64,000 bases of DNA from Subdoligranulum sp. CAG:314. GTDB lineage: Bacteria; Actinomycetota; Coriobacteriia; Coriobacteriales; Eggerthellaceae. How positions within the stretch are numbered: position 1 is the first letter of the stretch; each line of letters opens with the position of its first letter. The stretch lies in contig CAVHFS010000001.1 of NCBI GenBank assembly GCA_963635715.1, positions 46,452-110,451 of the forward strand, in the 5' to 3' direction. This document shows, piece after piece, positions 1 to 64,000 of this stretch. Under the pieces are notes generated by a model. The model made no database searches. It was not told the DNA's origin and saw nothing but the letters and a program-made list of their open reading frames with translations. The position numbers and the translations under genes were made by a program.

Positions 1-987
1 GGCGAGCTTTGCCAAATCTGCAGGCAGCTCGGCCTTGCTTCGGCTCGAGCCTGCCGCAAATGTCGCCGCCGCGCGGCCGGCCTCAAGCCCTTCTTGCGTC
101 ACCTGATCGGCCAAGTCATGCGGCATGTTGGCGTTTCCGCACACGAACAGCCCCTCTTCAGGCCCCGCATCAAGCCCGTCTATCACCTCACGCTCGGGAA
201 TAAGCCCACACGCCACCAGCAGCACATTGCATCGTATGTATTCGCGCCGCGCCATATCCAACGAGCCGTCCTCGAGGGAGGGCGCCACGGTAACACCCCG
301 CAGTTTCCCATTGCCGTGAATACTAGCCAGGCCCCACCCGTAGCGGATGGGAATGCCAAAATCGCGGATGCAACGCACGTGGTTACGCAAAAGTCCCGTG
401 GCTTTCTGGCCCAATACCATGCGCACCTCGGCGCCTTCCAGCGTAAGACGGCGCGCCATAATAAGCCCAATGTCGCCCGAGCCCAGAATGACCACCTTGT
501 CGCCTGGCAGTTGGTTTTGTACGTTCACCATGTATTGCGCCGCGCCAGCCGTAAGCACACCAGCTGGTCGCGTGCCGGGAATCATCAGTTGGCCGCGTGT
601 GCGCTCGCGGCAACCCGTGGCCACCACCACGCTGCGCGCCCGCACCAGCGCGCGACCGCCCAGCGCCAAGCCCACGGCATCAATGCGGAACAGCCCGTCG
701 TCATCGCGCACAATGCCCAGCACGGTGGTGGAAAGCGCTATTGCCACGCCCGCGTCGCGCATCTGAGAGCGCCAAACTTCGGCATATTCGGGCCCAGTGA
801 GCGACTCTCCGTACAAATGCAGACCGAAGCCGTCATGCACGCATTGCGGCAGCACGCCGCCTGCGTATTCCTCGCGCTCGAGCACGCACACGCGCACCGC
901 GCCGCATTCTCGCGCGGCCACCGCCGCGGCCATGCCAGCAGGCCCCGCGCCGATTACGGCCACGTCGAACTCGCTGGTGAAATTCAT
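1..987 (-). CDS. NAD(P)/FAD-dependent oxidoreductase (pyridine nucleotide-disulfide family); 3' end runs off the window
   Basis: Absent from the ORF track because there is no stop inside the window. My translation from ATG 987 gives MNFTSEFDVAVIGAGPAGMAAAVAARE..., open for all 329 codons down to position 1. Two Rossmann GxGxxG motifs (VIGAGPAG, ILGSGDIG). It starts 11 nt after the stop of the upstream FAD oxidoreductase. Confidence 0.8.
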   Translation of the reverse strand, partial: MNFTSEFDVAVIGAGPAGMAAAVAARECGAVRVCVLEREEYAGGVLPQCVHDGFGLHLYGESLTGPEYAEVWRSQMRDAGVAIALSTTVLGIVRDDDGLFRIDAVGLALGGRALVRARSVVVATGCRERTRGQLMIPGTRPAGVLTAGAAQYMVNVQNQLPGDKVVILGSGDIGLIMARRLTLEGAEVRMVLGQKATGLLRNHVRCIRDFGIPIRYGWGLASIHGNGKLRGVTVAPSLEDGSLDMARREYIRCNVLLVACGLIPEREVIDGLDAGPEEGLFVCGNANMPHDLADQVTQEGLEAGRAAATFAAGSSRSKAELPADLAKLA

Positions 988-997
988 CTGGCGCATG

Positions 998-2500
998 CTA
1001 CTTCACGCTCCTTTGCACGCAGCGGCCGCTACCTTCGCCCTTCAGCACGTCGCCTAGCGATATGCCCATAGCGTCGGCCATCGCGGGCACCACGCGCGGC
1101 ATGCAGAAACCGCCCTGGCAGCGCCCCATACCCACGCGAAGCCTGCGCTTCACGCCATCGAGCGTCGAGGGCGGCAGCGGGCCGGCAAGCACCGCGCGAA
1201 CGTCGCCTTCGGTTATACCCTCGCAACGACACACTACGCGCCCGAACGACGGGTCGGCCGCAAGCAGACGGCGCTGCTCGACGGCGTCACGCTTCAAAAA
1301 CGGCACATACGCCTGACGGCAAGGGTTGAAATTCGGGTTCGGCTCAAGCGGCAAACCTTCGGCGGCAAGCTGCTGCACGGCGAGCGCCGCCAAAAACGGC
1401 GAACTGGTAAGGCCAGGGTTCTTTATGCCCAACGCGCTTACGAACCCAGGCCCCGAGGCACGCACCACGAAGTCTTTGCGCTCCTTGGCAACGTTGACGA
1501 TATTGGCCCGCGCTCCGGCGAAATTAGTTATGACCTGGGAAAAATCAATATCGGGGATAACCTTGCGCGCTACGCGGCGCACGTGCTCGAGCCCGCTCTC
1601 CAGCGAAGCGGTGTCGCGGAACGTGCGTACGTTGCGCGACGTGGGCCCAGCCAGCAAGTTTCCGTCGACCGTGGGGGCCAGAAGCGTGCCGCCCTCGTCG
1701 TTGTCGGCCGCCTGGTAGATGACGTGCGTGATGGCCGTTTCGGGATTCTGCTTGTCGAACACCAGATAATCGCCTGCGCGCGGGCGCACCACCAAATCGG
1801 CATGAGCGACCTGCGCATCGAGCTCTTCGGCGGAATCGCCCGCCATGTTGGCTATAAAACGGGCCGCGACGACTGAGCCATCGGAAAGACGAATGAGGTA
1901 GCGGCAACCGGCAGGCAAATCGTGAGCCCGACCGCCTGCGCCCTGGCAAGAAACGCTCGGCGCGTGCTCAATGCCTACGACCTGCGCGTTGAAGCGAAAA
2001 CGCACACCATTGACCTGCGCGTTTTGTGCCAAAGCCAACACCAGCTGAAACGGCGACACCAGGCCCGTAGAAGGCGCCAGCAAAGCCTGGGTTACTCGCG
2101 ACGAGAGGCGCGGCTCAAGCGCGCGGGCCACATCGCCGTCCACGATTTCCATACCTAGAGCGCCGTTGCCACGACCGCGCTCGGCCTTGGCACGCAGTTT
2201 TTCCTCGCCAGCGGCGCTGAAGGCCACCATAAGCCCGCCGCAGCGCACGAAGGGCACCTGCAAATCGGACGCAAGCGCATCGAACGCCGCATTGCCGCCC
2301 ACACATGAGCGGCCTTTCAGCGACCCCGCGCGCGGCTGGAACCCCGCGTGCACGATACCGCTGTTCGCCTTGCTTGAGCCCTCGCCCACATCGTGCGCGC
2401 GCTCAAGCACGCACACGTCCAGCTTATAGCGTGAAAGCTCGCGCGCCACGGCGCATCCCAGCACGCCAGCGCCCAGAATGGCCACGTCGACCGTCTCCAT
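998..2500 (-). CDS. FAD-dependent oxidoreductase (GlpA / L-2-hydroxyglutarate oxidase-like) with a C-terminal BFD-like [2Fe-2S] domain
   Basis: 500 aa ORF. N-terminal DVAILGAGVLGCAVARELS dinucleotide fold and a C-terminal CRCEGITEGDV...RVGMGRCQGGFC cysteine motif. Confidence 0.85.
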   Translation of the reverse strand: METVDVAILGAGVLGCAVARELSRYKLDVCVLERAHDVGEGSSKANSGIVHAGFQPRAGSLKGRSCVGGNAAFDALASDLQVPFVRCGGLMVAFSAAGEEKLRAKAERGRGNGALGMEIVDGDVARALEPRLSSRVTQALLAPSTGLVSPFQLVLALAQNAQVNGVRFRFNAQVVGIEHAPSVSCQGAGGRAHDLPAGCRYLIRLSDGSVVAARFIANMAGDSAEELDAQVAHADLVVRPRAGDYLVFDKQNPETAITHVIYQAADNDEGGTLLAPTVDGNLLAGPTSRNVRTFRDTASLESGLEHVRRVARKVIPDIDFSQVITNFAGARANIVNVAKERKDFVVRASGPGFVSALGIKNPGLTSSPFLAALAVQQLAAEGLPLEPNPNFNPCRQAYVPFLKRDAVEQRRLLAADPSFGRVVCRCEGITEGDVRAVLAGPLPPSTLDGVKRRLRVGMGRCQGGFCMPRVVPAMADAMGISLGDVLKGEGSGRCVQRSVK

Positions 2501-2522
2501 GCCTACCCCCTAGAATGCGCGA

Positions 2523-3596
2523 TTACCACGCCTGAAATCTGGATTTGCTGCGAATGCCACGGCGGAAGCGCACCGCGCGAGCCGCAAGGCCCATCGGCAA
2601 CGCCAGCGCGATGGCCAGCCACAACAGCGTCCACAGCCATGCGATGCCCGTCACCTCTACCGTCGCGGAAGCCGCGCTGTCGGAGCCCGAGCCGCCCTTC
2701 GATTGCTCGGAGGAGCCGCTGGCGATCCTGTATACCTGCCCCAGCGACGCCAGAGACTTCCCGTCGAACGCGGGCGTATCGCCCACCGTGCTGCTTTGCG
2801 AGCTTGCGGCCGCATCCACGTCGGCGTCATCTTGGACGGTAGCGTTCAGCGAGAAATCGCCCACCGTCGAGCTTTCTTGCATCGAGGCGCCGTTGTCGCT
2901 GCTAGGCGCAGCCTCGGCGATGCCGCCCGACGCGTCGGGCGCGTCGGCTTCGCTTGCGTTGCCCGAATCGCTGGGCACGCCAGCATCGGCGCCGGCATCG
3001 GAAACGTCGCTGGAGCCATTGCCGGAATCGTCGCCTCCGCCGCCGGCGGGAACATCGGCGCTACCATCGGTATCGCCGGGGTCGGGAGTTTCGCCCGAAC
3101 CGTCGCCCGTGCCCGAGCCTTGTCCCGAACCCGTGCCGAATTTGACATAGTCGTATTCATCTGCGGCCGATGGGTTCTCTTTGAAACAGAACGAAATCTG
3201 ATACCTGTGCCCAGGCACAAATCCGCTGATATAGTAGGTGGCTATGCAATGATTGGTGATATAGGCGTCACTGATAGGATCTCTCTCATCGCCGACGGGC
3301 GTCATCGAGGATGAGCCCGGGGTTACCGGGAGCGTGATATCCGAGTCCAGATCGTTTACAACGGGCAGCATCCAGGCGCCACCATGTCTGTCACCCAGCA
3401 CCCAGATGTCGTGGAATATAATTCCTTGCTCTATTACGCTTACGTCAATCGATGCGCCGTTTAGGCTGTTGCCGTTGATATCCGTCACCCAGTGCTCGGG
3501 CGCAGCAAACGCCCTCGCTGGTATGGCAAGCGCCGCCGCCAACGCAAAGCATGCGATGGCAAGTCGCCACAGGAATCCGAACTTCAAACGCCCCAT
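2523..3596 (-). CDS. secreted/membrane-anchored protein with an acidic Ser/Gly/Asp low-complexity region
   Basis: Probable start is MGRLKFGFLWRLAIACFALAAALAIPARAFA (signal peptide), at the stop of the upstream gene. Long GSGQGSGTGDGSGETPDPGD... tract, then a C-terminal TM helix and a basic tail. No recognisable family. Confidence 0.6.
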   Translation of the reverse strand: MGRLKFGFLWRLAIACFALAAALAIPARAFAAPEHWVTDINGNSLNGASIDVSVIEQGIIFHDIWVLGDRHGGAWMLPVVNDLDSDITLPVTPGSSSMTPVGDERDPISDAYITNHCIATYYISGFVPGHRYQISFCFKENPSAADEYDYVKFGTGSGQGSGTGDGSGETPDPGDTDGSADVPAGGGGDDSGNGSSDVSDAGADAGVPSDSGNASEADAPDASGGIAEAAPSSDNGASMQESSTVGDFSLNATVQDDADVDAAASSQSSTVGDTPAFDGKSLASLGQVYRIASGSSEQSKGGSGSDSAASATVEVTGIAWLWTLLWLAIALALPMGLAARAVRFRRGIRSKSRFQAW

Positions 3597-4225
3597 TAGC
3601 GGTTCCTCCTTGCCACGCGAGCCACCTGCACGCACACGCCCGCAACCAGAGCAATGGCAACCGCACCAGCAATAGCCAACTCGTGAATAGTCCAGCCGTT
3701 TTGGAGTTCGTCGGACGTGGTGAACGTATATACCTTGGCAGCACCGAGCTCGTCTTCGCCATTAGCGGCCACAATACCCTCATCGACCACCACCTGGTAT
3801 TCGGCAGCGGGCTGCAGCCATTCGTCGCAATAGATATAAATAAGCTGGCGGTCGCCGTGGTCATGCGCGCCGCCCGCGTAGCTGCCCGCAACCTCGGTTC
3901 CGTCAGGGCCGACGAGGTGAACCTTCGATAGGTTTTCCTCCACAAAGGTATCGTCTTTGCCTGGTGCGGCATACGAGACGTTCTTGTCGAACTGCACGTA
4001 CAGCAAATACGCCGACCCAGGTTCGGGACTCACGCGACCCTCGTCGGTTCCGCTGCCCAAAAAACTCAACTCATCGGCGCACATCACGCCACCTGCCGCA
4101 AACGCTGTCTGCGGCAGCGCCACCATGCACATGGCCGCAGCAAGAACCGCCGCCGCAACGTAGGCCCAAAGGCACTGCGCCTTGCTGTCCACCACACGGG
4201 CGATGCTTGTTTCGGTCAGATGCAT
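3596..4225 (-). CDS. membrane-anchored extracellular protein (Ig-like fold suspected)
   Basis: Start moved to MHLTETS..., preceded by AGGGGGT; the first 14 codons of the track ORF overlap a terminator hairpin. Signal/anchor AAAVLAAAMCMVALPQTAFA, a C-terminal TM helix and an RVARRNR tail. Confidence 0.55.
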   Translation of the reverse strand: MHLTETSIARVVDSKAQCLWAYVAAAVLAAAMCMVALPQTAFAAGGVMCADELSFLGSGTDEGRVSPEPGSAYLLYVQFDKNVSYAAPGKDDTFVEENLSKVHLVGPDGTEVAGSYAGGAHDHGDRQLIYIYCDEWLQPAAEYQVVVDEGIVAANGEDELGAAKVYTFTTSDELQNGWTIHELAIAGAVAIALVAGVCVQVARVARRNR

Positions 4226-4243
4226 GAATGGACTACCCCCTAC

Positions 4244-4287
4244 ATAAAAAAGGCCGAAGCGCTGCAAATGTGCGCAACGCTTCGGCC
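4244..4287 (-). terminator. intrinsic terminator downstream of the LRR surface protein gene
   Basis: Perfect 10-bp stem GGCCGAAGCG/CGCTTCGGCC (4252-4261 / 4278-4287), followed on the minus strand by TTTTTTAT. Confidence 0.6.
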
Positions 4288-4319
4288 GAAGCCATGCAAT
4301 CGCTTATAAAGCGCCGCGT

Positions 4320-6038
4320 TTAGCGGCGAGCGATGCGCTTTCTGGCGAAAGCGACAACTGCAGCCGCCATCGCCGAGGCGAAAGCCACAGCAGGAACGGC
4401 ACCCGCTGCAGCATCGCCCGTCTGGGCGAGCGTTTGCACGCCGGCGTTATTGGTGCTGCCCGCCTGCTGTGCATTGCTGCCAGAGCCGGTATCTCCGGCA
4501 TTGGTCGAACCGCCAGGGGTGGTGGGCTCGGAAGCCTTGGCCTCCCACTTGGAATACAGCGTTACGTCGTCGTACAAAGGCTTGCCGAAATCGAACGCCT
4601 GGGTGCAATACGGGTCGGAATACCAGCCCTTGAACACGTAGCCGTCGCGCGCGGGAGCCATAGGCTCGGCGATGGTACCGTCGGCCTTGACCTGCAGCTC
4701 GGTCTTCGTGCCGTCGACATTGCTGACGCTCGCCTTCACAGGCACCCAGCCGGCATACAGGCACGCGCCGTCGGCGACGGGCTGCGTGAAATCGAACTCT
4801 GCCGTGCACGTCTCGTCGGAGAACCAGCCAGCGAACTTGTAGCCCGCGCGGATGGGATCGGCGTCGGGCTTGGCGATCATGCCGTTCTCGTCGGCGGTAA
4901 TCGTGCCGTTCTCGGAGCCGTTGCCGTAATTCACATCGACGCTGACGATTTGCTTCCAGCCGGCATAGGCGACGACGCCGTGCTCCATGGGAGCCGTGAA
5001 GTCGTACGGAGTGGCGCATTCGGCGTCGGAATACCAACCGGTGAAGGTATAGCCGTCTCGCGTCGGAGAAGGGGCATCGTCGGCGCTGCCAAGGCAAGAG
5101 TCGAATTCGACCCACTGGGCGTCGATGGACTCAGCGCCATCGTAGTTGCCGTCGAACAGCTGCTGGAGCTTTATCGTGCACGATGGGTTAATCTTTTTGG
5201 AAGCTGCGAGGCCTTCGCTCAAATCGTTTGCGCCATACACCAACACCTCCGCAGCAACGTTCTTGTCGGAAGTATCGAAGAGGGATCCGCCTAATGAGGT
5301 AACGGACGAAGGGATGGACACATGCTCCAACTTCCAGCAGAGCTGGAAGGCCCTGTTTCCAATCGACGTCACCGTATCGGGTATATCCATTGACCGCAAT
5401 TCGCCCATTTGAACGAAGGCATAGTCACCGAGGGTCGTCAAGGTTTTTGGGAAAACAATCTCTTCGATGTTCGATTGGGCGAATACGCTTTTGTCTTCGA
5501 TCTCGGTTATTCCCATCTCAGACAAGTCAAGTGTTCTAAAGGATTGGTTCCCTTTAAAAGCCTGAGGCGAGAGTTTGACAATGCCGCACCCATTCGGGAA
5601 TGAAAGCTTGCTGAGATTCGGCGCCGAACCTAACGCAGGAAGTTCAGTTACCGTCGACGGCAAGACGATCTCTTCAACGGTATCCAACACGGGTTTGAAG
5701 ACATTGTAGGAAATTGAGTTAGTGTCAACATCGTCGCTAAACACCAGACGTTTCGTTGCGGAAGTAATCTCGTTCGGAATATTTCCACGACCGTCAAATT
5801 TCTGCAGAAAGCCACTTACCGTTAACGTTCCATCCGAAAAACTCCACGTTCCATACTTACGCTTCGAATTGAATATCCCGCTAGCCGAAGCTCCATCCTC
5901 GGAATAAGCCGCGATACTTTCACTAGCATCCCCCCCTATTCCAAGTTCGATTTCAGAATCGGCCAAAGCAACAGAAGGCAATGCGCAGAAGGCCAATGCG
6001 ACGGAGAGGGAGACCGGTGCTATCTTCTTCATTTTCAC
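4320..6038 (-). CDS. cell-wall-anchored surface protein: leucine-rich repeats, three Listeria-Bacteroides type repeats and an LAQTG sorting signal
   Basis: Signal peptide MKMKKIAPVSLSVALAFCALPSVALA and BspA-like LRR units. Three GY(T/K/V)F(T/A/K)GW(Y/F)SD...DF repeats. C-terminal LAQTG, then a hydrophobic stretch and RKRIARR. Confidence 0.85.
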   Translation of the reverse strand: MKMKKIAPVSLSVALAFCALPSVALADSEIELGIGGDASESIAAYSEDGASASGIFNSKRKYGTWSFSDGTLTVSGFLQKFDGRGNIPNEITSATKRLVFSDDVDTNSISYNVFKPVLDTVEEIVLPSTVTELPALGSAPNLSKLSFPNGCGIVKLSPQAFKGNQSFRTLDLSEMGITEIEDKSVFAQSNIEEIVFPKTLTTLGDYAFVQMGELRSMDIPDTVTSIGNRAFQLCWKLEHVSIPSSVTSLGGSLFDTSDKNVAAEVLVYGANDLSEGLAASKKINPSCTIKLQQLFDGNYDGAESIDAQWVEFDSCLGSADDAPSPTRDGYTFTGWYSDAECATPYDFTAPMEHGVVAYAGWKQIVSVDVNYGNGSENGTITADENGMIAKPDADPIRAGYKFAGWFSDETCTAEFDFTQPVADGACLYAGWVPVKASVSNVDGTKTELQVKADGTIAEPMAPARDGYVFKGWYSDPYCTQAFDFGKPLYDDVTLYSKWEAKASEPTTPGGSTNAGDTGSGSNAQQAGSTNNAGVQTLAQTGDAAAGAVPAVAFASAMAAAVVAFARKRIARR

Positions 6039-6045
6039 CTCCCTG

Positions 6046-6087
6046 AAAACGAAAAGCCCATAGCCATCGAAAAAGCAGGCTATGGGC
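6046..6087 (-). terminator. intrinsic terminator
   Basis: Perfect 10-bp stem GCCCATAGCC/GGCTATGGGC, followed on the minus strand by TTTTCGTTTTC. It sits between the 6095-6946 gene and the LRR gene. Confidence 0.65.
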
Positions 6088-6094
6088 CATGCGA

Positions 6095-6946
6095 TTAGAA
6101 TTCGAATTGAACCGTGCTTCCAAGCAGGACGGTTTCGCTATTGCCGCGCAAGCCGTTCTCAAACTGGAGAGTGGTATCGCCGAGCGTGATTTCGTCCGCC
6201 TTGATCTTCAAAACAATCGTCTTGGAAGAATGGGTGGCGCTTTCGACGGTCAGGATACCCGAGCCGTCGGCCAAAGACGCGATCACTTCGCCCGTCTCGG
6301 TGTCCAAAAGGGTAATGTTGGACTTATTGAGATTTTCATACGCCTGAGCGCTATCGTAGCTCTTGAATCCAGCGTTCTGCTTGTACGTGACGCGATAGTA
6401 GCCATCGGAGCCAAGCGTGGGAGCGGAAAGCGTATTGGTATAGGTGTCTGCCGTCGCGCTATGAGAGACCTTCGTCACCGCGGGGTCGGTAACCAGAATG
6501 GAGTTCTTGCCGGAGCCCTGATATCCATACGTGGTGTCGCTGCCAGCAACGGTGACCTTCAGGGTCGTCTGCTTCAGAATCGTAAAGCCACTGCAGGGTT
6601 TACCAGAATTTTTATCGGGCTGAGCGCCGGCCAGCAGATACACCGTCACGGTGTAGTCGCCAGCGGTGGTGCCGATGAACGTACCGTTATGTTTGTTGAC
6701 CGTAGCGCCGGAGCCAGAAAGCACGTAGTCAAAGTGATAATCACCATTAACCGTCTTGTCGGCCTTGAAGTACTGGCTCAGATCGGTCGAGCTTCCCGTA
6801 GTCACCGTAATTGCCGTAGCGCTGGCGTCGATGCCACCAGTAGTTGCGTCGTCCGCGTACGCGGCGGCGGGAGCGATGCCCACGAGGGACAGGGTCAACG
6901 CCATCGATGCGAACAACGACACGAATTTGCGTCGAGTAATCGACAT
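6095..6946 (-). CDS. Tat-signal secreted protein (beta-rich, Ig-like)
   Basis: 283 aa. N-terminus MSITRRKFVSLFASMALTLSLVGIAPAAAYA fits the twin-arginine consensus (T-R-R-x-F). The rest is Thr/Ser/Gly-rich beta-strand-like sequence with no family recognised. Confidence 0.7.
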   Translation of the reverse strand: MSITRRKFVSLFASMALTLSLVGIAPAAAYADDATTGGIDASATAITVTTGSSTDLSQYFKADKTVNGDYHFDYVLSGSGATVNKHNGTFIGTTAGDYTVTVYLLAGAQPDKNSGKPCSGFTILKQTTLKVTVAGSDTTYGYQGSGKNSILVTDPAVTKVSHSATADTYTNTLSAPTLGSDGYYRVTYKQNAGFKSYDSAQAYENLNKSNITLLDTETGEVIASLADGSGILTVESATHSSKTIVLKIKADEITLGDTTLQFENGLRGNSETVLLGSTVQFEF

Positions 6947-7280
6947 GTCTTACCTTCTTCCTAAAAGTTAGACGTTTGCATTACCCAGCTTCGAGCGCTC
7001 TCCGCCGGACCCTTCTCCCCTGCTCAGATGGCCAACGGCGCGGTTCTAGACCCGCTGTTTCCCCTGGTTTATTCTCTCGCAAGATAGTTAGGTTTTTCGA
7101 AAAGGTACCTGAAAACTTCGCCTAACACAAGGGTTTATTCTTGTTTTTGAATAAAATTATGCCCAAGCGGCAGAGAATCCTCCACCGCAGCAACGCTTGC
7201 CGCAAGCGCCATCAAGCTGGTTGGCGACGCCTCTCATGGCAGCCAAGCCAGGAACAATACACGCGGCATCGATCAGCGCG

Positions 7281-7667
7281 CTACGCCTCGTCACGCAAGT
7301 AGCCGAAATCGATGCAGAAGGCGGCGTAGAGGGGCAGGCGCCGCAGTTCTCTTCCCGCGCCGTCTTCGCCGCGCGAAAAATCGTTCTCCGACAGAATGTA
7401 CGCATACGGCGCGCAAGCCTTCTCCATGAATGAGGCAAGCGTCCTCGCTCGGATGTTACGTGCGGATTTCACCTCCACAGGAACCACCTCCATGCGATCG
7501 TTCTGAAGGAGGAAATCCAGCTTCACAAAAGCCTTGCTGGCAACCCGCCTTCCCACCGCCTCGGCAGCGTACGTTTTCCCAACTCGTCGCGCCCCGCGCA
7601 GAAGCAGCGGGCGGCTGCTATCTCGCGACGCCCATGTTTCGATGATGGCTTCGATGGATCTTTTCAT
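7281..7667 (-). pseudogene. internally deleted AAA_14/DUF4143 ATPase remnant (still an open 128-codon frame)
   Basis: An N-terminal P-loop segment (LLLRGARRVGKTYAAEAV) is fused directly to the C-terminal nuclease-like end (LDFLLQNDRMEVVPVEVKSARN). The full-length paralogs at 7918 and 41344 have about 280 aa between these motifs. Confidence 0.6.
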
Positions 7668-7713
7668 TGCTGGCCCGTTCTATTCAAAACCATGCATCTC
7701 AAATGCGGGATAA

Positions 7714-7752
7714 AGTAATAAATCGTGTATTCGTAATACACGATTTATTACT
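7714..7752. repeat. 39-bp AT-rich palindrome (18-bp perfect arms, 3-nt centre)
   Basis: AGTAATAAATCGTGTATT-CGT-AATACACGATTTATTACT, read directly. It lies between the stop of the 7918 gene and the start of the 7281 remnant. Confidence 0.9.
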
Positions 7753-7917
7753 ATTTTGCGTATTTCAAATACATGAAATGGCATCGGAGCCAGAAAACCG
7801 CAGGCGGGTTGCTCGGCTGGATGAGCCGAACGAATATCGCCGCAGCCTAGGCTACGAGGCATGAGCAGTCCAGGAAATTGTCCGCACCCCCAACGCCAAC
7901 GCGCAAACGCAAATAAG

Positions 7918-9135
7918 CTAGTAGAACAAATCCACTTCGTCTTTGAGGAACTCTTCGATGCCGCATGCGCCAGATGCCGCGCCGCCGACAATGATTCGCT
8001 TTGCGCTTGGGTTCGCAGATAGAAAATCGGCCATTCCGCTTTGGCCTCTTTCATTTCCGCTTTTCACCTCGATAGCGGAAAGCGAGTCAAATCCCTTCGA
8101 AACGACGAAGTCGACCTCCTTCGTTCCCTCGCGCCACCAATAAATGCTAAGGCTCTCTTCGGGCGCCCGAGCGAGAAGTCGCGCACCCACCGCCGACTCA
8201 ACCAGACGCCCCCGCAAATCGGGTTCGCCCAAATACCTCGCCTTTTCAATTCCCGACGACGCCGTCATGAGCGACGTGTCGTACACCATAAAGCGCGGCG
8301 ACGATTTTCTCCTCTTCACCTCTTTGGCATCGTATTTCTGAATGCCACAGAGCATCCCTGCCTTATTGAGCAAATCAAGATAATGCGCAATCGTCACCGT
8401 GTTGCCAGCATCTTGCAGCTGACCAAGCATTTTGTTATACGAAAGCTCTTGCGCAGAATATGCTGCGCCAAGTCGGAAAAGAGCGCGCATAAGCGCCGGC
8501 TTGCGAACATCATCAAGGGCCAGCACGTCTTGCGAAATCGTAGGCTCAATAATGGCATCGCGAACGTACGAAACCCAGCGGATATCGTCATTCGCGAACC
8601 GAGCCGCCCCTGGATAACCGCCGTAATACAAATAGTCATCAAACGAGAAACCAAACGCCTGCGAGCATTCCGAATAGCTCCAATGAGGGGAATGGACCAG
8701 TTCGAAGCGTCCCATAAGGGAATCTTCGAGCCCCTTATGCAGCAGCAATGACGAGGAGCCGCTCAGGACAACTCGAACTGGCATATCGTTTCGACGGTCA
8801 GCGTCGTAAAGGGCCTTAACGACAAGCGACCAATGGGGGACTTTCTGAATTTCGTCCACGACGAGCACCACAGGTCGCGACCCCGACCGTGTTGCGTTTC
8901 GCGCTTGCTGCCATTCAACTTGAAGCCAGCTTTCACTCGGAACAACCGCGTCGTCTGCGCTTACGAAAAACTGTTCCATGTCGATTTTCGCCAAAGCCTG
9001 GCTAAGCATCGTGCTTTTGCCCGTCTGACGGGGCCCAACGACAACCTGCATAAGAGGGTTGTTCGTTTCAAGAATTCTATCGACGATGCCGCTCACATAG
9101 TGTCGCTCAAACATTTCAATGCCCCGAATTCTCAT
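7918..9135 (-). CDS. ATP-binding protein, AAA_14 ATPase plus DUF4143 (PD-(D/E)xK-like) domains
   Basis: Walker A GPRQTGKST, Walker B VLVVDEIQ, and C-terminal EVDFVVSKG...AIEVKSG. By alignment to the paralog MKLINRSTYMNKL, the real start may be MFERHY at 9114. The ATG at 9135 lies inside the repeat array. Confidence 0.85.
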   Translation of the reverse strand: MRIRGIEMFERHYVSGIVDRILETNNPLMQVVVGPRQTGKSTMLSQALAKIDMEQFFVSADDAVVPSESWLQVEWQQARNATRSGSRPVVLVVDEIQKVPHWSLVVKALYDADRRNDMPVRVVLSGSSSLLLHKGLEDSLMGRFELVHSPHWSYSECSQAFGFSFDDYLYYGGYPGAARFANDDIRWVSYVRDAIIEPTISQDVLALDDVRKPALMRALFRLGAAYSAQELSYNKMLGQLQDAGNTVTIAHYLDLLNKAGMLCGIQKYDAKEVKRRKSSPRFMVYDTSLMTASSGIEKARYLGEPDLRGRLVESAVGARLLARAPEESLSIYWWREGTKEVDFVVSKGFDSLSAIEVKSGNERGQSGMADFLSANPSAKRIIVGGAASGACGIEEFLKDEVDLFY

Positions 9136-9310
9136 TGTACTGAGTATTTTTACTCATTGTACTGAGTATTTTTACTCATTGTACTGAGTATTTTTACTCA
9201 TTGTACTGAGTATTTTTACTCATTGTACTGAGTATTTTTACTCATTGTACTGAGTATTTTTACTCATTGTACTGAGTATTTTTACTCAGTACAATGAGAA
9301 TTCGAGGGGC
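9121..9310. repeat. inverted repeat arms (9121-9144 and 9285-9310) framing the 22-bp array
   Basis: gccccgaattctcattgtactgag versus the reverse complement of ctcagtacaatgagaattcgaggggc; identical apart from a 2-nt indel. Each arm carries an outward-facing ATGAGAATTCG. Confidence 0.9.
9131..9284. repeat. tandem repeat, 7 perfect copies of the 22-bp unit CTCATTGTACTGAGTATTTTTA
   Basis: Counted unit by unit (9131, 9153, 9175, 9197, 9219, 9241, 9263) with no mismatches. Confidence 0.97.
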
Positions 9311-9360
9311 GATGCCTTCGCGACGGGCGTATTGTTATTTGAGAAACAGCGGACGGATGC

Positions 9361-9445
9361 GGACATTTTTGAGCGTTTTCGGACATATTCTCCCTCTTTT
9401 AGGACATTGTCCGCAAATGTCCTAAAAGAGGACCGCCGCATCCGC
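9361..9445. repeat. hairpin repeat element, copy A
   Basis: GGACAT motifs at 9361, 9381 and 9402. 15-bp stem 9393-9407 / 9417-9431 with loop TGTCCGCAA. Aligns with copies B and C. Confidence 0.85.
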
Positions 9446-9449
9446 CTTC

Positions 9450-10844
9450 CTATTTCGCCCTAACATACTTTCTTAACCGCGTCTCCCCCGTTCCCAGAAG
9501 CTCGCCAGCGTTGACCCTTCCCGATATATGCCTTCGCACCGTCCGCTCGGTCACATTCGCGATATTCGCTACCGCCGCCACGGTTACATAGCCATAAGAC
9601 TCCAACATACGTTCTATAACCCAGTCAACATCAAGCCTCTGATTTGATTCCGAACTCGATACCACGGGAACTCGCGCCTCAAACACGTCACCTTCGATAA
9701 GCTCGGGTTGGCCGCCGCCATACACCCATGAATACTTGAACAAATTCCTCGTGCCGCTCCCCAGCGATTCCGCCCGTCCAATATTGCTAAAAAACTCAGC
9801 AATAATTGGATTCTTCGGTAATGGGTTAAAGCGTCCAGGCGATAGTTCGCCGGTAAAACGGGGGCGACTCGCGTTCTCTGTACGAATATTCCCCGCATCG
9901 ATAACCATTTTGGCAGGATAGGGACTGGTGTACTCGCGATGGACGAGCGTGTTTGCGATTAGCTCACGCGAAATAACGTCTCTTAAGCTCACCGACTGCG
10001 TTCCGTCAAGGAAGAACTTGTCGGGCAGATGCTTTTGAGCGAACTCCAAAAGGACATCGTAAGCCTCGATGAGATTGGTCTTCACAACGATACGGTCATC
10101 ATAGCGATCAACATTGTCGCGCTGAACATACGCATCGGTTTTGTACGCTGGTGCAATGCTGGCAATTACATCGTCCTTGCCAAGCAAGAGCGCAGCGGCA
10201 AGCGTATACCCCTCGCGGCCCGTCTCGTAATCTTTGAGATAAAGATTTGCGCTGCGAAGCAATTCCTCATCGCTCATCTCGGACCAGGGGTGGTTGGAGC
10301 GTTTAGCCGTCGCCATTTTTCTAACACGCGCGAGCAGATCAAGGCGCAAGTCACTCAACCCAAGGTAGGGATAGACCTTCCGTTCGGAATAGTATTCCTG
10401 CTTACGGATATACATGGCCGCAAGCTGCGTGTCGGTCGCAACCTTTCTATCAGTATCGGCAATCCTGTCGTATGCCACGCCCTTCAACCTATGGACGACA
10501 GCACCGACCGTAACCCATATGCGCAAAACTAGCTTTTCCTCGAATTCCACTCTTTCGAACTCAACAGAAGGCGGAACATTGAAAAAGCTCGGATCATTCA
10601 GACGGTTTGCTATGTTACGTTCGATTTCAACAGCACGATCTGGATCAATCCCAATGACTTCGGGCTTACCCGTACTGGATTTCTCGGCATCGACAATCCC
10701 CAGAAAGATATTGCCTCCCTGTCTATTCGCGAATGAGCAAATCGTTTCGAACGTATCAATTTCTGGCACATTTCCGCATCGTTTGAATTCGACGGAAATC
10801 CCCTCCCCTTGAACGAGAATCAACTTGATGTCGTCCAGAGTCAT
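9450..10844 (-). CDS. AlbA_2 (Schlafen-like) plus HATPase_c_4 (RecG C-terminal-like) plus HTH putative DNA-binding ATP-binding protein
   Basis: N-terminal GEGISVEFKRCGN (AlbA_2 signature), SRELIANTLVHREY (HATPase_c_4 signature) and a C-terminal HTH. ATG 10844 is preceded by AAAGGTGG. Confidence 0.85.
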   Translation of the reverse strand: MTLDDIKLILVQGEGISVEFKRCGNVPEIDTFETICSFANRQGGNIFLGIVDAEKSSTGKPEVIGIDPDRAVEIERNIANRLNDPSFFNVPPSVEFERVEFEEKLVLRIWVTVGAVVHRLKGVAYDRIADTDRKVATDTQLAAMYIRKQEYYSERKVYPYLGLSDLRLDLLARVRKMATAKRSNHPWSEMSDEELLRSANLYLKDYETGREGYTLAAALLLGKDDVIASIAPAYKTDAYVQRDNVDRYDDRIVVKTNLIEAYDVLLEFAQKHLPDKFFLDGTQSVSLRDVISRELIANTLVHREYTSPYPAKMVIDAGNIRTENASRPRFTGELSPGRFNPLPKNPIIAEFFSNIGRAESLGSGTRNLFKYSWVYGGGQPELIEGDVFEARVPVVSSSESNQRLDVDWVIERMLESYGYVTVAAVANIANVTERTVRRHISGRVNAGELLGTGETRLRKYVRAK

Positions 10845-10864
10845 ACCGCCCACCTTTCAATCGA

Positions 10865-11017
10865 CCTCTTTTAGGACATTTTAGCCATTATTCGGACATA
10901 TTCGCCCTCTTTTAGGACATTGTCCGCAAATGTCCTAAAAGAGGCCGCCGCAACCGCAAAGGTGTGATTCGGCGGATTAGGAGCGAAATCACAACAGGGA
11001 AGGGGTCGATTCATCAG
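10865..11017. repeat. hairpin repeat element, copy B (long form, with an extra direct arm)
   Basis: 15-bp stem 10906-10920 / 10930-10944. A third arm CCTCTTTTAGGACATT at 10865-10880. The right-hand extension CAAAGGTGTGATTCGGCGGATTAGGAGCGAA...ATTCATCAG is shared with copy C. Confidence 0.85.
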
Positions 11018-11189
11018 TACATTCAAACAGCATCAAATGAGACAGGCGAGCGAAGACGGGAAGCCGACCGATGCCGACGAGACATCGGCTTGGGACGACG
11101 CGATCCACTACGACCGCGACAAAGACCATCACCATCCGCAACGCGAGGCATGCCACAACCCACACGACGCGAGTACGATTTTCGGTTAC

Positions 11190-11633
11190 TCAGAAACCGC
11201 AACTGTCGCCGATTTTTCGAAGGAAGTCTGCAGGCTCGATGGCTGGGACGGGGCTACCGAGGAAATCCTTCACGTTCCGGGTGACGACGAAGTCGGCGGC
11301 GAGCCTCTGAGCCGTGGCCGCCTGCACGGCGTCCTCGTAATCCCTCCAGCGCATCGACGCGGCCGCCTTGAGGTCAGAGGGCCGCAGCTCGGCGATGCCA
11401 ACCGCCATATCAATCGTGTCGATCACGGCTTCGACCAAGGCGGCGTCGAGCTCCTTGCGCATGATGTAGACGATATTCGAAATGCTCAGAGCCGACACGT
11501 GGCCAGAGACCACGCCTCCCTCGCAAAGATTGAGAACCGCCTCGGAGGCGTCGACGAACGGCTCGCGTGCGCAAAGAACGTCGAGGACGACGTTAGTATC
11601 GACCAGAATCGATGCGCTCGGCGACATGCTCAT
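11190..11633 (-). CDS. vapC: type II toxin, PIN-domain ribonuclease VapC family
   Basis: ILVDTNVVLDVL N-terminal PIN motif, about 145 aa. Overlaps the upstream antitoxin gene. Confidence 0.85.
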   Translation of the reverse strand: MSMSPSASILVDTNVVLDVLCAREPFVDASEAVLNLCEGGVVSGHVSALSISNIVYIMRKELDAALVEAVIDTIDMAVGIAELRPSDLKAAASMRWRDYEDAVQAATAQRLAADFVVTRNVKDFLGSPVPAIEPADFLRKIGDSCGF

Positions 11634-11832
11634 CCCTCGCTTCCTTATCGTCGTAATCGCGCTTCAAAATCCCGCGTAGAGAGCTCGTGAGGTATCTTGT
11701 CTTCTGCTCGGGAGAGACGAAGCGGCCGATTTCGCGGCCGCGCCTCATAACGACGATTTCCTCGCCCTCGTCGACGAGCTTCGCGTATTTTCCGAAGTTG
11801 TTCTTGAATTCCGTAGCCGATGCGACAACCAT
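11593..11832 (-). CDS. type II antitoxin, Phd/YefM family
   Basis: 79 aa, MVVASATEFKNNFGKYAKLVDEGEEIVVMRRGREIG, a typical Phd/YefM N-terminus. Directly upstream of and overlapping vapC. Confidence 0.8.
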   Translation of the reverse strand: MVVASATEFKNNFGKYAKLVDEGEEIVVMRRGREIGRFVSPEQKTRYLTSSLRGILKRDYDDKEARDEHVAERIDSGRY

Positions 11833-11867
11833 TTTCTCGCCCCCATTCCCATGCTATTAGCTAATTC

Positions 11868-11895
11868 ATTATATTATCAATTGGCTAATTTTGAA
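11868..11895 (-). promoter_or_regulatory. candidate sigma-70 promoter of phd-vapC
   Basis: Minus strand TTCAAA (11890-11895), 16 nt, TATAAT (11868-11873). ATTAGC/GCTAAT inverted repeats flank the -10, giving a possible antitoxin operator. Confidence 0.45.
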
Positions 11896-12013
11896 CATAT
11901 TCGGCCCCTTTTAGGACATTGTCCGCAAATGTCCTAAAAGGGGCCGCCGCAACCGCAAAGGTGCGATTCGACGGATTAGGAGCGAAGCCAGCAGAGAAGG
12001 GACCAATTCATCG
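11890..12013. repeat. hairpin repeat element, copy C (long form)
   Basis: 18-bp perfect stem 11901-11918 / 11928-11945 with the same 9-nt loop. Relative to A and B it has a compensatory T>C / A>G change in the stem. Confidence 0.85.
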
Positions 12014-12110
12014 GGATTCGAGGGTGCGTTAATTCGTGACGCAATGCGTCACGAATCGGGAATGGCGAACGGGGCAATCATATACAACGATAATCCAGGA
12101 ATGACCCCGA

Positions 12111-12507
12111 TCACTCGTTTGCAGTCTTCTCTGCGTACAGTTTGAACAGGTACGCGACGATTTTCTCCTCGTCGCCGACGAAATCGACGCCGTAGGCCGC
12201 CTCAACAGCGGCGTCGAGCGCCTTATGCGCGACAAGCAAATCGGCTGGATTTTATCAGGGTCATAGAGTTTAGCGAGCATGGTGCCGAGATGCGTCTCCA
12301 GACATCGAGCACGCCTTGAGCACGTGCTTCAACGGTCGCACACGGCCCATCGGAGGGAGCAGGCCAAACGAAGTTGTCGTAGACGACACCGCCCGAGTAG
12401 CGATAGTCGCTTTTCAAGCGTCCTGCCACCGTACGCATGCATGCGCTGTGAAACTGCAAATAGAGAACGCCGAAGTGGTACAAGGTAGCGTCAGGAATCA
12501 GGAACAC
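12111..12507 (-). pseudogene. remnant of the C-terminus of an MmeI-family (type IIL/IIG) restriction-modification methyltransferase; frameshifted and 5'-truncated
   Basis: GRLKSDYRYSGGVVYDNFVWP is the family signature. After a frameshift my translation reads PADLLVAHKALDAAVEAAYGVDFVGDEEKIVAYLFKLYAEKTANE*. No upstream roughly 800 aa of the enzyme is present. Confidence 0.7.
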
Positions 12508-12611
12508 TAAGTCACTGCAGAAGGCTCCAGAGTCGATAAACGCAAGTTATCCAATTGCTCACAAGCAGTTTAACACCACTTATTACAGAGTTTCCGACCC
12601 CTCTCGGGGAA

Positions 12612-13533
12612 TGGATTGGCTATACCTATTTGGACGATTCCGGGAGAACCAATCCTGCCTTCCTGAACTCAACCGGGGTCATGTAGCCCAGCGTCGAGTG
12701 GATCCTGAAATTGTTGCACCAGTGCACGTAGTCCGCCAGCTTGGCCCGCAGCTCGCGGGTCGTGCCGAACGCCTCGCGGTAGACGAACTCCGCCTTCAGT
12801 ATCTTGTTCGTCGACTCGTCGACGGCGTTGTCGTACGGGCAGCCCTTCCTCGACAGCGACCTCTCGATGCCGAAGGCGTCGAGCATCTCGCCGATCTTGG
12901 CGTTGCCGAACTCGCTTCCGCGGATGCCGTATGGAAGACCTGGATGTCGGACAGGGGGAACTCGACCGTCGCGAACGCCGCCCTCACCAGTTCGGCGTCC
13001 TTGCGCGGCCCCGCCGAGTGCCCGACGATCTCGCGGTTGTGCAGGTCGACGAGCAGGCAGACGTAGTTCCATCCGCCGCCGACGCGCACGTAGGTCAGGT
13101 CGCTGCACACGCAGGCGCGCGGCGCACGCCCGCCGAAGCGCCTGCCCACCACGTTGGGCAGCTCGGCCTCGTTGGGCCCGCTGGGGTGGCATTTGAACTT
13201 CTTGCGTCCGTAGGCGCTTTAAAACGTCGACCTCCATGCGCAGCCGCCTGTTCTCGCGCTCCAGCTCGATGATCCGGTTCTGCTCGGGCGTGCGGTTGTC
13301 GGCCGCGCGCGGCGAGCCCGACGCGTTTATCGACTTGACCCACCTGTCGACCGTGCTCTTGCACAGGTCGTACTCGCGCACCACGTCGGGCTTTGGCTTC
13401 CCGGCGTTTATGAGCTCGACTATCTGCCGCTTGAACTCGTCGGTGAAATGCCTCGGGTACTTCGGGTCGGCCATGGGCCTCTCCTCGATCTCGCGACCCT
13501 CTCGAAAGTGTCCAATTCAGTATAGCCAGTCCA
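12612..13533 (-). mobile_element. degenerate IS3-family insertion sequence (922 bp)
   Basis: Terminal inverted repeats TGGATTGGCTATACCTATTTGGAC (12612-) and the reverse complement TGGACTGGCTATACTGAATTGGAC (-13533). GAA on both flanks is a possible 3-bp target duplication. Encodes OrfA and a truncated rve integrase core. Confidence 0.8.
12626..13474 (-). pseudogene. IS3-family transposase orfAB, internally deleted and frameshifted
   Basis: OrfA HTH is MADPKYPRHFTDEFKRQIVELINAGK...LERENRRLRMEVDVLK. The rve core is split over two frames (DLTYVRVGGGWNYVCLLVDLHNREIVGHS... / ...GSEFGNAKIGEMLDAFGIERSLSRKGCPYDNA). OrfB lacks about 80-90 N-terminal aa. Confidence 0.75.
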
Positions 13534-13658
13534 GAAGCGGGGAATCGGCGAAGCGAGCCCGCGCCACATGGGTGCGGGCATCGGCCGCCAGGCCGATATC
13601 GCATGGCGCAGCCATACCTGGGCGCAAGCCCAGAATGAAACACCGGGCGCATACCGAA

Positions 13659-13710
13659 GCTATGACAAGCTCTGACAAAGCTCTGACAAGCTCTGACAAA
13701 GCTATGACAT
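13659..13710. repeat. short tandem repeat, five 10/11-bp units GCT(A/C)TGACAA(A)
   Basis: GCTATGACAA GCTCTGACAAA GCTCTGACAA GCTCTGACAAA GCTATGACA, read directly. It lies just 3' of the AlbA_2 gene that stops at 13716. Confidence 0.8.
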
Positions 13711-13715
13711 CATGC

Positions 13716-14804
13716 CTATGCCAGCGTATAGAACTGGTTGGGATCGGTGGCGGAGGATCCGTGCCACTCGAACATCCCGCCGTCTCCGGAGAGGCCCTTG
13801 AGAATGCGGCTCGCGGTGCGCTGCCCGCGACCGATATGCTCGGCGAGCTCCGCCGCCGTGACCTTGCCATTGGCGAACGCGAGCCGCACGGCGGCGAGCT
13901 CGTACTCGCCCAGCGCGGCCATGGATTCCTGCGAAATCCTGTCCTCCAGCGCCTCGCAGCGCCCGACCGTCCTCGCCACGATATTGTTCTCGAGCGTGAG
14001 CTTGACCTTCGCGTTGTCGGGCTCCGAGTACGTCGGGGCATTCAGGAGCATTCCTTGCATCTCGCTGTAGATGCGCTGCACGCCCTCGTTGAGCTCGCGG
14101 ACCCACCCGAATTCGGCGAGCGTGCGGGCGATGCGCGGGTTTCGCGAGTAGCGCGTCTCGCGCATGTTGTCGAGCGTCACGATGTTGGGCAGCGCGCCCG
14201 CGACCGTCAGCCTGCCGTCGCGCATAAAGCGCCGGCTCCTGAGCACCTGCTCGTCGGAAGCCTCGGTTCCGAACAATTCCTTGTAGCGATCGAGCACCTC
14301 GCGATCGACGTCGTCGATCGAGGAGTCCAACACGAGTTCGTCCTCGAAGACGCGCTGCCCCTTGTCGTATTCGAGCGCTGAGACCTGTTCGCGCGTCAGC
14401 TTGACGCTCTTGTCGTTCTGGCGCAGAAACACCTCGCCGTCGCTCGCCCGCGATATCACATGGTTGGGCGAGGCCTCGACGTCCAATACGAGCACGATGT
14501 CGCTTTCGCCTTTGGAATTCACCACGGGGATGCGCTCTTTATGCACAATGGGGCTCGGGGAGCATGTGGCGATCGGGGCACGTTCGAAATCCTCGACGTC
14601 GCGCGCGCCGTTGCGCGCGAAACCCGTCACCTCGCCGTCATCCTCGATGCCGATGACGAGTTTGCCGCCAGAGGCGTTCGCGAACGCGCTTATGTGCTTG
14701 GCGATTTCCTTGTCGTCTTTGCGGGCGCTTTTGCGGTCGAAGTACTGGCTTTCCTTCGCCGCAGATAGGAGGGCGATCTCGTTCGCCGCCACGGGCTGTT
14801 GCAT
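13716..14804 (-). CDS. AlbA_2 (Schlafen-like) domain protein with a C-terminal HTH; apparently lacks the HATPase_c_4 core
   Basis: Start MQQPVAANE is preceded by AAGGAG. AlbA_2 signature is ESQYFDRKSARKD...FANASGGKLVIGIEDDG. The sequence jumps from LTVAGAL to PNIVTLDNM..RYSRNPRIA without the RELxANAxVHRDY block found in the two paralogs. Confidence 0.75.
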   Translation of the reverse strand: MQQPVAANEIALLSAAKESQYFDRKSARKDDKEIAKHISAFANASGGKLVIGIEDDGEVTGFARNGARDVEDFERAPIATCSPSPIVHKERIPVVNSKGESDIVLVLDVEASPNHVISRASDGEVFLRQNDKSVKLTREQVSALEYDKGQRVFEDELVLDSSIDDVDREVLDRYKELFGTEASDEQVLRSRRFMRDGRLTVAGALPNIVTLDNMRETRYSRNPRIARTLAEFGWVRELNEGVQRIYSEMQGMLLNAPTYSEPDNAKVKLTLENNIVARTVGRCEALEDRISQESMAALGEYELAAVRLAFANGKVTAAELAEHIGRGQRTASRILKGLSGDGGMFEWHGSSATDPNQFYTLA

Positions 14805-14899
14805 TTGCGGCTCCTTCGTCATTCGGTGCATACCAGTGTAAACCAACGCCCGCCGACACCGACCCAAGACGCCGAATCCCGAGGCGATGCGCGAAATCG

Positions 14900-14923
14900 C
14901 CAGCCCCGCCGAAGCGGGGCTGG
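14900..14923 (-). terminator. terminator-like hairpin after the YraN-like ORF
   Basis: CCAGCCCCGC-CGAA-GCGGGGCTGG, a perfect 10-bp stem. On the minus strand the loop is UUCG and the trailing sequence CGATTTCG is only a weak U tract. Confidence 0.55.
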
Positions 14924-14933
14924 GTGGCTGGCG

Positions 14934-15314
14934 CTACTCGATCGAGCCGTACAGGTTGACGATGTGCTTCACGAAGCCCTTGAGGTTGGGCATCGCCTTG
15001 ACCTGCACCGAATCGAAGCGGACCCGGGCGTCCTGGCCGTCGTAGCGGGACAGCCAGCGGTAGGCGCATATCTCGGCGAGCCCGCGGTCCTTGCGCGGCG
15101 GCTCGAACCCGTCGCCGTCGCCTTCGTCGAGCGACACGTCGACGAAGACCAGGCACCCGCCGTCGGCGGCCACCACGCCGCGCCTGCTGGGCATCCAGTC
15201 GCCGTCGAAGAGCTCGTAGCCCTTGCGCTTGAGCATCTCGTGCGCAAGCCCGTACGCGAGGTCCTCCCACGCCGGGTTGTCCGCGCCCATATCCATGAGT
15301 TCCATCGCTTCCAT
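14934..15314 (-). CDS. YraN/UPF0102-like (PD-(D/E)xK fold) protein with divergent catalytic motif
   Basis: Start MEAMELMDMG is preceded by GAGGAGG. The pattern KGYELFDGDW...GGCLVFVDVS...VRFDSVQV parallels YraN GY.il.rN.r...GEIDii..dg..lvFVEVK...RFDvv.v, but GEID and EVK are not conserved. Confidence 0.5.
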   Translation of the reverse strand: MEAMELMDMGADNPAWEDLAYGLAHEMLKRKGYELFDGDWMPSRRGVVAADGGCLVFVDVSLDEGDGDGFEPPRKDRGLAEICAYRWLSRYDGQDARVRFDSVQVKAMPNLKGFVKHIVNLYGSIE

Positions 15315-15389
15315 CGTTGCCTCCTCGGGCTCGGGGCGATTATCTGGATATGGCCAGTCAGGAAGCTCCACGGGAATGTCGGATACCAG

Positions 15390-15545
15390 CTCACCCGCAG
15401 CCTTCTCGGCGTACAACCTGAACAGGCGCGCGACAACCTTCTCCTCGTCGCAGTCGAAATCGACGCCATAGGCGACCTCGAGTGCGGCATCGAGCGCCCT
15501 ATGGACGTTCATTGAATCAGGGAGCAGGAAATCGTTTGCCAGGGT
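15390..15545 (-). pseudogene. second MmeI-family methyltransferase C-terminal tail remnant
   Basis: HRALDAALEVAYGVDFDCDEEKVVARLFRLYAEKAAGE parallels the tail at 12111-12240 but is a different sequence. The upstream reading is broken by stops. It runs in frame into the YraN-like ORF. Confidence 0.5.
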
Positions 15546-16179
15546 CGTGCATCACACCCGAGGTGGCACTCGCTCGAAGGCAAATGCGGCATCCCCTTCG
15601 AGAAAGACAGGGTTTGTTCGAAAGCAGAACGGAGACCTCGATGGCGCGAAGTCCCAGACGCGCCGAAGTTCGGGGACGGCCGTATCCGGAAAGCAGGCCA
15701 TCTAGTAAGCGGCAAAGAATTCTGACGCGGTCTCTTCGCGAACGCCTGCATTCACTATAGGGTCTATGCAGGAGATGACGTTAAGAACCTATGGGAGGAA
15801 TACGGACGGTGGTTCACAAGGCGAGCCGCATACGCCGTCGATGACGAAACCCTCCTAGGGGCAAGATAGCCGTCATTGCCGTCACCCCGTCATCCCTCCA
15901 GCAACGGCAAGGCTCCGTTTCCAACATTTCCCACGCCTTACGAATTGAAGGAAGATTCTCCAGGCATGGAAAATATTGAAAACGGGGTCACTCCTTCATT
16001 AAGCTCTCTTTGCTGTCATATATTCGGAATGCTGCGATTTCCTCCCCTGCCGAATTTTTTCTTCGGGAACCGCCCGATTTCGCAAATCTCCACAATTCTC
16101 GGTAGATTTTCGCTTTTATTGCCAGGGGTTGGGAAAACTATTCTTCTCAAATTCTTCCCCAGAGGCGATTTCGAGAGTC

Positions 16180-16222
16180 GAAAAGAAAAAAGCAGACCAG
16201 AACTTTCACCGTTCTGACCTGC
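16180..16222 (-). terminator. intrinsic terminator downstream of tRNA-Met
   Basis: The minus-strand RNA GCAGGUCAGAAC-GGUGAAA-GUUCUGGUCUGC forms 12 pairs including two G-U, followed by UUUUUUCUUUUC. Confidence 0.7.
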
Positions 16223-16231
16223 TGAAACATT

Positions 16232-16309
16232 TGGTCGCGGGGACCGGATTTGAACCGATGACCTTCGGGTTATGAGCCCGACGAGCTGACCAGACTGCTC
16301 CACCCCGCA
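16232..16309 (-). tRNA. tRNA-Met (anticodon CAU), initiator-like
   Basis: The reverse complement TGCGGGGTGGAGCAGTCTGGTCAGCTCGTCGGGCTCATAACCCGAAGGTCATCGGTTCAAATCCGGTCCCCGCGACCA is nearly identical to E. coli tRNA-fMet as I recall it. It has three G:C pairs closing the anticodon stem, a weak 1:72 pair and an encoded CCA. Confidence 0.93.
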
Positions 16310-16339
16310 ATAAGTAAGTACGCCTTAGCGCAACGCAAT

Positions 16340-16367
16340 ATATTAGCAGCGTTGCGAATGATTGCAA
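16340..16367 (-). promoter_or_regulatory. candidate promoter of tRNA-Met
   Basis: Minus strand TTGCAA (16362-16367), 16 nt, TAATAT (16340-16345), about 30 nt upstream of the tRNA 5' end. Overlaps an 8-bp inverted repeat CGCAACGC/GCGTTGCG. Confidence 0.35.
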
Positions 16368-16520
16368 GCAAATTAGCCACAGAGAACGCACCGTCACGTT
16401 TTCTTCATAATCAAGCCGAATAAAACGATACACCGCAAGACGCCCACTCCCAGAACACAGGCCCCAAATTTTCAACTAGAATCGTTCACGGAAATGGAAT
16501 TCCGACCAAGGGAGGATACT

Positions 16521-17378
16521 ATGCCAACTCGCGATGAGCGCCGCACCGAAGCAGCCAAGCACTTAGCCCTCATGAAGGGCGCGTTCGCCAAAGAAACCCA
16601 GGCCACCATCGATGCCGCCATCATCTACGAAGAGGGCGACGCAGCAACTTTGGAACTGTCCGAACCCGCAGCCGAAACGACCGAAACCAGCGTCACCACC
16701 GATTTCACCGTTACCGCGCTGCGTCGCGCCCAGGGCAAAACGGCAATCGTCGACCCCGTGTCGTTCACGCGACCGGGAGGCGCATACCTCGACGGCTCGT
16801 TCGGGCCCGAACAAATCCTTTGCTCGGAAAGCAACCTCTACCCCGTGCTATGCGGCATGAAGGCCACCTACCACGACGCCAACCGCGGCTACGCATGCGG
16901 CCAGCTGTTCACCGGGCGTGCTCTGTACCTGCCTGGCGTCGCCTTCATTCGCAATGGCGAAATTCGCGAGGCCGACGTCATCGCCATAGCCGAACCCAAC
17001 CGCGAACGCGCGCTCGAAAACCATCGCTCGGAAACGGAATGCGACGACTGCCTGGCCGAGCGCGTCGATTCGATGCTGCGCATCGCCGCGGCGAACGGCA
17101 TAGAGACGCTCATCGTGGGCGCCTTTGGCTGCGGCCGCCAGGGATTCCCCGAAGCGCAGGTCATCTCGCTGTTCGAGAAATGGATCGCCGAGCACCCAGG
17201 CGCCATCGAGCACATCGTATTCGCCGTACCGCGCGCAAACTTCGCCGCCTTCGATGAGGCATTCGGCAAACCCGCGCCCGTCATTGAGGAAACCGTCGAA
17301 GTCAAGCCCGAAGAGGAGGAAGGCGACGATTTCGACATCCGTGCGATCGATCTGCCCGAAGGCATAACCATTCGCTAA
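16521..17378 (+). CDS. TIGR02452-family protein (microbial PARG-like macrodomain)
   Basis: Start is preceded by AAGGGAGG. Family-typical blocks are SFTRPGGAYLDGSFGPEQILCSESNLYPVL and ETLIVGAFGCGRQGFPEAQV. Confidence 0.75.
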   Translation: MPTRDERRTEAAKHLALMKGAFAKETQATIDAAIIYEEGDAATLELSEPAAETTETSVTTDFTVTALRRAQGKTAIVDPVSFTRPGGAYLDGSFGPEQILCSESNLYPVLCGMKATYHDANRGYACGQLFTGRALYLPGVAFIRNGEIREADVIAIAEPNRERALENHRSETECDDCLAERVDSMLRIAAANGIETLIVGAFGCGRQGFPEAQVISLFEKWIAEHPGAIEHIVFAVPRANFAAFDEAFGKPAPVIEETVEVKPEEEEGDDFDIRAIDLPEGITIR

Positions 17379-17386
17379 TCTACTTG

Positions 17387-17413
17387 GGCCAAAGGGACTC
17401 CCCCTTTGGCCCG
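17387..17413. terminator. bidirectional terminator hairpin
   Basis: GGGCCAAAGGG-ACTCC-CCCTTTGGCCC, a perfect 11-bp stem between convergent genes. Confidence 0.7.
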
Positions 17414-17431
17414 TCTTTAACCCAGAGCCGC

Positions 17432-17854
17432 CTATTCCTCCAGCGGGCCCATCAAAAACATGTTGTGCGTGGACTGGAACAGCAGCTTTCCCGTTGCGGC
17501 CTCGCGCGTGGTCACGCGGATCACGGCGGTGGAGCGGCCCTTATGCAAGGGCTCGGTGGTCACATCGACCTTGCAGCACGGAACCGCCTTGAAGAAGTTG
17601 ATGCTCGCGGAGTTGCACACGTTGTTCACGCCGAAGCTGTACGTGGCGAACCCGCAGCCGATTTCCCCGATGAAATACCCCGTGCCTCCGTGGATTCCGC
17701 CGCGATAGTTGCCCAGGCTTTCAGGGATGTCCATCGTGAAGTGCACGTATCCCGGCTCGCTCACTTCCACGATCTTAATATTGTCTTGGAATTCGGGCGC
17801 CTCGGGCACGTTGCACCACATCTTCTTGAGCAGCTCTTCGTTGGTCATAATCAA
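17432..17854 (-). CDS. PaaI-family hotdog-fold thioesterase
   Basis: 140 aa. YRGGIHGGTGYFIGEIGCGFATY matches the PaaI/4HBT active-site region pattern. Confidence 0.75.
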   Translation of the reverse strand: MIMTNEELLKKMWCNVPEAPEFQDNIKIVEVSEPGYVHFTMDIPESLGNYRGGIHGGTGYFIGEIGCGFATYSFGVNNVCNSASINFFKAVPCCKVDVTTEPLHKGRSTAVIRVTTREAATGKLLFQSTHNMFLMGPLEE

Positions 17855-17878
17855 TCCTTTCCAAAAATGGGCCAGGGC

Positions 17879-19147
17879 CTACGCCGTTTGGGAAAGCGGC
17901 GTAACCAGATAACAGCAGTGTATTTTCGGGTTTCGCTCGAAATCGTGCGGAATGGTGCGCGCTGTGATGTCTTCTATGGCAACGCCCGCCGCGGCAAGTG
18001 CCTCCACGTCGGGTTTGAAATTGCGCAGATTGCAGCTGAACACGGCCACACCGTCGCGCTCAAGCAAGCGCACCACGTTGCTCAGCAGCTTCACATGGTC
18101 GCGCTGCACACTCCATGTGTTTTTACCCATGGCCTTCGAGTTCGAGAACGTAGGCGGGTCAACGAAAATCAAATCGAACCTGCGCCACCCGCGCGCCTCG
18201 CGCTCGATCCATTGCAGCACGTCGGCGCGCACGAAGCCATGTTCGGGGCCGTCGCAGCCGTTAAGCTCCATATTGCGGTGCGCCCACGACAGATAGGTCT
18301 GCGACAGATCAACGGTCAGCGTTGATTTCGCCCCGCCGACTGCCGCATGAACCGTGCACGTTCCCGTATACGAAAACAGGTTCAGGAATTTCCTGCCCGC
18401 GGCCATGCCGCCCACCATCTCGCGCGTCACGCGATGATCAAGGAAAATGCCCGTGTCCAGATACGAGCCCAAATCGCATTCGAACACGTTGCCCGACTCT
18501 TGCGTATACAGCAGATGCCCCTCTTTTTGCTGGTCAGTATACTGGCTGCCGCCTTTTTCGCGACGGCGCGTTTTCAGGAAAACGCGCTCGCGCGCAATGC
18601 CGAGCGTCGCCGACGCGATTTCAACCGCATCGGCCAAGCGAGCGGCGGCCTTCGCGGCGTCAATCGATTTCGGAGCCTGATACTCGGCAATCACCAGGCA
18701 GCTTTCACCTTCGCTTTTCCACACGCCATCGTAGCGGTCGATCGCCACAGCGAAATCGGGCAGATCGGCGTCGTAGATTCGATAGCACGAAATATCGTTG
18801 TCGCGCGCCCATTTACGGCGATCTTTCGCCACCTTGCGAAAGCGCGCGGCAAATTGGTCGGCACCCTTGTCCCTGCACAGAATCTCGACCTTGCGGCCGC
18901 CGTCAATATCGCTCACCTTCAGGGGAAACTGAGCGGGCAATGGCTCGAATTCCTCATCGATAGACACCTGACCAGCGTCTCCTCGGGCGCCGAAATCGCT
19001 CGAATTCCCTTCGGAGGGTCGCTTTCGATAGGCAGGTTTTCGCCCGCTGGCCGTTCGCCCGTCACCCGCGCGAGAACCAGACCGACGGCTGCCATCGCCG
19101 CGATTGGGCCCGACGCTTGCTGTGTGCCTTCTTTCGCCTTGCGCCAT
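17879..19147 (-). CDS. rlmK: stand-alone RlmK-like 23S rRNA (guanine-N7) SAM-dependent methyltransferase with a basic disordered N-terminal extension
   Basis: Collinear with the C-terminal half of E. coli RlmL as I recall it: CYRIYDADLPDFAVAIDRY, YLDTGIFLDHR, FLNLFSYTGTCTVHAAVGGA, FDLIFVDPPTFSNSK, VQRDH. The first 60 or so aa are Arg/Gly/Ser-rich. Confidence 0.8.
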   Translation of the reverse strand: MAQGERRHTASVGPNRGDGSRRSGSRAGDGRTASGRKPAYRKRPSEGNSSDFGARGDAGQVSIDEEFEPLPAQFPLKVSDIDGGRKVEILCRDKGADQFAARFRKVAKDRRKWARDNDISCYRIYDADLPDFAVAIDRYDGVWKSEGESCLVIAEYQAPKSIDAAKAAARLADAVEIASATLGIARERVFLKTRRREKGGSQYTDQQKEGHLLYTQESGNVFECDLGSYLDTGIFLDHRVTREMVGGMAAGRKFLNLFSYTGTCTVHAAVGGAKSTLTVDLSQTYLSWAHRNMELNGCDGPEHGFVRADVLQWIEREARGWRRFDLIFVDPPTFSNSKAMGKNTWSVQRDHVKLLSNVVRLLERDGVAVFSCNLRNFKPDVEALAAAGVAIEDITARTIPHDFERNPKIHCCYLVTPLSQTA

Positions 19148-19837
19148 TTAGGCACCAGCCTTCAAGCCGAATTCGAACGGCGGTTCGGCCACCATCTCCA
19201 GCACAAGCTGGCAGCGAATGGAAAGCGGATCGCGGTTCTCGCGCAAAAACGCGGCGACCTCGGCTCGCGGAAGAAGAAACGTCTCTATGAACTCGGTCGA
19301 TTCGCTGCGCGGCTCGCCCACGCGCTCGACCTCGGCAAACACCATCGCGATACTCTCATCGCCCATGCCAAGCGAGGAAAATCCAGGCTGCACGCATGCA
19401 CGAGCCCGCACGGGAGAGCCGTCGGCGTTCCTCGCCAAATCGAACCCCGTTTCCTCGCGCAGCTCGCGTGCGGCGCATTCGATAATCTCCTCGCCGCGCT
19501 CGCGCAGGCCAGCGGGGAATGCCACGCACATGCGGTTCATGGGAAAGCGGAACTCGCGAATCAGCAGGAATTCGTCTTCTGCGGTGTGCCCCACAATGCA
19601 TACCGCATCGACCTGGGGCGCAACCGTTCCCAACGTCTCAATCTCGCTGCGATATTCGTCGAGCTCCTTGCGCGAAACGACGTCGTATTTCAGCTCGCGC
19701 CCATCGGGCAAGCAATATGTCAGGATGTATTTCTTAATCCAGCCGCCGCTCACTTGCTCTATATCGAGCAGCTTCGGCAAACCGGCCGCTTCGTCGAAAC
19801 CCGCGGCGCGCACGCCCTCTTCCATGGTCGCTCCCAT
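19148..19837 (-). CDS. NUDIX hydrolase (ADP-ribose pyrophosphatase-like)
   Basis: Nudix box GLRERGEEIIECAARELREETGF. The start abuts the downstream methyltransferase gene. Confidence 0.8.
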   Translation of the reverse strand: MGATMEEGVRAAGFDEAAGLPKLLDIEQVSGGWIKKYILTYCLPDGRELKYDVVSRKELDEYRSEIETLGTVAPQVDAVCIVGHTAEDEFLLIREFRFPMNRMCVAFPAGLRERGEEIIECAARELREETGFDLARNADGSPVRARACVQPGFSSLGMGDESIAMVFAEVERVGEPRSESTEFIETFLLPRAEVAAFLRENRDPLSIRCQLVLEMVAEPPFEFGLKAGA

Positions 19838-19996
19838 TCACGCGGCGCGGGCAAGCCACAACCGCAAATCGCCTTCGTCTTCAGGAAAGCGCCGACGAGC
19901 CACCCACCCACATACGCGAAACGAGAGCGCCCAATCGGCCTTTCCCTGCATTGTAGCCCGACGGCGTGGGGAAACGGCGCTCGGGGCGAACGCAAA

Positions 19997-20155
19997 CTAA
20001 AGCTCAACGAGTTTCTGGCGTATGCTCGATGCCCGATCCCGCCCAGAATCGCAGTCGCCCACCTCTCGGTCGAATTCGCGGGCGAGCAAACGAAGGGCGC
20101 ACCAGCACGATGCGAAGACAACGACGAGCATGCCGAATAAAATGAGCAACTCCAT
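19997..20155 (-). CDS. possible small membrane protein (52 aa)
   Basis: MELLILFGMLVVVFASCWCALRLLAREF..., preceded by AAAGGGGTGG. There is no homology evidence and it could be spurious. Confidence 0.25.
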   Translation of the reverse strand: MELLILFGMLVVVFASCWCALRLLAREFDREVGDCDSGRDRASSIRQKLVEL

Positions 20156-20435
20156 AGCCGCCACCCCTTTCGCAGGCACTTGGAAAGAGCATCGCCAACC
20201 TTGGAAATCACTATGCGCCATCAAGGTAAAATTCAAGCAAAGCGCAGGTCAAAATGCAGTGTGAGTTATGCATCAAAGGGACTGCCCCTTGGCCCGCGCA
20301 AGCCAGTCGTGAAGATGCCGGCAAGGCGGCGTGTTGGTTTTTTCACATTTACGTCGCAACACCGGCGCGGGTGTACGATGGCGCTCCTTTTCAAATACGA
20401 ACGCAGGAGATGAGGCGCGAGACAAGCGCGCAACG

Positions 20436-21050
20436 ATGAACGAAAAGATGCACAATTCAGCAGCAACCCCAACAGCCAATGCAACCGAGCCAAACCAAGA
20501 AAAGCCTCGATATCTGCTCGATTTCGCAATCGAAGCCGCGAACGAAGAGGCCAACGCCACGCGAGACGGCGCCGAAAGCGCCGAACCGAAACGCCTGCGC
20601 AAGCGCGACATCCTGAAGCTCAACAGCAAGCGCCTCACGCTTTTCTGCATACAGCTCGCCTTTCTCGCCGGCGTATGCTATTTGGGCTCGGCCGTTTCGA
20701 AGCATCTGCCCATAGAGGTTCCATCGAACATCTGCAGCATGGGAATTCTTCTCTCGCTGCTCATTTCGGGCATGATCGACGAAAGCAAGATCGAGCTCGT
20801 GTCGAATTTCCTGCTGAAATATATGCCCGTGTTCTTCATCCCGGCGGGCGTGACCATTCTCACCAGCCTGCCCATGATCGGCGACCGCATCGGATGGTTC
20901 GCCCTGGTGTGCGTCATCACCACCGTGCTCGTGTTCCTCTCCACCGCACTCACGGTGATTCTCGTGGGACGCCTGCAGAAATACTTCGCCGAAAAGCGTG
21001 CTGGCAAAGACGTGCACCTGAAAAGCGTGCTTTCGATAGAGGGGAAATAG
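20436..21050 (+). CDS. lrgA: CidA/LrgA family holin-like protein with a hydrophilic N-terminal extension
   Basis: Four predicted TM segments (LFCIQLAFLAGVCYLG..., ICSMGILLSLLISG, YMPVFFIPAGV, FALVCVITTVLVFLSTAL). Immediately upstream of lrgB. The start codon is uncertain. Confidence 0.75.
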   Translation: MNEKMHNSAATPTANATEPNQEKPRYLLDFAIEAANEEANATRDGAESAEPKRLRKRDILKLNSKRLTLFCIQLAFLAGVCYLGSAVSKHLPIEVPSNICSMGILLSLLISGMIDESKIELVSNFLLKYMPVFFIPAGVTILTSLPMIGDRIGWFALVCVITTVLVFLSTALTVILVGRLQKYFAEKRAGKDVHLKSVLSIEGK

Positions 21051-21053
21051 GCC

Positions 21054-21758
21054 ATGGATTTCACAACCGTCGCCGCGAATGTTTTGGAAGCGGGCGGAAG
21101 CCTCGCCCTGAGCATTGGGGTTTTCGCCTTCGCCGTATGGTTGAACAAGAAGACGAACTCGCCGCTGCTCAACCCCCTGCTCGTGACCGTGGCCATTATC
21201 ATGATTGCGCTCACCGTTCTTAATATCCCGCTCGAATCCTACGAGAAAGGCGCCACGCTCATCTCTTCGATGCTCGGCCCCGCCACCGCCGTGCTCGCCT
21301 TCTCCATTTACCAACAGCGAAAAATCCTGCAGAGCAACTTCGCGCCCATCTTCGTGGGCTGCCTCGTGGGATCAACGGTGTCGATGCTTTCGGCCTACGG
21401 CCTCTGCGAGCTGTTCGGCCTTGGCGACGAGGTGGCCCTTTCCACCCTGCCGAAATCGACCACCGCGCCCATCGCCCTTGCGGTAACGGGCGAGTTGGGC
21501 GGCACGGCCTCCATCACCATGGCCGCGGTCATGACCACCGGCGTTATGGGAGCGATTTTCTCGCCCATGCTCGCAAACCTGTTCCATATTCGCAACAAGG
21601 TTGCCCAGGGCGTGGCCATCGGAACATGCAGCCACGCGGTCGGCACGGCGAAGGCGCTCGAAATGGGCAAGCTCGAAGGGGCCATGAGCGGCGTGGCCAT
21701 CGCCGTTTCGGGCCTGCTCACCTGCTTTATCGTTATCGCAGCGACATCGATCATGTAA
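21054..21758 (+). CDS. lrgB: LrgB/CidB family protein
   Basis: 234 aa polytopic membrane protein. The PKSTTAPIALAV and GTCSHAVGTAKA blocks are typical of LrgB. Confidence 0.85.
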   Translation: MDFTTVAANVLEAGGSLALSIGVFAFAVWLNKKTNSPLLNPLLVTVAIIMIALTVLNIPLESYEKGATLISSMLGPATAVLAFSIYQQRKILQSNFAPIFVGCLVGSTVSMLSAYGLCELFGLGDEVALSTLPKSTTAPIALAVTGELGGTASITMAAVMTTGVMGAIFSPMLANLFHIRNKVAQGVAIGTCSHAVGTAKALEMGKLEGAMSGVAIAVSGLLTCFIVIAATSIM

Positions 21759-21767
21759 AGGAGTCCC

Positions 21768-22508
21768 ATGAGAAGCATCGAAGCGGCCGCCTTCATCGGC
21801 GCCAGCTCCGTCGAATCGGGCAAAGAGGCGAAAACCGCCCATGGGCGCCTGCGCCCATGGGCGCCCTCGCACGTCGAAGGGGCGATCTTCGATTTGGACG
21901 GAACCCTGCTCGATTCCATGCCCTGGTGGGACGATTTGGGCGAGCGCTACCTTCGAAGCCTCGGCAAAACGCCGGAGCCCGACATTCGTTATCACTTCAA
22001 ACGGCTGACCATGGAAGGTTCGGCCGAATACATGAAAACGACCTACCACCTGGAGCAATCCATCGAAGAAATCTGCAAGGGAGTTATGGCGGGAATCGAT
22101 TTCGCCTATCGCGAGTGCATTCCCTGCAAACCGGGAGTCGAACGCATGCTCGAAGCCCTGCGGCGCTCAGGCGTCCCGGCCTGCGTTGCCACGGCATCGC
22201 CTCGCAATGTGGCAACAGCGGCACTTGAACGCCTGGGGATTCTGGAATTCTTCTCGGCGGTCTTCACGTGCACCGAGGTCGGCGCGAGCAAAACCGAACC
22301 TACCATATTCGAAGTCGCCCTTGCCCATTTGGGAACGCCGCGCGAGCGCACCTTCGTCTTCGAGGATTCGCTTCACGCCATAGAGACCGCCCATGCGACG
22401 GGCTTTCCGGTGGTCGCTATAAACGAGCCAGCCAATATCGACGATCGCGAATGCATCCTAAAGATCGCCGATATGTCGCTCGAGGATTTCTCGGCGTTTT
22501 CGGCCTAG
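21768..22508 (+). CDS. HAD-superfamily hydrolase (beta-phosphoglucomutase-like subfamily IA)
   Basis: Motif I is AIFDLDGTLLDS. The later VATAS and FEDS motifs are present. SD AAGGAG. Confidence 0.8.
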   Translation: MRSIEAAAFIGASSVESGKEAKTAHGRLRPWAPSHVEGAIFDLDGTLLDSMPWWDDLGERYLRSLGKTPEPDIRYHFKRLTMEGSAEYMKTTYHLEQSIEEICKGVMAGIDFAYRECIPCKPGVERMLEALRRSGVPACVATASPRNVATAALERLGILEFFSAVFTCTEVGASKTEPTIFEVALAHLGTPRERTFVFEDSLHAIETAHATGFPVVAINEPANIDDRECILKIADMSLEDFSAFSA

Positions 22509-22590
22509 GGAAACGCCGCCCAAAGCTAGATACGACCATTGACGTGGGCAAACGATGCTTGAGCCTTCCGTGCGCTCGCAAAAATTCGCA

Positions 22591-22617
22591 TTAAAAAGGC
22601 GCCGCACATGCGGCGCC
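22591..22617 (-). terminator. intrinsic terminator after the TSCPD gene (probably also serves the HAD gene)
   Basis: GGCGCCGC-ACAT-GCGGCGCC stem, followed on the minus strand by TTTTTAA. Confidence 0.55.
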
Positions 22618-22675
22618 CGAAATTCCCAACTATTTGCAGCCCGCACGGCCGAAAGCGGCCTTAATCGACGCTTTC

Positions 22676-22927
22676 CTAGATTTCGCCTGCCTGAGCGGCT
22701 TTGATGGCCTGGGTAAGCTGGTCGGTGCAGCTCGTGGAGCGGCGACCGCAGGTGTTTCCCTCGAGCGTTTCGACAACCCAATCGACCGATTGCCCCTCGA
22801 CGAGTTTGCCGATGGCCTTCAGATTGCCGTTGCAGCCGCCCTCGAAGCTCACATTGTGAAGCTTGCCGTCGACGATGTCGAAATTAATCGTGCGGGCGCA
22901 GGTGCCGCGCGTCGTGAATGAATGCAT
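22676..22927 (-). CDS. TIGR03905-family TSCPD domain protein
   Basis: 83 aa. GTCARTINFDIVDGKLHNVSFEGGCNGNLKAIGKLVEG...GNTCGRRSTSCTDQL is the characteristic four-Cys pattern. Confidence 0.8.
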   Translation of the reverse strand: MHSFTTRGTCARTINFDIVDGKLHNVSFEGGCNGNLKAIGKLVEGQSVDWVVETLEGNTCGRRSTSCTDQLTQAIKAAQAGEI

Positions 22928-23041
22928 GCAAATTCCCCCTTGGAACTTATCGTGGTGCTGACCAGCTTACCACGCGCTCCGCGGCCGCGGCGGGATATAA
23001 TCGTTCGCACTGAATACCTGCAGAATTCGAGAGGGGGCGCC

Positions 23042-23854
23042 GTGAAAGGGATCCGACATATCGCAGCCGCAACGGCGCTTGCGCTTGCGACCTGCTGCTT
23101 TGCGGCACTGCCCGCAGCGGCTGACGAAGGCACCTCTCGCGACGGCATCGAAAGCGCCGCCGAATCGATTCGCGGGGAGCTCGGGCCGGCGCTTCTCAAA
23201 TACGACCAAGCCAAAAAAACGCTCGAGGCGCTCAAGGTCACCGATATCGCCGCTGCCCGCGTGCAGGGCCTGCAAGACGCCATGTACGACGGAACGGAGC
23301 AGCGCCCAACAATAACGCTGCGCATCGATTCGACGAAAGACGGCAAGAAGACGGAAACCTCGCTGCGGGAAGGCACCGATTTCGACGTGCGCTTCGACGG
23401 CGACCTCGTGAACCCCGGCACCGTAAACGTGACCATCACCGGCATGGGCGACTACACGGGCTCGGTTGAGACGAGCTTCACCATCGTGCCCGCCGACCTA
23501 TCGCACGCCACGATAAATGTCATAGCAGATCAGAAGCACACGGGCGCGGCCATCGAACCCGACCCCGTGGTGAAGCTCGACGGGCGGCAACTTATGCGCG
23601 GCACGGATTACGAAGTCTCGTATTCCAACAACGTCGACGAGGGAACGGCGACGCTCGTAATAAGCGGCATCGGCAATTGCACGGGCGACGCGCATGCGAC
23701 CTTTCAGATTGTAGAAAACCCCCGCGAGGGAAAAATCGGCTATCGGGCGGTGCTGCCCTACGTCGCCGCCGCGGCCGCGATATGCGCAATCGCGCTCGGC
23801 ACGATCGCCGCAGTCGTCGTCCACAAGCGCCGCAAGGCGAAACGCGCGCGCTAA
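23042..23854 (+). CDS. membrane-anchored surface protein with Ig-like repeats
   Basis: GTG start after GAGAGGGGG. Signal peptide VKGIRHIAAATALALATCCFAALPAAA. Repeated (I/V)(T/S)G(M/I)G(D/N)(Y/C)TG...(S/T)F(T/Q)IV modules (TITGMGDYTGSVETSFTIV, VISGIGNCTGDAHATFQIV). C-terminal TM helix and a KRRKAKRAR tail. Confidence 0.6.
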   Translation: MKGIRHIAAATALALATCCFAALPAAADEGTSRDGIESAAESIRGELGPALLKYDQAKKTLEALKVTDIAAARVQGLQDAMYDGTEQRPTITLRIDSTKDGKKTETSLREGTDFDVRFDGDLVNPGTVNVTITGMGDYTGSVETSFTIVPADLSHATINVIADQKHTGAAIEPDPVVKLDGRQLMRGTDYEVSYSNNVDEGTATLVISGIGNCTGDAHATFQIVENPREGKIGYRAVLPYVAAAAAICAIALGTIAAVVVHKRRKAKRAR

Positions 23855-23876
23855 AAAGGCCCCCGCAGGGGCCTTT
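23855..23876. terminator. bidirectional terminator hairpin
   Basis: AAAGGCCCC-CGCA-GGGGCCTTT, between convergent genes. Confidence 0.7.
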
Positions 23877-23956
23877 AAGAAACATTGGGCAATTCCGAGG
23901 CACGCCCGCACGCGATGACGCGCGCCGCAAGGCGGCTTTGACCGGCGTTTCCTTAA

Positions 23957-24430
23957 CTAATCGAAAATGAACTGGTCGTCTTCGTCTTCCTCGGCGTCGA
24001 AGGCTTCCCAAGCGCCCGAATCGGCGAACGCGAGGAACTGATCGGGGTCTATGTCCATGCGAAGGCCGTCTTCGTCGAACGACGCACTGAAGCGCTCCTC
24101 GAATTTCTCCTTCACGGGGCCGTTCACAGGGCGGCTGAACCATACCCAAGCGGCAACGGGCCCGCCCGTCTCGTTGAAATCGGCCCCGAAGCCCGCATCG
24201 ACCGGCGTGCCGTCTTTTCGCTGAATCATGAACTCATCAATCGCGAAGCACCCATTGAATTGTATGCGCGTGGCAATTCCCTCAATTGAATCGTCAACCG
24301 TGTTGTCCTTCTCGAAGAAGGTGACGTTCACCGCGACGTCATTTTTGGCCGCAGGATTGCCGAATTCGTCTTTGCCCGCGAATTGCGCCGCCATCATTTC
24401 GGCCATCGCCTTTTCCTGATCGCTCAGCAT
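23957..24430 (-). CDS. hypothetical acidic cytoplasmic protein
   Basis: Start MLSDQEKAM is preceded by ACGGAGGG. 157 aa with an acidic C-terminal tail EEDEDDQFIFD. No family recognised. Confidence 0.55.
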   Translation of the reverse strand: MLSDQEKAMAEMMAAQFAGKDEFGNPAAKNDVAVNVTFFEKDNTVDDSIEGIATRIQFNGCFAIDEFMIQRKDGTPVDAGFGADFNETGGPVAAWVWFSRPVNGPVKEKFEERFSASFDEDGLRMDIDPDQFLAFADSGAWEAFDAEEDEDDQFIFD

Positions 24431-24682
24431 TCGAACCCTCCGTTCATCAGGGAAGCCGCCCAAAGCGGCCGTTCGTTTCCCCCATAGCATAGCCGAAGGG
24501 AAAGCCCCATGCGCGCGAATCGCGCTTCTATCCAAGATGCGAAACCAACTCGTCGAAATCGATTGGGCACGCCTATATAACGAGCCCGCAAGAAACCAAA
24601 AGCGGCGACCTGGCGAATCGGGAAAGCTATCCGATTTCGCCAAATCGTCGCACAGTATCAACAACTTTCGTCAAACGCGGGG

Positions 24683-27328
24683 CTAGCAAACCACCTCGGC
24701 CTCGTAGCCCGCATCGACCACAGCGTCAACCAATGCGGAATCGGCCACGTCTTCGGCAAGCGCGACCACGGCCTTTTTGCCATCGAGGTCGACCTCGGCG
24801 CTTTGCACGCCCGCCACGCCCTCGAGCGCCTTTTTCACATGGGCGACGCAGTGCTGGCACATCATTCCTTCAACATGCAGGGTCTTTTCCATCATAGGCT
24901 CCTTCCTTTCGGGGATATCTTGAATGCCCTCGGGCAATTCGTACGCAATCTCGCGAACGCAAACACCAGCTTCGGGAAGCGTCCGATTCTCTGATCCCAC
25001 ATTCGCCTGTTGAGAGAAGCGCGGCTTCCATGTGCGCAGGCGAAGCGCGTTGCTCACCACGCAAACCGAGCTCAGGCTCATTGCCGCAGCGGCAATCATG
25101 GGGTTGAGCGTAAGCCCCGCCCACGAAAACGCCCCCGCGGCAACGGGAATGCAGATGGCGTTGTAGATGAGCGCCCAGAACAGGTTCTGTTTGATGGTGC
25201 GCATAGTGGCGCGGGAGAGCTGTATCGCGGCGGGCACGTCGAGCAGGTCGCTTCGCATGAGCACCATGTCGGCCGACTCTATTGCGATATCGGTGCCGGC
25301 GCCGATGGCGATACCCACATTCGCACGAGCAAGCGCCGGCGCGTCGTTGATGCCGTCGCCCACCATGGCGACCACGCCCTGCTCAGACAGACGCGCGATT
25401 TCGCGTTCCTTGCCCTCGGGCAACACGCCGGCGATGACCTCGTCGGCGCCGCACGTCTTCTGAATCGCGCGAGCCGTGCGCTCGTTGTCGCCCGTGAGCA
25501 TGACCGTTCGCACGCCCATATCGCGCAGCTCGGCAATGGCTGCGGCGCTCGTCGGCTTCACCGTGTCGGCCACGGCAACAATACCCAGCACACGCACGCC
25601 AACCGCCAAAAACAGCGGCGTTTTACCCTCGTCGGCCAAGCGCTCGCCTTCATCGGCGAACGCCCCCAGATGCACGCCACGCTCAAGCATCAGGCGCGCA
25701 TTTCCCATGACGCACGCCGCGCCCGCATAGGCGGCAACAACGCCACCGCCCGGAATCTGGCGAAAATCGCTCACCTCGGGCGCATTCAGCCCAAGGCTTT
25801 CGACGTATTCAACCACCGCGCGACCCAACGGATGCTCCGATTTCTTCTCGATCGCCGCCGCCGTGCGCAAAAGCTCATCGCTGAGCACGCCCGTCGCGCA
25901 CAGCACGTCGGTCACCTCGGGGGTTCCCTTCGTAATGGTGCCCGTCTTGTCGAGCACCACGGTCTTCACATCGTGCGCGCTCTGCAAAGCTTCGGCCGTC
26001 TTCGCCAGAATGCCCGCCTGGGCTCCGCGACCCGTACCCACCATGACGGCGCACGGCGTTGCCAGGCCAAGCGCGCACGGGCAGCTGATGACCAAGACCG
26101 ACACCGCATGAACGAGCGCCGAGGTAACATCTTGGCTGGCCACCATCCACACGACGAACGTTACCGCCGATATCGCGATAACCGCGGGAACGAAGATGCC
26201 ACTTATCTTGTCGGCGAGCTTTTCGATGGGCGCTTTCGTGGACGTGGCCTCGTCCACCATGCGAATTATCCCGGCGAGCGCAGTATCGTCGCCCACATGG
26301 TCGACGCGCATGGCGAACCAGCCCGTCTTCGAGATGGTCGCGCCGATCACGGCATCGCCCGGCTGCTTTTCCACGGGCACGCTTTCGCCCGTAAGCGCCG
26401 ATTCGTCCACCGCGGCCTCGCCTTCGATGACCGTGCCGTCAAGGGGCACCGCTTGGCCCGCGCGCACCACGAGCACATCGCCCACCTGCACTTCTTCGAG
26501 CGCGACCTCAACTTCGGCATCGCCTTCGCGACGTGTGGCGACCTTCGGCGAAAGATCCATGAGCGCCGAAATGGCGTCGGTCGTTTTGCCCTTCGCGCGC
26601 GCCTCGAAGTATTTGCCCAGCGTGATGAGGGTCAAGATCATGCCGGCCGATTCGAAATACAAATCCATCACGGCCATATGCGCCGCGTCGATGTCGCCCG
26701 CGCCCATGCCGATGCCGATGCGGTAGATGGCGACGATGCCGTACACCGTAGACGCGGTGGCGCCGAGGGCGATGAGCGAGTCCATGTTCGGCGCGCCATG
26801 CAGCAGGGTCTTAAAGCCGTTGCTGAAATATTTGAAGTTCACCGCGATAACGGGAATGAGCAGCAAAAACTGGGTGAACGCGAACGTGATCATGTTCTCG
26901 TGGCCCAAAAAGAACGCCGGCAGGGGCCACTCGAACATATGCCCCATGGACAAATAGAACAGCGGGATGGTGAAGACGAACGAAACTATGAGCCGAAAGC
27001 GCATGGAAGCTTCGGCGGCCGCGGCCTTTTTGTTCGCGGCCTCGCGGGCCGCCTTCGCCGCCGAAACGCCCGATTGCGACGCCGCCGTTTTCCCAGAATC
27101 GGCGACGCGCGGCTCGGCGCCGTAGCCGGCCTTTTCGACGGCAGCCGAAATGGCCGCATCTACCTGGGCAACCGCCTGCGGCGATTCGTCGACGTAAGAG
27201 ATTTCCATGCTGTTCTTCAGCAGGTTCACCGTCACGTCGGCCACGCCGTTCACGCCCGCCGCAGCCTTCTCGACGCGCGCTTTGCACGCGGCGCACGTCA
27301 TGCCCGAAACATCGAAAGTTCGCTTCAT
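24683..27328 (-). CDS. copA: copper-translocating P1B-type ATPase with an N-terminal HMA domain and an additional C-terminal HMA (CopZ-like) domain
   Basis: GMTCAACKARVE (N-terminal HMA), CPC in SCPCALGLATP, DKTGT, GDGINDAP. C-terminal MMEKTLHVEGMMCQHCVAHVKKALEG... Confidence 0.92.
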   Translation of the reverse strand: MKRTFDVSGMTCAACKARVEKAAAGVNGVADVTVNLLKNSMEISYVDESPQAVAQVDAAISAAVEKAGYGAEPRVADSGKTAASQSGVSAAKAAREAANKKAAAAEASMRFRLIVSFVFTIPLFYLSMGHMFEWPLPAFFLGHENMITFAFTQFLLLIPVIAVNFKYFSNGFKTLLHGAPNMDSLIALGATASTVYGIVAIYRIGIGMGAGDIDAAHMAVMDLYFESAGMILTLITLGKYFEARAKGKTTDAISALMDLSPKVATRREGDAEVEVALEEVQVGDVLVVRAGQAVPLDGTVIEGEAAVDESALTGESVPVEKQPGDAVIGATISKTGWFAMRVDHVGDDTALAGIIRMVDEATSTKAPIEKLADKISGIFVPAVIAISAVTFVVWMVASQDVTSALVHAVSVLVISCPCALGLATPCAVMVGTGRGAQAGILAKTAEALQSAHDVKTVVLDKTGTITKGTPEVTDVLCATGVLSDELLRTAAAIEKKSEHPLGRAVVEYVESLGLNAPEVSDFRQIPGGGVVAAYAGAACVMGNARLMLERGVHLGAFADEGERLADEGKTPLFLAVGVRVLGIVAVADTVKPTSAAAIAELRDMGVRTVMLTGDNERTARAIQKTCGADEVIAGVLPEGKEREIARLSEQGVVAMVGDGINDAPALARANVGIAIGAGTDIAIESADMVLMRSDLLDVPAAIQLSRATMRTIKQNLFWALIYNAICIPVAAGAFSWAGLTLNPMIAAAAMSLSSVCVVSNALRLRTWKPRFSQQANVGSENRTLPEAGVCVREIAYELPEGIQDIPERKEPMMEKTLHVEGMMCQHCVAHVKKALEGVAGVQSAEVDLDGKKAVVALAEDVADSALVDAVVDAGYEAEVVC

Positions 27329-27357
27329 ACCAGCTCCCAACTAAAGCGCCCTGCGCC

Positions 27358-27669
27358 CTACATGAATTTCTTGATAAGGCGCATGGCCTCGTCGACAACT
27401 TCCACGTTGCCAGCGCGGACCTGCTCAACCACGCAGGTCTCCATATGGTCTTGCAGCACGATTTCGGCAATTCGATGCACGGCCGATTCGGCGGCCGCCA
27501 ACTGTATGAGTACATCACCGCAATAGCGGTTTTCCGCCACCATGTCTTTCACACCATTGAGCTGGCCAATCGCTCGATTCAGCCGCTTGGTTATATCGCG
27601 CTGCAGCTCGTCGGTCCGCTCGGTTTCCTTATGCCGGCATGCGCAGCACGGCTTTTCTTCCTCCGACAT
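27358..27669 (-). CDS. csoR: CsoR-family metal-sensing transcriptional repressor
   Basis: Start MSEEEKPCCAC after GGAGGAG. DUF156 core LNRAIGQLNGVKDMVAENRYCGDVLIQLAAAESAVHRIAEIVLQDHMETC contains the C-H-C ligand pattern. 30 nt upstream of copA. Confidence 0.88.
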   Translation of the reverse strand: MSEEEKPCCACRHKETERTDELQRDITKRLNRAIGQLNGVKDMVAENRYCGDVLIQLAAAESAVHRIAEIVLQDHMETCVVEQVRAGNVEVVDEAMRLIKKFM

Positions 27670-27685
27670 GGCTCCTCCATCCCAG

Positions 27686-27702
27686 ATACCCTTATGGGGT
27701 AT
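27686..27702. promoter_or_regulatory. candidate CsoR operator 1
   Basis: ATACCC-TTATG-GGGTAT inverted repeat, 17-33 nt upstream of the csoR start. Matches the known CsoR box style (TACCC-N-GGGTA). Confidence 0.6.
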
Positions 27703-27721
27703 ATTGCTTGCAACGGACACT

Positions 27722-27742
27722 ATATACCCCCAGAGGGTATAT
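27722..27742. promoter_or_regulatory. candidate CsoR operator 2
   Basis: ATATACCC-CCAGA-GGGTATAT, a perfect 8+5+8 inverted repeat. Close to the ATATACCCCT-N-AGGGGTATAT type consensus described for actinobacterial CsoR. Confidence 0.65.
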
Positions 27743-27882
27743 GAAAACACCGCCAGGACCAACTTTCACAACTTTATGCGAGCCTTCGAAAGCCGCTCAA
27801 AAGGAAAGGCCTCCGCCCGGGACTGACTCCCAGGCGGAGGCCTCTATCGTTCATTGGGATTCTTGCCCAACGAGCGGCATCG

Positions 27883-30633
27883 CTATTCGGCTGGCACCTC
27901 GTAGGTCTGCCCCTCGCTCGCGCTCGCGTCGCTAGCGGCGCTCGCTGCCTGCGGCCCTTCGACCGTACAGGTATAGCCGTCCACGATGTCGCCATTCACC
28001 ACGACCTTCGAGCCCTCCATCACATGGCCGGCGACAATCTCGTTGGCCACGCGGTCGACGATCTCGCGCTGCACAAGACGCTTCAGCGGACGCGCGCCAT
28101 ACACCGGGTCGAAGCCGTCAATGGCGAGCGACTCAACGGCGGAAGGCTTCACCTCAAGCTCGATGCGACGATCGGCAAGGCGCTCCTGCACGTCTTTGAT
28201 CTGCAGCTCCACAATGCGCTCGATGTTCTCGGACGTCAGCGGCTTGAAGGTGATCACGTCGTCGATGCGGTTGAGGAACTCGGGCCTAAACGTCGCGCGC
28301 AGATTCTCCTGCATGGCATTTTGGAACTCGGCCATCTTCTTGGCGAACCCGGCGGCATCGGCCTTCATCATGTCTTCGACCAAATCGCCCATCGTCGTGC
28401 CCTGCTCTTTGGCCTGCTCCTGCGTCTCGCTCGCAAAATCGCTGATCGTCTGCGAGCCGATGTTGCTCGTCATGATGATGATCGCGTTCTTGAAGCTTAC
28501 AACGCGGCCTTGGCCATCGGTCAGGCGGCCATCGTCGAGCACCTGCAGCAAGATATTGAAGACATCAGGGTGGGCCTTCTCAATCTCGTCGAGCAGAATC
28601 ACGCTATAGGGGCGACGGCGCACGGCCTCGGTGAGCTGGCCGCCCTCGTCGTAGCCGACATACCCCGGAGGGGCGCCGATAAGGCGCTGCACGCTGAATT
28701 TCTCCATGTACTCCGACATGTCGATGCGCACCATGGCACGCTCCGTGTCGAAGAGGTACTCGGCGAGTGCCTTGGCAAGTTCGGTCTTGCCAACGCCCGT
28801 GGGACCCAAGAACAGGAAGCTGCCGATGGGCCTGTCGGGGTCGGAAAGCCCCGCACGATTGCGTCGAATGGCGCCCGCGACCGCCGAAACGGCCTCGTCC
28901 TGCCCAATCACGCGCTTATGAAGCTGCTCTTCCAGGTCGACGAGCTTGGCCATTTCGCCCTGCATCATCTTCGACACGGGAATGCCCGTCCATGCGCTTA
29001 CGACCTCGGCGATCTCTTCGTCGGAGACCTCTTCCTTCAAGATGGCGCCGTCGCCCTGCTTGGCATTCACGGCCTCTTCGGCCTCGGCCAGCTGGCGCTG
29101 CAGCTCGGGGATGCGCGCGTAACGAATCTCGGAGGCCTTCACCAGGTCGCCCTCGCGCGTCGCCTTCTCTTCGTCAACATGGGCGGCGTCGATGTCGGCC
29201 TTCAGACGCTGCACGCTTTCGATCACGTCTTTCTCGTTGCGCCACTCAGCCTTGCGCGCATCGAGCCATTCCTTGGCGGTCGCCATCTGGCGGCGCAGCT
29301 CGTCGAGGCGCTCGGCGCTTGCGGGGTCGCTCTCCTTCATGAGCGCCTGTTCTTCGATCTGCATCTGCGTGTATTTACGCTGGGCCGCGTCAATCTCTTG
29401 CGGCATGGAGTCGATCTCTATGCGCAGGCGGCTTGCGGCCTCGTCCATAAGGTCGATGGCCTTGTCGGGCAAAAACCTGTCAGAGATATAGCGGTTCGAC
29501 AACTCGGCCGCGGCCACGATGGCCGAGTCGGTGATGCGCACGCCGTGGTGGATCTCGTATTTCTCTTTCAGGCCACGCAAAATGGCGATGGTGTCTTCGA
29601 CGGTCGGCTCGCCCACGAGCACCGTTTGGAAACGACGCTCGAGCGCGGCGTCTTTCTCGATGTATTTGCGGTACTCGTCAAGCGTGGTGGCGCCGATGGC
29701 GTGAAGCTCACCGCGAGCCAACGCGGGCTTGAGCATATTGCCCGCGTCCATAGACGAATCGCCCGTGGACCCCGCCCCGACGATGGTATGCAGCTCGTCG
29801 ATGAACAGGATAATGCGCCCGTTGCTCTGCTTCACTTCGCGCAAAACAGCCTTCAAGCGGTCCTCGAATTCGCCGCGGTACTTCGCGCCGGCGACCATGG
29901 CGCCCAAATCGAGCGCGATAACGTCGTGGTCTTTCAGGCTCGTTGGCACGTCGCCCGCGACGATTCGCTGGGCAAGCCCTTCAACAATCGCGGTCTTGCC
30001 AACGCCTGGCTCGCCAATCAGGACGGGGTTGTTCTTCGTGCGTCGCGAAAGCACCTGAATAGTGCGGCGAATCTCGTCTGACCTGCCGATAACGGGGTCG
30101 AGCTTGCCCTCGCGGGCCTGCTGGGTGAGATTTTGGCCGTACTGGTTCAGGGCGTCGAGTTCGGCTTTGCTCTGCTGGTCGGTCACACGCGTGTCTCCGC
30201 GGAGCTCGTCGTAGGCCTCCTCGATATTCTTGCGCGTCACGCCCGCGCCGTTGAGAATCTTGCCCGCCTGGCCGTTGTCTTCGGTCAGAGCGATGAGCAA
30301 ATGCTCGCTCGTCGCATAGGAATCGCCCATCTTCTCGGCGGCCTTCACCGCGTTGTCGATCACCTTGATAAGCCCCTGGCTGGGAATGGGCATGCCTATA
30401 ACGCCGCCCGTGACCTTTGGGCCGTTGGCGATAGCCTTGTCTACGTTGGAGGAAAGCGTGGCGGGGTCGGCGCCCACACGCTTAATGATGGCCGAAATAT
30501 TGTTCTCGCCTGCATCGAGCAGCGCTTTCAGCAAGTGGACAGGCTCGACCGACGAAGTGTCGGCGTCGCCCGCAACGCCCATGGCGCCTTGAAATGCCTC
30601 TTGGGCCGTAACGGCCAATTTATCAAGTCTCAT
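27883..30633 (-). CDS. clpB: ATP-dependent chaperone ClpB
   Basis: 916 aa. Two AAA+ modules ([18 protein letters not shown]; [19 protein letters not shown]) and a coiled-coil middle domain. 61 nt downstream of hspR. Confidence 0.95.
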
Positions 30634-30694
30634 AATCGCGTCTCCTTCCTATTCCAAAATGGGAGATGTCGTATTGGATGCGTTCATTCAAAAA

Positions 30695-31051
30695 CTAGCC
30701 CGGCGGCAGCATGAGCTGCGAAACGCTCTCGCGCGTCTCGAGCTCGTGCACGCGGTCGGCCAGACGGCGCACCTTTTTGTGCAAGCCGTCTATCTCTTCG
30801 TCGCGCTCGTCGAGGCGCCCCTTCAGATCGAGAATGCGAATCACGCCGGCGAGGTTGATGCCCTCGCTCGTAAGCTCGTTGATGAGCTCGAGCCGCTCGA
30901 TGTCGGCCTGCGAATACATGCGCGTGTTGCCGCTCGTTCGCTGCGGGCTCACCAGGCCTTTCTGCTCATAGATGCGCAAGGTCTGCGGGTGGACGCCGGC
31001 GAGCTGAGCCGCCACGCCGATCATGTAGAGGGGGGTATGCCTGTCTGTCAT
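30695..31051 (-). CDS. hspR: MerR-family heat-shock repressor HspR
   Basis: YMIGVAAQLAGVHPQTLRIYEQKGLVSPQRTSGNTRMYSQADIERL. In the classical position after dnaJ. Confidence 0.9.
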   Translation of the reverse strand: MTDRHTPLYMIGVAAQLAGVHPQTLRIYEQKGLVSPQRTSGNTRMYSQADIERLELINELTSEGINLAGVIRILDLKGRLDERDEEIDGLHKKVRRLADRVHELETRESVSQLMLPPG

Positions 31052-31063
31052 CGCTCGCCCTTT

Positions 31064-32026
31064 CTACACGCCCAAGCTTGCGCGAACATTCTGCCCTGCA
31101 TGCTCGGTCGCCGCCTGGAAATCGATCATTGCCTGCTGCTGCGCTTCGGTAAGTTGCGTCGGAACCATCACATGAAACGTTACGCGCAAGGCTCCGTTTC
31201 CGCCGCCGCGCACATTCGGCGCGCCTTTGCCCGAAAGCTTCAGCTCGGTGCCGTCTTGGCTGCCAGCGGGAACCTGCACGCGCACCTTCGTTCCGTCGGG
31301 CGCGGGAATCACGATTTTCGCGCCGAGCGCAGCCTCGGATACCGTGACGGGAACCGTCATGAGCACATCGGCACCGCGACGTTCATATATCGGATGCGGG
31401 TTTATCTTCGTCGCCACGAGCAAATCGCCCGAAGCGCCGCCGTTCGACCCCGCCGAGCCCTTTCCGCGGAAGCGAACGCGCCCGCCGTCGACGGCGCCCG
31501 CAGGCACCTTCACATCGAGCGTCTCAACGCCGCCCTGGGGGTTGCGCACGCTGATCTTTTTCACGCAGCCGTTAAACGCCTCGTCGAACGTCACGTTCAG
31601 CGTCACGTTCATATCGCGGCCTTTCTGCGGCTGCGTCGCGCGTTGCCCGCCGAAGCCGCCGCCGAAAATATCGTCGACATTCCAATTCGCCCCAGCGACG
31701 CCTTCACCTCGGCGAATGCTTTCCAGAATATCGGCCCAGCTACCAAAGCCGCCAAATCCGGCACCAGTGCCCGCGCCGCCCCAACCGCCATACGGTATGC
31801 GCTGTTCGTCCGCCGTACCGTACTGGTCGTAAAGCTTGCGCTTTTTCTTATCGCTTAAGACCTCATAGGCCTCGTTGATCTCTTTAAATTTCTCCTCGTC
31901 GCCGCCGGCGTCGGGGTGATTCGTGCGAGCGAGCCTGCGATAGGCCTTCTTTATCTCTTCCTCCGTGGCGCTGCGGGAAACCCCGAGCGTCTTGTAGTAA
32001 TCAGGTTTGGCTGCCACGTGCGCCAC
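31064..32026 (-). CDS. dnaJ: J-domain co-chaperone, class B (CbpA/DnaJ-like, no zinc finger)
   Basis: J domain [31 protein letters not shown] and a G/F-rich linker. No CxxCxGxG repeats are present in the 320 aa. Confidence 0.88.
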
Positions 32027-32071
32027 CTCCTTCTTACAAAGAAGGCGAGCTTATGCCCGCCTTCCTCCGAA

Positions 32072-32758
32072 TTATTTCTCTTCAGGCTCAGCCTGTTCAC
32101 GCTTGGGACCGCCCGTCGAAATGGTCACCATCGCGGGTCTGACGACCTTTTTGCCCAGACGGTAGCCCTTCTGGTAAACCTGAGCGACCGTCTCGTCGGG
32201 CACGCTCGCGTCTTCCACCTGGCCTACGGCCTGGTGCTCAAGCGCGTCGAACGCCTCGCCCGCCGGATCGATGGCCTCCAAGCCGTGCTTGGAAAGCGCA
32301 TCGGAGAGCTTCGAGGAAATCGCCTTCACTCCGTCGAGCAAACCAGTCTCGCCATTCGCATCGGCATGCGCGATGGCACGCTCGAAATCGTCGAGCACGG
32401 GAAGCAGATCGCCCATGAGCTTCTCTGCCGCGCGCACGCGCATTTCGGAAGCCTCTTCGGCGGTACGCTTGCGGTAGTTATCCCACTCCGCCTGCAGACG
32501 CAGGTACTTGTCGCGCATCGCCGCCGCTTCGGCTTCTGCCTTCGTGGCTCGCTCGGCATCGGCGATCACGGCGTCGACCTCTTCGGCCACTTGGCCTTCG
32601 ACATCGTCGGCCGCGGCATCGCCATCGGCCGCTTCGCCCTGAGCGTCGGCCGCCTCATCGGCTACGGTTTCAGCCGCTTCGCCAGGCGTGTCGTCGCCAC
32701 CCTGAATGGGAATCTCTCGAGGCTCTTGGGCGGCTTCGTCTTTTCCGTCCTTAGCCAT
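32072..32758 (-). CDS. grpE: nucleotide exchange factor GrpE
   Basis: YLRLQAEWDNYRKRT...VLDDFERA...GYRLGKKVVRPAMV, typical GrpE blocks. Located between dnaK and dnaJ. Confidence 0.92.
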   Translation of the reverse strand: MAKDGKDEAAQEPREIPIQGGDDTPGEAAETVADEAADAQGEAADGDAAADDVEGQVAEEVDAVIADAERATKAEAEAAAMRDKYLRLQAEWDNYRKRTAEEASEMRVRAAEKLMGDLLPVLDDFERAIAHADANGETGLLDGVKAISSKLSDALSKHGLEAIDPAGEAFDALEHQAVGQVEDASVPDETVAQVYQKGYRLGKKVVRPAMVTISTGGPKREQAEPEEK

Positions 32759-32760
32759 GA

Positions 32761-34671
<1,911 letters not shown>

Positions 34672-34818
34672 TCAGTCCTTTCTGCGTTGCGAAACCGCAT
34701 TCGTGCGATTCCGCTGGCGACTTACGCCGCCGACTGCTCTTACCTTTGCTTAATGGACCCGAGATTGCGTGCCGTTTGCACGGCCCACGCCTCCTCGCGC
34801 CCTCTTGGTACAGTTGGC

Positions 34819-34847
34819 AATATAAAATCTAAGTGCCTCATTGTCAA
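34819..34847 (-). promoter_or_regulatory. sigma-70 type promoter of the dnaK operon
   Basis: Minus strand TTGACA (34842-34847), 17 nt, TATATT (34819-34824), about 150 nt upstream of the dnaK ATG. The -35 is bracketed by TAAGTG (34830-35) / CACTTA (34857-62). Confidence 0.6.
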
Positions 34848-35105
34848 CTTATCTCACACTTAATTTTACATGTTGCTTAACTGTCATTTTTAGCGATTAT
34901 CTCAATGGCGCGCACAGGGGAAATATACGTGTACAACCTTCGATAGATGTGCTGCTCGCATGCGCTACGACGCGTGTCTCATCTGGCAAAGAAGCCGAAT
35001 GGCACCGCTCGCCCCTGCGCCGACACGAAAAAAGGCCCTCGCGGTTTCGCGAAGGCCTTCGGCGGAATATTTCGTATGTCGCCCAGCTATTGTTTTCGGC
35101 GAGCG

Positions 35106-36023
35106 TCAGAACATCAGGAACACGCTGGCAGCGGTCATAAGGATGAGGGCTATCACCACACTGAGCGAAATGGCGAAGCCGGCAGTTTGCGTATCGCCAT
35201 CGACCCAGATGATATAGACCAAGCCCACCGACATAATAGGCGCCAATAAGCACAGAATGGTGACGTTGCGCAGATCGGCATCCATGGGAATGACGAAATA
35301 CACCAGCGCGCAAAACGCAAGCGCCACGATAAGGCGCCAGCCGAGCACCTTGCACACTTCCAGCAGGTGGCGCTTGTCGATGCGCCACTCGAATACCAGG
35401 CCGATCATAAACATGGCCAAAAAGCTGTTCGCTTCGGCCATAGGATGAATGAGTGTGCCCAGCTGTTCGGGCACCGAGATTCCCACGAGCGACAGCGCGA
35501 TGAGCACCAGATAGCAATCGAGCGCGGGCGATTGCAACGTGGTGCGAATGAGCGAACCCACAACGCCGCCCGTACGCTTTCCCAAAATGAACGTTCGCAC
35601 GATGGCATATGCGCCGCCCGACACCAAAATGGTATTGCCCAAATCGAACATGCAGGCAAGCACCACGCCCGTAGGCCCCACAACCGACGAGATGAATGGC
35701 AACGCGAAGCATCCGATGTTGTAGCCGAAGCCCATAAGCGTAGGAATCATGCGGTCTTCGGCTTTGCGGCGATGCGTGAACAACATGGCACCACCGAAGC
35801 CGACCACCGTGGCCGCGAATGAAACAAGCGAGACGAGCAGCAGACTGGCGTCGAACTGAAAACCGACGAACGAATACACCACCGTGCACGGCAGCGTGAT
35901 ATTGAACAGCAAACGCGAGAACACGTTTTTCGTTTCAGGCTTAACGAACCCCGTGTGGGCGCACACCGCGCCAACCACGATGATGAGCGCGTACGCACCG
36001 GCCGAAATCAGGATGTCGAACAT
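35106..36023 (-). CDS. AEC-family (auxin efflux carrier-like) transporter
   Basis: 305 aa with about 10 TM segments. N-terminus MFDILISAGAYALIIVVGAVC...FSRLLFNITLPCTVVYSF is typical of the AEC/malate permease family. Confidence 0.8.
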   Translation of the reverse strand: MFDILISAGAYALIIVVGAVCAHTGFVKPETKNVFSRLLFNITLPCTVVYSFVGFQFDASLLLVSLVSFAATVVGFGGAMLFTHRRKAEDRMIPTLMGFGYNIGCFALPFISSVVGPTGVVLACMFDLGNTILVSGGAYAIVRTFILGKRTGGVVGSLIRTTLQSPALDCYLVLIALSLVGISVPEQLGTLIHPMAEANSFLAMFMIGLVFEWRIDKRHLLEVCKVLGWRLIVALAFCALVYFVIPMDADLRNVTILCLLAPIMSVGLVYIIWVDGDTQTAGFAISLSVVIALILMTAASVFLMF

Positions 36024-36329
36024 ACTCGAGCAGAACCTTTCCTTGGAAAAACGGCTCTACCCTACCACCGGCGGCGTGCGCCGAAATGCACTGGGGCATA
36101 TTTTCACAGGCCATTATTCATGCAAAGCGCGCCATCTATAAGTGCAGCGCAATAGAAAGCAAGAGCAAAGGGCGGCAAAACCTTTCAAAGTCCGCCTCGT
36201 TTGCGGGAGAAGCGCGAAACCCGCAACAAACCAGAGGCGGCACGAACCTCGCCGAGCATCCGCAACGCCAAAACCGTCGTGGCAATCAACAAAGACCCAA
36301 GGGGGCGGAGCCGAAACAGACCTGCGCTT

Positions 36330-38747
36330 TTAGCGAGCCTCCAGGCCCATCTGCAGCATATAGACTTCCTCGCGAAGCTCGCGGGCATCGGCGTTGGTCA
36401 GGCGCCCCTGTTCGCGCATGAGCTGAATCTGCTCAAGCTCAAGCGAAAGCGCCTCGGCTTCGATGTCGCGCGTCTTGATTTTCACGCGGCGCGACCCCAA
36501 AAACGTTCCACGAACCTTGCGACCCGTGTGCGTCTCCTCGCCCGCCAGCGCCGCCGATGCGGTCGCCGCAGCATCGAGCACTGTGTTCGCCGCCGAATCT
36601 ATCTTTTCCGCCAAGCCGGCGTCTTCCGCGGGAGCCTCGCTCGTGAAGTTGATAGCGCCCGTCTGCGTCGGTGTGGAAATGACCTTGTCAAGCTGTGCTT
36701 CGCGTTTGCGAGCAGCCGCCAAGATCCTCTTGCTCTCGGGGGCAACCTCGGGAATCTTCGCATCGGAATTGGCAGCCAAGTCGGCAACTTCCCGCGCTTC
36801 GGCGGCGGCCTGCGCCTCCATACGAGCAACGCGCAGGCGAAGCGCCATCAGATTCGCGCCGTACTCGCTTTTCAGCAGGCCTGCGGCATGCCGCTCTTCC
36901 AGCGTGAAGCGGGAATCGGACTCCTCAAGGTAGCGCAGCGCGCGCTCTTCCGATTTCAGAATAACATCCATCATTTCCCGCTTGCTCTTATCGCTCATGC
37001 GGTCGCCGCGAATCTTGTCGATGATGTAGCGAATCATCCACGTGAGAGGAGCTTTCTTCCTCAGCTCGGGACGCACGGCGGCGGCGCCCGGGGTAAAGCC
37101 CGCGCCCGCGATGGCGGGAGCCCCCGCAGCGATGGCGGTGGCTGCGTCGGTTGGTCGGTCGGTGCCCTTGCGCACTTTCAGCACCGAAATCATATGGCTC
37201 AGATTGCGTACGTAGCGATCGCCCACCTGACGACTTATCTCGCCCTGCTTTATTTGCTCGCGAATGAACGAAAGCTGTTCGTTCATCACATCGATACGCA
37301 AATCACGCAGCGTATCGTTTGAGACCTCGCGCTCGCGAACGAGATTGATGCGCTCACGATACGCCTGCACGGCAACTCCTGTGGCGACGGCCGTTTCGGG
37401 AGTCTCTTTGGCAAGAAGCTCCTCAATCACATTCTGCAGAATCTCAATCTCGATTTTGGCGCGGGCCGACGGGGTCTTTTCCTCCTCGTCGCCCGAAGCA
37501 AGCAGCGGAACCACATAATTCGCGAGAACCAACGTGAGGACGATAACGCCCGAAGCGAGGAAAATGAGCAGGTCGCGGTTCGGAAATGCCGCGCCCGTCG
37601 ATGTGTAATACGGAAGCGAGAGCACGATTGCCAACGTGACCGCACCCTTGGGGCCGGAAAGCGTGGTGACCGCCGCATCGCGAAGCGACTCGCGCGTGAT
37701 TTTCGCGAACGTGCCATCGCTCGTTCGCGAAAGCTTCTGCATGGCCACGATCCAAACGAAGCGAACCCCCAGGACAATGACCGTGAGCAGCAGGATGAGC
37801 AGGATGAGCATGACGCTTCGCGCATCGCCCGAGGCATTCCACGTGGGAAGGATAATCTGAGGAAGCTTCATTCCGAGCAGCACGAACACAACGCCATTGA
37901 TGACAAAGCTCAGAAGCTCCCAAATATTGTTGCTCGCGACGGCGTAGCGCGAAGCCTGAATCGTGAGCTTGCTTGGATAGAACTTCATGAAAAGGCCCGA
38001 CGCGACAACCGCCAAGATGCCCGAAAGCCCCATGCGGTCGGCCGCGAGATACGCGACGAAGGGCATGCAGATTTCGAAGAGCAAATACACGGTGGGCGTT
38101 TCAAGGCCCAGAGCGCGAACGCGACCCAGCACATACATGAGAACGGCGCCGAGCGCCAAGCCAAGCGCGATGCTTCCAAAAAGCTCGACGAGGAACGAAA
38201 TCGATGCATCTGCCAGCGAAAACGCCCCCGTGACCGCAGCCGCGATGGCGAATTCGAACGCGACGACGCCCGATGCGTCGTTGAAGAGGGCCTCGCCAGA
38301 AAGCAGCGCCTTCTGCTTACGGGAAAGCGTGAGGTCTTTGCCCAAGGCGGCAACCGCCGCCGCGTCGGTTGGACCAAGAGCCGCACCGAGCGCGAACGCA
38401 GTGGCCAAAGGAATCGACGGAGCGAACCAATTCAGACAGAAGCCCACCACAAGCGTGGTGATAAACACAAGGCCGAAGGCAAGCGACATAATGGCCACCT
38501 TGTTCGTCCATAAGGCGCTTTTGTCGGCGTGCCGGCTTTCGTCGAAAAGCAGCGGAGCTATGAAGAGCAGCAAGAAGAATTCAGGTTCGGAGAAAATCGC
38601 TGTGGGGTCGGCGGAAATCAGGAAGCCCACAACCGCGCCAAGCGCGATCTGCACAAGGGGCAACGACACGCGGCTGAAAAGCTGATCGAAAACGCTCGAT
38701 GCAAGCACGCATCCCAACAACAGCAAGATAATCTCAAACGACTCCAC
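36330..38747 (-). CDS. CPA1-family Na+/H+ antiporter with a long cytoplasmic C-terminal domain
   Basis: N-terminal half is polytopic, with FNDASGVVAFEFA and ALGPTDAAAV blocks. The C-terminal 380 or so aa are hydrophilic and helical. Confidence 0.8.
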   Translation of the reverse strand: MESFEIILLLLGCVLASSVFDQLFSRVSLPLVQIALGAVVGFLISADPTAIFSEPEFFLLLFIAPLLFDESRHADKSALWTNKVAIMSLAFGLVFITTLVVGFCLNWFAPSIPLATAFALGAALGPTDAAAVAALGKDLTLSRKQKALLSGEALFNDASGVVAFEFAIAAAVTGAFSLADASISFLVELFGSIALGLALGAVLMYVLGRVRALGLETPTVYLLFEICMPFVAYLAADRMGLSGILAVVASGLFMKFYPSKLTIQASRYAVASNNIWELLSFVINGVVFVLLGMKLPQIILPTWNASGDARSVMLILLILLLTVIVLGVRFVWIVAMQKLSRTSDGTFAKITRESLRDAAVTTLSGPKGAVTLAIVLSLPYYTSTGAAFPNRDLLIFLASGVIVLTLVLANYVVPLLASGDEEEKTPSARAKIEIEILQNVIEELLAKETPETAVATGVAVQAYRERINLVREREVSNDTLRDLRIDVMNEQLSFIREQIKQGEISRQVGDRYVRNLSHMISVLKVRKGTDRPTDAATAIAAGAPAIAGAGFTPGAAAVRPELRKKAPLTWMIRYIIDKIRGDRMSDKSKREMMDVILKSEERALRYLEESDSRFTLEERHAAGLLKSEYGANLMALRLRVARMEAQAAAEAREVADLAANSDAKIPEVAPESKRILAAARKREAQLDKVISTPTQTGAINFTSEAPAEDAGLAEKIDSAANTVLDAAATASAALAGEETHTGRKVRGTFLGSRRVKIKTRDIEAEALSLELEQIQLMREQGRLTNADARELREEVYMLQMGLEAR

Positions 38748-38999
38748 AGAGCCCCCTTATCACGAACGCGACAAACGCCGCGCATGAACATTCCTGCCAT
38801 TACTTATAACAAAAAATCCTCGCCGCAACGACGAAAGGCCCGCCCCGTTAAATAAATGTTTTCGCAGACCACGAAAAGCCCGCAGCCCTGAAGGTTGCCT
38901 GAAAAAAGAAAGCGACCCCGCCTTCAGAATGGTCAAATCCAAACCGAAGACGGGGCCGCACAACCACAAGTAAGGACAAGCCCGACGAGGCGCACGAAC

Positions 39000-40937
39000 C
39001 TATTTCATGAGACTCGCGATTTCGTTCGCAAAGGCGACCGGGTCTTCAAGCGGCATGCCTTCAACGAGCAACGCCTGGTTGTAGAGCAGGCTCGCGTAGG
39101 TCTTCACCTTGTCGGCATCGCCCGCTTCCTGGGCGGCCTTCAGCGTGGCGAACACCGGATGCGCGGCGTTTATCTCGAGCACGCGCTCGCTCTTGGGGGC
39201 TTCGCCGCCCATATCGGGCATCTGCGAAAGGATTTTTTCCATCTCGAGCGACATCGATCCTTCGGCCGTAAGGCACGCGGGAGCGGCATCGGCGCTGGTG
39301 AGCTTCGTAGAAACCGCCACCTTCGAAACCGATTCGCCAAGCGCCTCTTTCATGGCGCCGAACAGGTCTTCGCTTTGCTTCGCGGCGTCTTCGGCGGCCT
39401 TCTTCTCGTCTTCGCTCGCGAGGTCCAAATCGCCCGACGCGACATTCTTGAGTTCCTTGGCGGCCTCGCCTTCGCCCCAGCCCATCATGGATTGAAGCGT
39501 GAACTCATCAACGTCTTGCGTGCACAGCAGTACGTCATAGCCGCGATCGAGGACCGATTTCACCACGGGCAGCTTGGAAAGGCGGTCGGTCGTCTCGCCC
39601 GTGCCAGCGGCATAATAGATGGCCTTCTGGTCGGTCGGCATGGCGGCGGCGTATTCCTCGAACGTCACCATCTTGTTCTGCTTGGCCGAATAGAACAGCA
39701 GCAAATCGGCCAGCAGGCTCTTCTGCATGCCGTAGCTTTGGTAGATGCCGAACTTCAACCCACGGCCGAACTGCTCGAAGAACTTCTCATAATCCTCGCG
39801 ATGGTTGTCGCGCATCTTCTCGAGCTCGCTCTTAATCTTCTTCTCGAGCTTGTTGGCGATGGCGCGAAGCTGGCTGTTGTGCTGCAGCGTTTCGCGCGAG
39901 ATGTTCAGCTGCAAATCGGCCGAGTCCACCACGCCGCGCACGAAGTTGAAGCAGTCGGGCAGAAGCTCTTCGCACTTATCCATGATGAGCACGTTGGAGC
40001 TGTAGAGCGCCAGACCCTTCTTGTAGTCTTTGCTGTACAGGTCGAAGGGTGCGCGGCTGGGAATGAACAGCAGCGCATCGTAGGTGATGGCGCCCTCCGC
40101 GTGAACCTTGATGGTGCGCGCGGGGTCGGTGTAGTCGTGGAAGTTCGACTTATAGAACTCGTTGTATTCCTCTTCGGTCACGTCGGATTTGCCGCGCTTC
40201 CAAATGGGAACCATCGAATTGATGGTCGCGCGCTCGGTGTAGTGCTCGTATTCCGGCTTGTAGTCGTCGCCCGCATCTTCCGGCTTTGGCTTTTCGCGCG
40301 TCTTGTCGCAATCCATGGTGATGGGGTAGCGCACGTAATTGCTGTATTTCTTGATAAGGTTCTTCAGGCCCCACTCAGACAGGTAGGTGTCGTATTTCTC
40401 TTCGTCGGTGTCGTCTTTGAGCACGAGCACGATGTCGGTGCCGTTCGCGTCGCGCTCCGCCGCAGAAACCGTGTAGCCCTCAACGCCGTCGCTTTTCCAC
40501 TCCCAAGCCTCTTCGCTACCGAAGGCGCGGCTCACGACGCGCACCTCCTTGGCCACCATGAAGGCCGAATAGAAGCCCACGCCGAACTGGCCGATGATGT
40601 CCACGTCGTCGCCTTGGGCCTTGTCGTTTTCGGTTTTGAACTCAAGGGAGCCGGAATGCGCAATGGTGCCGAGGTTTTTCTCGAGCTCGTCTTTGGTCAT
40701 GCCGATGCCCGAATCGCTTACCGTAACAGTGCGGGCGTCTTTATCGAAGGAAACGTGAATGGCCAGCTCATCTTTGGAAAGCTTCACGTCGGAATCGGTG
40801 AGGCTCTTGAAATAGAGTTTGTCCACCGCGTCGGAGGCGTTGGAGATGAGCTCGCGCAGGAAAATCTCTTTGTTCGTGTAAATCGAGTTGATCATAAGGT
40901 CGAGCAGTTTTTTGCTCTCTGTCTTGAACTTCTTCAT
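39000..40937 (-). CDS. htpG: molecular chaperone HtpG (Hsp90)
   Basis: IFLRELISNASDAVDKLYF, IGQFGVGFYSAFMVA. 645 aa. Confidence 0.95.
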   Translation of the reverse strand: MKKFKTESKKLLDLMINSIYTNKEIFLRELISNASDAVDKLYFKSLTDSDVKLSKDELAIHVSFDKDARTVTVSDSGIGMTKDELEKNLGTIAHSGSLEFKTENDKAQGDDVDIIGQFGVGFYSAFMVAKEVRVVSRAFGSEEAWEWKSDGVEGYTVSAAERDANGTDIVLVLKDDTDEEKYDTYLSEWGLKNLIKKYSNYVRYPITMDCDKTREKPKPEDAGDDYKPEYEHYTERATINSMVPIWKRGKSDVTEEEYNEFYKSNFHDYTDPARTIKVHAEGAITYDALLFIPSRAPFDLYSKDYKKGLALYSSNVLIMDKCEELLPDCFNFVRGVVDSADLQLNISRETLQHNSQLRAIANKLEKKIKSELEKMRDNHREDYEKFFEQFGRGLKFGIYQSYGMQKSLLADLLLFYSAKQNKMVTFEEYAAAMPTDQKAIYYAAGTGETTDRLSKLPVVKSVLDRGYDVLLCTQDVDEFTLQSMMGWGEGEAAKELKNVASGDLDLASEDEKKAAEDAAKQSEDLFGAMKEALGESVSKVAVSTKLTSADAAPACLTAEGSMSLEMEKILSQMPDMGGEAPKSERVLEINAAHPVFATLKAAQEAGDADKVKTYASLLYNQALLVEGMPLEDPVAFANEIASLMK

Positions 40938-41053
40938 GTTCGCATGGCCTTTCTATTCCGCATGCCGTCGAACGGCTTGTACCCCACGAGTCGCTGCATC
41001 GAGCCTGGCACCGCAAGCAGGCGGCCCGCGTTCGCACTCGATGGCGACGATTG

Positions 41054-41080
41054 TTAGCACTCAATATGCCAGAGTGCCAA
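41054..41080. promoter_or_regulatory. CIRCE (HrcA operator) element
   Basis: TTAGCACTC-AATATGCCA-GAGTGCCAA versus the consensus TTAGCACTC-N9-GAGTGCTAA, one mismatch. 117-143 nt upstream of the htpG ATG. Confidence 0.75.
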
Positions 41081-41086
41081 AAAAGG

Positions 41087-41114
41087 ATTGTAGTCTGCAG
41101 CCCGCAAGTGTCAA
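41087..41114 (-). promoter_or_regulatory. near-consensus sigma-70 promoter of htpG
   Basis: Minus strand TTGACA (41109-41114), 16 nt, TACAAT (41087-41092). CIRCE begins about 7 nt downstream of the -10. Confidence 0.65.
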
Positions 41115-41343
41115 GCAAGCCAACAGCGGCGGAACGCTATGTTGATGCTTTGTTACGCAAGCGATAATCGCACGCCGAAAACCAGCGTCGCGACCATTTG
41201 CCTCGTAGGCCATAGGGGGTAAACGGAAGAAAAAACCGCTATCTATTCCGCATTTTCCAAAAATAATGATTTTCGCGAACTATTTACCGTCATATAATTC
41301 GCGTTATTGATTTTTATTTCAATTTGCGGAGTAGGAATTGTCC

Positions 41344-42555
41344 ATGAAGCTCATAAACCGATCAACCTATATGAACAAACTCGCAAGCGCGATGAACACA
41401 CCCGACATTAAAGTGATCACCGGCATCAGGCGCTGCGGCAAATCGAAGCTGCTCGAAGCGTTCGCCGACCACATACGCAAGTCCAACCCAACGGCGAACA
41501 TCATACGCATCAATTTCAACCTACTCGAATTCGAGCCGCTCATGGAGTACCGCGCGTTGCACAGCTATATCGAAGGGCATTTCGTCGAGGGCTGCGACAA
41601 CGTAATCATAATTGACGAAGTGCAAATGTGCGAAGGCTTCGAGAAAGCAATCAACAGCCTGCACGCGTCGGAGAAATACGATATCTATGTAACTGGCTCG
41701 AACGCCTTCTTGCTTTCGAACGACCTGTCGACCCTGTTCACGGGCAGAACCTTCGAAGTGGAGGTGTTTCCGTTCTCGCTCGCCGAATTCGCGCAATACC
41801 ACGAAATCTCATCGCCCGACGAGGCCTTGGATCGTTACCTGCGGGAGGGCGGAATGCCAGGTTCCTACTTATATCCCGACGAGGGGGCTCGATACGCTTA
41901 CATCTCTGACGTGCTTAGCACGCTCATCCTGCGCGACGTCAAACAGAAATACCGCATACGCAACGTCGAACAGCTCAAAAGAGCGTGCGAGTTCCTCATG
42001 GACAATATCGGCAACATCTCCTCGCTGAAGAACATGGCAGCAACGCTCTCTCAGGCAGGCCTGAGCATCAGCGATAAGACCTTGGCGGCATACATCGACC
42101 ATCTCTGCAACGCATTCGCCTTCTACCAAGTGCGCCGATACGACGTCGCAGGGAAGAAATATCTCTCAACGGGAGACAAATATTACCTGGCCGACCACTC
42201 ATTCCGCTATGCGCAGCTCGGTACCCGCAAGCTCGACTTCGGGCACGTCTACGAAAACATGGTGGCCATCGAGCTCCTGCGGCGCGGGTGGGAGGTATAC
42301 GTTGGCACCCTCTACCAGAAGGAAGTCGACTTCGTTGCCGTCAGGCGGGAACGACGCGTCTATATCCAGGTGAGCGACGACATCTCGCAAGAGGCCACCT
42401 TCGAACGCGAGATTGCACCCCTGCGAAAAATCCGCGACGCATACCCCAAGGCAATCATCGCAAAAACCGGCCACGAAACAACCGACTGGGACGGCATCAA
42501 GGTCATTGACCTGGGACGCTGGCTCATGGGGCAGACTAATGAGATAAGCGATTAA
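41344..42555 (+). CDS. ATP-binding protein, AAA_14 ATPase plus DUF4143
   Basis: Walker A GIRRCGKSKL, Walker B VIIIDEVQ, C-terminal EVDFVAVRRERRVYIQVSD. Paralog of the 7918-9135 gene. Confidence 0.85.
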   Translation: MKLINRSTYMNKLASAMNTPDIKVITGIRRCGKSKLLEAFADHIRKSNPTANIIRINFNLLEFEPLMEYRALHSYIEGHFVEGCDNVIIIDEVQMCEGFEKAINSLHASEKYDIYVTGSNAFLLSNDLSTLFTGRTFEVEVFPFSLAEFAQYHEISSPDEALDRYLREGGMPGSYLYPDEGARYAYISDVLSTLILRDVKQKYRIRNVEQLKRACEFLMDNIGNISSLKNMAATLSQAGLSISDKTLAAYIDHLCNAFAFYQVRRYDVAGKKYLSTGDKYYLADHSFRYAQLGTRKLDFGHVYENMVAIELLRRGWEVYVGTLYQKEVDFVAVRRERRVYIQVSDDISQEATFEREIAPLRKIRDAYPKAIIAKTGHETTDWDGIKVIDLGRWLMGQTNEISD

Positions 42556-42575
42556 GACCGCCCGCGCTTCGCGGC

Positions 42576-43355
42576 CTAATGCTCGCGGTTGCTTTTCTCA
42601 CGCCGCATTTCTTCATACATATCGAGCAGAATGCTTTGCGGAACGTCGCCATCGAAGTAGTCGTCATCGTCTATCATACGCGCGCCTTCGATCTCGATAT
42701 CGACGATGTCGTAGACCGCATGCGCGATGGCAACCACCAGGTAGCTGCCCGTCACCAGAAACGCCACGCCAAGCATAAGCGATACGCCCAGCGTAACGGC
42801 AACCGTGTACGGGTCGCGATAGCCCTCGTGGGCAAGCCAGAACAGCGCTGTAGACGCGACAAGCGCCACGATTGTGGCGGTCGAGCTCGGGACGAAAAGC
42901 GAAAGCACGCCCGTCAGGCCGCCCAACAGCACAAAGCGAAACAGCAGCTCTTCGGCGAAGCCCGCAGCGAACATGCCCGCGAACAGCGAATATGAGCCAA
43001 TACGGGGTATTTCGCCGTTGATGCCCTGGCGATTCCAAACGATGACGGCCCTGCCGGCCCTACTGAGGCTCGCCACGAATTCGGCCGCGCGCGCGAACGC
43101 GAGCATCGCAACCACGACGACGATCGTCGCAATGGCGGTGTCGGCGGCTGAAAGCGCCACGCACGAAGACGCGATGCTGCGCGCCCAGCCGAAGCCGACG
43201 GTGGCGTCGGCCCAATCGCCCGTCGTAGCGCCGCACGCAATGACGGAGCCGACGACCCCGACGACGAGCAGCAGGCTTTCGCTCATGAAAATATTCGACA
43301 GAAGAAGGTCTTCCTCATCAAGGTTGAGCGGGTATTTTTCTCCAGGAAACGCCAT
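42576..43355 (-). CDS. CPBP-family intramembrane glutamic endopeptidase (Abi/CAAX protease-like)
   Basis: EELLFRFVLLG (EExxxR), FWLAHEGY and HAVYD motifs. The start at 43355 is 2 nt after the mutT stop. Confidence 0.75.
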   Translation of the reverse strand: MAFPGEKYPLNLDEEDLLLSNIFMSESLLLVVGVVGSVIACGATTGDWADATVGFGWARSIASSCVALSAADTAIATIVVVVAMLAFARAAEFVASLSRAGRAVIVWNRQGINGEIPRIGSYSLFAGMFAAGFAEELLFRFVLLGGLTGVLSLFVPSSTATIVALVASTALFWLAHEGYRDPYTVAVTLGVSLMLGVAFLVTGSYLVVAIAHAVYDIVDIEIEGARMIDDDDYFDGDVPQSILLDMYEEMRREKSNREH

Positions 43356-43356
43356 G

Positions 43357-43752
43357 CTATGCCAGCAGGCCCTTTTCCTGCATGGCCTGTAAGACCTCGA
43401 TATCGGCACCGAGCCACTTCACGCTGAGCACGTCTACGGCGCCGAGCCATTTGGCATCGGAATGCTCGAGCAAGCGCAAATCGCCCTCGACGACCGAGCA
43501 CAGGTAGCAATCCATGCTCAAATGAAAGTCCGGGTAGTCGTATTCAACGTGGCACAGAAACGAATCGGGCGAAACCGTTGTGTCGAGCTCCTCGTGAATC
43601 TCGCGCACAAGCGCCTCTTCGGGAGTCTCACCAGGCTCGATTTTGCCGCCGGGGAATTCCCACCAGCCAGCATATTCCCCATATCCGCGCTGAGTCGCGA
43701 ACAGTTTCCCATCAACGATAATAATGGCCGCCGCCACCTTGATTGTTTTCAT
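43357..43752 (-). CDS. mutT: MutT-type NUDIX hydrolase ((d)NTP pyrophosphohydrolase)
   Basis: MKTIKVAAAIIIVDGKLFATQRG...WEFPGGKIEPGETPEEALVREIHEELD, a canonical MutT Nudix box. Confidence 0.8.
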   Translation of the reverse strand: MKTIKVAAAIIIVDGKLFATQRGYGEYAGWWEFPGGKIEPGETPEEALVREIHEELDTTVSPDSFLCHVEYDYPDFHLSMDCYLCSVVEGDLRLLEHSDAKWLGAVDVLSVKWLGADIEVLQAMQEKGLLA

Positions 43753-43835
43753 AAAAAGCCGCCTACTCCGACAAAATTTAGACAACACATCTTCCCACAC
43801 GATATGACCAGTAGAAATTGTGGCATGATTTCTTC

Positions 43836-44894
43836 ATGGCCTTATTCGACACCGACATACCAACGGCAATTGACTACGCCCTCATTTCGGCGCCCGTTCG
43901 CGTCGATGACGAATTGCCCGATACCGACCTCACGGTTTCTCGAGCGCTAAGCAAAATTCCCAGCGGCGACAGAGAAAACTACCGCGCACTTTACCGATGG
44001 TTCGAGGAAAACTCGGGCACCGTTGGCTCACGCTTTCTGGGGCAGCGACTGCCCGGCGTTGGCTTTCCTCATTCAGCGCAACGAGGAATACATACTCCTT
44101 CGAAAAGAAAATACGCCGCAACTGTAACGCTCACGAAGAACAGCTCCTATGTCGACGGGGCTTTCGCCGACCTCGGCGATGGAACGTGGGTGCTTCACTA
44201 TTGCGAGCATCGCAATAACGCAAACGGAGCAAAAGTCTCCACGTGGAACCAGCCGCTCATCAATTGCCTCATTGACGGGGTTCCTGTTGGCGTATTCATG
44301 CAAGAAGGGAACTCGTCTCAAAGCTACCTACGCGCCCTCGCCTTCGTCGAGGAATATGACCCAGATTCCGGCGTTTTCATTCTTCACGGACCAGTCTCTC
44401 CCGAAACCGAGCACATCTTCAAAGCGCACGAATCTTCTCAGGCGCCAACGGAGCAAGACGAGCTTCCCTCCGTCGATGAAATCCGAAAAGACACTCGGCA
44501 AACAATACTGAGAACGAACATCGTTCGGAAGGGACAACGGCGCTTTCGTTCAGACCTACTCCAGGCATACGACGGGCAATGCGCCATAACGGGATATGAC
44601 GTCAACCCCGTCTTACAAGCGGCTCACATTCTCGAATACCGAGGAACGCCTTCAAACAACGTCAAAAACGGCATCGTCCTTCGCGCCGACATCCATATCC
44701 TGTTCGACCGCGCCCTCCTCGGAATCGACCCGTCGGACTTCAAGGTCGTCCTATCGAAGAGCATCGCTGATTCCCGATACGAAGACATCAACGGCAAAAG
44801 TATCCAACTACCCAAGGATAAGAACCTTTGGCCAAGCGAAGATTATGTCGCCGCCAGTTTCGCTCGATTCCGGCAGATTCAATCGTCTCTTTAG
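43836..44894 (+). CDS. HNH (HNH_2 type) endonuclease with an N-terminal SRA/PUA-like reader-type domain; candidate modification-dependent (type IV) restriction enzyme
   Basis: C-terminus CAITGYDVNPVLQAAHILEYRGTPSNNVKNGIVLRADIHILFDRALLGID is the PF13391-style HNH. The N-terminal RGIHTP...YVDGAFADLGDGTWVLHYCEH...GVPVGVFM pattern resembles the SRA/ScoMcrA-type fold; this rests on pattern recall, not a search. Confidence 0.7.
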   Translation: MALFDTDIPTAIDYALISAPVRVDDELPDTDLTVSRALSKIPSGDRENYRALYRWFEENSGTVGSRFLGQRLPGVGFPHSAQRGIHTPSKRKYAATVTLTKNSSYVDGAFADLGDGTWVLHYCEHRNNANGAKVSTWNQPLINCLIDGVPVGVFMQEGNSSQSYLRALAFVEEYDPDSGVFILHGPVSPETEHIFKAHESSQAPTEQDELPSVDEIRKDTRQTILRTNIVRKGQRRFRSDLLQAYDGQCAITGYDVNPVLQAAHILEYRGTPSNNVKNGIVLRADIHILFDRALLGIDPSDFKVVLSKSIADSRYEDINGKSIQLPKDKNLWPSEDYVAASFARFRQIQSSL

Positions 44895-44958
44895 CGATCG
44901 CCGCGTAACGGCCTGAAAAATCGAGAGCTCCTGGCCTTTCTCGAAGATCAGACCGCCG

Positions 44959-45336
44959 CTAATCCCATAGATCGCTGGGGACAATCTCTAGCCAGTAGCC
45001 GTCGGGGTCTTCGATGAAGTAGATGCCGAAGCGCGGGTTCACGAAGCATACGCAACCCATTTCGTCGTGCAGCTTGCGCGCAGCCGCTATATCCTCAACG
45101 GCAAACGCCAAATGGGTGTCGCGCCCGCCGTCGCTGCACGGCTCAATGCGCCCGTTTTCCCACGTGAGCTCGAGTTCGAAATCTGTCGTGTCGTTGCCGA
45201 CGTACACGTTTTTCCGCGAGCCGTCTTCTGACCATATCTCGCGAATCATATCGAGCCCAAGCGCCTGCTTGTAAAACGCAAGCGACCTATCCAAATCCAA
45301 CACGCGAATACAACGGTGAACCATTTTGGCATTCAT
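44959..45336 (-). CDS. VOC-family protein (glyoxalase I-like)
   Basis: 125 aa. HRCIRVLDLDRSLAFYKQALGL...THLAFAVEDI...GYWLEIV. Confidence 0.8.
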   Translation of the reverse strand: MNAKMVHRCIRVLDLDRSLAFYKQALGLDMIREIWSEDGSRKNVYVGNDTTDFELELTWENGRIEPCSDGGRDTHLAFAVEDIAAARKLHDEMGCVCFVNPRFGIYFIEDPDGYWLEIVPSDLWD

Positions 45337-45447
45337 GGCGAATCCCCTTTCTTCGCAATCGTTGGATTCGTAGTCTACGGCACCTCGAACAATGCCCCAC
45401 GCGCAATGGACAACTCATCTGCCAACGGCTGGTTCAGCCAAAGCGCG

Positions 45448-45594
45448 TTTTACTTGCTCGTCATTTGCTTTTTTTGGGCCGAAAAGCGGCTATTTTTGGG
45501 CGCTTTCGCGCATCGCACACGTTTGACCTGGGTTTTCGTAAATCGGCTTTACTTGCTTCTTACTTGCTCGTCATTTGCTTCTTACTTGCTTTTT
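45448..45594. repeat. direct repeat DR1 (about 147 bp) with an internal 11-bp periodic A(C/T)TTGCT motif
   Basis: Aligns over its whole length with 47116-47260; I count about ten differences by eye. It contains TTACTTGCTCGTCATTTGCTT twice. Confidence 0.9.
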
Positions 45595-45615
45595 CACGCT
45601 CGAACCCACTACAAT
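45586..45615 (+). promoter_or_regulatory. candidate promoter of the AlbA_2 gene at 45639
   Basis: TTGCTT (the last 11-bp unit of DR1), 18 nt, TACAAT (45610-45615), then AAGGAGG 7 nt before the ATG. Confidence 0.5.
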
Positions 45616-45638
45616 CGCTTCGAACAAGGAGGTTTCCC

Positions 45639-47084
45639 ATGCCCGATTTCAAACTCCTCATCGACAATCTGTGCAATTTGCCGAGCGAAACCGAATACGT
45701 CGAATTCAAGGAAAGCTACTCGGAACCCGACAAGGAGGGGCGAGACATTTGCGCCCTGGCGAATTCGGCCGCGCTCCACGACGCGCGATATGCCTACAAA
45801 GTTTGGGGAATCACCGACGACACGCACGAGGTCGTCGGAACGAGCTTCAACCCGCACACCGCCAAAAAGGGCAATCAGGACCTCGAAATATACCTGCGCA
45901 CCATGCTCAGCTCCAACGCGAATTTCGAATTCAACGAAGCCGAAGTGTACGGAAAGCACGTAGTGGTTCTCAAAATCTCACCAGCCACCCATAGCCCCGT
46001 ACGCTACCAAAGCATCGCCTACATTAGGTCGGGCAGCAGCACACAAAAACTCGAGCAAGGCTCGCAGCGAGAAGCCGACCTGTGGCGCAAAACCGAGCAC
46101 TCGGTTTTCGAATCTCAGATCGCCTTGGACGGGCTCGAGCTCGAAAACGCACTTCAAACGCTCAATTACGACGCCTATTTCAAAATGCTGGGACAAATTA
46201 CGCCGTCGAATTCCGAGGCGATCGCCCATGTACTCGAGGTAGACAAAATTATCGAGCGCCACGCCGACGGCTATGCGATCACCAACCTCGGCGCCATTCT
46301 GCTTGCCGAAAACCTTCAAGATTTCCCTGCGCTTAGAAGAAAGGCGATTCGCGCCATTAAATACACTGGTGACGGCCGCATTTCCATCGAAAAGAATATG
46401 GTCTTCGAAGAAGGCTACGCGACCGCATTTGAGCAGGCATTTCTCTATCTAACAGCCGCCATGCCCTCCGCCGAGCCCATTGAAGGTGCGCTGCGCAAAT
46501 CAAGGCAGGAATTCCCTGGTATCGCCGTTCGCGAGTTGCTCGCCAACGCCATCGTTCATCAGGATTTCCAAGCCACGGGTTCAAGCCCCCTCGTCGAAAT
46601 CTTCGACAGCCGAATTGAGTTCACGAACCCAGGAGTGCCCTTAATCGACCCCAAGAAAATCGTAAACGACCCCCCGCGATCGAGAAACGAGGCGCTCGCA
46701 GCGCTCATGCGACGCATGGGCATCTGCGAGGAAGCGGGAAGCGGCTGGGACAAAATCGTGACCTCGTGCGAAGAGATGCAGCTTCCGGCGCCGATTATCG
46801 AAACGGCGAACGAAACAACCCGCGTAACCCTTTACAGCCATCGAGAATTCAAGGCACTCACTCCCGATGAACGTGCCGATGCGTGCTATTGGCACGTATG
46901 CGTTCGCTACGCTTCGCGAGATTACGCAAGCAACCAATCGCTCAGGGAGCGCTTCGGTCTGAAAGACTCGAATTCGGCGCAGGTGTCGCGACTTATGAAG
47001 TCGTGCATAGACAAAGGGCTCATCAAACTGTCCGACCCCGAAGCTTCGCCAAAGTATCGGCGCTACATTCCAGCCTGGGCATAG
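45639..47084 (+). CDS. AlbA_2 (Schlafen-like) plus HATPase_c_4 plus HTH putative DNA-binding ATP-binding protein
   Basis: MPDFKLLIDNLCNLPSETEYVEFKESYS (AlbA_2), VRELLANAIVHQDFQ...IEFTNPG, RSRNEALAALMRRMGICEEAGSGWDKI. The start follows AAGGAGG. Confidence 0.85.
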   Translation: MPDFKLLIDNLCNLPSETEYVEFKESYSEPDKEGRDICALANSAALHDARYAYKVWGITDDTHEVVGTSFNPHTAKKGNQDLEIYLRTMLSSNANFEFNEAEVYGKHVVVLKISPATHSPVRYQSIAYIRSGSSTQKLEQGSQREADLWRKTEHSVFESQIALDGLELENALQTLNYDAYFKMLGQITPSNSEAIAHVLEVDKIIERHADGYAITNLGAILLAENLQDFPALRRKAIRAIKYTGDGRISIEKNMVFEEGYATAFEQAFLYLTAAMPSAEPIEGALRKSRQEFPGIAVRELLANAIVHQDFQATGSSPLVEIFDSRIEFTNPGVPLIDPKKIVNDPPRSRNEALAALMRRMGICEEAGSGWDKIVTSCEEMQLPAPIIETANETTRVTLYSHREFKALTPDERADACYWHVCVRYASRDYASNQSLRERFGLKDSNSAQVSRLMKSCIDKGLIKLSDPEASPKYRRYIPAWA

Positions 47085-47115
47085 GCCTTAAGCTGAGGGG
47101 TTTACGCTTCCTGGC

Positions 47116-47260
47116 TTTTACTTGCTCGTCATTTGCTTTTTCGCGCCGAAAAGCGGCTATTTTTGGGCGCTTTCGCGCATCGCACGCGTTTGACCTGCGT
47201 TTTTGCAAATCTGCTTTACTTGCTTCTTACTTGCTCGTCATTTGCTTCTTACTTGCTTTT
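47116..47260. repeat. direct repeat DR2, partner of DR1
   Basis: Same order of sub-repeats as DR1. It begins about 30 nt after the stop of the AlbA_2 gene. Confidence 0.9.
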
Positions 47261-47320
47261 CGGCCTTAGCCGCCCCGATTTCGCACATTTTGCCTGCTGG
47301 CCCCACGCCTCCAAACGCAC

Positions 47321-47354
47321 GAAGGCCCCGCGCTCAAACGAACGCGGGGCCTTC
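47321..47354. terminator. strong hairpin (terminator-like) between DR2 and the ferredoxin gene
   Basis: GAAGGCCCCGCG-N10-CGCGGGGCCTTC, a perfect 12-bp stem. The U tracts are weak on both strands. Confidence 0.5.
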
Positions 47355-47376
47355 GACAGTCGTCACACACCGAAGA

Positions 47377-47565
47377 TTAGTCTTCGCTGATCTCGGTGAT
47401 AACTCCCATGGGGCATTCCTCGACGCAATCGCCGCAAGCGATGCAAGCATCCTCGTTTTCGACGACGACAACGCCGCCAGCAATCTCCAAAACATCTTGC
47501 GGGCACGCATCAACGCAAATGCCGCAGCCGATGCATTCGTCGGTTTCAAGCACAGGATGAGCCAT
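47377..47565 (-). CDS. 2x[4Fe-4S] ferredoxin
   Basis: 62 aa with CIGCGICVDACP and CIACGDCVEECP motifs. Confidence 0.85.
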   Translation of the reverse strand: MAHPVLETDECIGCGICVDACPQDVLEIAGGVVVVENEDACIACGDCVEECPMGVITEISED

Positions 47566-47954
47566 GATGTGCTCCTCTCACTTGTATGCTCAGCGCCTAG
47601 GCTGAAGTTCAACACTGACACAGGCCGAGCCAGCACCCCGCCAGCTCGAACCACAGACCGCAAAATACCATTAATCGGTGGCATTGCAAGAAGGATTTCA
47701 GAAATGCCGCCGAACGGTTGTCCGATTCCCACGCAAAGCCGGCAAAACCCCACGTCATTCATGAAAAAGGTAGCCTCATGCAACAAATATTTCTTGTGAA
47801 CTGGCCTGCCTTCGCCAAAAAATCAAACGGATTGCTTGAGGGAATCTGGTTTCTATGGGATACTAACAAACGCGCAATCAGCATACGCACATAACTTTAT
47901 AGGTTTCGCTTACACACACTCAAAACACCGCACGAGCGAAAGGATCCATGGCAC

Positions 47955-48311
47955 ATGGCCACTAAGCTATCGAGAACTTCTTCCCCCGTCGAGGCGACGC
48001 TTTCCTTTATGTCCGATAAATGGAAGGTGCTCATTTTGCGCGACCTGCTCACAGGCACGAAGCGCTTCGGCGAGCTGAAGAAATCCATCGGTAGCATCTC
48101 CCAAAAGGTGCTCACCTCGAATTTACGCGCCATGGAGGAAGACGGCCTTTTGCAGCGCGAGGTATTCGCCGAGGTGCCCCCTCGCGTTGAGTACACGCTC
48201 ACCGATCGGGGTCGCAGCTTGGAGCCCGTCATCGAGGCGATGCGCGTTTGGGGCGAGGCCCATATGGCTGAACTCATAGCCGAAGAAGAGGCCCAATACA
48301 CCCAAGAATAA
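47955..48311 (+). CDS. HxlR-family transcriptional regulator
   Basis: KWKVLILRDLLTGTKRFGELKKSIGSISQKVLTSNLRAMEEDGLLQREVFAEVPPRVEYTLT, the canonical HxlR wHTH. Confidence 0.85.
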   Translation: MATKLSRTSSPVEATLSFMSDKWKVLILRDLLTGTKRFGELKKSIGSISQKVLTSNLRAMEEDGLLQREVFAEVPPRVEYTLTDRGRSLEPVIEAMRVWGEAHMAELIAEEEAQYTQE

Positions 48312-48354
48312 GCCGAGGCGCTCCTGCCGCCCGAGGGCGCGACGGCCTTGGTGG

Positions 48355-48831
48355 CTACGCTCGATTGAGCGTTTTCAGAAGCGCCCAATCGCGCTGCTTA
48401 AGCGCGCTGTCTGACAGGTCGGCCTGAAACGAAGCGAACGCAGCCACAGGGCGCCCTAACAATCGCGCCGAAGCATGCGGAGCGATTCGCGAATGGTACG
48501 CGGTATTGACCATCTCCAAAGCGACCTCGTCGGCAACAATAAGAGCCGCAGGGTCAATCGCCTCTATCACGAACGCCGCCTGCGCGGGCTCCCCCATTTG
48601 CGAGGCGTCGAGCACAACAGAGTCGGCCATGCCGATTTTCTCGCAGGCCGCGCGCAAGGCACCGAGCACCTCTTCGGGCAGCTCCCCAAAGGCAACAATG
48701 CACACGTCGGAATCGACATCGCCATCGATGGCCGCATCGTATTTCGCAAGCTGTTCGAGCTTCGCATCAATATACATGTTACTTTTGGCGGGTTTTTTCA
48801 CACGATTCTCTTTTCGCGCTCCAAATGACAC
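48355..48831 (-). CDS. hypothetical protein
   Basis: 158-codon ORF with protein-like composition, in an otherwise unassigned gap. No family recognised and the start is uncertain. Confidence 0.45.
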   Translation of the reverse strand: MSFGARKENRVKKPAKSNMYIDAKLEQLAKYDAAIDGDVDSDVCIVAFGELPEEVLGALRAACEKIGMADSVVLDASQMGEPAQAAFVIEAIDPAALIVADEVALEMVNTAYHSRIAPHASARLLGRPVAAFASFQADLSDSALKQRDWALLKTLNRA

Positions 48832-48938
48832 TTTTCTAGGACCATAATAGCCCCAAACATACGCGAATCGCAGCGAGGCGAAGCCATCCGAAGGCCGAAC
48901 TAAAACGAGCCCCGCCGCGCGCGATGAGAGGAGAAACC

Positions 48939-49193
48939 ATGTGCACCAACGGCATCAACACCGGTCAATTCGAGCAAATGATCGAACAAATCGACGACCA
49001 CATCAAACTTGAGCGCCGCTGGGCCCACAACCTCGCCCATCAGGCCGAAGATGCGGGATTCAGCGCCACGGGCGAAAAACTGCACGCGGCCATGAGCGCG
49101 CTCGACGAGATTCGCGCGCTGCTCGACGAGGCGAAAGACGCCCTCGAAGACGATGCCGAGGCAAAGCGCGGCGTTACCGTGACGCTGGTATAG
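48939..49193 (+). CDS. hypothetical small helical protein, co-oriented with and 3 nt upstream of nikR
   Basis: MCTNGINTGQFEQMIEQIDDHIKLERRWAHNLAHQAED... (84 aa), preceded by GAGAGGAGA. Its stop is at 49191-49193 and nikR starts at 49197. Confidence 0.45.
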   Translation: MCTNGINTGQFEQMIEQIDDHIKLERRWAHNLAHQAEDAGFSATGEKLHAAMSALDEIRALLDEAKDALEDDAEAKRGVTVTLV

Positions 49194-49196
49194 CCC

Positions 49197-49697
49197 ATGG
49201 CCCAAGACCTTATGCGCTTTTCGGTCGCGATGCCCGAAAGCCTTTTGATGCGCTTCGACGCGCTCGTGGCGCGCCGCGGGCTCGCGAAGAATCGCAGCGA
49301 GGTCGTCCGCGACCTGGTTCGTGACGCCCTCATCGAGGAGGAATGCGCATTGCCCGGCGAAGAGGTGATGGGCACGCTCACCATCGTCTTCAACCACCAT
49401 ACCAACGACGTGCGCGACAAGCTCGACGGCATCCAGCACGACTTCTTCGAATCCATCGTGAGCAGCATGCATGTGCATCTCGACGCCGACAGCTGCATGG
49501 AGGTCATCATCTTGCGCGGGGAAAGCGGCCTGATTCGCTCCATCTCCGACCTCATTTTGGGAACGAAGGGCGTCACGCACGGCAGGCTCGTGACCACATC
49601 GACGGGCCACGGGGCATACGAGAACCGCCCGACGCCCACCGCGGAGGCGGCAAACGCCGCGCGAGGCTGGGCGAACAGCCATCCGCATACGCACTAA
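49197..49697 (+). CDS. nikR: nickel-responsive regulator NikR (RHH plus ACT-like metal-binding domain)
   Basis: MRFSVAMPESLLMRFDALVARRGLAKNRSEVVRDLVRD (CopG/RHH), then TLTIVFNHHTNDVRDKLDGIQHDF...HVHLD...CMEVIILRG. The C-terminal tail is His-rich. Confidence 0.85.
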   Translation: MAQDLMRFSVAMPESLLMRFDALVARRGLAKNRSEVVRDLVRDALIEEECALPGEEVMGTLTIVFNHHTNDVRDKLDGIQHDFFESIVSSMHVHLDADSCMEVIILRGESGLIRSISDLILGTKGVTHGRLVTTSTGHGAYENRPTPTAEAANAARGWANSHPHTH

Positions 49698-49712
49698 CAC
49701 TGGGGAGCAACC

Positions 49713-52205
49713 ATGATTGAAGCGCTCGACATAGAGGTGCATGGCATCGTGCAGGGCGTGGGGTTCAGGCCCTTCGTCTACAATGCCGCCGTTTCGCGAG
49801 GCCTTCGCGGATGGGTGCTCAACGCCACGGCGGGAGTCTTCATCCATGTCGAAGGCGAGAGCGCGAGCATCGACTCGCTGGTGATGGAGATCAACGACCA
49901 TGCGCCCGCGGCCGCGCGAGTGAGCGAGATTTGCCTTGCCGAAGGCAAGCTTTGCGGCTTCGACGACTTCGAAATTCGCTATTCCGACGAAGGCGAGGCG
50001 GCGCGAACCACGCTCGTTTCGCCCGATTTGGCCACGTGCGACGAATGCGTGGCCGAGCTTTTCGATCCCGAAAACCGCCGCTACCATTACCCCTTCATCA
50101 ACTGCACGAACTGTGGGCCGCGCTTCACCATTATCGACGGCCTGCCCTACGATCGCGCGAAGACTTCCATGGCAGCTTTCGCCATGTGCGATTCCTGCAA
50201 AAGCGAGTACCAAGACCCCGCGAACAGGCGCTTCCATGCGCAGCCCGATGCCTGCTTCGAATGCGGCCCGCATATATCCTGGTGGGAGTCAGGCCTTGAA
50301 TCGAACACGCCCGAAGTGCTCGCCTGCGCGAAGGCAGACGAGCAGGGAACGCTGTGGGGGGAAACGCTTCAGGCGAGCGACGCGATTATCGAGCGGGCCG
50401 CGCAGATGCTTCGCGAGGGGCGCATCGTGGCCGTCAAGGGCCTCGGCGGCTTTCACTTGGCATGCGACGCGCGAAACGAAAAGGCCCTCGCCACGCTGAG
50501 GGAACGCAAGCACAGACCAGGGAAAGCCCTGGCCGTCATGTATCGCACGCTTGATGAGGTGCGCGATGTTTGCCAGGTAAGCGATGCCGAGCGGCGCCTG
50601 CTCGAAGGGCCGCAGCGCCCCATCGTCCTGCTCAAAAAGCGCAGCGACGCAGCGTTTACCGCAGGACTCGCCGACCACCTTGGCGAGCTCGGCGTCATGC
50701 TGCCCTACACCCCCGTGCAGCACCTGCTGCTCGCCGCCTTCGGCGGACCGCTCGTTATGACGTCGGGGAATCTGCACGACGAGCCCATCTGCATGGACGA
50801 CGCCGAGGCGCGCGTGCGCCTCGTGGGTATCGCCGACGCGTTTTTGGGCAACGCTCGGCCCATTCGCTGCCGCTTCGACGATTCCGTCGTGCGCGTGATA
50901 TCGGCGGGCTCGGCAGGCGATGCCGTGCAGATGGTGCGCCGCGCGCGCGGGTTCGCGCCTTTGCCCCTATCGCTCGAAAGCGAAGGCGAGGCCTGCGACC
51001 AAACGATTTTCGCATGCGGCCCCGAACAGAAAAATACCTTCTGCCTTTTGCGGGGAAACGAGGCCTTCGTAAGCCAGCATATCGGCGACATGGAAAGCGC
51101 CGAGGTCTTCGACGCGTGGCTTGCAGCGAAGGCCCACTTCGAGGGGCTGTTCCAGGCGACCCCCGACCTCCTTGTCGCCGATGCGCATCCCGAATATCTC
51201 TCGTCGAAGTGGGCCGAAGAGCAAAGTTTGCATGCCTCCCGCGAACACGCTGGGCTTCCCCTGGAAAAAGTCCAGCACCATCATGCCCACATCGTGAGCG
51301 CGATGGCAGAGTGCGGCCTCGACGAGGCCGTCATCGGCATCGCGTTCGACGGAACGGGCTACGGAGCCGACGGAAATATCTGGGGCGGCGAAGCCCTGCT
51401 CGCGAATCGAGTCGATTTCGAACGCTTCGCGAACTTCGCCTATATCCCCATGCCGGGCGGTGCCTCAGCCGTGAAAAACCCGCTGCGCATGGCCTACGGC
51501 GCGCTTCATACCTTCGATCTGCTCGAACACCCTGCAGCGAAGGATGCCCTGGAAGAGCTCGGCGAAGCGGCCAGCATTTGCGACCAGATGATTGAGCGCG
51601 GCCTGAACTGCCCGCTCACCTCAAGCGTTGGACGCCTCTTCGACGCGGCGAGCGCGCTTCTCGGCGTTTGCGAACAGCCGAGCTACGAGGGCGAAGCCGC
51701 CGCACTGCTCGAAGCGGCCATACACGACGCGACGCTTGGCCGCGAGAGGAAAACGCACGGAAGCGTTTCGAGCGAGCCCTACCATGTGTCCGTCACCAAA
51801 AACAGCGCGACCGCGAAAAGCACCGCGCACGACACGAGCGTCATACTGATTGATGCCGAGCCCGTGTTCAAGGCCATGCTCGACGACATGGCCGCCGGGC
51901 TTTCCACAAGCGATATCGCCCGCAAATTCCACGACTGCATGGTCGAGGCGATCGTGCAAATATGCCTCATCGCAAACGCAGCGTACGGAATTTCGACCGT
52001 CGCGCTCGCGGGAGGCGTCTTCATGAACCGATACCTTATCGAACACGCGGTTTCCGCGCTCGAGGCCGCGGGCTTCACCGTGGCGCTCAACAAGGAGCTG
52101 CCCTGCAACGACGGAGGAATCAGCTTCGGACAAGCGGCCATCGCGAAAGCGCGCCAAGCTCAGGCGGGCGACGAAAAACAGAGGGAGGAAGCACCATGTG
52201 CCTAG
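49713..52205 (+). CDS. hypF: [NiFe]-hydrogenase maturation carbamoyltransferase HypF
   Basis: Acylphosphatase-like VHGIVQGVGFRPFVY, two zinc-finger pairs (CDECVAEL...CTNCGPRF; CDSCKSEY...CFECGP), and YrdC and Kae1-like domains. 830 aa. Confidence 0.95.
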   Translation: MIEALDIEVHGIVQGVGFRPFVYNAAVSRGLRGWVLNATAGVFIHVEGESASIDSLVMEINDHAPAAARVSEICLAEGKLCGFDDFEIRYSDEGEAARTTLVSPDLATCDECVAELFDPENRRYHYPFINCTNCGPRFTIIDGLPYDRAKTSMAAFAMCDSCKSEYQDPANRRFHAQPDACFECGPHISWWESGLESNTPEVLACAKADEQGTLWGETLQASDAIIERAAQMLREGRIVAVKGLGGFHLACDARNEKALATLRERKHRPGKALAVMYRTLDEVRDVCQVSDAERRLLEGPQRPIVLLKKRSDAAFTAGLADHLGELGVMLPYTPVQHLLLAAFGGPLVMTSGNLHDEPICMDDAEARVRLVGIADAFLGNARPIRCRFDDSVVRVISAGSAGDAVQMVRRARGFAPLPLSLESEGEACDQTIFACGPEQKNTFCLLRGNEAFVSQHIGDMESAEVFDAWLAAKAHFEGLFQATPDLLVADAHPEYLSSKWAEEQSLHASREHAGLPLEKVQHHHAHIVSAMAECGLDEAVIGIAFDGTGYGADGNIWGGEALLANRVDFERFANFAYIPMPGGASAVKNPLRMAYGALHTFDLLEHPAAKDALEELGEAASICDQMIERGLNCPLTSSVGRLFDAASALLGVCEQPSYEGEAAALLEAAIHDATLGRERKTHGSVSSEPYHVSVTKNSATAKSTAHDTSVILIDAEPVFKAMLDDMAAGLSTSDIARKFHDCMVEAIVQICLIANAAYGISTVALAGGVFMNRYLIEHAVSALEAAGFTVALNKELPCNDGGISFGQAAIAKARQAQAGDEKQREEAPCA

Positions 52206-52441
52206 CAATTCCTGCTCAGATCACCGAAATCGACGAAGGCAATATGGCGACCGTCGATATTTTGGGAGTAACGCGCGGCATCTCAATAGATTTGACCCCA
52301 GCCGCTAAGGTCGGCGATTTCGTGCTCGTGCATGCGGGTTTTTCCATCGAAATCGTCAGCGAGCAGGCCGCGCGCGAGACGCTCGACCTGATTCGCCAGT
52401 TTCCCGAATTCGCCGACGCAGGCGAAGCGCAAAGCGCGTAG
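52196..52441 (+). CDS. hypC: hydrogenase assembly chaperone HypC/HupF
   Basis: MCLAIPAQITEI N-terminus (invariant Cys2). 81 aa. Overlaps the hypF stop. Confidence 0.9.
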   Translation: MCLAIPAQITEIDEGNMATVDILGVTRGISIDLTPAAKVGDFVLVHAGFSIEIVSEQAARETLDLIRQFPEFADAGEAQSA

Positions 52442-52450
52442 GGCCGCATC

Positions 52451-53530
52451 ATGATAGATAAGAACAGCTTCAAAGACCCCACGCTCGCACGAGGGCTTAT
52501 CGAAAGCATCCAAGCGCTCGCGCCCGAGCAGGCCACGCTCATGGAAGTGTGCGGAACCCATACCGTTTCTATCGCACGATGCGGCATTCGCTCGCTGATG
52601 CCCAAGGGGTGTCGCCTGGCAAGCGGGCCAGGCTGTCCCGTGTGCGTGACCAGTAACCGCGACATCGACACGGTTATCGCGCTCTCCCGCGTGCCGAACG
52701 TCATCATCACCACCTTCGGCGACATGACGCGCGTACCCGGCTCCACCAGCTCGCTTCTGAAAGAGCAAGCGGCCGGCCGCGATGTGCGCATCGTCTATTC
52801 GCCGCTCGACGCGCTCGCGATTGCGAAAGACAACCCCAGCCGGCCCGTGATTTTCGTGGGCGTCGGCTTCGAAACAACCACGCCGCTCGTGGCTATGGCC
52901 ATTAAGCGGGCGAAGGCCGCAAAGCTCGAGAATTTCAGCGTGTTCGCCGCGCACAAAAATATGCCGGGAGCGCTCGACGTGCTTATGGGCGATCCAAACC
53001 TGCAGGTGAGCGCCCTTATCTTGCCTGGACACGTAAGCACCATCATCGGCATGAAGCCCTACCAGTTCCTCGCCAAGAAATACCACATCCCAGGCGTTAT
53101 CACAGGCTTTGAGCCGCTCGACGTGCTCGAAGGCATCGCCATGATCATGAAGCAGTTGCATGAAGGGCGAGCCGAAATCGAGAACGCCTATGCCCGCGGA
53201 GTCATGCCCGAAGGAAACCCCGTGGCGCTCAGCGCGATAGACGAAGTCTTCGAAACCTGCACGGCGAATTGGCGCGGGCTTGGCCCGATCGAGGGAAGCG
53301 GGTATCGCATCCGCGAGGAATTCTCTCAATTCGACGCCCTGCGCGTGCACGAAGTTGAGGTTGAGCCGACGATCGAACCGAAGGGCTGCCGTTGCGGGGA
53401 CGTGCTGCGCGGCATCATGGCCCCCAACGAATGCCCGCTTTTCCGCAGGGTGTGCTCGCCTGAAAACCCCATAGGGCCTTGCATGGTGAGCTCCGAAGGC
53501 TCCTGCGCCGCGTATTTCAGGTATTACTGA
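52451..53530 (+). CDS. hypD: hydrogenase formation protein HypD
   Basis: CGTHT, GPGCPVCVT, FETT and PGHVS motifs. 359 aa. Confidence 0.95.
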   Translation: MIDKNSFKDPTLARGLIESIQALAPEQATLMEVCGTHTVSIARCGIRSLMPKGCRLASGPGCPVCVTSNRDIDTVIALSRVPNVIITTFGDMTRVPGSTSSLLKEQAAGRDVRIVYSPLDALAIAKDNPSRPVIFVGVGFETTTPLVAMAIKRAKAAKLENFSVFAAHKNMPGALDVLMGDPNLQVSALILPGHVSTIIGMKPYQFLAKKYHIPGVITGFEPLDVLEGIAMIMKQLHEGRAEIENAYARGVMPEGNPVALSAIDEVFETCTANWRGLGPIEGSGYRIREEFSQFDALRVHEVEVEPTIEPKGCRCGDVLRGIMAPNECPLFRRVCSPENPIGPCMVSSEGSCAAYFRYY

Positions 53531-53637
53531 TTTTTCCCGTCCGCGTCGGGCCTTTCGGCCGGAACGCTACTGTAGTTGACCCAGTGCGTTGAAAACGCGG
53601 CACTTTCCTCGTTCGCTGGACGTTTTGAAAGTTTGCT

Positions 53638-53661
53638 CGAGGCCTTCGGCCTCGTATTTTG
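53638..53661 (+). terminator. terminator/attenuator-like hairpin just upstream of the hypE SD
   Basis: CGAGGCC-TTC-GGCCTCG followed by TATTTTGTGG. It ends about 10 nt before the GGAGG of hypE. Confidence 0.4.
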
Positions 53662-53678
53662 TGGATGGAGGTTTCCTC

Positions 53679-54704
53679 ATGACTGATGAAACGGTGCTTT
53701 TAGGACACGGCTCCGGCGGAACCATGATGAAGCGCATTATCGACGACGTATTCGCCGCCACGTATGGCTCCGAAGAGCTCGCCCAAGGCAACGACGCCGC
53801 GCTGCTCGCTGCCCCCGCGCCAGGGGAGCGCCTCGCATTTTCCACCGACACGTTCGTGGTCACGCCGCATTTCTTCCCTGGCGGCAACATCGGCCGGCTC
53901 GCCGTATGCGGAACCGTGAACGACGTGGCGACGAGCGGAGCCAAGGTGAAATACCTCTCGGTGGCCATGGTCTTGGAAGAGGGCTTTCCTATGGACGACC
54001 TGCGCCGCATCTGCGAAACCATTCGCGATGTAGCCGCCGAAGCGGGCGTTCATGTGGTGACGGGCGACACGAAAGTCGTCAATCGCGGGCACGGCGACGG
54101 AATTTACATCAATACGGCCGGCGTGGGGCTCGTGCCCGTTGGCGTCAATCTTTCGGGCGCGAACTGCCAGCCAGGCGATGCGATCCTGCTTTCCGGTACG
54201 CTGGGCGACCACGGGATTTGCATCATGAGCCAGCGCGAGAATCTCTCGTTCTCCGCACCAATCGAAAGCGACGCCGCGCCGCTCAATCATCTTATCGCCG
54301 ACGTGCTTGCCGCCGCGCCCAACGCGCGCTGCTTTCGCGACCCCACGCGCGGCGGACTCGCCTCGACGCTTAACGAGCTCGGAGCGCAAAGCGGCACGGA
54401 CATGGTGGTTCTCGAAGACGACGTGCCCGTAAAAGACGCCGTTCGCGGAGCGTGCGACATGCTCGGATACGACGTATTCCAAGTGGCCAACGAGGGCAAG
54501 ATGGTCTGCATTGTTGCCGCCGACGAAGCGCAAGCCGCGCTCGATGCCATGCGAGCGAACGAATACGGGCGCGACGCGGCCATCATCGGACGCGTCGAGG
54601 CGGCCGATTCCCAACGCGGGCCGAAGGTGTTCCTCGAAACAGGATTCGGCACGCGACGCATCTTGGATATGCTCGTGGGCGAACAGCTGCCGCGCATCTG
54701 TTAG
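53679..54704 (+). CDS. hypE: hydrogenase expression/formation protein HypE
   Basis: Start MTDETVLLGHGSGG after GGAGG. AIR-synthase-like fold blocks and the invariant C-terminal PRIC. Confidence 0.93.
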   Translation: MTDETVLLGHGSGGTMMKRIIDDVFAATYGSEELAQGNDAALLAAPAPGERLAFSTDTFVVTPHFFPGGNIGRLAVCGTVNDVATSGAKVKYLSVAMVLEEGFPMDDLRRICETIRDVAAEAGVHVVTGDTKVVNRGHGDGIYINTAGVGLVPVGVNLSGANCQPGDAILLSGTLGDHGICIMSQRENLSFSAPIESDAAPLNHLIADVLAAAPNARCFRDPTRGGLASTLNELGAQSGTDMVVLEDDVPVKDAVRGACDMLGYDVFQVANEGKMVCIVAADEAQAALDAMRANEYGRDAAIIGRVEAADSQRGPKVFLETGFGTRRILDMLVGEQLPRIC

Positions 54705-54917
54705 ACAAACGCGCTGCGGCGCGCCCGCAACGATTGGCATCTTCGGGGAGGAGCATCACGCGCCCTTCACATTGAATTGGCCAGAATTGCCACATGAGGT
54801 GCGCATTCGCTACAATGAGACCACTTTTGTTTTGACAGGCGCGCACTCTGCGCGCCTGATTTGCGCAAAGGGCAATACTTTTTGCGCGCGCAGTATTGTT
54901 CGCGAGAAAGAGGACAC

Positions 54918-56642
54918 ATGCTCGTCAACGATTCCGAGAAGCTCTATCCCTCGGCGAAAGTCTTGGTGCGCGACAAGGTCGCGAGCCGCCTTCACGCCAA
55001 AGACGAGAGCCTCTACGATTTCGACGAAGCCGCGCTTGAGTGCGCACGCGAATTCACCGGATGGACGACGCTTGCTAGCAAACCGCCTTATCCGTATAAG
55101 AAAATCCAGACCTTTGCCGACGAGGTTATCGCCGAAGGCTTCAAAACCGTGCTGCTCATCGGCCAGGGCGGCTCCACCCAGGCGCCCATGACCATCACCA
55201 AGTACAACAAGCTCGACCGCAACGCGCTCGATTTCAAGGTGCTCGACTCCGTGTCGCCCGTGCGCGTGCGATCGATTCTTGCGGGGCTCGACCTCGAGCG
55301 CACGCTCGTGCTCGTTTCGAGCAAATCGGGCGGCACCATCGAAATGCGCAGCGTGCTCGATGCCGTGCTCGACCATTTCGAGATGTACATGAAGACGGAG
55401 AAAATCCCCTCGCACCTGGTCGCCATCACCGACCCGGGCAGCGACTTGGAAAAGCGAGCCGCCGAAGAGGGTTGGCGCGCGAGCTTCCCCGGTGAGCCAA
55501 CCGTGGGCGGGCGTTTCAGCGCGCTTTCCGTTTTCGGTTTGGTCCCTGCCGCGCTCGTCGGCATCGACTTGGGAGGCTTCCTCGGCCATGCCAAAGACGC
55601 CGAACGCGTGTGCTGCGAGGATTCCATCGACAACCCCGCCATCACGCTGGCCAGCTTCCTGTACGACAACTATCTCAACGGCCGCGACAAGTTCAGCTTC
55701 CTCACGCCGAAGCGCGGCCGCGTGCTCGGTCTGTGGATTGAGCAGCTCGTTGCCGAGAGCCTCGGGAAGCTCGGCGTGGGCATTCTGCCGAACATCGAGC
55801 TCGACGCGCTGCTCCTCACCGAAGACCCGAAAGACCGCAGCGTCATCACCTACCAAACCAAAACCGACCTGTGGGACGAGCGCAAGAATTTCGACATGAG
55901 CCTGGCCTATCTCGACCCAGCCATTCCACGTTTGTCGTTCCGCATCGACAGCGTGCTCGATTTGGCCGAGCACTTCGTGATGTGGGAATACGCCACGGCC
56001 ATGTGCGGCTATCTTATGAAGCGATGCCCCTTCGACCAGCCCGATGTCGCCTCGACCAAAGCCGCCGCGCTGAAGTTCCTCGCAGAAGGACGCCCCGAGC
56101 CCGACTTCACCGAGAACTTCATCGGCAAAGTGAACATGGGCGAGGCGGAAGTCACCATGGCACCCTGCATCAAGGCCGATACGCTTATGGGTGCGCTGCA
56201 TAACCTGTTCGCGTCCATCGAGCCGGGCGACTATTTCGCACTCGACGCCTTCCTGCCCTTCGATGGCGAAGGACGCCGCGAGGCGCTCGAGGTTATCCGC
56301 CACGGCGTGGCCGACAAGCTCGGCGTGGTGAGCTGCTTGGAAATCGGCCCGCGCTACCTGCACTCCACGGGCCAACTGCAAAAAGGTGGCACGAACAACG
56401 GCGTGTTTCTCGTTGTTTCCGCAGATGAGCTCAAAGATATTCCTTTGCGCCACGTTGAGCCCGAAAGCCTGGGCACCCTGGCGCGCACGCAAGCGGCGGC
56501 CGACCTGTCCATCATGATCGAGCGTGGCCGACGCTGCATGCACCTGCATCTGCCCGATAATTCCGGCGTGACCATTCGCGCGTTGGGCGATGCCATCATG
56601 CATGTGCTGGGCGATATCGAGCGAGAGCGCGCCGCGAAGTAA
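54918..56642 (+). CDS. pgi: glucose-6-phosphate isomerase-family (SIS domain) protein
   Basis: LIGQGGSTQAPMT and LVLVSSKSGGTIE (PGI SIS motifs), 574 aa. The start follows GAAAGAGGA. The longer antisense ORF 54810-56735 is rejected. Confidence 0.65.
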   Translation: MLVNDSEKLYPSAKVLVRDKVASRLHAKDESLYDFDEAALECAREFTGWTTLASKPPYPYKKIQTFADEVIAEGFKTVLLIGQGGSTQAPMTITKYNKLDRNALDFKVLDSVSPVRVRSILAGLDLERTLVLVSSKSGGTIEMRSVLDAVLDHFEMYMKTEKIPSHLVAITDPGSDLEKRAAEEGWRASFPGEPTVGGRFSALSVFGLVPAALVGIDLGGFLGHAKDAERVCCEDSIDNPAITLASFLYDNYLNGRDKFSFLTPKRGRVLGLWIEQLVAESLGKLGVGILPNIELDALLLTEDPKDRSVITYQTKTDLWDERKNFDMSLAYLDPAIPRLSFRIDSVLDLAEHFVMWEYATAMCGYLMKRCPFDQPDVASTKAAALKFLAEGRPEPDFTENFIGKVNMGEAEVTMAPCIKADTLMGALHNLFASIEPGDYFALDAFLPFDGEGRREALEVIRHGVADKLGVVSCLEIGPRYLHSTGQLQKGGTNNGVFLVVSADELKDIPLRHVEPESLGTLARTQAAADLSIMIERGRRCMHLHLPDNSGVTIRALGDAIMHVLGDIERERAAK

Positions 56643-56777
56643 GCCCTCCCCGCAGGCGACAGCGCTCTCTAGCCAGAAAAACCCATAAACGCAACGAAGG
56701 CCCCAGATTGGGGCCTTTCGCATCTTAAGCAGCACTTGGACGAGCCTTCGCCTGCCACAACTTGTCCAAGAGAAGCG

Positions 56778-58295
56778 TCACGCTTCGGGGAAGAACACCT
56801 CGTTAACCGCAGCGGCCTCCTCAAGGGCGCGCTCGCTCGCGCGGCGATTGGCGATCCACGAGCCCACGACCATGCACAAGAGCGACACCGTGATGCCAAT
56901 CACGATTTGATGCAGCCCGAACACTTTGAAACCAAGCGCCATACAGACGCAATACACGAGCGTGCCGCCGACCATGGAAGCGAGCGCGCCTGCTTTGTTC
57001 GCGCGACGGAAGAACAGCGCGCCCACGAACACCCAGCAAAACGCCGTTTCCAAACCGCCGAACGCGAACATGTTGATCTTCCAGATGACATCGGGCGGCA
57101 CGATAGCCAGCACAAACACGATAGCGCCCACGGCCAGGGTAATAATTTGGCTCGAGCGAGCCACCACGGCATCGCTTACTCGCTGACCGCGTTCGTCGGC
57201 CCGATGAAGCCATAGGTCTTTGATAATCGCCGAAGACGATGCGATGAGCAGCGACGACACCGTGGAGATAGACGCCGCGACGGGCCCCACGATCGCTATG
57301 CCCGCAAGCCACGGCGGCAACGTGGCCACAATGGTGCGGGGGATAATATTGTCGACGCTTCCGCCATACGAAGCCAAATCGCCCGTAAGGACGCCCGCGC
57401 ACAGCACACCGAGCGTCGTGACGCCGATCATCATGGCGCCGATGATAACGGTGCCGCCGATCATCGCGGAGCGCAGGCTCTTCGTGTCCTTATAGCCCAT
57501 GCAGCGCACGACCGACTGGGGCAGCGCAAAGGTGAAGATGCCGACGAGCAGCCATTGCGTGAAATACAGCGAAATCGGCATCGTGCCGCCCGAAAGAGGC
57601 TCAAGCATCTGCGGATGGTTCGTGCGGATGGTGTTCATGATGTTTTCCCAGCCGCCACCGGCGACGAGGATGCCCGCCGCGAGCACCACGATTCCCACGA
57701 GCATCGCGATGCCGCACAGCGCGTCGGTCACGGCGACGCCGCGAAAGCCGCCGACCGTCGTGAAGATGATCACCGCAATGCCGAAAAGCGCCAAGCCTAC
57801 GATATAGGAATAGCCCGTGACCGCCTCGAAGAGCTTCGCCCCGCCCACAAACTGCGCGACCATCGTGGCGGCGAAGAACAAAACGATGATGAGCGCGGCG
57901 GCATTGGCGAGCGCGTTGCTGTTGTAGCGCGCGCGAATGACGTCGATTACCGTAACGGCGCCCAGCTTGCGCGAGACGAGCGCCATCTTCTTCCCCATGA
58001 TGCCATACAGCAAAAACAGCGTCGTCACCTGCACGGCGGCCATATAGACCCAGCCGAAGCCCGTCGACCACGCCTGCCCAGGCCCGCCGACGAATGAGCT
58101 CACCGAGCCGTAGGTGGCAATGGTCGTCATGGCCAAGACGAACCCGCCAAGGGTTCGATTGCCGATGAAGTACTCCTTCACGAATTCGCCCTCACCCGCC
58201 GCGCGTGAACGCCGACGCGCAGCGATGGCCAAAGCCAAGGCGATCAAAAGGAAAACGACGATGGGAGCGAGGCCCGCAATGCTAGTCGTTTGCAC
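56778..58295 (-). CDS. panF: sodium/pantothenate symporter (SSS family)
   Basis: The N-terminus aligns with E. coli PanF as I recall it (EYFIGNRTLGGFVLAMTTIATYGSVSSFVGGPGQAW...GWVYMA...GKKMALVSRK). Preceded by a yhdT-like gene, as in enterobacteria. Confidence 0.85.
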   Translation of the reverse strand: MQTTSIAGLAPIVVFLLIALALAIAARRRSRAAGEGEFVKEYFIGNRTLGGFVLAMTTIATYGSVSSFVGGPGQAWSTGFGWVYMAAVQVTTLFLLYGIMGKKMALVSRKLGAVTVIDVIRARYNSNALANAAALIIVLFFAATMVAQFVGGAKLFEAVTGYSYIVGLALFGIAVIIFTTVGGFRGVAVTDALCGIAMLVGIVVLAAGILVAGGGWENIMNTIRTNHPQMLEPLSGGTMPISLYFTQWLLVGIFTFALPQSVVRCMGYKDTKSLRSAMIGGTVIIGAMMIGVTTLGVLCAGVLTGDLASYGGSVDNIIPRTIVATLPPWLAGIAIVGPVAASISTVSSLLIASSSAIIKDLWLHRADERGQRVSDAVVARSSQIITLAVGAIVFVLAIVPPDVIWKINMFAFGGLETAFCWVFVGALFFRRANKAGALASMVGGTLVYCVCMALGFKVFGLHQIVIGITVSLLCMVVGSWIANRRASERALEEAAAVNEVFFPEA

Positions 58296-58563
58296 GGGGA
58301 GCCTCCTCTTCGTCTAGGTCGAAATCGGCGAAGACGCCATGGCCGAGCACGATCGTCGCAGCAATCGCCGCGATCCACGTGCCGATTGTTCCGCCGAAAA
58401 CCCAGATAGGCGTTGAGAATATCTCTATGTCGGTGGCGGAAAGCCCGAAGCCCGCGACTATCCACACGACGACGACCGCGACGAGCGCAACGACCGTCGC
58501 CTTCGCCTCGCGATTGGCCTGAGCCATTTTCTCGCGATACGTCCACGTTCCCTTCGGCTGCAC
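58282..58563 (-). CDS. yhdT: YhdT-family (DUF997) small membrane protein
   Basis: AQANREAKATVVALVAVVVVW parallels YhdT VQAHKEARWALGLTLLYLAVW. GTG start after GGGAGGAG. Overlaps the panF start. Confidence 0.7.
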   Translation of the reverse strand: MQPKGTWTYREKMAQANREAKATVVALVAVVVVWIVAGFGLSATDIEIFSTPIWVFGGTIGTWIAAIAATIVLGHGVFADFDLDEEEAPRAND

Positions 58564-58714
58564 GACTGGCTCCTCCCTTTCGTTCGCGATAAGCGCGCCA
58601 GATCAGACAGTTGCCCATTCTACCTGCCAACGACCAGCCGAAATGTCAATTCGGCCCAATATAGAAAGATTGCGGGGGAAAGCGGGGTATACTTTCGCCG
58701 ATAAGGAGCGTGGC

Positions 58715-60247
58715 ATGCATCTGAAAAAGACCAAGCGCGGCGAGCGCATATATCTGTCGGTCGTGCAGAACTATCGCGAAGGCGGCAAAACCAAAACCAA
58801 GACGATCGAATCGATTGGCTACGTCGACCAATTCGAAGGCCGCTTCGCCGACCCCATCGCGCATTTTCGCAAATACGTCGATACGCTCAACGAACAGCGA
58901 AAACGCGAAAACCCACCCGTCACGCTCACCTTTTCGCGAGATGCCACCATCGATGCGGGGCACGTGGCGCAGGCGCGTTGGGGAAGCGCGCTCGCCCTGG
59001 CCTACCTGGACGCTCTGGGCGTTCGCTCGTTTTTCGAAGACCGCGCAGGCCACGCAGAATCGCCCGCGCACGCTGGGCGCATTTTCGAGATGTTGGCATC
59101 GGAGCGAATGATCCACGTTGCGCCGAAGCGCGAAACCTGGCAGCGCCGCTCTTCCTTTCCACGAACGTGCGATTTCACGCTCGCCGACATGTATGCCGCC
59201 TTCCCGTATTTTTCGCGCAAAGAGCGCAGCTTGGTGGCGCATCTCTCGAAGGCCTACCAGGAAATACGAGGGCCCTACCAGGTGAATTCGGTGCTTCTCG
59301 TGCTGGCCTCGTTCACTTTGGCCGATACGGGCGACGTGAACGCGGGCGATGCTGAATCGGGCTCAGACCGAAGCGAGGGGCTTTCCATGGGCATCGGTAT
59401 GCTGCTCGACCGCACAGGCATCCCCATGACCTACCATGTCACAACCGCGACGCCGACCGTCCAAGAGGTGGCGGCGCTTATCTCGGAGGCGAAGCGCGAT
59501 TTCGGAGCAAAGCGCGTCATCGTCGTCGCTGGGCGCACGCCTCACGCTCGCGAGCTCGCCAAAAGCCTCGGTGGGAGCGGCGACGGCTTCGTCTTCTTCC
59601 GCCCGCTCGACTCCGCCGCGTTCGACCTGCAGGCCTGGGTCGCAGACTCATCCGACTACATCACCACGCATTCGGGCAGGTACAAAGTGAAATCGCGCAC
59701 CGACGAAATGGACGGTATGCGCGTGAAAGACACCGTGCTTTGGGGGCGCGACTACGCGAAATTCGCCCGCAAGGGCCGCGCGGAAGACGCGCGCGATTCC
59801 GCGCTCGACGGGTACATCTGCATTTCGTCGACCGAAACGCGCCTCAACGCGGGCACGCTGTTTCATATCTACCGCGAATTGTGGCGCCTCACCGAACCGT
59901 TTCAGCTGCTCGAATCGGATTTCTCGCCGTCGCCCTACCCTGTTTCCCACGCGGTTCACATGCGCGCGCATTTCTTAACGTGCTATGCGTCGTTTTTCGC
60001 GTTGCGCCTGCTGCGCAGCGATATGGGATGGAGCCGCAATGCCGCCCAAGTGGCCGACGCGCTTTTGCGTATGGAAGGAAGCCATTTGGCCGAGAACTGG
60101 TTTTTGTTCAGCTATCGCAGCCCCGTAACCGACGAAATCGAGCAGGCGGCCGGCGTTGATGTCGCGCGGCGCCTGCGAACGTCCGCCGACATCAAACGCG
60201 AAATCGTCAAGGCGAGGGCGCATATCGAAAGGAAGCCCCAACACTAA
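58715..60247 (+). CDS. IS1634-family (IS4-like DDE) transposase
   Basis: MHLKKTKRGERIYLSVVQNYREGGKTKTKTIESIGYVDQF is the typical IS1634 N-terminus. Start after AAGGAG. I found no terminal inverted repeats. Confidence 0.75.
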   Translation: MHLKKTKRGERIYLSVVQNYREGGKTKTKTIESIGYVDQFEGRFADPIAHFRKYVDTLNEQRKRENPPVTLTFSRDATIDAGHVAQARWGSALALAYLDALGVRSFFEDRAGHAESPAHAGRIFEMLASERMIHVAPKRETWQRRSSFPRTCDFTLADMYAAFPYFSRKERSLVAHLSKAYQEIRGPYQVNSVLLVLASFTLADTGDVNAGDAESGSDRSEGLSMGIGMLLDRTGIPMTYHVTTATPTVQEVAALISEAKRDFGAKRVIVVAGRTPHARELAKSLGGSGDGFVFFRPLDSAAFDLQAWVADSSDYITTHSGRYKVKSRTDEMDGMRVKDTVLWGRDYAKFARKGRAEDARDSALDGYICISSTETRLNAGTLFHIYRELWRLTEPFQLLESDFSPSPYPVSHAVHMRAHFLTCYASFFALRLLRSDMGWSRNAAQVADALLRMEGSHLAENWFLFSYRSPVTDEIEQAAGVDVARRLRTSADIKREIVKARAHIERKPQH

Positions 60248-60248
60248 A

Positions 60249-60273
60249 AAGGCCGCTCATTGCGAGCGGCCTT
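60249..60273. terminator. bidirectional terminator hairpin
   Basis: AAGGCCGCTC-ATTGC-GAGCGGCCTT, with an A tract before and a T-rich run after. Between convergent genes. Confidence 0.65.
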
Positions 60274-60277
60274 CGCT

Positions 60278-60991
60278 TTACAGACCAAGCGCCTTTTTCA
60301 GCGCCGATACCCGTCTGCGAGAAACGGGAATCTTCTCGTCGGAAGCGTTAATCGACAACAGCAGCGTTCCGCCCGCGACCGGCTCAACCTCTTCCACATG
60401 GGAAAGGTTCACCAGGTACCCGCGATGCACGCGGAAAAATCCGTGGCCATCGAGGCGTTTTTCCAGTTGAGCAAGCGAAACCGTCGAGAAATAACGATCG
60501 TTGTCGGTTTGCAGGTAAGCGTAATCGTCGCGCGCCATAACGAAGCGAATGCTATCGATGGGAACGAGAATCTTCTTGCCGCTTTTCTCGACGGCGATTC
60601 GCTCGGACTGACTCGCCTTCACGTGGAGCGTGATGTACTCGCTCGCGCGGTTCACAGCCTGCTGCAGTCGATCGATTTCGACGGGCTTCACCAAATAGTC
60701 GACCGCGTTCACCTTGAAGCCATCGAGCGCATGCTCGCTGTAGGCGGTGACGAAAATAACCGCTGGGGGATTCTTCAAGCGCTGCAGCGCCTCGGCGAAT
60801 TGCAGGCCCGTGACCTCGGGCATGCTCACATCGAGGAACAGCACATCCACGGGATAACTCTGCATCTTTTCGATGGCCTCGCGCACGCTCGCAGCCTCGG
60901 CGAGAACCTCGACTCCGCCGACCTCGCCCAGCAAGTAGCGCAGCTCGGAGCGAGCAGGTGCCTCGTCATCGACGATGATCGCATTCAGCAC
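60278..60991 (-). CDS. LytTR-family two-component response regulator
   Basis: REC domain IIVDDEAPARSEL...LFLDVSMPEVTG and a C-terminal LytTR domain (FFRVHRGYLVNLSHV). GTG start after GGGGGA. Confidence 0.88.
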   Translation of the reverse strand: MLNAIIVDDEAPARSELRYLLGEVGGVEVLAEAASVREAIEKMQSYPVDVLFLDVSMPEVTGLQFAEALQRLKNPPAVIFVTAYSEHALDGFKVNAVDYLVKPVEIDRLQQAVNRASEYITLHVKASQSERIAVEKSGKKILVPIDSIRFVMARDDYAYLQTDNDRYFSTVSLAQLEKRLDGHGFFRVHRGYLVNLSHVEEVEPVAGGTLLLSINASDEKIPVSRRRVSALKKALGL

Positions 60992-61269
60992 GGCATCCCC
61001 CAATATCGAAATTTCCTGACATAAGACGGGCTATGCCGATGGGCGCCGAACGGCGCAAAACAACCGGCGAGCGTAACCCGCATACGAATAGTAGCCCAAA
61101 TCTTCATGCGGGGAAAGCAGATAAACAGGTATTGGGATATCTTTAGCCCCATTCCACGCAAGCTATAAATTTTCTCGATACGAACTACCGCTTACCGGCT
61201 ATTCCATACCGTTTGCGGCCGTAGCAAATCCAGTCGCCGAAAAGGGCAGGCGAACCTGTCCCTCAGAAA

Positions 61270-62565
61270 TCAGTCTTCTATGAGCCCGTCTTTCATGATC
61301 ATGGTAACGCTCGTGCCCTCACCTGGGTTCGACTCAACCTCCATGCGAGATTCGGTTCCGAAGTAGCCGCGCAAACGCTCGTTGATATTCTTCATGGCAA
61401 TGCCGAGCCCCTTCGATGCCTCGGGCCGCAAGAGCTTGCGACGCTGCTCGGCGTCCATGCCGACGCCATTGTCGGAGACAGTGATGTAGAGGTCGTCGCC
61501 TTCGCTGCGCGCCGAAACTCGAATCTCGAGCTTGCCCTCTTGCGGCATAGCGTGGCGCACCGCATTCTCCACAAGCGGCTGCACCATAAACGCCGGCACC
61601 ATCACGCTTTCCAACCCAGGCTCGATGTCCACCACCATCGCAAGGCGATCTTCGCCGAAACGCGCCGTCTCGAACGTGAAATAGCGCATGGTCTGCTCAA
61701 CCTCGCGCGAGAGCTCCAGCAAATCGTCGGAATTCTCGAGCGTGCGACGGTAGAACACGGCGAACTCGCGCAGCAGCATGCGGGCCCGCTCGGGGTCGGT
61801 TCGCACGAGCGAGGCGATGGTATTGATGGTATTGAACAGAAAATGCGGGTTGATCTGGCTTTGCAGGGCCTTCAGCTCCATGGTGGTGGCGAGCTTGGTC
61901 TGCTGTTCGAGCTCAACTGCGGCGATTTGGGTCGAAAGCAGCTGCCCAAGGCCCTCGGCCAGCGCCACCTGGGTTTCGGTGATGTCGCGCGCCTTGCGAT
62001 AGTAAAACTTCAGCGTTCCGATAATCGCGTCGCCTCGCGTAAGTGGCACGATGATGCCCGCCTTCAGGCCCTTGATGCTATCGGGGAAGCCGATTTCTTG
62101 CGGAGTGGTGAGCACGCGCAGCTTGCCATCTTCGAGCGTGGCATGCGTCGCCTTCGTGCGAATAGGGGCGCCGCCTGGGCTGATCTCCTCATCGTCGCCC
62201 GCATAGCCCAAAATAGCCTCGCGGTCGGTGATGGCGACCGCCTGCGCTCCAATCGTTGGAAGCAGCAGATGGCAAACCTTTTGCGCCGTGGGGATGTCGA
62301 ATCCCTCCTGGAAGCACTCAAGCGTTTGCGAGGCTATGCGCAAGATGGTGTCGGACTGTCGTGCACGCACTGTATCGGGATTGAGGCGCAGATAAATCAG
62401 CAGCGCGACGGAAATCGTGAACGAGATTCCCGCCACCACGTTCAAATTGCCCAGCGTCACCGGCCACGCGATAGCCGCGGCCAAAACGGCCGCCGAGAGA
62501 ATGCATACCGCGGCAAGCAAGACGTCGAGCACTCGTGCGTACATATTGCGAGGCGCTTTCGGCAT
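61270..62565 (-). CDS. sensor histidine kinase, LytS/YehU-type (His_kinase plus HATPase_c) with two N-terminal TM helices and a GAF-like domain
   Basis: LQSQINPHFLFNTINTIASLV (PF06580 signature), then NAVRHA...DNGVGM...GLGIAMKNINERL. Confidence 0.85.
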   Translation of the reverse strand: MPKAPRNMYARVLDVLLAAVCILSAAVLAAAIAWPVTLGNLNVVAGISFTISVALLIYLRLNPDTVRARQSDTILRIASQTLECFQEGFDIPTAQKVCHLLLPTIGAQAVAITDREAILGYAGDDEEISPGGAPIRTKATHATLEDGKLRVLTTPQEIGFPDSIKGLKAGIIVPLTRGDAIIGTLKFYYRKARDITETQVALAEGLGQLLSTQIAAVELEQQTKLATTMELKALQSQINPHFLFNTINTIASLVRTDPERARMLLREFAVFYRRTLENSDDLLELSREVEQTMRYFTFETARFGEDRLAMVVDIEPGLESVMVPAFMVQPLVENAVRHAMPQEGKLEIRVSARSEGDDLYITVSDNGVGMDAEQRRKLLRPEASKGLGIAMKNINERLRGYFGTESRMEVESNPGEGTSVTMIMKDGLIED

Positions 62566-62665
62566 GAGACGGTCCTTTCGAGAGAAGACAGATATAGAAC
62601 GAGGGGGCGTGGGTCAGAGAAACCGTCCCTTTGATCCGCGCTAAGCCATACGGAGGTTAAAGGCG

Positions 62666-63535
62666 CTACAGCACGCCAGCTTCGTTGAGGACGAGCAAAG
62701 CCGCAGCCAGCAGCAGGAACCCCGCAAACATAAAGCGAAGCTCTCGCTCGGGGACGCGCTTTACGAGATTGGCTCCGAGCACAGCGCCGGGAATAGAGCC
62801 GACCATCATGGCAACGCCCACCAGATAGTCGATGTTGCCAAGCATACCCTGCTCAATGACGCCTGGAATCGCCAGGATGCACACTGCCGTAAGCGATGTG
62901 CCCGAGGCCAACCGCATGGGAATCCCGAGCATGCTCACGAACAGCGGCACCATGATGAAGCCGCCGCCCACGCCGACATAGCCGCTCATGAACCCGGCGA
63001 CGATTCCGATGAAGGCGATCTTCGCGATAACCGCAGGAGAGAAGGCGAAGGCGGGCGTTTCCGAAACATCCGCTGGGACCGAGGCTGGTTTCACGTTCGA
63101 TGCTCCCGCCGGCGCGTTCGCCGCACCAGGATTCGCCTGCGCGCACGCCGCCGCTTTCCCTCGCTTGGGCGCCTTCAGGGCCTTTTTGAACATCGTGTAC
63201 GACGAATACGCAACAACGCATGCCGCCGCGCCCATAATCGCCCAGCCAGGAGAAACGCTCGCTGCCCACACGCCGATAGGCGACAGGCATGCACCCGCGA
63301 TGCCGCACACGACGCCCACGCGCGGCAGCGACGTTTTGTTATTATGGTGCTTCCACATGCCCGAAATGGAGGTCGGCACGATGGTGAACAGCGATGTCGC
63401 CGTGGCGACGATGGGCTGCATGCCGAACGCCAAACGAAACAGCGGCACCATGACCGTGCCGCCTCCAATACCCAAAAGGCCCGACAGAACGCCGATGCCA
63501 ACGCCCGCGATGGCGGCGATTGCAAACGAAATCAT
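62666..63535 (-). CDS. TauE/SafE-family sulfite exporter-like membrane protein
   Basis: GLLGIGGGTVMVPLF and GVGGGFIMVPLF duplicated motifs. A central Ala/Pro-rich loop insertion. Confidence 0.8.
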   Translation of the reverse strand: MISFAIAAIAGVGIGVLSGLLGIGGGTVMVPLFRLAFGMQPIVATATSLFTIVPTSISGMWKHHNNKTSLPRVGVVCGIAGACLSPIGVWAASVSPGWAIMGAAACVVAYSSYTMFKKALKAPKRGKAAACAQANPGAANAPAGASNVKPASVPADVSETPAFAFSPAVIAKIAFIGIVAGFMSGYVGVGGGFIMVPLFVSMLGIPMRLASGTSLTAVCILAIPGVIEQGMLGNIDYLVGVAMMVGSIPGAVLGANLVKRVPERELRFMFAGFLLLAAALLVLNEAGVL

Positions 63536-63560
63536 AGAGAAGCTTTCTTATATTTCCGAG

Positions 63561-64000
63561 TTATTCCGCACTGCCCATATTGAGCCGGATTTCGGTCGTG
63601 GCGCCAGGGTCGATTCCGCCAGCGGCGCCCCATTCGACGCGCCGTGCATGCTCCGCTTCGGCCTGACTGGCATCGCGATTCGCCGACCCCATGAGCACGC
63701 TCTGCAAAATGGCGTCGTTGGACATGCGCTCCATAATGGCTGGCCACATAGACTGGAATGAGAAATACCGCGAGCAATGCTCTTCGGCGTAACGCGACGC
63801 CTCGCCCGTCGCCGCGCGGGCGGCTCGGCGATACCCTTGCCCATCGGGTCGGCCAATGCTGCGCAGCAAAGCGGTGCGACGAATGCGCTTCGTAATTCCA
63901 GGCTCCAAAAACGGCCCAGGATACGGCAGAAGCGACTGAGGCTTGATCTGCAGAAGGTCAATCTGCGTGCGTGCGTATTCAATCTTTCGGTATTCGTAGA
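63561..64000 (-). CDS. hypothetical protein; 5' end outside the window
   Basis: The frame of the 63561-63908 ORF stays open to the window edge in my translation (YEYRKIEYARTQIDLLQIKPQSLLPYPGPFLEPGITKR...). No family recognised. The overlapping 63548-63982 frame is Arg-rich junk. Confidence 0.4.
   Translation of the reverse strand, partial: YEYRKIEYARTQIDLLQIKPQSLLPYPGPFLEPGITKRIRRTALLRSIGRPDGQGYRRAARAATGEASRYAEEHCSRYFSFQSMWPAIMERMSNDAILQSVLMGSANRDASQAEAEHARRVEWGAAGGIDPGATTEIRLNMGSAE

Follow-up and report, generated by a model that had tools for sequence, protein, structure and literature searches.

The DNA stretch of 64,000 nt analyzed here (the window) comes from a gut species of Slackia and contains two variable, defense-type islands, one of which is adjoined by a tRNA-Met gene. 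These islands encode three unrelated Schlafen-type proteins, which combine a Schlafen nuclease with a GHKL ATPase and a winged helix, and three unrelated AAA+/PD-(D/E)XK proteins (PDC-S01); in each family, AlbA_2 and AAA_14/DUF4143, one gene has decayed by in-frame deletion. Both families had been recognized in an earlier note on this DNA, and its domain calls were upheld by Pfam profiles and by PADLOC: the three AlbA_2 genes code for SLFN_AlbA_2/HATPase_c_4 proteins (the "pSlfn-HisKinase-HTH" class), and the three AAA_14/DUF4143 genes comprise two intact members of the PADLOC candidate PDC-S01 and one remnant. The products of these genes belong to known kinds. The suggestion that all of them sit in AT-richer patches fails for AlbA_2 gene #2, which lies outside such patches, as the surrounding DNA has a GC content of 0.63 to 0.65.

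The paralogues in the window are independent acquisitions, being only 18 to 24% identical to one another in pairwise comparisons. In Slackia isoflavoniconvertens, the positions that match the window genes are occupied by an Fe-ADH gene (at the site of AAA_14/DUF4143 gene #2), by a restriction-modification pair, or by nothing. The AlbA_2 and AAA_14 genes are accessory: sister Slackia species hold other genes at the same sites.

AAA_14/DUF4143 genes and the 22-bp array

The PDC-S01 genes of the window and the repeats next to them are as follows.

7281 to 7667, minus strand: third AAA_14/DUF4143 (PDC-S01) gene, preserved as a remnant; weak Pfam AAA_14 match, residues 18-59 only; PADLOC matches at the ends
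7691 to 7775, no strand: AT-rich palindrome with 41-nt arms (inverted repeat I7), in the gap from the AAA_14 gene #1 stop to the remnant's start
7918 to 9135, minus strand: AAA_14/DUF4143 gene #1 (PDC-S01); Pfam AAA_14 4e-21, DUF4143 2e-28; PADLOC PDLC04791, E 1.7e-164
9131 to 9305, no strand: array of 22-bp units, directly upstream of AAA_14 gene #1
41338 to 42555, plus strand (start 41344 in the feature list): AAA_14/DUF4143 gene #2 (PDC-S01); Pfam AAA_14 2e-29, DUF4143 5e-20; PADLOC PDLC04787, E 4e-145

The structural model of the gene #1 product (pLDDT 90.9) consists, from the N to the C terminus, of an ORC/Cdc6-like AAA+ domain, a helical winged-helix-like segment, and a PD-(D/E)XK-like alpha-beta-beta-beta-alpha-beta tail; its top Foldseek matches are Orc1/Cdc6 and ORC subunits. 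The ATG at 9114 is probably the true start codon, as the orthologues begin with MFE. The gene #2 product is 24% identical to that of gene #1, and no phased repeats were found beside gene #2. An in-frame deletion took out the interior of the remnant but spared its Walker A motif (GARRVGKT) and, at the C terminus, the ExK tail. Its earlier description as a P-loop plus a nuclease tail proved correct, since both ends match both ends of the PDC-S01 profiles in PADLOC (residues 1 to 55 correspond to positions 1 to 54, and residues 48 to 120 to positions 367 to 433 of 439). The palindrome downstream of gene #1, which includes a terminator-like match at 7714-7752, could function as a bidirectional terminator or as an operator.

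The 22-bp array, which indeed adjoins the intact gene at 7918, contains 7.2 perfect copies at 9131-9288, where chance expectation is none, although this number differs between assemblies, with ∼3.2 copies in a second one of the same genome. It ends in one further copy with an inverted center. Each unit holds an 18-bp palindrome, TACTCA-N6-TGAGTA, and the orthologues of gene #1 (79 to 89% identity) carry two to three copies of the unit in the same place, ahead of the start codon. Analogous to the iterons of the Schlafen-type genes described below, these 22-bp-phased palindromes in the promoter of the 7918 gene are probably operators, expanded in this assembly from the usual two to three copies to seven.

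Schlafen-type genes and their phased repeats

The AlbA_2 genes and the features associated with them are listed below.

9361 to 9445, minus strand: first copy of GGACAT module R, beginning ∼5 nt past the AlbA_2 gene #1 stop codon and lying upstream of AAA_14 gene #1
9450 to 10853, minus strand: AlbA_2 gene #1, for a Schlafen-like nuclease with a diverged GHKL domain; Pfam SLFN_AlbA_2 1e-12
10865 to 10987, minus strand: module R, copy 2, over the promoter region of AlbA_2 gene #1
11190 to 11832, minus strand: phd-vapC toxin-antitoxin operon (PIN_3 toxin, PhdYeFM antitoxin), between two R modules
11890 to 11986, minus strand: module R, copy 3, upstream of the phd-vapC promoter
13657 to 13709, minus strand: five-unit TGTCAGAGC/TGTCATAGC array, spacing 10-11 bp, beginning 7 nt past the AlbA_2 gene #2 stop codon
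13716 to 14867, minus strand: AlbA_2 gene #2; Pfam SLFN_AlbA_2 2e-19, partial HATPase_c_4 (profile positions 18-87 of 89)
45448 to 45594, plus strand: iteron module DR1, upstream of AlbA_2 gene #3
45639 to 47084, plus strand: AlbA_2 gene #3; Pfam SLFN_AlbA_2 2e-17, HATPase_c_4 3e-20
47116 to 47261, plus strand: iteron module DR2, 31 nt past the stop of AlbA_2 gene #3; the next downstream gene is convergent

The Ex4(E/D)xK motif defined in bioRxiv 10.1101/2025.07.24.666596 is retained in all three paralogues. In the product of gene #1, which has it as Ex4ExK, the HATPase_c_4 (0.008) and C-terminal HTH_DeoR (0.004) matches are both below Pfam's cut-offs. Gene #1 likely starts with the ATG at 10844, and gene #2 likely starts with the ATG at 14822. 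When the latter was aligned to a 488-aa orthologue, exactly 119 aa proved to be missing, in frame, from between the AGAL and PGAL motifs, a loss that takes away the GHKL N-box region; the claim that this ORF lacks the HATPase_c_4 core is therefore right as to the deletion, but Pfam still detects part of the domain. The model of the gene #3 product (pLDDT 90.1) combines a Schlafen-like N-terminal domain (E17-x4-E22-x-K24), a GHKL/histidine-kinase-like domain, and a MarR-like winged helix, with Foldseek matches to 3lmm, SLFN11/13/14, CA domains of histidine kinases, and ZitR/AdcR; the predicted winged helix resembles the MarR-type winged helix of DNA-bound ZitR.

As the earlier note had it, a different phased repeat family lies beside each AlbA_2 gene, and all four repeat families of the window were found where it placed them, with R copy 3 as an addition. 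Copy 1 of module R consists of the palindrome GGACAT-N9-ATGTCC and two ATGTCC half-sites spaced at 20-21 bp (GGACAT at 9361, 9381, and 9402 on the plus strand and 9417 on the minus strand). In copy 2 (10874, 10894, and 10915, plus; 10930, minus), the last ATGTCC overlaps TAAAAT, a -10-like hexamer; copy 3 matches copy 2 at 93% identity along 97 nt and lies upstream of the phd-vapC promoter, for which there is a promoter-like site at 11895-11868. Orthologues of gene #1 are found at 85% identity in Collinsella and Ellagibacter, and family #1 loci at 67 to 86% identity in these genera and other bins have the R module both upstream and downstream. Across these orthologues, the palindrome arms vary by compensatory changes, such as TTTTAGG/CCTAAAA to TTTCCGG/CCGGAAA. 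GGACAT modules may also have a life of their own, since they occur solo (between a glycosyltransferase gene and polA, upstream of the latter, in locus L004, and in many metagenome loci), precede unrelated genes (phd-vapC, AAA_14), and are found near other AlbA_2 subfamilies.

Next to gene #2, GCTMTGACA occurs five times at 13659-13709 with 10-11 bp spacing, and an orthologue in locus L231 is likewise followed, 14 nt past the stop codon, by an array of six TGTCGCA units spaced 11 bp apart. Around gene #3, all eight occurrences of TTACTTGCT fall inside two 146-bp direct repeats (45448-45594 and 47116-47261) that are 94.5% identical. In DR1, two 11-bp iterons (ACTTGCT/ATTTGCT) are followed, after an 87-nt spacer, by another four, the last of which forms a -35-like TTGCTT 18 nt ahead of a TACAAT hexamer. 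The iteron clusters are helically phased: across the family #3 loci, the distances between the two clusters of a module (76, 87, 98, 109, 119-121, and 130 bp) are near multiples of ∼10.9 bp.

Their presence beside orthologues in other genomes shows that these repeats did not arise as a local accident, and they are inherited with their genes across genera and differing neighborhoods, although not all of the compared loci are phylogenetically independent. Flanking direct repeats of 53 to 210 bp are present in all 13 genome loci of family #3 at ≥51% identity; they are 88 to 100% identical within a locus and 22 to 86% between loci with different gene sequences, so that the two copies evolve in concert. 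At 40 to 50% identity, all examined homologues (on plasmids, phage Musica, and gut contigs) have the 3' module, as do all those examined in IMG/VR viral contigs (41 to 48%); no module was seen in the inspected sequence of a Streptococcus satellite-phage homologue (36%). Among the examined relatives of gene #3 with ≥41% identity, whether on chromosomes, plasmids, or phages, each has the ACTTGCT module downstream. On proteobacterial plasmids, the AlbA_2 gene is followed by the module and then by a gene in the same orientation. In the 200 nt past the stop codon, 22 of 30 family #3 genes have an exact direct repeat of ≥10 nt, compared with 7 of 60 neighboring ORFs (P = 7e-9). More distant AlbA_2 homologues also have 10-12-bp arrays right after the stop, including a 12-bp unit repeated more than 10 times. 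The position 3' of the gene, seen across phyla, is the ancestral one; the ACTTGCT module is also found upstream, over the promoter, in Coriobacteriia and is 3' only in most of family #3.

Possible roles of the repeats

It is rather unlikely that the repeats are recombination boundaries of mobile cassettes (module-gene-module) that move or are lost via the module copies and leave solo modules behind, like solo LTRs or attC-like junctions. Such cassettes would account for the direct orientation and concerted evolution of the flanking copies; for the 98% identity of DR1 in locus L068 to DR2 in L067, which implies conversion or recombination between copies; for solo R modules, such as that in L004; for R-X-R arrangements with varied cargo (phd-vapC in the window, ∼700 nt of uncharacterized sequence in L214 and L231); and for the same unit in different neighborhoods in different genera. 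For individual mobility of the genes, as suggested in the earlier note, the evidence is indirect. No recombinase or transposase is part of the repeat-gene units, the only one nearby being a decayed IS3-like remnant; inspection of the flanks in the window, L065, and L066 revealed no target-site duplications at the unit ends; most of the family has the 3' copy alone; and sister Slackia genomes lack a solo DR at the site. The module edges coincide with the phased iteron clusters, which fits a protein-binding platform, and because the repeats keep their place directly 3' of the gene, they are more readily seen as functional than as mobility scars.

An RNA-level role, in which the 3' arrays act as 3'-UTR structures, terminators, or sites in their own mRNA for the RNA-binding Schlafen/AlbA domain, appears improbable. 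A periodicity of ∼10.9 bp between clusters is characteristic of double-stranded DNA; in Coriobacteriia, the module is also present upstream of the promoter; self-complementarity is not evident by eye in the 10-12-bp direct repeats of families #2 and #3; and Rfam yielded no matches in the array regions. The GGACAT module does contain a hairpin with a 15-bp stem and compensatory arm changes, but no T-tract follows it. The arrays begin 0 to 45 nt past the stop codon and so are probably transcribed, and Schlafen domains bind and cut RNA (PMC12680541). Finally, it is highly improbable that the repeats are generic Coriobacteriia intergenic repeats or portable promoters whose adjacency reflects shared abundance in variable regions: R modules are dispersed, many of them solo, and unrelated arrays of 80-bp hairpin repeats are present in Collinsella loci as well, but each subfamily keeps its own repeat in the same position in other genera, phyla, plasmids, and phages. 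Together with the above excess over control ORFs, this largely rules out such a reading for families #2 and #3 as well as for the 22-bp unit.

On balance, the preferred explanation is that each Schlafen-type gene and the helically phased iterons specific to it make up a compact unit, the iterons being cognate sites of the winged helix that serve to autoregulate or tether a potentially toxic effector. The repeats are probably the proteins' own docking sites, to which the C-terminal winged helix would bind as an oligomer. The upstream copy, which overlaps the promoter in two AlbA_2 subfamilies, fits self-regulation and would mediate negative autoregulation, and the 3' copy would serve in protein tethering or DNA bridging; together they could keep a potentially toxic tRNase-type effector low and controlled wherever the unit lands. 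In Coriobacteriia lineages, a duplicate of the ancestral 3' array is present upstream, over the promoter. Autoregulation covers only this Coriobacteriia arrangement, since most family #3 modules are 3' only, which precludes ordinary repression of their own promoter.

Relation to known systems

Both families include candidate or proven defense systems (PMC12988326; bioRxiv 10.1101/2025.07.24.666596), in a defense context described in PMC12680541, PMC12839542, and PMC12988326, and the AlbA_2 and AAA_14 genes are candidates for an anti-phage role. The AlbA_2 genes share the three-domain architecture, the Ex4(E/D)xK motif, and the defense-island, mobile-element context with the pSlfn HisKinase-HTH class (SLFN_AlbA_2 + HATPase_c_4 + wHTH; COG2865) of Taboada et al. 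(bioRxiv 10.1101/2025.07.24.666596), which has been reported beside BREX loci (PMC12839542). The two bacterial Schlafens found to be protective, DUF262-Slfn and the Ig-like fusion RorSlfn5, have other architectures, and only RorSlfn5 was shown to cleave tRNA. In the searched text of the two papers, there is no reference to flanking repeats or to an iteron module linked to the gene, and no published description of such a module was found. Both intact AAA_14 genes give near full-length matches to PDC-S01 (AAA_14 + DUF4143; a COG1373-type ATPase fused to a PD-(D/E)XK nuclease), a candidate from genomic embedding with a putative function (PMC12988326); in the single reported test, its representative was not among the candidates protecting against T4, T5, or T7 (PMC12881386). 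In the papers examined, there is no mention of a 22-bp palindromic operator array, found here ahead of one PDC-S01 subfamily.

In their layout only, the AlbA_2 units resemble two other arrangements in which the gene for a DNA-binding protein is flanked by its own helically phased direct-repeat clusters, the upstream one overlapping the promoter. These are the P1/F-type iteron replicons (iterons, rep, iterons), which combine autorepression with handcuffing, and the pB171 par2 locus (parC1-parAB-parC2). Unlike these, the AlbA_2 units are chromosomal single genes with no Rep or ParB membership in Pfam and no origin features seen. BrxR and CapW are WYL/wHTH regulators that bind repeats upstream of defense operons. 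The AlbA_2 units likewise have a wHTH protein in a defense island and cognate, here putative, repeats in promoter regions. In contrast to BrxR and CapW, the regulator-like protein of these units includes the nuclease effector, and the conserved site lies 3' of its own gene, where the downstream neighbor is often convergent.

Domain architectures of the encoded proteins

Pfam searches confirmed all six domain calls that the earlier note had made from the sequence alone. The features discussed here are listed below; L numbers denote compared loci from other sequences.

7281-7667, minus strand, AAA_14/DUF4143 remnant
7918-9135, minus strand, AAA_14/DUF4143 gene (AAA_14 #1)
9361-9445, 10865-10987, and 11890-11986, GGACAT repeat modules (R modules)
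9450-10853, minus strand, Schlafen-type gene AlbA_2 #1
11190-11832, minus strand, phd-vapC pair
12223-12507, minus strand, C-terminal fragment of an MmeI-type target-recognition domain, apparently a decayed remnant
12626-13474, minus strand, IS3-like 282-aa ORF with HTH_Tnp_1 fused to the end of an rve domain, apparently a decayed remnant
13716-14867, minus strand, Schlafen-type gene AlbA_2 #2
16232-16309, minus strand, tRNA-Met
39000-40937, minus strand, HtpG
41338-42555, plus strand, AAA_14/DUF4143 gene (AAA_14 #2)
43818-44894, plus strand, HNH_2 gene (358 aa)
45448-45594, direct repeat DR1
45639-47084, plus strand, Schlafen-type gene AlbA_2 #3
47116-47261, direct repeat DR2

The SLFN_AlbA_2 domain scored 49.1, 71.0, and 64.0 bits in AlbA_2 #1, #2, and #3, respectively, all above the Pfam gathering threshold of 25.3 bits, and the sequence motif Ex4(E/D)xK is kept in all three paralogues (EGISVEFK, ESQYFDRK, and ETEYVEFK, respectively). 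The HATPase_c_4 domain is whole in AlbA_2 #3 (72 bits), and the model of this protein matches histidine-kinase CA domains. In AlbA_2 #1, it scores 16.6 bits, below the threshold, although the protein can be aligned through the RELIANTLVHREY motif; in AlbA_2 #2, the N-box region is gone through a 119-aa deletion. The AlphaFold model of AlbA_2 #3 (mean pLDDT of 90.1) has a full-length PDB match in the uncharacterised structure 3lmm, beyond which a PDB search by sequence retrieved nothing. Its N-terminal domain matches the nuclease domains of SLFN11, SLFN13, and SLFN14, its middle part the GHKL domains of histidine kinases and PDK, and its residues ~409-478 the MarR-type winged helix-turn-helix (wHTH) of ZitR-DNA and AdcR (probability 0.99). 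The C terminus of AlbA_2 #1 gave just a weak HTH_DeoR match, and AlbA_2 #2 aligns across the wHTH region. Judging from sequence and model, these proteins are predicted members of the "pSlfn-HisKinase-HTH" class (SLFN_AlbA_2, HATPase_c_4, and wHTH) described in bioRxiv 10.1101/2025.07.24.666596. According to the same source, HisKinase fusions are the commonest among bacterial Schlafens (34.0% HisKinase and 19.2% HisKinase-HTH), and its two defence-proven Schlafens have architectures other than HisKinase-HTH. The class has a widespread link to BREX loci (PMC12839542), and AlbA_2 domains generally associate with defence genes (PMC12680541). Given that the mutual identity of the paralogues in the window is only 18 to 24%, recent local duplication was rejected, and the paralogues are independent acquisitions.

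The earlier note had recognized one internally deleted member in each gene family. An orthologue of AlbA_2 #2 in L231 (488 aa, ~75% identical) has a complete HATPase_c_4 domain, and its alignment with AlbA_2 #2 reveals exactly 119 residues, including EGLVNAVTHRDY, that are missing in the latter between ..TVAGAL and ..SPGAL. The description of this ORF as lacking the HATPase_c_4 core was right in substance, although a C-terminal stretch of 70 domain positions still gives a Pfam match. The 128-aa ORF at 7281 matches PDC-S01 profiles, described below, at its two ends only; because these correspond to the two ends of the profiles, its reading as an in-frame internal deletion stands. Between the stop codon of AAA_14 #1 and the start of this remnant lies an AT-rich palindrome (7691-7775) with 41-nt arms and a perfect 18-bp core.

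Pfam assigns AAA_14 and DUF4143 to the intact AAA_14 genes, and PADLOC assigns both of these to the candidate system PDC-S01, with near full-length matches to PDLC04791 for the 7918 gene (E value of 1.7e-164, residues 8-402) and to PDLC04787 for the 41338 gene (E value of 4.1e-145, residues 2-399). DUF4143 is included in a survey of PD-(D/E)XK domains (PMC3424549). In the model of AAA_14 #1 (pLDDT of 90.9), an AAA+ domain resembling Orc1/Cdc6 and ORC AAA+ proteins is followed by a helical segment with a helix-helix-helix-strand-strand order, a winged-helix pattern as read from secondary structure, and by a C-terminal alpha-beta-beta-beta-alpha-beta element with EVDF..EVK. The PDC-S01 proteins of the window are predicted to be P-loop AAA+ ATPases fused to a PD-(D/E)XK-type domain. 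PDC-S01 is very common, a candidate that is unproven for defence (PMC12988326); in one heterologous test against T4, T5, and T7, its representative was not one of the protective candidates (PMC12881386). In a Coriobacteriia-type contig (L172, 171-4194), an AlbA_2/HATPase_c_4/HTH gene adjoins two tandem AAA_14/DUF4143 genes, so the two families co-occur elsewhere, too. NCBIfam searches provided no useful names.

Genomic setting

HtpG shares 93% identity with its counterpart in an uncultured Slackia sp. and 91% with the one in Slackia isoflavoniconvertens, so the window is assigned, by this identity, to a Slackia species (Eggerthellaceae). A second, scaffolded assembly of this genome, GCA_963638055.1, spans window positions 3640-15555. 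Locus L001 is this assembly, with N gaps, and was rejected as an independent genome. The gaps fall within AlbA_2 #1 and #2 (window 10294-10324 and 14319, respectively), and a 22-bp unit upstream of AAA_14 #1 is present in ~3.2 copies; therefore, gene calls and repeat number differ between the assemblies.

The GC content is mostly ~0.60-0.65, with two lower patches, one at 5-13 kb (0.48-0.57) and one at 41-48 kb (0.51-0.58). All six genes had been placed in these AT-richer patches, which proved incorrect for AlbA_2 #2, located in DNA of normal GC. The first patch adjoins the tRNA-Met gene, and tRNA genes are typical insertion points of islands; a tRNA-Met-derived att site was rejected, as a search of 1-16150 revealed no direct-repeat copy of the 3' end of the tRNA. 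This patch also contains the phd-vapC pair, the MmeI fragment, and the decayed IS3-like ORF. Two copies of a 107-nt direct repeat (12121-12227 and 15397-15503, 81% identical) enclose the MmeI fragment, the IS remnant, and AlbA_2 #2; the former copy lies inside a short ORF that resembles a truncated paralogue of the 192-aa ORF at 14934-15512 (minus strand). The LRR_5/Flg_new surface-protein gene (4320-6038, minus strand) has three 71-nt repeats at 4587-5068, spaced by ~200-210 nt and 68-70% identical, which are coding repeats.

The order HtpG / CAAX-NUDIX / glyoxalase is conserved in S. isoflavoniconvertens and a related Slackia bin. In both genomes, the site of AAA_14 #2 holds an Fe-ADH gene, and the site of the HNH_2 gene, between NUDIX and glyoxalase, holds a C5 DNA methylase gene and a MutH/Sau3AI-like gene (L091, 4334-7186). 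This NUDIX-glyoxalase site looks like a defence hot spot. The two relatives have neither the DR-AlbA_2-DR unit nor a solo DR at the corresponding position. The presence of other genes at these sites shows that the genes of the window are accessory.

Phased repeats linked to each gene subfamily

The four repeat arrays that had been noticed beside these genes were all recovered, and every gene subfamily proved to have a phased repeat family of its own, whose position relative to the gene is fixed. The GGACAT half-sites, spaced by 20-21 bp, are part of a ~60-97-nt module (the R module) around the palindrome CCTCTTTTAGGACAT-N9-ATGTCCTAAAAGAGG. Its three copies precede three successive minus-strand units, AAA_14 #1, AlbA_2 #1, and phd-vapC, and the last ATGTCC overlaps a TAAAAT hexamer ~35 nt before the start of AlbA_2 #1. 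Orthologues of AlbA_2 #1 are found in six Collinsella species bins and one Ellagibacter bin (85-86% identity), in a contig binned as Prevotella (71%), and in Coriobacteriales bins (L013 and L014, 67%). Nearly all of them have an R module ~30-100 nt upstream of the start and another one 20-30 nt past the stop, in the same orientation. L014 has no R module in the 330 nt of upstream flank examined, and its 219-bp flanking repeat differs from the R module in sequence. The palindrome arms change compensatorily, from TTTTAGG/CCTAAAA to TTTCCGG/CCGGAAA, with both copies of a locus sharing the variant. An empty-site comparison of the Collinsella R-AlbA_2-R unit with L198 failed for lack of nucleotide homology. 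Collinsella loci L008 (3324-3555 and 5586-5735), L010, and L011 (5603-5982) also contain tandem arrays of a hairpin repeat with a period of ~80 bp (ATCTGTAACA, ~25 nt, TGTTACAGAT) on either side of this unit.

The array beside the 7918 gene comprises 7.2 perfect copies of a 22-bp unit (9131-9288), which holds an 18-bp palindrome, TACTCA-N6-TGAGTA, and, in every copy, a TACAAT. Orthologues of AAA_14 #1 from three unrelated contigs (79-89% identity) have 2-3 copies directly before the start codon. The 7 copies in the window are an expansion, and their number is variable or uncertain, given the ~3.2 copies in the other assembly.

The array past the stop codon of AlbA_2 #2 has five GCTMTGACA units spaced by 10-11 bp; its L231 orthologue has six TGTCGCA units spaced by 11 bp, 14 nt past the stop, and L199 has two such units. 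The eight TTACTTGCT iterons of AlbA_2 #3 all fall within DR1 or DR2, the 146-bp direct repeats (94.5% identical) that bracket the gene. Flanking direct repeats of 53-210 bp were found at all 13 genome loci with homologues of 51-87% identity. Within a locus, the copies share 88-100% identity, as against only 22-86% between loci whose gene sequences differ, which indicates concerted evolution; in one pair of closely related genomes (L067 and L068), conversion between the DR copies was observed. Recent horizontal transfer was rejected for this pair, as the loci are ~96% identical throughout and so show DR conversion only.

Homologues of AlbA_2 #3 with 40-50% identity are encoded on conjugative plasmids, in Burkholderia phage Musica, in Bacteroidales- or Firmicutes-type gut contigs, and in IMG/VR viral contigs (41-48% in the latter). 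These lack the upstream copy, and all those examined have a 3' module consisting of 2-5 iterons at 11-bp spacing, a spacer, and then 1-4 more iterons, with the core AACTTGC / TTTGAT / TTGCTTGA. The module begins 0-45 nt past the stop in most homologues and ~70-85 nt past it in two. The distances between the two iteron clusters (76, 87, 98, 107-110, 119-121, and 130 bp) are approximately whole multiples of ~10.9 bp. In the 200 nt that follow the stop, 22 of 30 members of this family have an exact direct repeat of 10 nt or more, versus 7 of 60 other ORFs of the same loci (Fisher P = 7e-9, for loci that are not fully independent). Many distant AlbA_2 homologues have long arrays with 10-12-bp periods directly past the stop, such as GATAAATGATAG (11.6 copies), AACTAGGGAGAA (14.8 copies), and AAACAACTGC (4.4 copies). 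No iterons were seen with the 32-35% identical homologues of high-GC viral contigs (L248-L251 and L255), where a conserved TTGTTTATTTAAGGCTTTCCCC motif is found ~70-90 nt after the stop. Streptococcus satellite phage Javan114 (L177, 2974-4440) encodes a full-length AlbA_2/HATPase_c_4 homologue (36% identical), with no 3' module in the sequence examined. In three Streptococcus satellite phages, such a homologue is located directly beside the integrase, a position that in satellite phages is the seat of master repressors.

Possible roles of the repeats and comparison with known systems

We infer that the repeats are cognate binding sites of the proteins encoded by the adjacent genes; a winged helix is modelled for AlbA_2 #3 and is indicated by the secondary-structure pattern in AAA_14 #1. 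The last iteron of DR1 provides a -35-like TTGCTT, 18 nt before a TACAAT hexamer, and protein binding at such promoter-overlapping repeats would repress transcription, so that a potentially toxic effector would hold down its own expression (negative autoregulation). The 3' position, which is the ancestral one, cannot affect the promoter in the ordinary way; we favor a platform whose two in-phase iteron clusters, ~100 bp apart, would tether the protein or bridge the DNA; in Coriobacteriia, it could loop to the upstream copy. Published clones, with just 100-150 bp of upstream DNA, would not have carried the 3' module.

The chief rival is that the repeats mark a cassette boundary or recombination site. 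This would account for the R-X-R arrangements and for solo R modules, which occur upstream of polA in L004 and at many metagenome loci; however, a recombinase is absent, and most of the family carries the 3' copy alone. Conservation together with the genes excludes a generic intergenic repeat in three of the four families. A downstream module serving as a duplicated promoter for co-oriented cargo was rejected as a general explanation, since a convergent gene follows in the Collinsella loci of AlbA_2 #1 orthologues and in most loci of the AlbA_2 #3 family; DR2 has no -10 hexamer, which at DR1 lies outside the repeat. Action at the RNA level does not fit phasing that is that of double-stranded DNA, the existence of upstream copies, or an Rfam search in which tRNA-Met was the sole match in the window and the repeat regions had none.

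A bolder form of the binding-site reading, which we regard as a long shot, is that the 3' iteron module of Schlafen-GHKL-wHTH genes serves as a DNA "safety catch", or antidote. The protein would sit inactive on the docking site linked to its own gene until that DNA is lost, titrated, or degraded, whereupon an active RNase would be released; loss of a plasmid or island, attack on host DNA by a phage, and competition by incoming DNA are conceivable triggers. If true, this would be a one-gene addiction or abortive-infection module with a DNA site for an antitoxin, and it would account for how tightly site and gene stay linked across phyla, plasmids, and phages, for the helically phased arrangement of the two iteron clusters, and for the concerted evolution of the duplicates.

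To our knowledge, neither Schlafen-HisKinase(-HTH) fusions nor PDC-S01, which ranks with the commonest candidate defence genes, have a known mechanism or trigger; pSlfn genes number ~6,000 and PDC-S01 genes ~40,000. A conserved, subfamily-specific, gene-linked, helically phased site is a concrete candidate ligand for the winged helix and points to control via DNA, whether the protein autoregulates, is tethered, or senses the state of DNA. Such a site could also serve as a simple genomic signature to predict, for thousands of genes, the pairing of protein and binding site, and the DR-flanked units of Coriobacteriia suggest how toxic single-gene modules may arrive in any genomic context with control elements of their own. 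The kinds of proteins are already known; the gene-linked iteron module appears to be a new variation on them, as literature searches on DUF4143, COG2865, AlbA_2/HATPase_c_4, and Schlafen proteins with iterons yielded no description of such repeats.

Among known systems, integron gene cassettes were rejected: the ORFs scanned in both patches include no integrase, and the R and DR modules, as read, have no GTTRRRY attC core. The AlbA_2 and AAA_14 units are single genes and so differ from type II toxin-antitoxin systems; phd-vapC is the sole neighbour with adjacent toxin and antitoxin. Compared with iteron plasmid replicons of the P1/F type, the AlbA_2 proteins lack a Rep domain (Pfam finds SLFN_AlbA_2 and HATPase_c_4 only), but the layout is alike, the gene lying between clusters of direct repeats of its own.

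Follow-up and report, generated by a model that had tools for sequence, protein, structure and literature searches.

Between 9.3 and 12.0 kb of the 64-kb stretch of DNA analysed here (the window), the same hairpin-forming repeat occurs three times, with one gene or one operon between successive copies. The question is whether this repeat delimits cassettes, as has been suggested, and which molecule is likely to recognize it.

Three repeat copies in a low-GC island

An earlier note on this DNA described three hairpins in the same orientation, with stems of 15, 15 and 18 bp and a 9-nt loop. The core TTTTAGGACATTGTCCGCAAATGTCCTAAAA indeed occurs exactly three times in the window (9397-9427, 10910-10940 and 11909-11939), always on the plus strand and always within one low-GC island, whereas no match is expected by chance (100 shuffles). 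Over the 64 kb, a profile HMM built from 18 related copies matched copies A, B and C alone (next best E 0.4; Table 1). The described stems equal the arms returned by the repeat finder: perfect 16-nt arms with 7 nt between them in A, equivalent arms within a 19-nt pair at 95% in B, and perfect 19-nt arms in C. The paired T>C and A>G change in copy C is real, by reading as well as by the repeat finder.

The assignment of one module to each interval holds too: A and B enclose the AlbA_2 gene, B and C enclose phd-vapC, a restriction-modification remnant is found past C, and a 22-bp tandem array, closed by a single inverted copy (9283-9298), is found past A. Every copy is located directly 5' of the next minus-strand gene. 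Copy A starts 19 nt past the AlbA_2 stop codon and is upstream of both the 22-bp array and the AAA_14-DUF4143 gene; copy B directly precedes the AlbA_2 gene; and downstream of copy C, the phd-vapC operon has its own promoter-like site (TTCAAA 11895-11890, 16-nt spacer, TATAAT 11873-11868) and a palindrome.

Representing each repeat on the strand of the genes, we define the following five half-sites: (i) S1, TTTAGGACA; (ii) S2, (C)GGACA, in the direction of S1 and 10 nt past it; (iii) S3, TGTCCTAAA, in the opposite direction to S1 and S2 and abutting S2; (iv) S4, TGTCC, 21-22 nt past S3; (v) S5, TGTCC, 20-21 nt past S4, with the next start codon 25-50 nt beyond. Each "hairpin repeat" is therefore a composite array of about 80 bp, and the hairpin is only its S1/S3 dyad. 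The "loop" holds S2, which on the opposite strand reads TGTCC and makes GGACATTGTCC. Beyond the hairpin, A and B each contain two more GGACAT copies 20-21 bp apart, compared to none expected. The earlier note had overlooked these half-sites, the one in the loop, and the placement of every copy 5' of a gene. In copy B, S5 lies within a full additional copy of the arm, CCTCTTTTAGGACATTT (10865-10881). In copy C, S1-S3 are intact, S4 is degenerate (GAACAT, 11893-11898) and S5 is missing.

Table 1. Positions of the array copies, their parts and the neighbouring genes in the window
Feature	Position	Strand	Remarks
AAA_14-DUF4143 ATPase gene	7918-9135	-	downstream of copy A; PADLOC defence candidate PDC-S01, E 2e-164
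22-bp x7.2 tandem array	9131-9288		abuts AAA_14-DUF4143 start codon
Array copy A, complete	9350-9432	-	HMM E 2.6e-20, model positions 2-79
Copy A half-sites	S5 9361-9365; S4 9381-9385; S3 9402-9406; S2 9408-9412; S1 9418-9422		on the plus strand, S5 GGACA, S2 and S1 TGTCC
Copy A hairpin arms	9393-9408 and 9416-9431		
Schlafen/AlbA_2 + GHKL-like (HATPase_c_4) + C-terminal winged-helix gene	9450-10844	-	464 aa
Array copy B, complete	10863-10947	-	HMM E 2.8e-21, model positions 1-80
Copy B half-sites	S5 10874-10878; S4 10894-10898; S3 10915-10919; S2 10921-10925; S1 10931-10935		
-10-like hexamer TAAAAT	10878-10883	-	overlaps copy B S5; 33 nt before AlbA_2 ATG
Copy B hairpin arms	10903-10921 and 10929-10947		
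B/C shared extension, B copy	10945-11017	-	distal to hairpin
phd-vapC toxin-antitoxin operon	11190-11832	-	phd 11593-11832; vapC/PIN_3 11190-11633
Array copy C, partial	11888-11946	-	HMM E 1.1e-14, model positions 1-57 only
Copy C hairpin arms	11902-11920 and 11928-11946		
B/C shared extension, C copy	11944-12013	-	
MmeI-type (type IIG) restriction-modification remnant	12114-12546	-	with target-recognition part

Copies B and C share sequence beyond the core, as had been noticed: 97 nt at 93% by the repeat finder (family D2), the likeness running to about 125 nt by reading. This extension falls outside the array that other genomes conserve, and in the closest relative (L071) the AlbA_2 array has the sequence homologous to the B extension as its native upstream flank. 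With the hairpin and S4 added, the C extension makes up a direct duplication of about 125 bp, one copy on each side of phd-vapC.

Conservation of the half-sites rather than the stem

The array is found across Coriobacteriia, in gut members, at 1-3 copies per genome, and it is always placed relative to a gene start. In 12 of 12 diverse arrays, the S3-S5 pentamers are identical (TGTCC), whereas only 39% of the spacer positions are. Over the same 12 arrays, S3-S4 and S4-S5 are 21-22 and 20-21 nt apart. Together with the 10-nt step to S2, this spacing keeps the half-sites in helical phase, and at the AlbA_2 gene the array coincides with the predicted promoter. S2 is present within the loop in nearly all Coriobacteriia copies. 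In the single copies at pth in Enorma and Collinsella all five pentamers are kept, whereas the spacers are identical at 8/17 and 4/15 positions. What is conserved is the set of five phased GGACA pentamers, one of them in the loop, and not the stem; this pattern suggests a DNA array that is bound by a protein and associated with the AlbA_2-winged-helix gene. Our search of the literature found no published description of such an array.

The element might instead act mainly as RNA, either as a stable hairpin that terminates or insulates the transcript of the upstream gene, or as a 5' leader whose alternative pairings would control the gene that follows. The hairpins are very stable (-25, -26 and -35 kcal/mol, z-scores from -6 to -8) and begin 19-25 nt past every AlbA_2 stop codon; the left arm of copy B can pair with S3 or with the S5 copy, the alternative helix being 20 nt long; and there is the one compensatory change in copy C. 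Hairpins lacking a U tract have been proposed as terminators in Actinobacteria, a proposal that is contested. Nevertheless, the pentamers are conserved in fixed phase, and one of them sits in the loop while two lie in no helix; pairing in many relatives goes no further than the 10-bp arms; and a recombinant site (L040, see below) has dropped the outer pairing yet keeps the array. Furthermore, there is no Rfam match and, as the earlier note had stated, no T run past the main stem on either strand, so that the hairpin is not a standard intrinsic terminator. We give a predominantly RNA-level role little chance. It should be noted that the outer stem, which some copies extend with varied sequence, is longer in them than expected by chance (mean run 3.2 versus 1.0, 2000 shuffles), which hints at some selection or homogenization for hairpin potential that a plain operator would not need.

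In geometry the core resembles CIRCE, the operator of HrcA (TTAGCACTC-N9-GAGTGCTAA), which is both a DNA operator and an RNA element. The 9-N9-9 layout is identical, and six of nine arm positions match CIRCE (TTAGGACAT versus TTAGCACTC); however, the regulon here is not groEL/dnaK, S2, S4 and S5 have no CIRCE counterpart, and the linkage here is to AlbA_2 genes.

A Schlafen-type protein as the candidate binder

The 464-aa product encoded between A and B matches AlbA_2 in Pfam (E 1e-12), with weak matches to HTH_DeoR and HATPase_c_4. In its AlphaFold model (pLDDT 86.7), residues 406-462 form a helix-helix-helix-strand-strand unit. Foldseek returned a full-length match to 3LMM, an N-terminal match to the SLFN5/13/14 cores and, for the C-terminus, weak matches to the winged helices of MarR, AspA and CadC (E 0.01-0.1). 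The predicted structure thus has the COG2865-type plan: an N-terminal Schlafen core, a central GHKL-like domain and a C-terminal winged helix. Residues E14, E19 and K21 are invariant. A role as tRNA nucleases in immunity was demonstrated only recently for prokaryotic Schlafen (AlbA_2) proteins (PMC13462974). The winged-helix-fused branch, COG2865, comprises more than 3,000 homologues by our homologue search. To our knowledge, no target of this branch has been described, and the five phased half-sites on both sides of the gene give it a concrete, testable candidate DNA site.

The array is present on both sides of every close homologue for which enough flanking DNA is available (the window, L006, L013, L035/L024, L048-52, L053-60, L071, L072-73 and L074), and such a five-part phased array bracketing a gene is an unusual architecture. 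More distant homologues have an upstream array only, with other arrangements of GGACA: GGACA-N7-GGACATGTCC-N7-TGTCC-N7-TGTCC in Bifidobacterium (protein 49% identical) and three copies of TGTCCCGAATA in Gordonibacter (53% identical). An unbiased motif scan of the genomes of 185,579 species also found a distant AlbA_2 gene in a Bacilli genome of 27% GC, with the dyad and one TGTCC ahead of its start codon. The homologue P0081 (55% identical) is accompanied by ATAGACCAAA/TTTGGTCTAT copies (TAGACC-type), including a hairpin, and the recognition helix and wing of its winged helix are altered from RRH and GETRxRKY to QRY and SENMKHGY; the three GGACA-type cases keep TxRTxxRH and TRxR(K/R)Y, although the sample is small. 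Among the most distant homologues no comparable multi-copy array was seen: a Legionella plasmid has just a twofold direct repeat, and a Bacteroides plasmid and a Mycoplasma phage have no evident repeat.

Distant homologues come with other GGACA arrangements, and in the one homologue whose winged helix differs, so does the half-site. As judged from sequence, the Schlafen/AlbA_2-GHKL-winged-helix protein therefore most likely has the array as its operator. We infer the identity of this candidate binder from the linkage and from the single case of co-variation between site and protein. A binding host factor other than the AlbA_2 protein, for instance a global regulator of Coriobacteriia, would have pth, polA and the island genes as its regulon, the AlbA_2 gene being merely one frequent member. 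Single complete five-site arrays are kept upstream of pth (Enorma, Collinsella, Coprousia) and upstream of polA, and no AlbA_2 gene was found in the 5-8 kb examined of each contig. On the other hand, AlbA_2 genes are accompanied by the GGACA motif in Bifidobacterium, Gordonibacter and the low-GC Bacilli genome as well, one homologue differs in winged helix and half-site alike, and the strict pattern occurs 1-3 times per genome, which is few for a global regulon. This alternative seems to us distinctly unlikely.

Under the operator reading, an oligomer of the AlbA_2 protein would occupy the phased sites. At copy B, S5 overlies a -10-like hexamer, which is followed by a Shine-Dalgarno-like AAAGGTGG before the AlbA_2 ATG. 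In all eight arrays directly upstream of an AlbA_2 homologue, TAAAAT, TATAAT or TAGAAT overlies S5, whereas arrays in other positions mostly lack such a hexamer. The hexamer is presumably a promoter element, and binding at S5 would then result in autorepression. The second array (copy A in the window), 19-25 nt past the stop codon, may end or insulate the transcript or serve as an auxiliary operator; a co-directional gene after it, here AAA_14-DUF4143, might come under the same control. In L072 and L074, the gene beyond the downstream array is convergent, so that there the array cannot simply be the operator of a target further on. We estimate the probability of the whole explanation, i.e., an operator array, autorepression at copy B, and insertions and deletions by recombination between direct repeats, at about 0.55. 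Defence candidates (PDC-S01, SIR2) and toxin-antitoxin pairs would belong to the candidate regulon, as would, unexpectedly, pth and polA.

Known systems resemble this proposal in part. The BrxR/CapW-type WYL regulators are autoregulated winged-helix proteins embedded in defence islands; there too, a DNA-binding protein lies beside variable defence or toxin genes, its promoter holds a palindrome-containing operator, and regulators of one family are found next to many unrelated systems. However, the protein here is Schlafen nuclease-like with GHKL rather than WYL, and its gene is flanked on each side by a putative site made of five phased parts instead of having a single inverted repeat. Plasmid rep genes (for example, pPS10 RepA and F RepE) combine iterons with an inverted repeat: the promoter of a winged-helix gene carries direct repeats about two helical turns apart, along with the same half-site in inverted repeat; in contrast to these, our locus has no replication context, an unrelated protein, a half-site of only 5-10 bp and a second array after the gene.

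Gain and loss of genes at the array

Four comparisons of occupied and empty loci place the junctions of insertions or deletions inside the array. (i) L071, the closest relative, is without phd-vapC and has one repeat copy fewer. (ii) Ellagibacter L006, also without phd-vapC, has the order AlbA_2-repeat-MmeI, with the MmeI-type gene intact at the same place. (iii) Collinsella L013 has prs-repeat-AlbA_2-repeat-pth, whereas L016 has prs-repeat-pth. (iv) Between L035 and L040, the crossover falls within a 33-bp core, the sole sequence common to both flanking copies; exchange inside such a short core is seen in this comparison, the other three being nondiscriminating. Alleles differ by exactly one gene and one array, and empty sites keep one full array. 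The cassette-like layout is therefore real, and neighbouring genes are gained or lost at the array. The earlier note had set against its own cassette reading the case of an element scattered through core intergenic regions where nothing rearranges; the array does occur in such regions, at prs-pth and upstream of polA, but rearrangements occur there.

While the repeats bound units that come and go, the likeness to attC or REP/BIME elements proposed in the same note did not hold. Integron cassette arrays also have same-orientation hairpin repeats between single genes or operons, toxin-antitoxin pairs included, and occupied and empty alleles that differ by one gene and one repeat. Here, however, no GTTRRRY/RYYYAAC (R'/R'') pair flanks the stem, the outer stem being CCYCTTTT/AAAAGRGG as read from the three copies and their flanks; the arms are perfect over 16-19 nt, without bulges or extrahelical bases; and there are no L''/L' boxes, IntI or attI. 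No integron integrase was found among the window ORFs scanned (4.3-17.4 kb), and the window has only the three sites. The repeat is located 5' of genes with their own promoters, and the host is actinobacterial.

A REP/BIME- or MITE-like selfish intergenic repeat is very improbable. The element is palindromic, intergenic and recurrent, and it causes assembly breaks; yet all its copies in 64 kb sit in the one island, with no high dispersed copy number, strict matches number one or two per representative genome, and its position is always set relative to a gene start. Terminal inverted repeats and target-site duplications were not seen, empty sites retain the full array, and no RAYT (Y1 HUH) transposase was seen among the ORFs scanned.

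Recombination at the array could also be site-specific, with the S1/S3 dyad as the crossover core of an att-like site and S2, S4 and S5 as accessory sites. Circles of core and gene would then be excised, either by a recombinase whose gene lies elsewhere or, conceivably, by the Schlafen-GHKL-winged-helix protein, and would integrate at single arrays like those of prs-pth and polA, making a true cassette system. We consider this unlikely. In its favour are the exactness of the allele differences; the L035/L040 exchange, which must fall in the 33-bp core, a homology that is short for RecA-dependent exchange; the single site of L040, a hybrid whose left flank comes from copy 1 and whose S4/S5 flank comes from copy 2; two hairpins in L040 that lie only 250 bp apart and enclose no AlbA_2 gene; an identical 287-bp segment in L023 and L035 that ends exactly past S5 and is joined to different truncated genes; single arrays in conserved core intergenic regions, like attB; and the bracketing of unrelated cargo, phd-vapC. 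Conversely, neither the island in the window nor the roughly 20 related loci showed a recombinase consistently linked to the sites: Pfam found no tyrosine recombinase in the window ORFs tested (4.3-17.4 kb), only an IS3 transposase fragment, and a phage integrase occurs in one locus (L049), 2 kb away and unrelated. The 9-bp spacer, filled by a half-site, also misfits the overlap region of tyrosine-recombinase cores, which is usually 6-8 bp, and the distant homologues with an upstream array only look like ordinary autoregulated genes. The B/C duplication reaches 70 bp outside the array, which fits homologous exchange, and in L035 an 82%-identical duplicate of a UDP-glucose dehydrogenase 3' fragment lies on both sides, a signature of homologous integration.

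Known Xer sites do not provide a match. The core is 10-9-10 with an internal GGACA, compared to 11-6-11 in the dif consensus, and it has no resemblance to the actinobacterial dif consensus. In the pdif modules of Acinetobacter plasmids, genes are bracketed by XerC/XerD sites; these are also discrete modules, including toxin-antitoxin pairs, between short palindromic protein-binding sites in varied contexts, but pdif sites alternate in orientation, whereas ours are direct.

An unrecognized kind of mobile cassette, in which the Schlafen-GHKL-winged-helix protein, alone or with a host factor, binds the bracketing arrays and promotes excision and integration at the prs-pth and polA arrays, carrying or exchanging defence and toxin-antitoxin genes, is quite doubtful. 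If true, it would be an integron-like system in Actinomycetota without an integrase of a known family.

We prefer, with the operator reading, another proposal: since the arrays are direct repeats, recombination between copies would insert or delete the intervening DNA, and copy C would be a partial duplicate left at the phd-vapC junction. The array marks gene entry and exit in genomes of gut Coriobacteriia, including insertion into the housekeeping glmU-prs-pth cluster, and so it could serve as a marker for variable islands. Many AlbA_2 homologues are found on contigs about 1.5 kb long, whose ends fall within the core; these genes appear as orphan contigs in metagenomes because the array repeats cause assembly breaks there.

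A phased array of half-sites

The earlier note had described a hairpin repeat present three times in one orientation. These copies (A, B and C) were recovered through their 31-nt core, for which shuffles predict no occurrence, and a scan of the 64 kb with a profile HMM built from related copies returned these three only. The stems of 15, 15 and 18 bp with a 9-nt loop that had been read by eye are the same count as the arms of 16, 16 and 19 nt, separated by 7 nt, of a repeat finder (copy A, 16 nt, perfect; B, 16 nt, or 19 nt with one mismatch; C, 19 nt, perfect); the folding energies of the three hairpins are -25, -26 and -35 kcal/mol (z -6 to -8). The paired T>C and A>G change in copy C, the lack of a T run after the stem and the gene content around the copies were likewise as described, and the reported similarity of B and C beyond the core amounts to ~125 nt in common (97 nt at 93% by the repeat finder). 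The genes here are all on the minus strand; what had been overlooked is that each copy is located directly 5' of the next gene and that the "loop" holds a half-site of its own.

Positions of arrays, genes and repeats (window features in ascending coordinates, i.e., in the reverse of the order of transcription for the minus-strand genes; related loci in their own coordinates)
Feature	Position	Strand	Remark
AAA_14-DUF4143 gene	7918-9135	minus	ATPase, PADLOC defence candidate PDC-S01
Tandem array at AAA_14-DUF4143	9131-9288		22 bp x7.2; closed by one inverted copy, 9283-9298
Copy A, core TTTTAGGACATTGTCCGCAAATGTCCTAAAA	9397-9427
AlbA_2 gene	9450-10844	minus	464 aa
Copy B, core	10910-10940
vapC and phd	11190-11832	minus	toxin-antitoxin operon
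Copy C, core	11909-11939
MmeI-type remnant		minus
IS3 fragment			just past the direct repeats that follow
TGTCA(G/T)AGCTT direct repeats	13657-13709		five, 10-11 nt period
AlbA_2 + HATPase_c_4 gene	13716-14867	minus	383 aa
tRNA gene	16235-16309	minus
Microbial PARG-like gene	16494-17378
AAA_14-DUF4143 homologue	41395-42336		second, distant
TTACTTGCTTC arrays	45549-45591; 47216-47258
L005 palindrome	2460-2600		uncultured Coriobacteriaceae
L035 dehydrogenase fragments	1007-1591; 4125-4436
L038 tandem repeats	1-130; 300-340		39%-GC metagenome contig
L053 AlbA_2-HATPase_c_4 paralogue	5629-7113
L053 CGAAC(T) repeats	7106-7182		~nine, period ~10 nt
L061 array at AAA_14-DUF4143	9138-9210
L063 array at AAA_14-DUF4143	2964-3046
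L076 AlbA_2 homologue	345709-348482		Legionella adelaidensis plasmid NZ_LR134418.1

Each hairpin belongs to an ~80-bp array of GGACA half-sites (TGTCC in the reverse direction), S1 to S5. On the gene strand, S1 (TTTAGGACA) is followed 10 nt further, within the "loop", by S2, (C)GGACA in the same direction; S3 (TGTCCTAAA) abuts S2 in the opposite direction, TGTCC recurs 21 nt after S3 (S4) and again 20 nt after S4 (S5), and then come the ribosome-binding site and the start codon. The pattern GGACAT-N14/15-GGACAT occurs four times in the window, always within copies A and B (0 expected), and GGACA-N0-2-TGTCC occurs three times, every one in a hairpin loop. In copy C, S1-S3 are intact, S4 is degenerate (GAACAT) and S5 is missing; the copy runs directly into a promoter-like site and palindrome of phd-vapC.

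Conservation of the array and its link to the AlbA_2 gene

The array is a real and conserved feature. A scan for TTTAGGACAT-N5-13-ATGTCCTAAA in 185,579 species, each represented by a single genome, yielded 20 loci, of which Coriobacteriia account for 11 (Enorma, Collinsella, Coprousia, Ellagibacter, Slackia, and other Eggerthellaceae and Coriobacteriaceae), and a metagenome scan added 22; among viral contigs, neither a Coriobacteriia-type copy of the hairpin pattern nor an AlbA_2 relative was found. The Coriobacteriia copies are the same five-part array and can be aligned without gaps. Among 12 diverse arrays, the pentamers of S3, S4 and S5 do not vary and the spacings are 21-22 nt and 20-21 nt, with only 39% identity at spacer positions; pairing past the 10-bp arms averages 3.2, against 1.0 by chance, yet is absent in many copies. 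Because the pentamers are conserved in fixed helical phase, and one of them is inside the loop, the element is indicative of a protein-binding DNA array and not of an RNA helix. Directly downstream, many loci have an AlbA_2 homologue; the gene there is pth in Enorma, Collinsella and Coprousia, polA in one MAG, and phd in the window and one related locus (L037), and SIR2 and DUF3368 genes also occur. The single arrays at pth of Enorma and Collinsella have retained all five pentamers despite near-random spacers (8/17 and 4/15 identical), so they are maintained and are not decaying scars.

Among downstream genes, the AlbA_2 gene is the one most tightly linked to the array. All close homologues with enough flanking DNA have one array 25-50 nt before the start and a second 19-25 nt after the stop; many homologues are on contigs of ~1.5 kb, the ends of which fall within the core. 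A -10-like TAAAAT, TATAAT or TAGAAT overlaps S5 in 8/8 arrays directly upstream of an AlbA_2 gene. The structural model of the window protein is a confident one (pLDDT 86.7) and comprises three domains: a Schlafen-like core, in which the E...EFK motif is invariant, a GHKL-like domain in the middle and a winged helix at the C-terminus. Its fold matches 3LMM over the full length and the cores of SLFN5/13/14, and more weakly (E 0.01-0.1) the winged helices of MarR, AspA and CadC; sequence searches of the PDB and of NCBIfam gave 0 matches, and PADLOC a weak, partial one. In more distant homologues the theme recurs in other layouts: the Bifidobacterium homologue has the arrangement GGACA-N7-GGACATGTCC-N7-TGTCC-N7-TGTCC, and the Gordonibacter homologue has TGTCCCGAATA three times. 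In the distant homologue P0081 (55% identical), the half-site is different, ATAGACCAAA/TTTGGTCTAT, hairpin included, and the winged helix departs from the others in precisely the recognition helix and the wing.

We consider it somewhat better than an even bet (about 0.55) that the Schlafen/AlbA_2-winged-helix protein has this array of five phased sites as its operator, and that the array, present on either side of the gene, is a recombination breakpoint as well. The AlbA_2 protein is the predicted binder of this putative operator, and we infer that occupancy of S5 would repress the gene's own promoter. The downstream array may be a terminator or insulator of the AlbA_2 transcript, an auxiliary operator, or the second end of a mobile unit; in two loci (L072 and L074) a convergent gene lies opposite it, so its role there cannot simply be that of an operator for a target downstream.

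The array is not universal in the AlbA_2 family. No repeat is evident at the distant homologues of a Bacteroides plasmid and a Mycoplasma phage, and the Legionella one (L076, 44% identical) has only a 2x direct repeat upstream (AAAACTGGTACCA); the latter gene has on one side what looks by eye like the 3' end of a tRNA gene and on the other a site-specific integrase, the start of which overlaps the AlbA_2 stop codon. The strict motif scan also matched a 27%-GC Bacilli genome, with the dyad and one TGTCC ahead of a very divergent AlbA_2 gene. Atypical variants were found in the L014/L029-33 locus and in L005. The L005 variant is a fully symmetric ~80-bp palindrome from the same half-sites, with TGTCCC/GGGACA copies on either side of an 8-nt centre, and the neighbouring ORFs had no Pfam match. 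In L038, the TTTAGGACAT dyad is within runs of an 11-bp tandem repeat, GTTTAGGACA(T/C), with three copies before it, five after, and more ~200 nt on, beside an FtsK/SpoIIIE-family gene; this looks like the iterons of a mobile element that has a related half-site.

The nearest functional analogues are the autoregulated winged-helix regulators of defence islands (BrxR/CapW type), the iteron and inverted-repeat layout of plasmid rep genes and, in geometry, the CIRCE operator. The CIRCE/HrcA operator has the 9-N9-9 geometry and 6/9 arm positions in common with the array, but this identity was rejected because of the regulon and the extra half-sites. The loop TTGTCCGCA resembles the actinobacterial DnaA box, TTGTCCACA; a DnaA box was likewise rejected, since the CACA end is not constant over the five sites and the array does not lie in the setting of an origin. 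The array was also compared with MITEs, dif/pdif (Xer) sites, which the geometry rules out, and canonical intrinsic terminators, and lacks the defining features of each. Rfam, at gathering thresholds, reported nothing but a tRNA in the window. Literature searches on AlbA_2/HATPase_c_4, COG2865/Schlafen, DUF4143/PDC-S01 and the motif strings turned up no account of the array. Prokaryotic Schlafen domains were recently shown to act as tRNA nucleases in type III CRISPR immunity (PMC13462974), which makes the neighbours vapC and pth suggestive, and nothing more.

Occupied and empty loci

The earlier note had proposed single-module cassettes punctuated by hairpins. As a description, this layout is borne out by four comparisons of occupied and empty loci, but the proposed analogies to integron attC sites and REP/BIME elements are unsupported, the array lacking the defining features of both. 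First, at the locus of the closest AlbA_2 homologue (L071, 94% amino-acid identity), the counterpart of the flank upstream of copy C abuts the AlbA_2 array, so that phd-vapC with one ~125-bp copy is an indel. Second, in an Ellagibacter locus (L006), array-AlbA_2-array leads into an intact MmeI-type gene, and phd-vapC is again absent. Third, one Collinsella has glmU-prs-array-AlbA_2-array-pth (L013), and another prs-array-pth (L016). Fourth, array-AlbA_2-array in L035 corresponds in L040 to a single array whose left flank is that of the first copy and whose S4/S5 flank is that of the second; this confines the exchange to the 33-bp core, the only sequence common to both copies.

Two observations favour homologous exchange as the source of these indels: the B/C duplication takes in 70 bp beyond the array, and the L035 insert is flanked on both sides by a duplicated 3' fragment of a UDP-glucose dehydrogenase. 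These flanking fragments (UDP-glucose/GDP-mannose dehydrogenase C-terminal domain, 82% nucleotide identity), the downstream one of which starts mid-gene right after S5, are the signature of a Campbell-type duplication. Three observations leave some probability for site-specific recombination at the array: the homology in L035 and L040 is only 33 bp, complete single arrays persist at prs-pth in several genera, and an identical 287-bp segment in L023 and L035 stops precisely after S5 and continues into a different truncated gene in each. No recombinase was consistently linked to the arrays in the window island or the related loci, and we regard this mechanism as unlikely; that the array is the recombination site of a new cassette system is improbable.

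The island and its other repeats

The 8-12 kb stretch has a GC content of 51-53%, compared to ~60% elsewhere in the window. The tRNA and PARG-like genes border the low-GC, IS-containing stretch with the arrays, which fits a tRNA-adjacent variable island. AlbA_2-winged-helix and AAA_14-DUF4143 genes are no more than a few kb apart in the window, as they are at eight or more other loci (L061, L063-66 and L072-74; Bifidobacterium, and Coriobacteriia with Gordonibacter among them), and may form a two-gene association. In three loci, the AAA_14-DUF4143 gene likewise has a tandem array of its own immediately ahead of its start codon (outside the window, 23 bp x3.6 in Gordonibacter and 32 bp x2.3 in Bifidobacterium), with unrelated unit sequences; to judge from these repeats, such genes may be a second family of self-binding defence-candidate genes.

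The direct repeats at the 383-aa AlbA_2 gene begin 6 nt after its stop codon, and a different paralogue (L053) runs into its repeats from the gene end. Thus, in three AlbA_2 paralogue groups, short phased repeats recur at or just past the stop codon, with three different half-sites. The two TTACTTGCTTC arrays, 1.7 kb apart, share an 11-nt consensus unit and do not differ in their statistics (x3.9, 75% matches).

What the first reader, a model, noticed from the sequence alone, without database searches (positions are those of the whole stretch)
45448..47260. A single AlbA_2/Schlafen-like gene bracketed by about 147-bp direct repeats built from 11-bp periodic ACTTGCT units
DR1 (45448-45594) and DR2 (47116-47260) align end to end, with about ten differences by eye. 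They flank only the 45639-47084 gene. Each repeat has two 11-bp units (ACTTGCTCGTC ATTTGCTTTTT) on its left and four on its right (ACTTGCTTCTT ACTTGCTCGTC ATTTGCTTCTT ACTTGCTTTT). These surround a GC-rich core with two small hairpins (GCCGAAAAGCGGC, GCGCTTTCGCGC). The last unit of DR1 supplies the -35 (TTGCTT) of a TTGCTT-18-TACAAT promoter. An 11-bp phasing places all motifs on one face of the helix, as in iterons or cooperative operator arrays. An identical array 3' of the gene would allow looping, or recombination that excises the gene as a circle.
Basis: partly seen in the sequence, partly recalled or inferred. Interest (0 to 1): 0.7.

Follow-up and report, generated by a model that had tools for sequence, protein, structure and literature searches.

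The report
Binding-site arrays flanking a bacterial Schlafen gene
The two 147-bp repeats are copies of a DNA module (two helically phased clusters of 11-bp TMAYTTGCY units) that follows the stop codon of this Schlafen-nuclease/ATPase/winged-helix gene family in many bacterial phyla, so it is most likely the protein's own DNA docking or operator site, a feature I did not find described for this defence-linked family.

Summary
DR1 (45448-45594) and DR2 (47116-47260) are 94.5% identical. Each carries 2+4 ACTTGCT/ATTTGCT units at 11-bp phase, and they bracket one gene (45639-47084).

The gene encodes a Schlafen(AlbA_2) nuclease, GHKL ATPase and C-terminal winged-helix protein. Recent papers call this a "Schlatpase-HTH" or pSlfn-HisKinase-HTH protein and link it to defence; its trigger is unknown.

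The repeat is not a local oddity:
- In 38 of 43 non-redundant homologous loci, chosen by protein alone, a "2+2" module of 11-bp-phased units starts within 60 bp of the stop codon. None of 448 control windows has one.
- The loci span Coriobacteriia, Bacteroidales, Firmicutes, Spirochaetes, Proteobacteria, plasmids and a phage.
- The two clusters lie 6-12 helical turns apart (period 10.8-11 bp, p~1e-9).
- The unit sequence changes along with the protein's predicted recognition helix.
- No RNA structure is conserved.

An upstream copy, which makes a DR pair, occurs in about a third of lineages and overlaps the promoter.

The two copies homogenise by gene conversion. A Slackia relative has the same site with one module and no gene.

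Best reading: these are cognate winged-helix binding arrays (operator or dock). Recombination between the DRs is a side effect. Binding itself is untested.

The parts
45448..45594 (+). DR1: upstream copy of the module (promoter-proximal operator-like array)
   Evidence: Upstream copies occur in 12 of 38 assessable non-redundant relatives.
45452..45469 (+). DR1 distal pair of 11-bp units (ACTTGCTcgtc ATTTGCT)
45474..45550 (.). DR1 spacer/core (GC 0.52). Contains the two non-conserved hairpins and a TGACCTG motif shared among Eggerthellaceae relatives.
45551..45590 (+). DR1 proximal cluster of four units. Start-to-start distance from the distal pair is 99 bp (9 x 11).
   Evidence: phasing statistics
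45586..45615 (+). Putative promoter TTGCTT-18-TACAAT. The -35 lies inside the last unit.
   Evidence: Direct reading. An equivalent -35-in-unit, 16-18 bp, -10 arrangement is seen in L110, L128, L129, L004, L132 and L213. Not called by the consensus scan.
45626..45632 (+). Ribosome-binding site AAGGAGG
   Evidence: direct reading
45639..47084 (+). Gene for a 481-aa protein: Schlafen(AlbA_2) nuclease, internal winged helix, GHKL ATPase (HATPase_c_4) and C-terminal MarR-like winged helix
   Evidence: Pfam; AF2 model with pLDDT 86; Foldseek. The conserved motifs E17-x4-E22-x-K24, CALAN box and D60 are seen, and these motifs are defined in the papers read.
47116..47260 (+). DR2: downstream copy. 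This is the position conserved family-wide (module after the stop codon).
47120..47137 (+). DR2 first pair of units, starting 36 bp after the stop codon
47218..47257 (+). DR2 second cluster of four units, 98 bp from the first pair
47320..47355 (.). Bidirectional intrinsic-terminator-like hairpin (16-bp arms, 94% complementary). It closes the gene+DR2 transcription unit and the convergent ferredoxin gene.
   Evidence: I5. The weak sub-threshold Rfam F6 hit there is taken as chance.

Best explanation
Each DR is one copy of a conserved cis-acting DNA module that belongs to the gene it flanks. The module is two clusters of direct 11-bp units: about 8 conserved positions, TMAYTTGCY, plus a variable linker. 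The clusters are separated by a spacer that keeps them on the same face of the helix.

The most likely ligand is the C-terminal winged helix of the encoded Schlafen-nuclease/GHKL-ATPase protein. It would bind head-to-tail on each pair. The canonical 2+2 sites would hold a dimer of dimers that bridges the spacer of about 100 bp.

The copy just after the stop codon (DR2) is the ancestral, family-wide one. It would capture the protein at its own locus, as an operator, roadblock or dock.

In the window's lineage the module has also been copied upstream (DR1). There its last units overlap the -35 of the gene's promoter, which would give autoregulation.

Because the two copies are direct repeats 1.67 kb apart, they recombine. 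Gene conversion keeps them alike, and occasional crossover deletes the gene and leaves a solo module.

Shown here: the conservation, geometry, phasing, promoter overlap, concerted evolution and the empty site. Inferred: that the protein binds the module, its stoichiometry, and the regulatory outcome.
For: 1. Family-wide association from an unbiased, protein-first sample. 38 of 43 non-redundant loci have a 2+2 module starting within 60 bp of the stop codon, against 0 of 448 control windows. The first unit lies 1-7 bp after the stop in 27 of 39 modules, and cluster sizes are mostly 2 and 2.

2. The reverse test also works. A genome-wide scan for the bare unit pattern returned about 20 loci with a homologue next to the array among 120 hits. 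These came from Eggerthellaceae, Lachnospiraceae, Sutterella, Treponema, Bacteroidaceae, Victivallales and Saccharibacteria.

3. Inter-cluster distances are quantised: 65, 76-78, 87-89, 96-101, 106-112, 117-119 and 132 bp. The Rayleigh R is 0.73 at a period of 10.8-11 bp (p~1e-9), and none of 5000 null draws reached it. This is expected for proteins bridging two sites on one DNA face.

4. The 11-bp unit (conserved core plus variable linker; logo from 183 units) resembles tandem winged-helix sites. The protein has a MarR-like C-terminal winged helix.

5. The unit changes together with the predicted recognition helix. TTGC units go with ..SRLIK. TTTC variants go with SRIIK (L203, L207). TTGAT units go with QASRVIR/QASAVIN (plasmid L211, phage Musica L209).

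6. The units are under selection. None of the DR1/DR2 differences falls in the units. The units are kept while cores diverge in L128, L110 and the solo module L080.

7. Upstream copies place a -10-like hexamer 16-18 bp after the TTGCTT/TTGCTC of a unit, or make TGCTATAAT.

8. There is no RNA signal. No Rfam family matches. Folding z-scores are ordinary. Terminator-like hairpins occur in 2 of 39 spacers against 1.3 expected.

9. Recombination between the copies. Strain L122 carries the same four substitutions in both DRs. The syntenic Slackia contig L080 has one module between the glyoxalase gene and the mazG/ferredoxin/HxlR genes.
Against: - Nothing here shows binding. The ligand could be another host protein.
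- The units always lie on the coding strand and, downstream, between the stop codon and the terminator. They are therefore co-transcribed, which also fits an RNA-level role.
- The 11-bp quantisation could partly reflect spacer evolution by unit-sized indels rather than selection for phasing.
- The unit/recognition-helix covariation rests on few independent lineages and is confounded by phylogeny.
- The promoter is a weak consensus match and was not called by the scan.
- The explanation does not say what a binding array downstream of the gene achieves when the next gene is convergent, as in the window.
Confidence: 0.6

Rival explanations
1. DNA dock that restrains a toxic nuclease. The downstream 2+2 array is not mainly a transcriptional operator. 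It is a cis-encoded parking site that holds the Schlafen-ATPase tetramer in an inactive state at its own locus. Infection, DNA damage or competition for the winged helix would release it or re-organise it into the active tRNA-cleaving form. This would be the DNA counterpart of the inactive guide-RNA filament described for SLFN-pAgo.
For: - The module is conserved whatever lies downstream (convergent gene in the window; hsdS, hsdR or DUF1156 elsewhere) and starts 1-7 bp after the stop codon.
- The four sites match the ATP-driven tetramer reported for the Schlafen-ATPase module (paper read).
- The nuclease and ATPase motifs are intact.
- Relatives sit in defence loci.
Against: - This is inference by analogy only.
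- One chromosomal site can hold only a few protomers.
- Solo modules and multi-copy arrays are not obviously explained.
- Upstream copies overlapping promoters argue that at least part of the function is ordinary regulation.
Confidence: 0.15
2. Mobile single-gene cassette. The DRs are recombination sites, and the gene plus one DR excises as a 1.67-kb circle and inserts at solo DRs elsewhere.
For: - There is an empty site with a single module at the orthologous position (L080).
- The same DR-gene-DR unit lies in unrelated chromosomal contexts: window, Gordonibacter L213 and L004.
- The two DRs undergo concerted evolution.
- Solo modules exist in several gut genomes.
- Contigs of 1.7 kb have 30-bp terminal overlaps.
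- From my own knowledge and an abstract listed: winged-helix excisionases bind direct repeats one helical turn apart.
Against: - About two thirds of lineages have no upstream copy, so nothing to recombine with.
- Many are fixed inside restriction/defence operons.
- There is no recombinase domain in the protein or next to it in the window.
- Both DRs are complete modules, not attL/attR hybrids.
- Module cores are too diverged between species for homologous capture.
- The terminal overlaps equal k-1 of the assembler, so they are expected from any flanking repeat.
Confidence: 0.1
3. RNA-level element. The repeats act in the transcript, either as a 3'-UTR or small RNA carrying ACUUGCU motifs that the Schlafen RNase domain binds or cleaves, or as a type III antitoxin-like inhibitor.
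For: - Units lie on the coding strand in all 39 modules.
- The module sits between the stop codon and an intrinsic terminator in the window and in L148, L176 and L147.
- Schlafen domains are RNases (papers read).
Against: - The helical-period quantisation of cluster spacing has no rationale in RNA.
- There is no stable or conserved fold and no Rfam family.
- Upstream copies overlap the promoter, so most of their sequence is not transcribed with the gene.
- The array lies downstream of the gene and is not a long tandem array, unlike ToxI-type antitoxins.
Confidence: 0.1
4. Replication origin. The gene is an initiator and the flanking iterons form an origin, as in satellite-element rep-ori units or P1/F replicons where iterons flank rep.
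For: - The architecture is gene, iteron set, spacer, iteron set, placed directly 3' of an ATPase with a winged helix.
- Homologues occur on plasmids, a temperate phage and streptococcal satellite phages.
Against: - The protein is a Schlafen nuclease plus GHKL ATPase, not a known initiator or helicase.
- The spacer is not an AT-rich unwinding element: GC 0.52-0.54 against 0.55 for the gene in the window, and a mean difference of -0.05 overall.
- The locus is chromosomal among housekeeping genes, or embedded in restriction operons.
- Carrier plasmids have their own replicons.
Confidence: 0.04

Closest known systems
Stand-alone 'Schlatpase-HTH' / pSlfn-HisKinase-HTH proteins (bioRxiv 10.64898/2026.05.29.728809; bioRxiv 10.1101/2025.07.24.666596; PMC12839542; PMC13462974)
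   Same: The domain architecture and motifs are the same: SLFN_AlbA_2 with E-x4-E-x-K, PF13749 GHKL ATPase and a C-terminal winged helix. The residence in restriction-modification, BREX-related and other defence loci is also the same.
   Different: In the parts I read or term-searched, those papers treat the protein only. They leave the sensor or activation of this class open and mention no repeat arrays next to the gene. The cis module is the new element here.
PhoB/OmpR-type tandem winged-helix sites (pho box: 7-bp direct repeats with a 4-bp linker, 11-bp period) - from my own knowledge
   Same: A short conserved core plus a variable linker gives an 11-bp direct repeat. Binding is presumed to be head-to-tail by a winged helix, and the units overlap the -35 region of a promoter.
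   Different: There is no receiver domain. There are two clusters separated by 6-12 turns. The main copy lies after the stop codon of the regulator's own gene.
ParR-parC of plasmid R1 (two sets of 11-bp direct repeats flanking the par promoter) and other centromere or iteron arrays - from my own knowledge
   Same: Two phased clusters of 11-bp direct repeats flank a core. They are bound cooperatively by the product of the adjacent gene, with autoregulation.
   Different: There are no partition ATPase or actin-like partner genes. The protein fold is different. The setting is chromosomal or a defence operon.
Rep-ori units of staphylococcal pathogenicity islands (iteron sets flanking a spacer immediately 3' of rep, with specificity matched between Rep and iterons) - from my own knowledge
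   Same: The position directly after the gene, the two sets of short repeats, and the co-variation of repeat sequence with the protein.
   Different: The spacer is not AT-rich. The protein is not a helicase or initiator. There is no evidence of replication.
Regulators of defence loci (C proteins of restriction-modification systems, BrxR/CapW, RptR; the RptR abstract was seen; the rest is from my own knowledge)
   Same: A DNA-binding protein is encoded inside a defence locus, with operator repeats controlling itself and possibly the neighbouring genes.
   Different: Those are small dedicated repressors that bind inverted or short repeats upstream of genes. Here the DNA-binding domain is fused to an apparently active nuclease and ATPase, and the conserved site is 3' of the gene.

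Membership tests
Schlatpase-HTH (Schlafen_AlbA_2 + GHKL ATPase + HTH) | SLFN_AlbA_2 domain (PF04326) | tested here: met
   E=1.8e-17, residues 17-138. Foldseek matches the SLFN13/5/11/14 nuclease domains.
Schlatpase-HTH (Schlafen_AlbA_2 + GHKL ATPase + HTH) | GHKL-type ATPase PF13749 following the Schlafen domain | tested here: met
   E=2.5e-20, residues 314-398. Foldseek matches histidine-kinase CA and PDK domains. An E299-x3-N303 motif is invariant.
Schlatpase-HTH (Schlafen_AlbA_2 + GHKL ATPase + HTH) | Nuclease motif E-x4-(D/E)-x-K and Schlafen box (SAFAN-like) | tested here: met
   E17-TEYV-E22-F-K24 and C-A-L-A-N (38-42) are invariant or nearly so in 19 homologues. The motif definition comes from the papers read.
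Schlatpase-HTH (Schlafen_AlbA_2 + GHKL ATPase + HTH) | C-terminal helix-turn-helix | tested here: met
   AF2 model helices 409-458 followed by strands. Foldseek matches MarR-family winged helices.
Schlatpase-HTH (Schlafen_AlbA_2 + GHKL ATPase + HTH) | tRNA cleavage, ATP-driven tetramerisation, phage defence | not testable with these tools
   Shown only for SLFN-pAgo and other fusions in the literature.
Iteron-type replication origin with adjacent initiator | Phased direct repeats next to the gene of the protein that binds them | tested here: met
Iteron-type replication origin with adjacent initiator | Initiator of a recognised Rep or helicase family | tested here: not met
   Pfam, NCBIfam and fold search give only Schlafen, GHKL and winged helix.
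Iteron-type replication origin with adjacent initiator | AT-rich unwinding region between or beside the repeats | tested here: not met
   Spacer GC is 0.52-0.54 against 0.55 for the gene. The mean spacer-minus-gene GC over 39 modules is -0.05.
Site-specific recombination cassette (att sites, integron-like or excisionase-bound arrays) | Recombinase encoded in or next to the unit | tested here: not met
   The window neighbours are glyoxalase, HNH_2 and ferredoxin. Only 1 relative of about 13 annotated (L183) has a serine recombinase downstream.
Site-specific recombination cassette (att sites, integron-like or excisionase-bound arrays) | Empty site with a single repeat in a relative | tested here: met
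   L080: glyoxalase (81% aa), one module, mazG-like gene, ferredoxin, HxlR (93%).
Site-specific recombination cassette (att sites, integron-like or excisionase-bound arrays) | Flanking sites are hybrid halves (attL/attR) of two different parental sites | tested here: not met
   Both DRs are complete and colinear over 145-147 bp.
Site-specific recombination cassette (att sites, integron-like or excisionase-bound arrays) | Circular or junction molecules | not testable with these tools
   Only assembled contigs are available. The 30-bp terminal overlaps are uninformative.
Type III toxin-antitoxin (repeat RNA antitoxin + endoribonuclease) | Long tandem repeat array transcribed upstream of the toxin gene, separated by a terminator | tested here: not met
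   The conserved array lies downstream, in two short clusters. Upstream copies overlap the promoter.
Type III toxin-antitoxin (repeat RNA antitoxin + endoribonuclease) | Structured repeat RNA | tested here: inconclusive
   Folding z-scores range from +0.6 to -2.9, mostly near 0. No covariation analysis was possible because the spacers do not align.
PhoB/OmpR response-regulator operator | Receiver domain plus winged helix binding 11-bp-period direct repeats | tested here: not met
   The repeat geometry is met, but there is no receiver domain.

The most novel reading that the evidence does not exclude
The module after the stop codon is a cis-encoded DNA 'dock' for a defence nuclease. Newly made Schlafen-ATPase protomers would be captured by their C-terminal winged helices on four phased sites right beside their gene and held as an inactive, DNA-bridging tetramer. 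Loss of that tether during infection or DNA damage would switch on tRNA cleavage. A short stretch of chromosomal DNA would then play the part that an antitoxin or guide RNA plays in other systems.
Probability: 0.15. Interest if true: 0.85.

Novelty: new variant of a known kind. Interest (0 to 1): 0.68.

Why it matters
Schlafen-ATPase proteins with a C-terminal HTH are among the commonest prokaryotic Schlafen architectures. One survey puts them at 19% of 5,930 proteins. Another counts 60,692 proteins carrying the Schlafen-ATPase pair. They sit in restriction-modification and BREX-type loci, and recent papers state that what they sense and how they are switched on is unknown.

A conserved, sequence-defined DNA partner next to the gene gives that question a direct experimental handle:
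- defined probes for binding and structural work;
- a predicted stoichiometry of four sites per tetramer;
- a simple genetic test (unit mutations and half-turn insertions).

It also explains why these genes often assemble as contigs of about 1.7 kb in metagenomes. And it shows a small-scale route, direct-repeat recombination, by which such genes are lost and their sites left behind.

Tried and rejected
- Rfam. Neither gathering nor E-value mode on the window and the DR region, nor gathering mode on 16 related loci, matched the module to any family.
- RNA structure. Folding of six modules was no better than shuffles, except the solo L080.
- A terminator inside the spacer. The scan flagged GGCCGAAAAGCGGCT+T-run in DR1. 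Across 39 modules only 2 have a terminator-like site, against 1.3 expected. Rejected.
- An AT-rich unwinding element in the spacer. Not found.
- An empty site within the same species. Look-ups of the exact ferredoxin and glyoxalase proteins gave only occupied loci, or contigs broken inside the DR. The empty site came from a more distant Slackia contig instead.
- The genome-wide pattern scan was noisier than I estimated. It cannot be used to count genomic copies.
- NCBIfam gave no family for the protein, and PADLOC gave only weak partial hits (PDC-S50, pAgo N-terminal region).
- My strand test by de novo module detection was meaningless, because direct repeats are found on both strands. Orientation is instead read from the unit sequence, which is TTG-containing on the coding strand in all 39 modules.
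- Distant homologues (23-31% identity) show arrays in other positions or orientations. I did not resolve these.
Full report
**1. What is in the window**

Two direct repeats, DR1 (45448-45594) and DR2 (47116-47260), are 94.5% identical, with 7 mismatches and 1 gap. Each has a left pair of 11-bp units (ACTTGCTcgtc ATTTGCT) and a right cluster of four. The start-to-start distance between the two is 99 bp in DR1 and 98 bp in DR2. The unit pattern occurs nowhere else in the 64 kb: 8 matches against 0.07 expected.

None of the differences between the two copies lies inside the six units.

Between the repeats lies one gene (45639-47084). It has a good ribosome-binding site and a plausible TTGCTT-18-TACAAT promoter whose -35 sits in the last unit of DR1. 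The consensus scan does not call this promoter.

Downstream, DR2 is followed by a strong bidirectional terminator hairpin (47320-47355) and a convergent ferredoxin gene. Upstream there is a divergent glyoxalase-family gene.

**2. The protein**

Pfam finds SLFN_AlbA_2 and HATPase_c_4. An AlphaFold model (pLDDT 86) searched against the PDB shows three parts:
- an N-terminal Schlafen nuclease-like domain (hits to SLFN13, SLFN5, SLFN11 and SLFN14);
- a GHKL/histidine-kinase-type ATPase;
- a C-terminal MarR-like winged helix.

The only whole-chain relative is the uncharacterised structural-genomics entry 3lmm.

The motifs that recent papers define for active prokaryotic Schlafens are invariant among homologues. 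These are E-x4-(E/D)-x-K and the SAFAN-like box, and they appear here as E17...E22-F-K24 and C-A-L-A-N.

[quoted passage not shown] Those papers link the class to restriction-modification and BREX-type loci and say its activation mechanism is unknown. In the sections and term searches I read, none mentions repeats beside the gene. The term "Schlatpase" occurs in one paper only.

**3. The repeat belongs to the gene family**

A scan of one genome per species for three phased AYTTGCT units was noisy. Even so, about 20 of its 120 hits had a homologue of this protein right beside the array, in very different phyla.

To remove the selection bias I collected loci by protein alone from metagenome contigs. 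Among 43 loci that differ by more than 10% in protein sequence, 38 have a module starting within 60 bp of the stop codon. A module was defined as the same 7-mer (at most 1 mismatch) at 11-bp spacing at least twice, in two separate clusters. None of 448 random 330-bp windows from the same loci has such a module.

The canonical form is 2+2 units. The first unit lies 1-7 bp after the stop codon in 27 of 39 cases. The consensus of 183 units is T-M-A-Y-T-T-G-C-Y plus two variable positions. The TTG-containing strand is always the coding strand.

Homologues at 41-46% identity carry the same architecture with altered units:
- a conjugative Providencia plasmid: TTGCTTGA;
- a Pseudosulfitobacter plasmid and Burkholderia phage Musica: TTTGAT.

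The predicted recognition helix differs in step with these unit changes.

**4. DNA or RNA?**

The distance between the two clusters varies from 65 to 132 bp but is quantised. Values fall at 65, 76-78, 87-89, 96-101, 106-112, 117-119 and 132 bp. The best period is 10.8-11 bp (Rayleigh R = 0.73, p about 1e-9), and none of 5000 random draws reached this. That is what one expects if proteins on the two clusters must face the same side of the duplex.

In contrast, several RNA-level signals are absent:
- the modules fold no better than shuffled sequence;
- spacers do not carry terminator-like hairpins more often than chance;
- no Rfam family matches;

I therefore favour a DNA-level role, with the C-terminal winged helix as the likely reader. 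The tandem, one-turn-spaced arrangement is the one known for PhoB-type and excisionase-type winged helices (my own knowledge; the Apl abstract was seen). Four sites would fit the ATP-driven tetramer reported for the Schlafen-ATPase module in SLFN-pAgo. That link is inference.

**5. Why two copies here?**

The downstream copy is the general one. An upstream copy, which makes a DR pair, is present in 12 of 38 assessable non-redundant loci. Within-locus identity is 73-100%. Lineages with a pair include Eggerthellaceae (window, L110, L004, L132, Gordonibacter pamelaeae L213), Sutterella, Lachnospiraceae and some loci with low-GC, Bacteroidales-like sequence.

In these lineages a -10-like hexamer follows the TTGCTT/TTGCTC of the last or penultimate unit by 16-18 bp, or the unit forms TGCTATAAT. 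So the upstream copy looks like the gene's own promoter plus operator.

Lineages without an upstream copy are typically embedded in operons:
- hsdM-gene-hsdS;
- methylase/hsdS-gene;
- SNF2-gene-DUF1156;
- DUF1156-gene-DUF499/HEPN;
- an Eco57I-type fusion followed by the gene.

Plasmids show the same kind of setting.

**6. Recombination between the copies**

A strain 98% identical over this locus (L122) carries the same four substitutions in both of its DRs. The copies therefore homogenise by gene conversion. The DRs also diverge faster between strains (4-8%) than the surrounding DNA (1.8%).

A Slackia MAG contig (L080) is syntenic with the window on both sides. It has the glyoxalase gene (81% amino-acid identity) upstream, and the ferredoxin and HxlR (93%) genes downstream, with an extra mazG-like gene that L128 also appears to carry (by reading of its downstream flank). 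It has a single intact module and no Schlafen gene. Its left flank resembles that of DR1 and its right flank that of DR2.

The empty site is explained as well by a DR1xDR2 deletion as by insertion of a circle. I found no recombinase, no hybrid att structure and no junction evidence. The 1.7-kb contigs that begin and end in the DR with 30-bp overlaps are what a k=31 graph produces for any gene between repeats.

**7. Verdict**

The excision half is a plausible side effect rather than the function.

The protein family is known. The conserved cis module is, as far as the held literature shows, not described. That module is two helically phased clusters of 11-bp units directly after the stop codon, optionally duplicated upstream.

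What the downstream copy does is open. It could be an operator for downstream genes, a roadblock, or a dock that restrains the nuclease. Binding itself remains to be shown.

Noticed in passing
window 41000-49000: This stretch has lower GC (0.51-0.58) than the rest of the window (about 0.60-0.65). It holds an AAA_14/DUF4143 ATPase (41338-42555), NUDIX and Rce1-like genes, an HNH_2 protein resembling a phosphorothioate-dependent restriction endonuclease (43818-44894), and the Schlafen gene. It may be a small defence-type island.
   Followed up: partly
L215 versus L216 (Gordonibacter-type contigs): Two contigs encoding the identical protein differ in unit copy number in the promoter-proximal cluster (4 versus 5 units). 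This suggests slippage-type variation of the array.
   Followed up: no
L071 1-520; L191, L193, L207, L017, L038, L112 downstream regions: Some loci carry three to five tandem copies of the whole pair+spacer module, with periods of about 55-250 bp. L071 has four copies with no recognisable Schlafen gene in the 150 bp before the contig end.
   Followed up: partly
L105, L081, L083, L033, L016, L070: Solo modules (two clusters of units, no homologue within the fetched 8 kb) occur in Spirochaetales, Oscillospiraceae, Lachnospiraceae, Collinsella and Succinivibrionaceae genomes. Whether a cognate gene lies elsewhere in those genomes is unknown.
   Followed up: no
L110 (CAVBAM010000238.1): A 3.2-kb contig carries an 87%-identical gene, both DRs and the glyoxalase flank. 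It is filed in a 'Candidatus Methanomethylophilaceae archaeon' bin. Given the bacterial, Eggerthellaceae-like synteny, this is most likely a binning error.
   Followed up: no
L069, L040, L085, L120: Distant homologues (23-27% identity) have three to five AGCAAGT-type units on the opposite strand, inside or at the 3' end of the open reading frame. This placement differs from the main family and is unexplained.
   Followed up: no
L210 (Streptococcus satellite phage Javan114) 2680-2975: A 36%-identical homologue lies next to the integrase of a satellite phage. It has two copies of GAATTTACTTGGAAAATAAA upstream of its start and no downstream module.
   Followed up: no
L148 and L150, upstream of the gene: In these loci the gene starts about 110 bp from a tRNA gene on the opposite strand (by reading only, not checked with ARAGORN). 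tRNA genes are common integration hot spots.
   Followed up: no
window 47319-47356: There are weak, sub-threshold Rfam hits to the mycobacterial F6 sRNA on both strands (28.5 and 26 bits against a gathering score of 46). These simply reflect the GC-rich terminator hairpin.
   Followed up: yes
L008 (Mogibacterium diversum) 6870-7060: A GATTTGCTCGT x3 ... x2 module lies directly upstream of a gene that starts MKTESTIFDLLRELRESSTVELK. This looks like a distant Schlafen-type N-terminus that my tblastn did not pick up.
   Followed up: no
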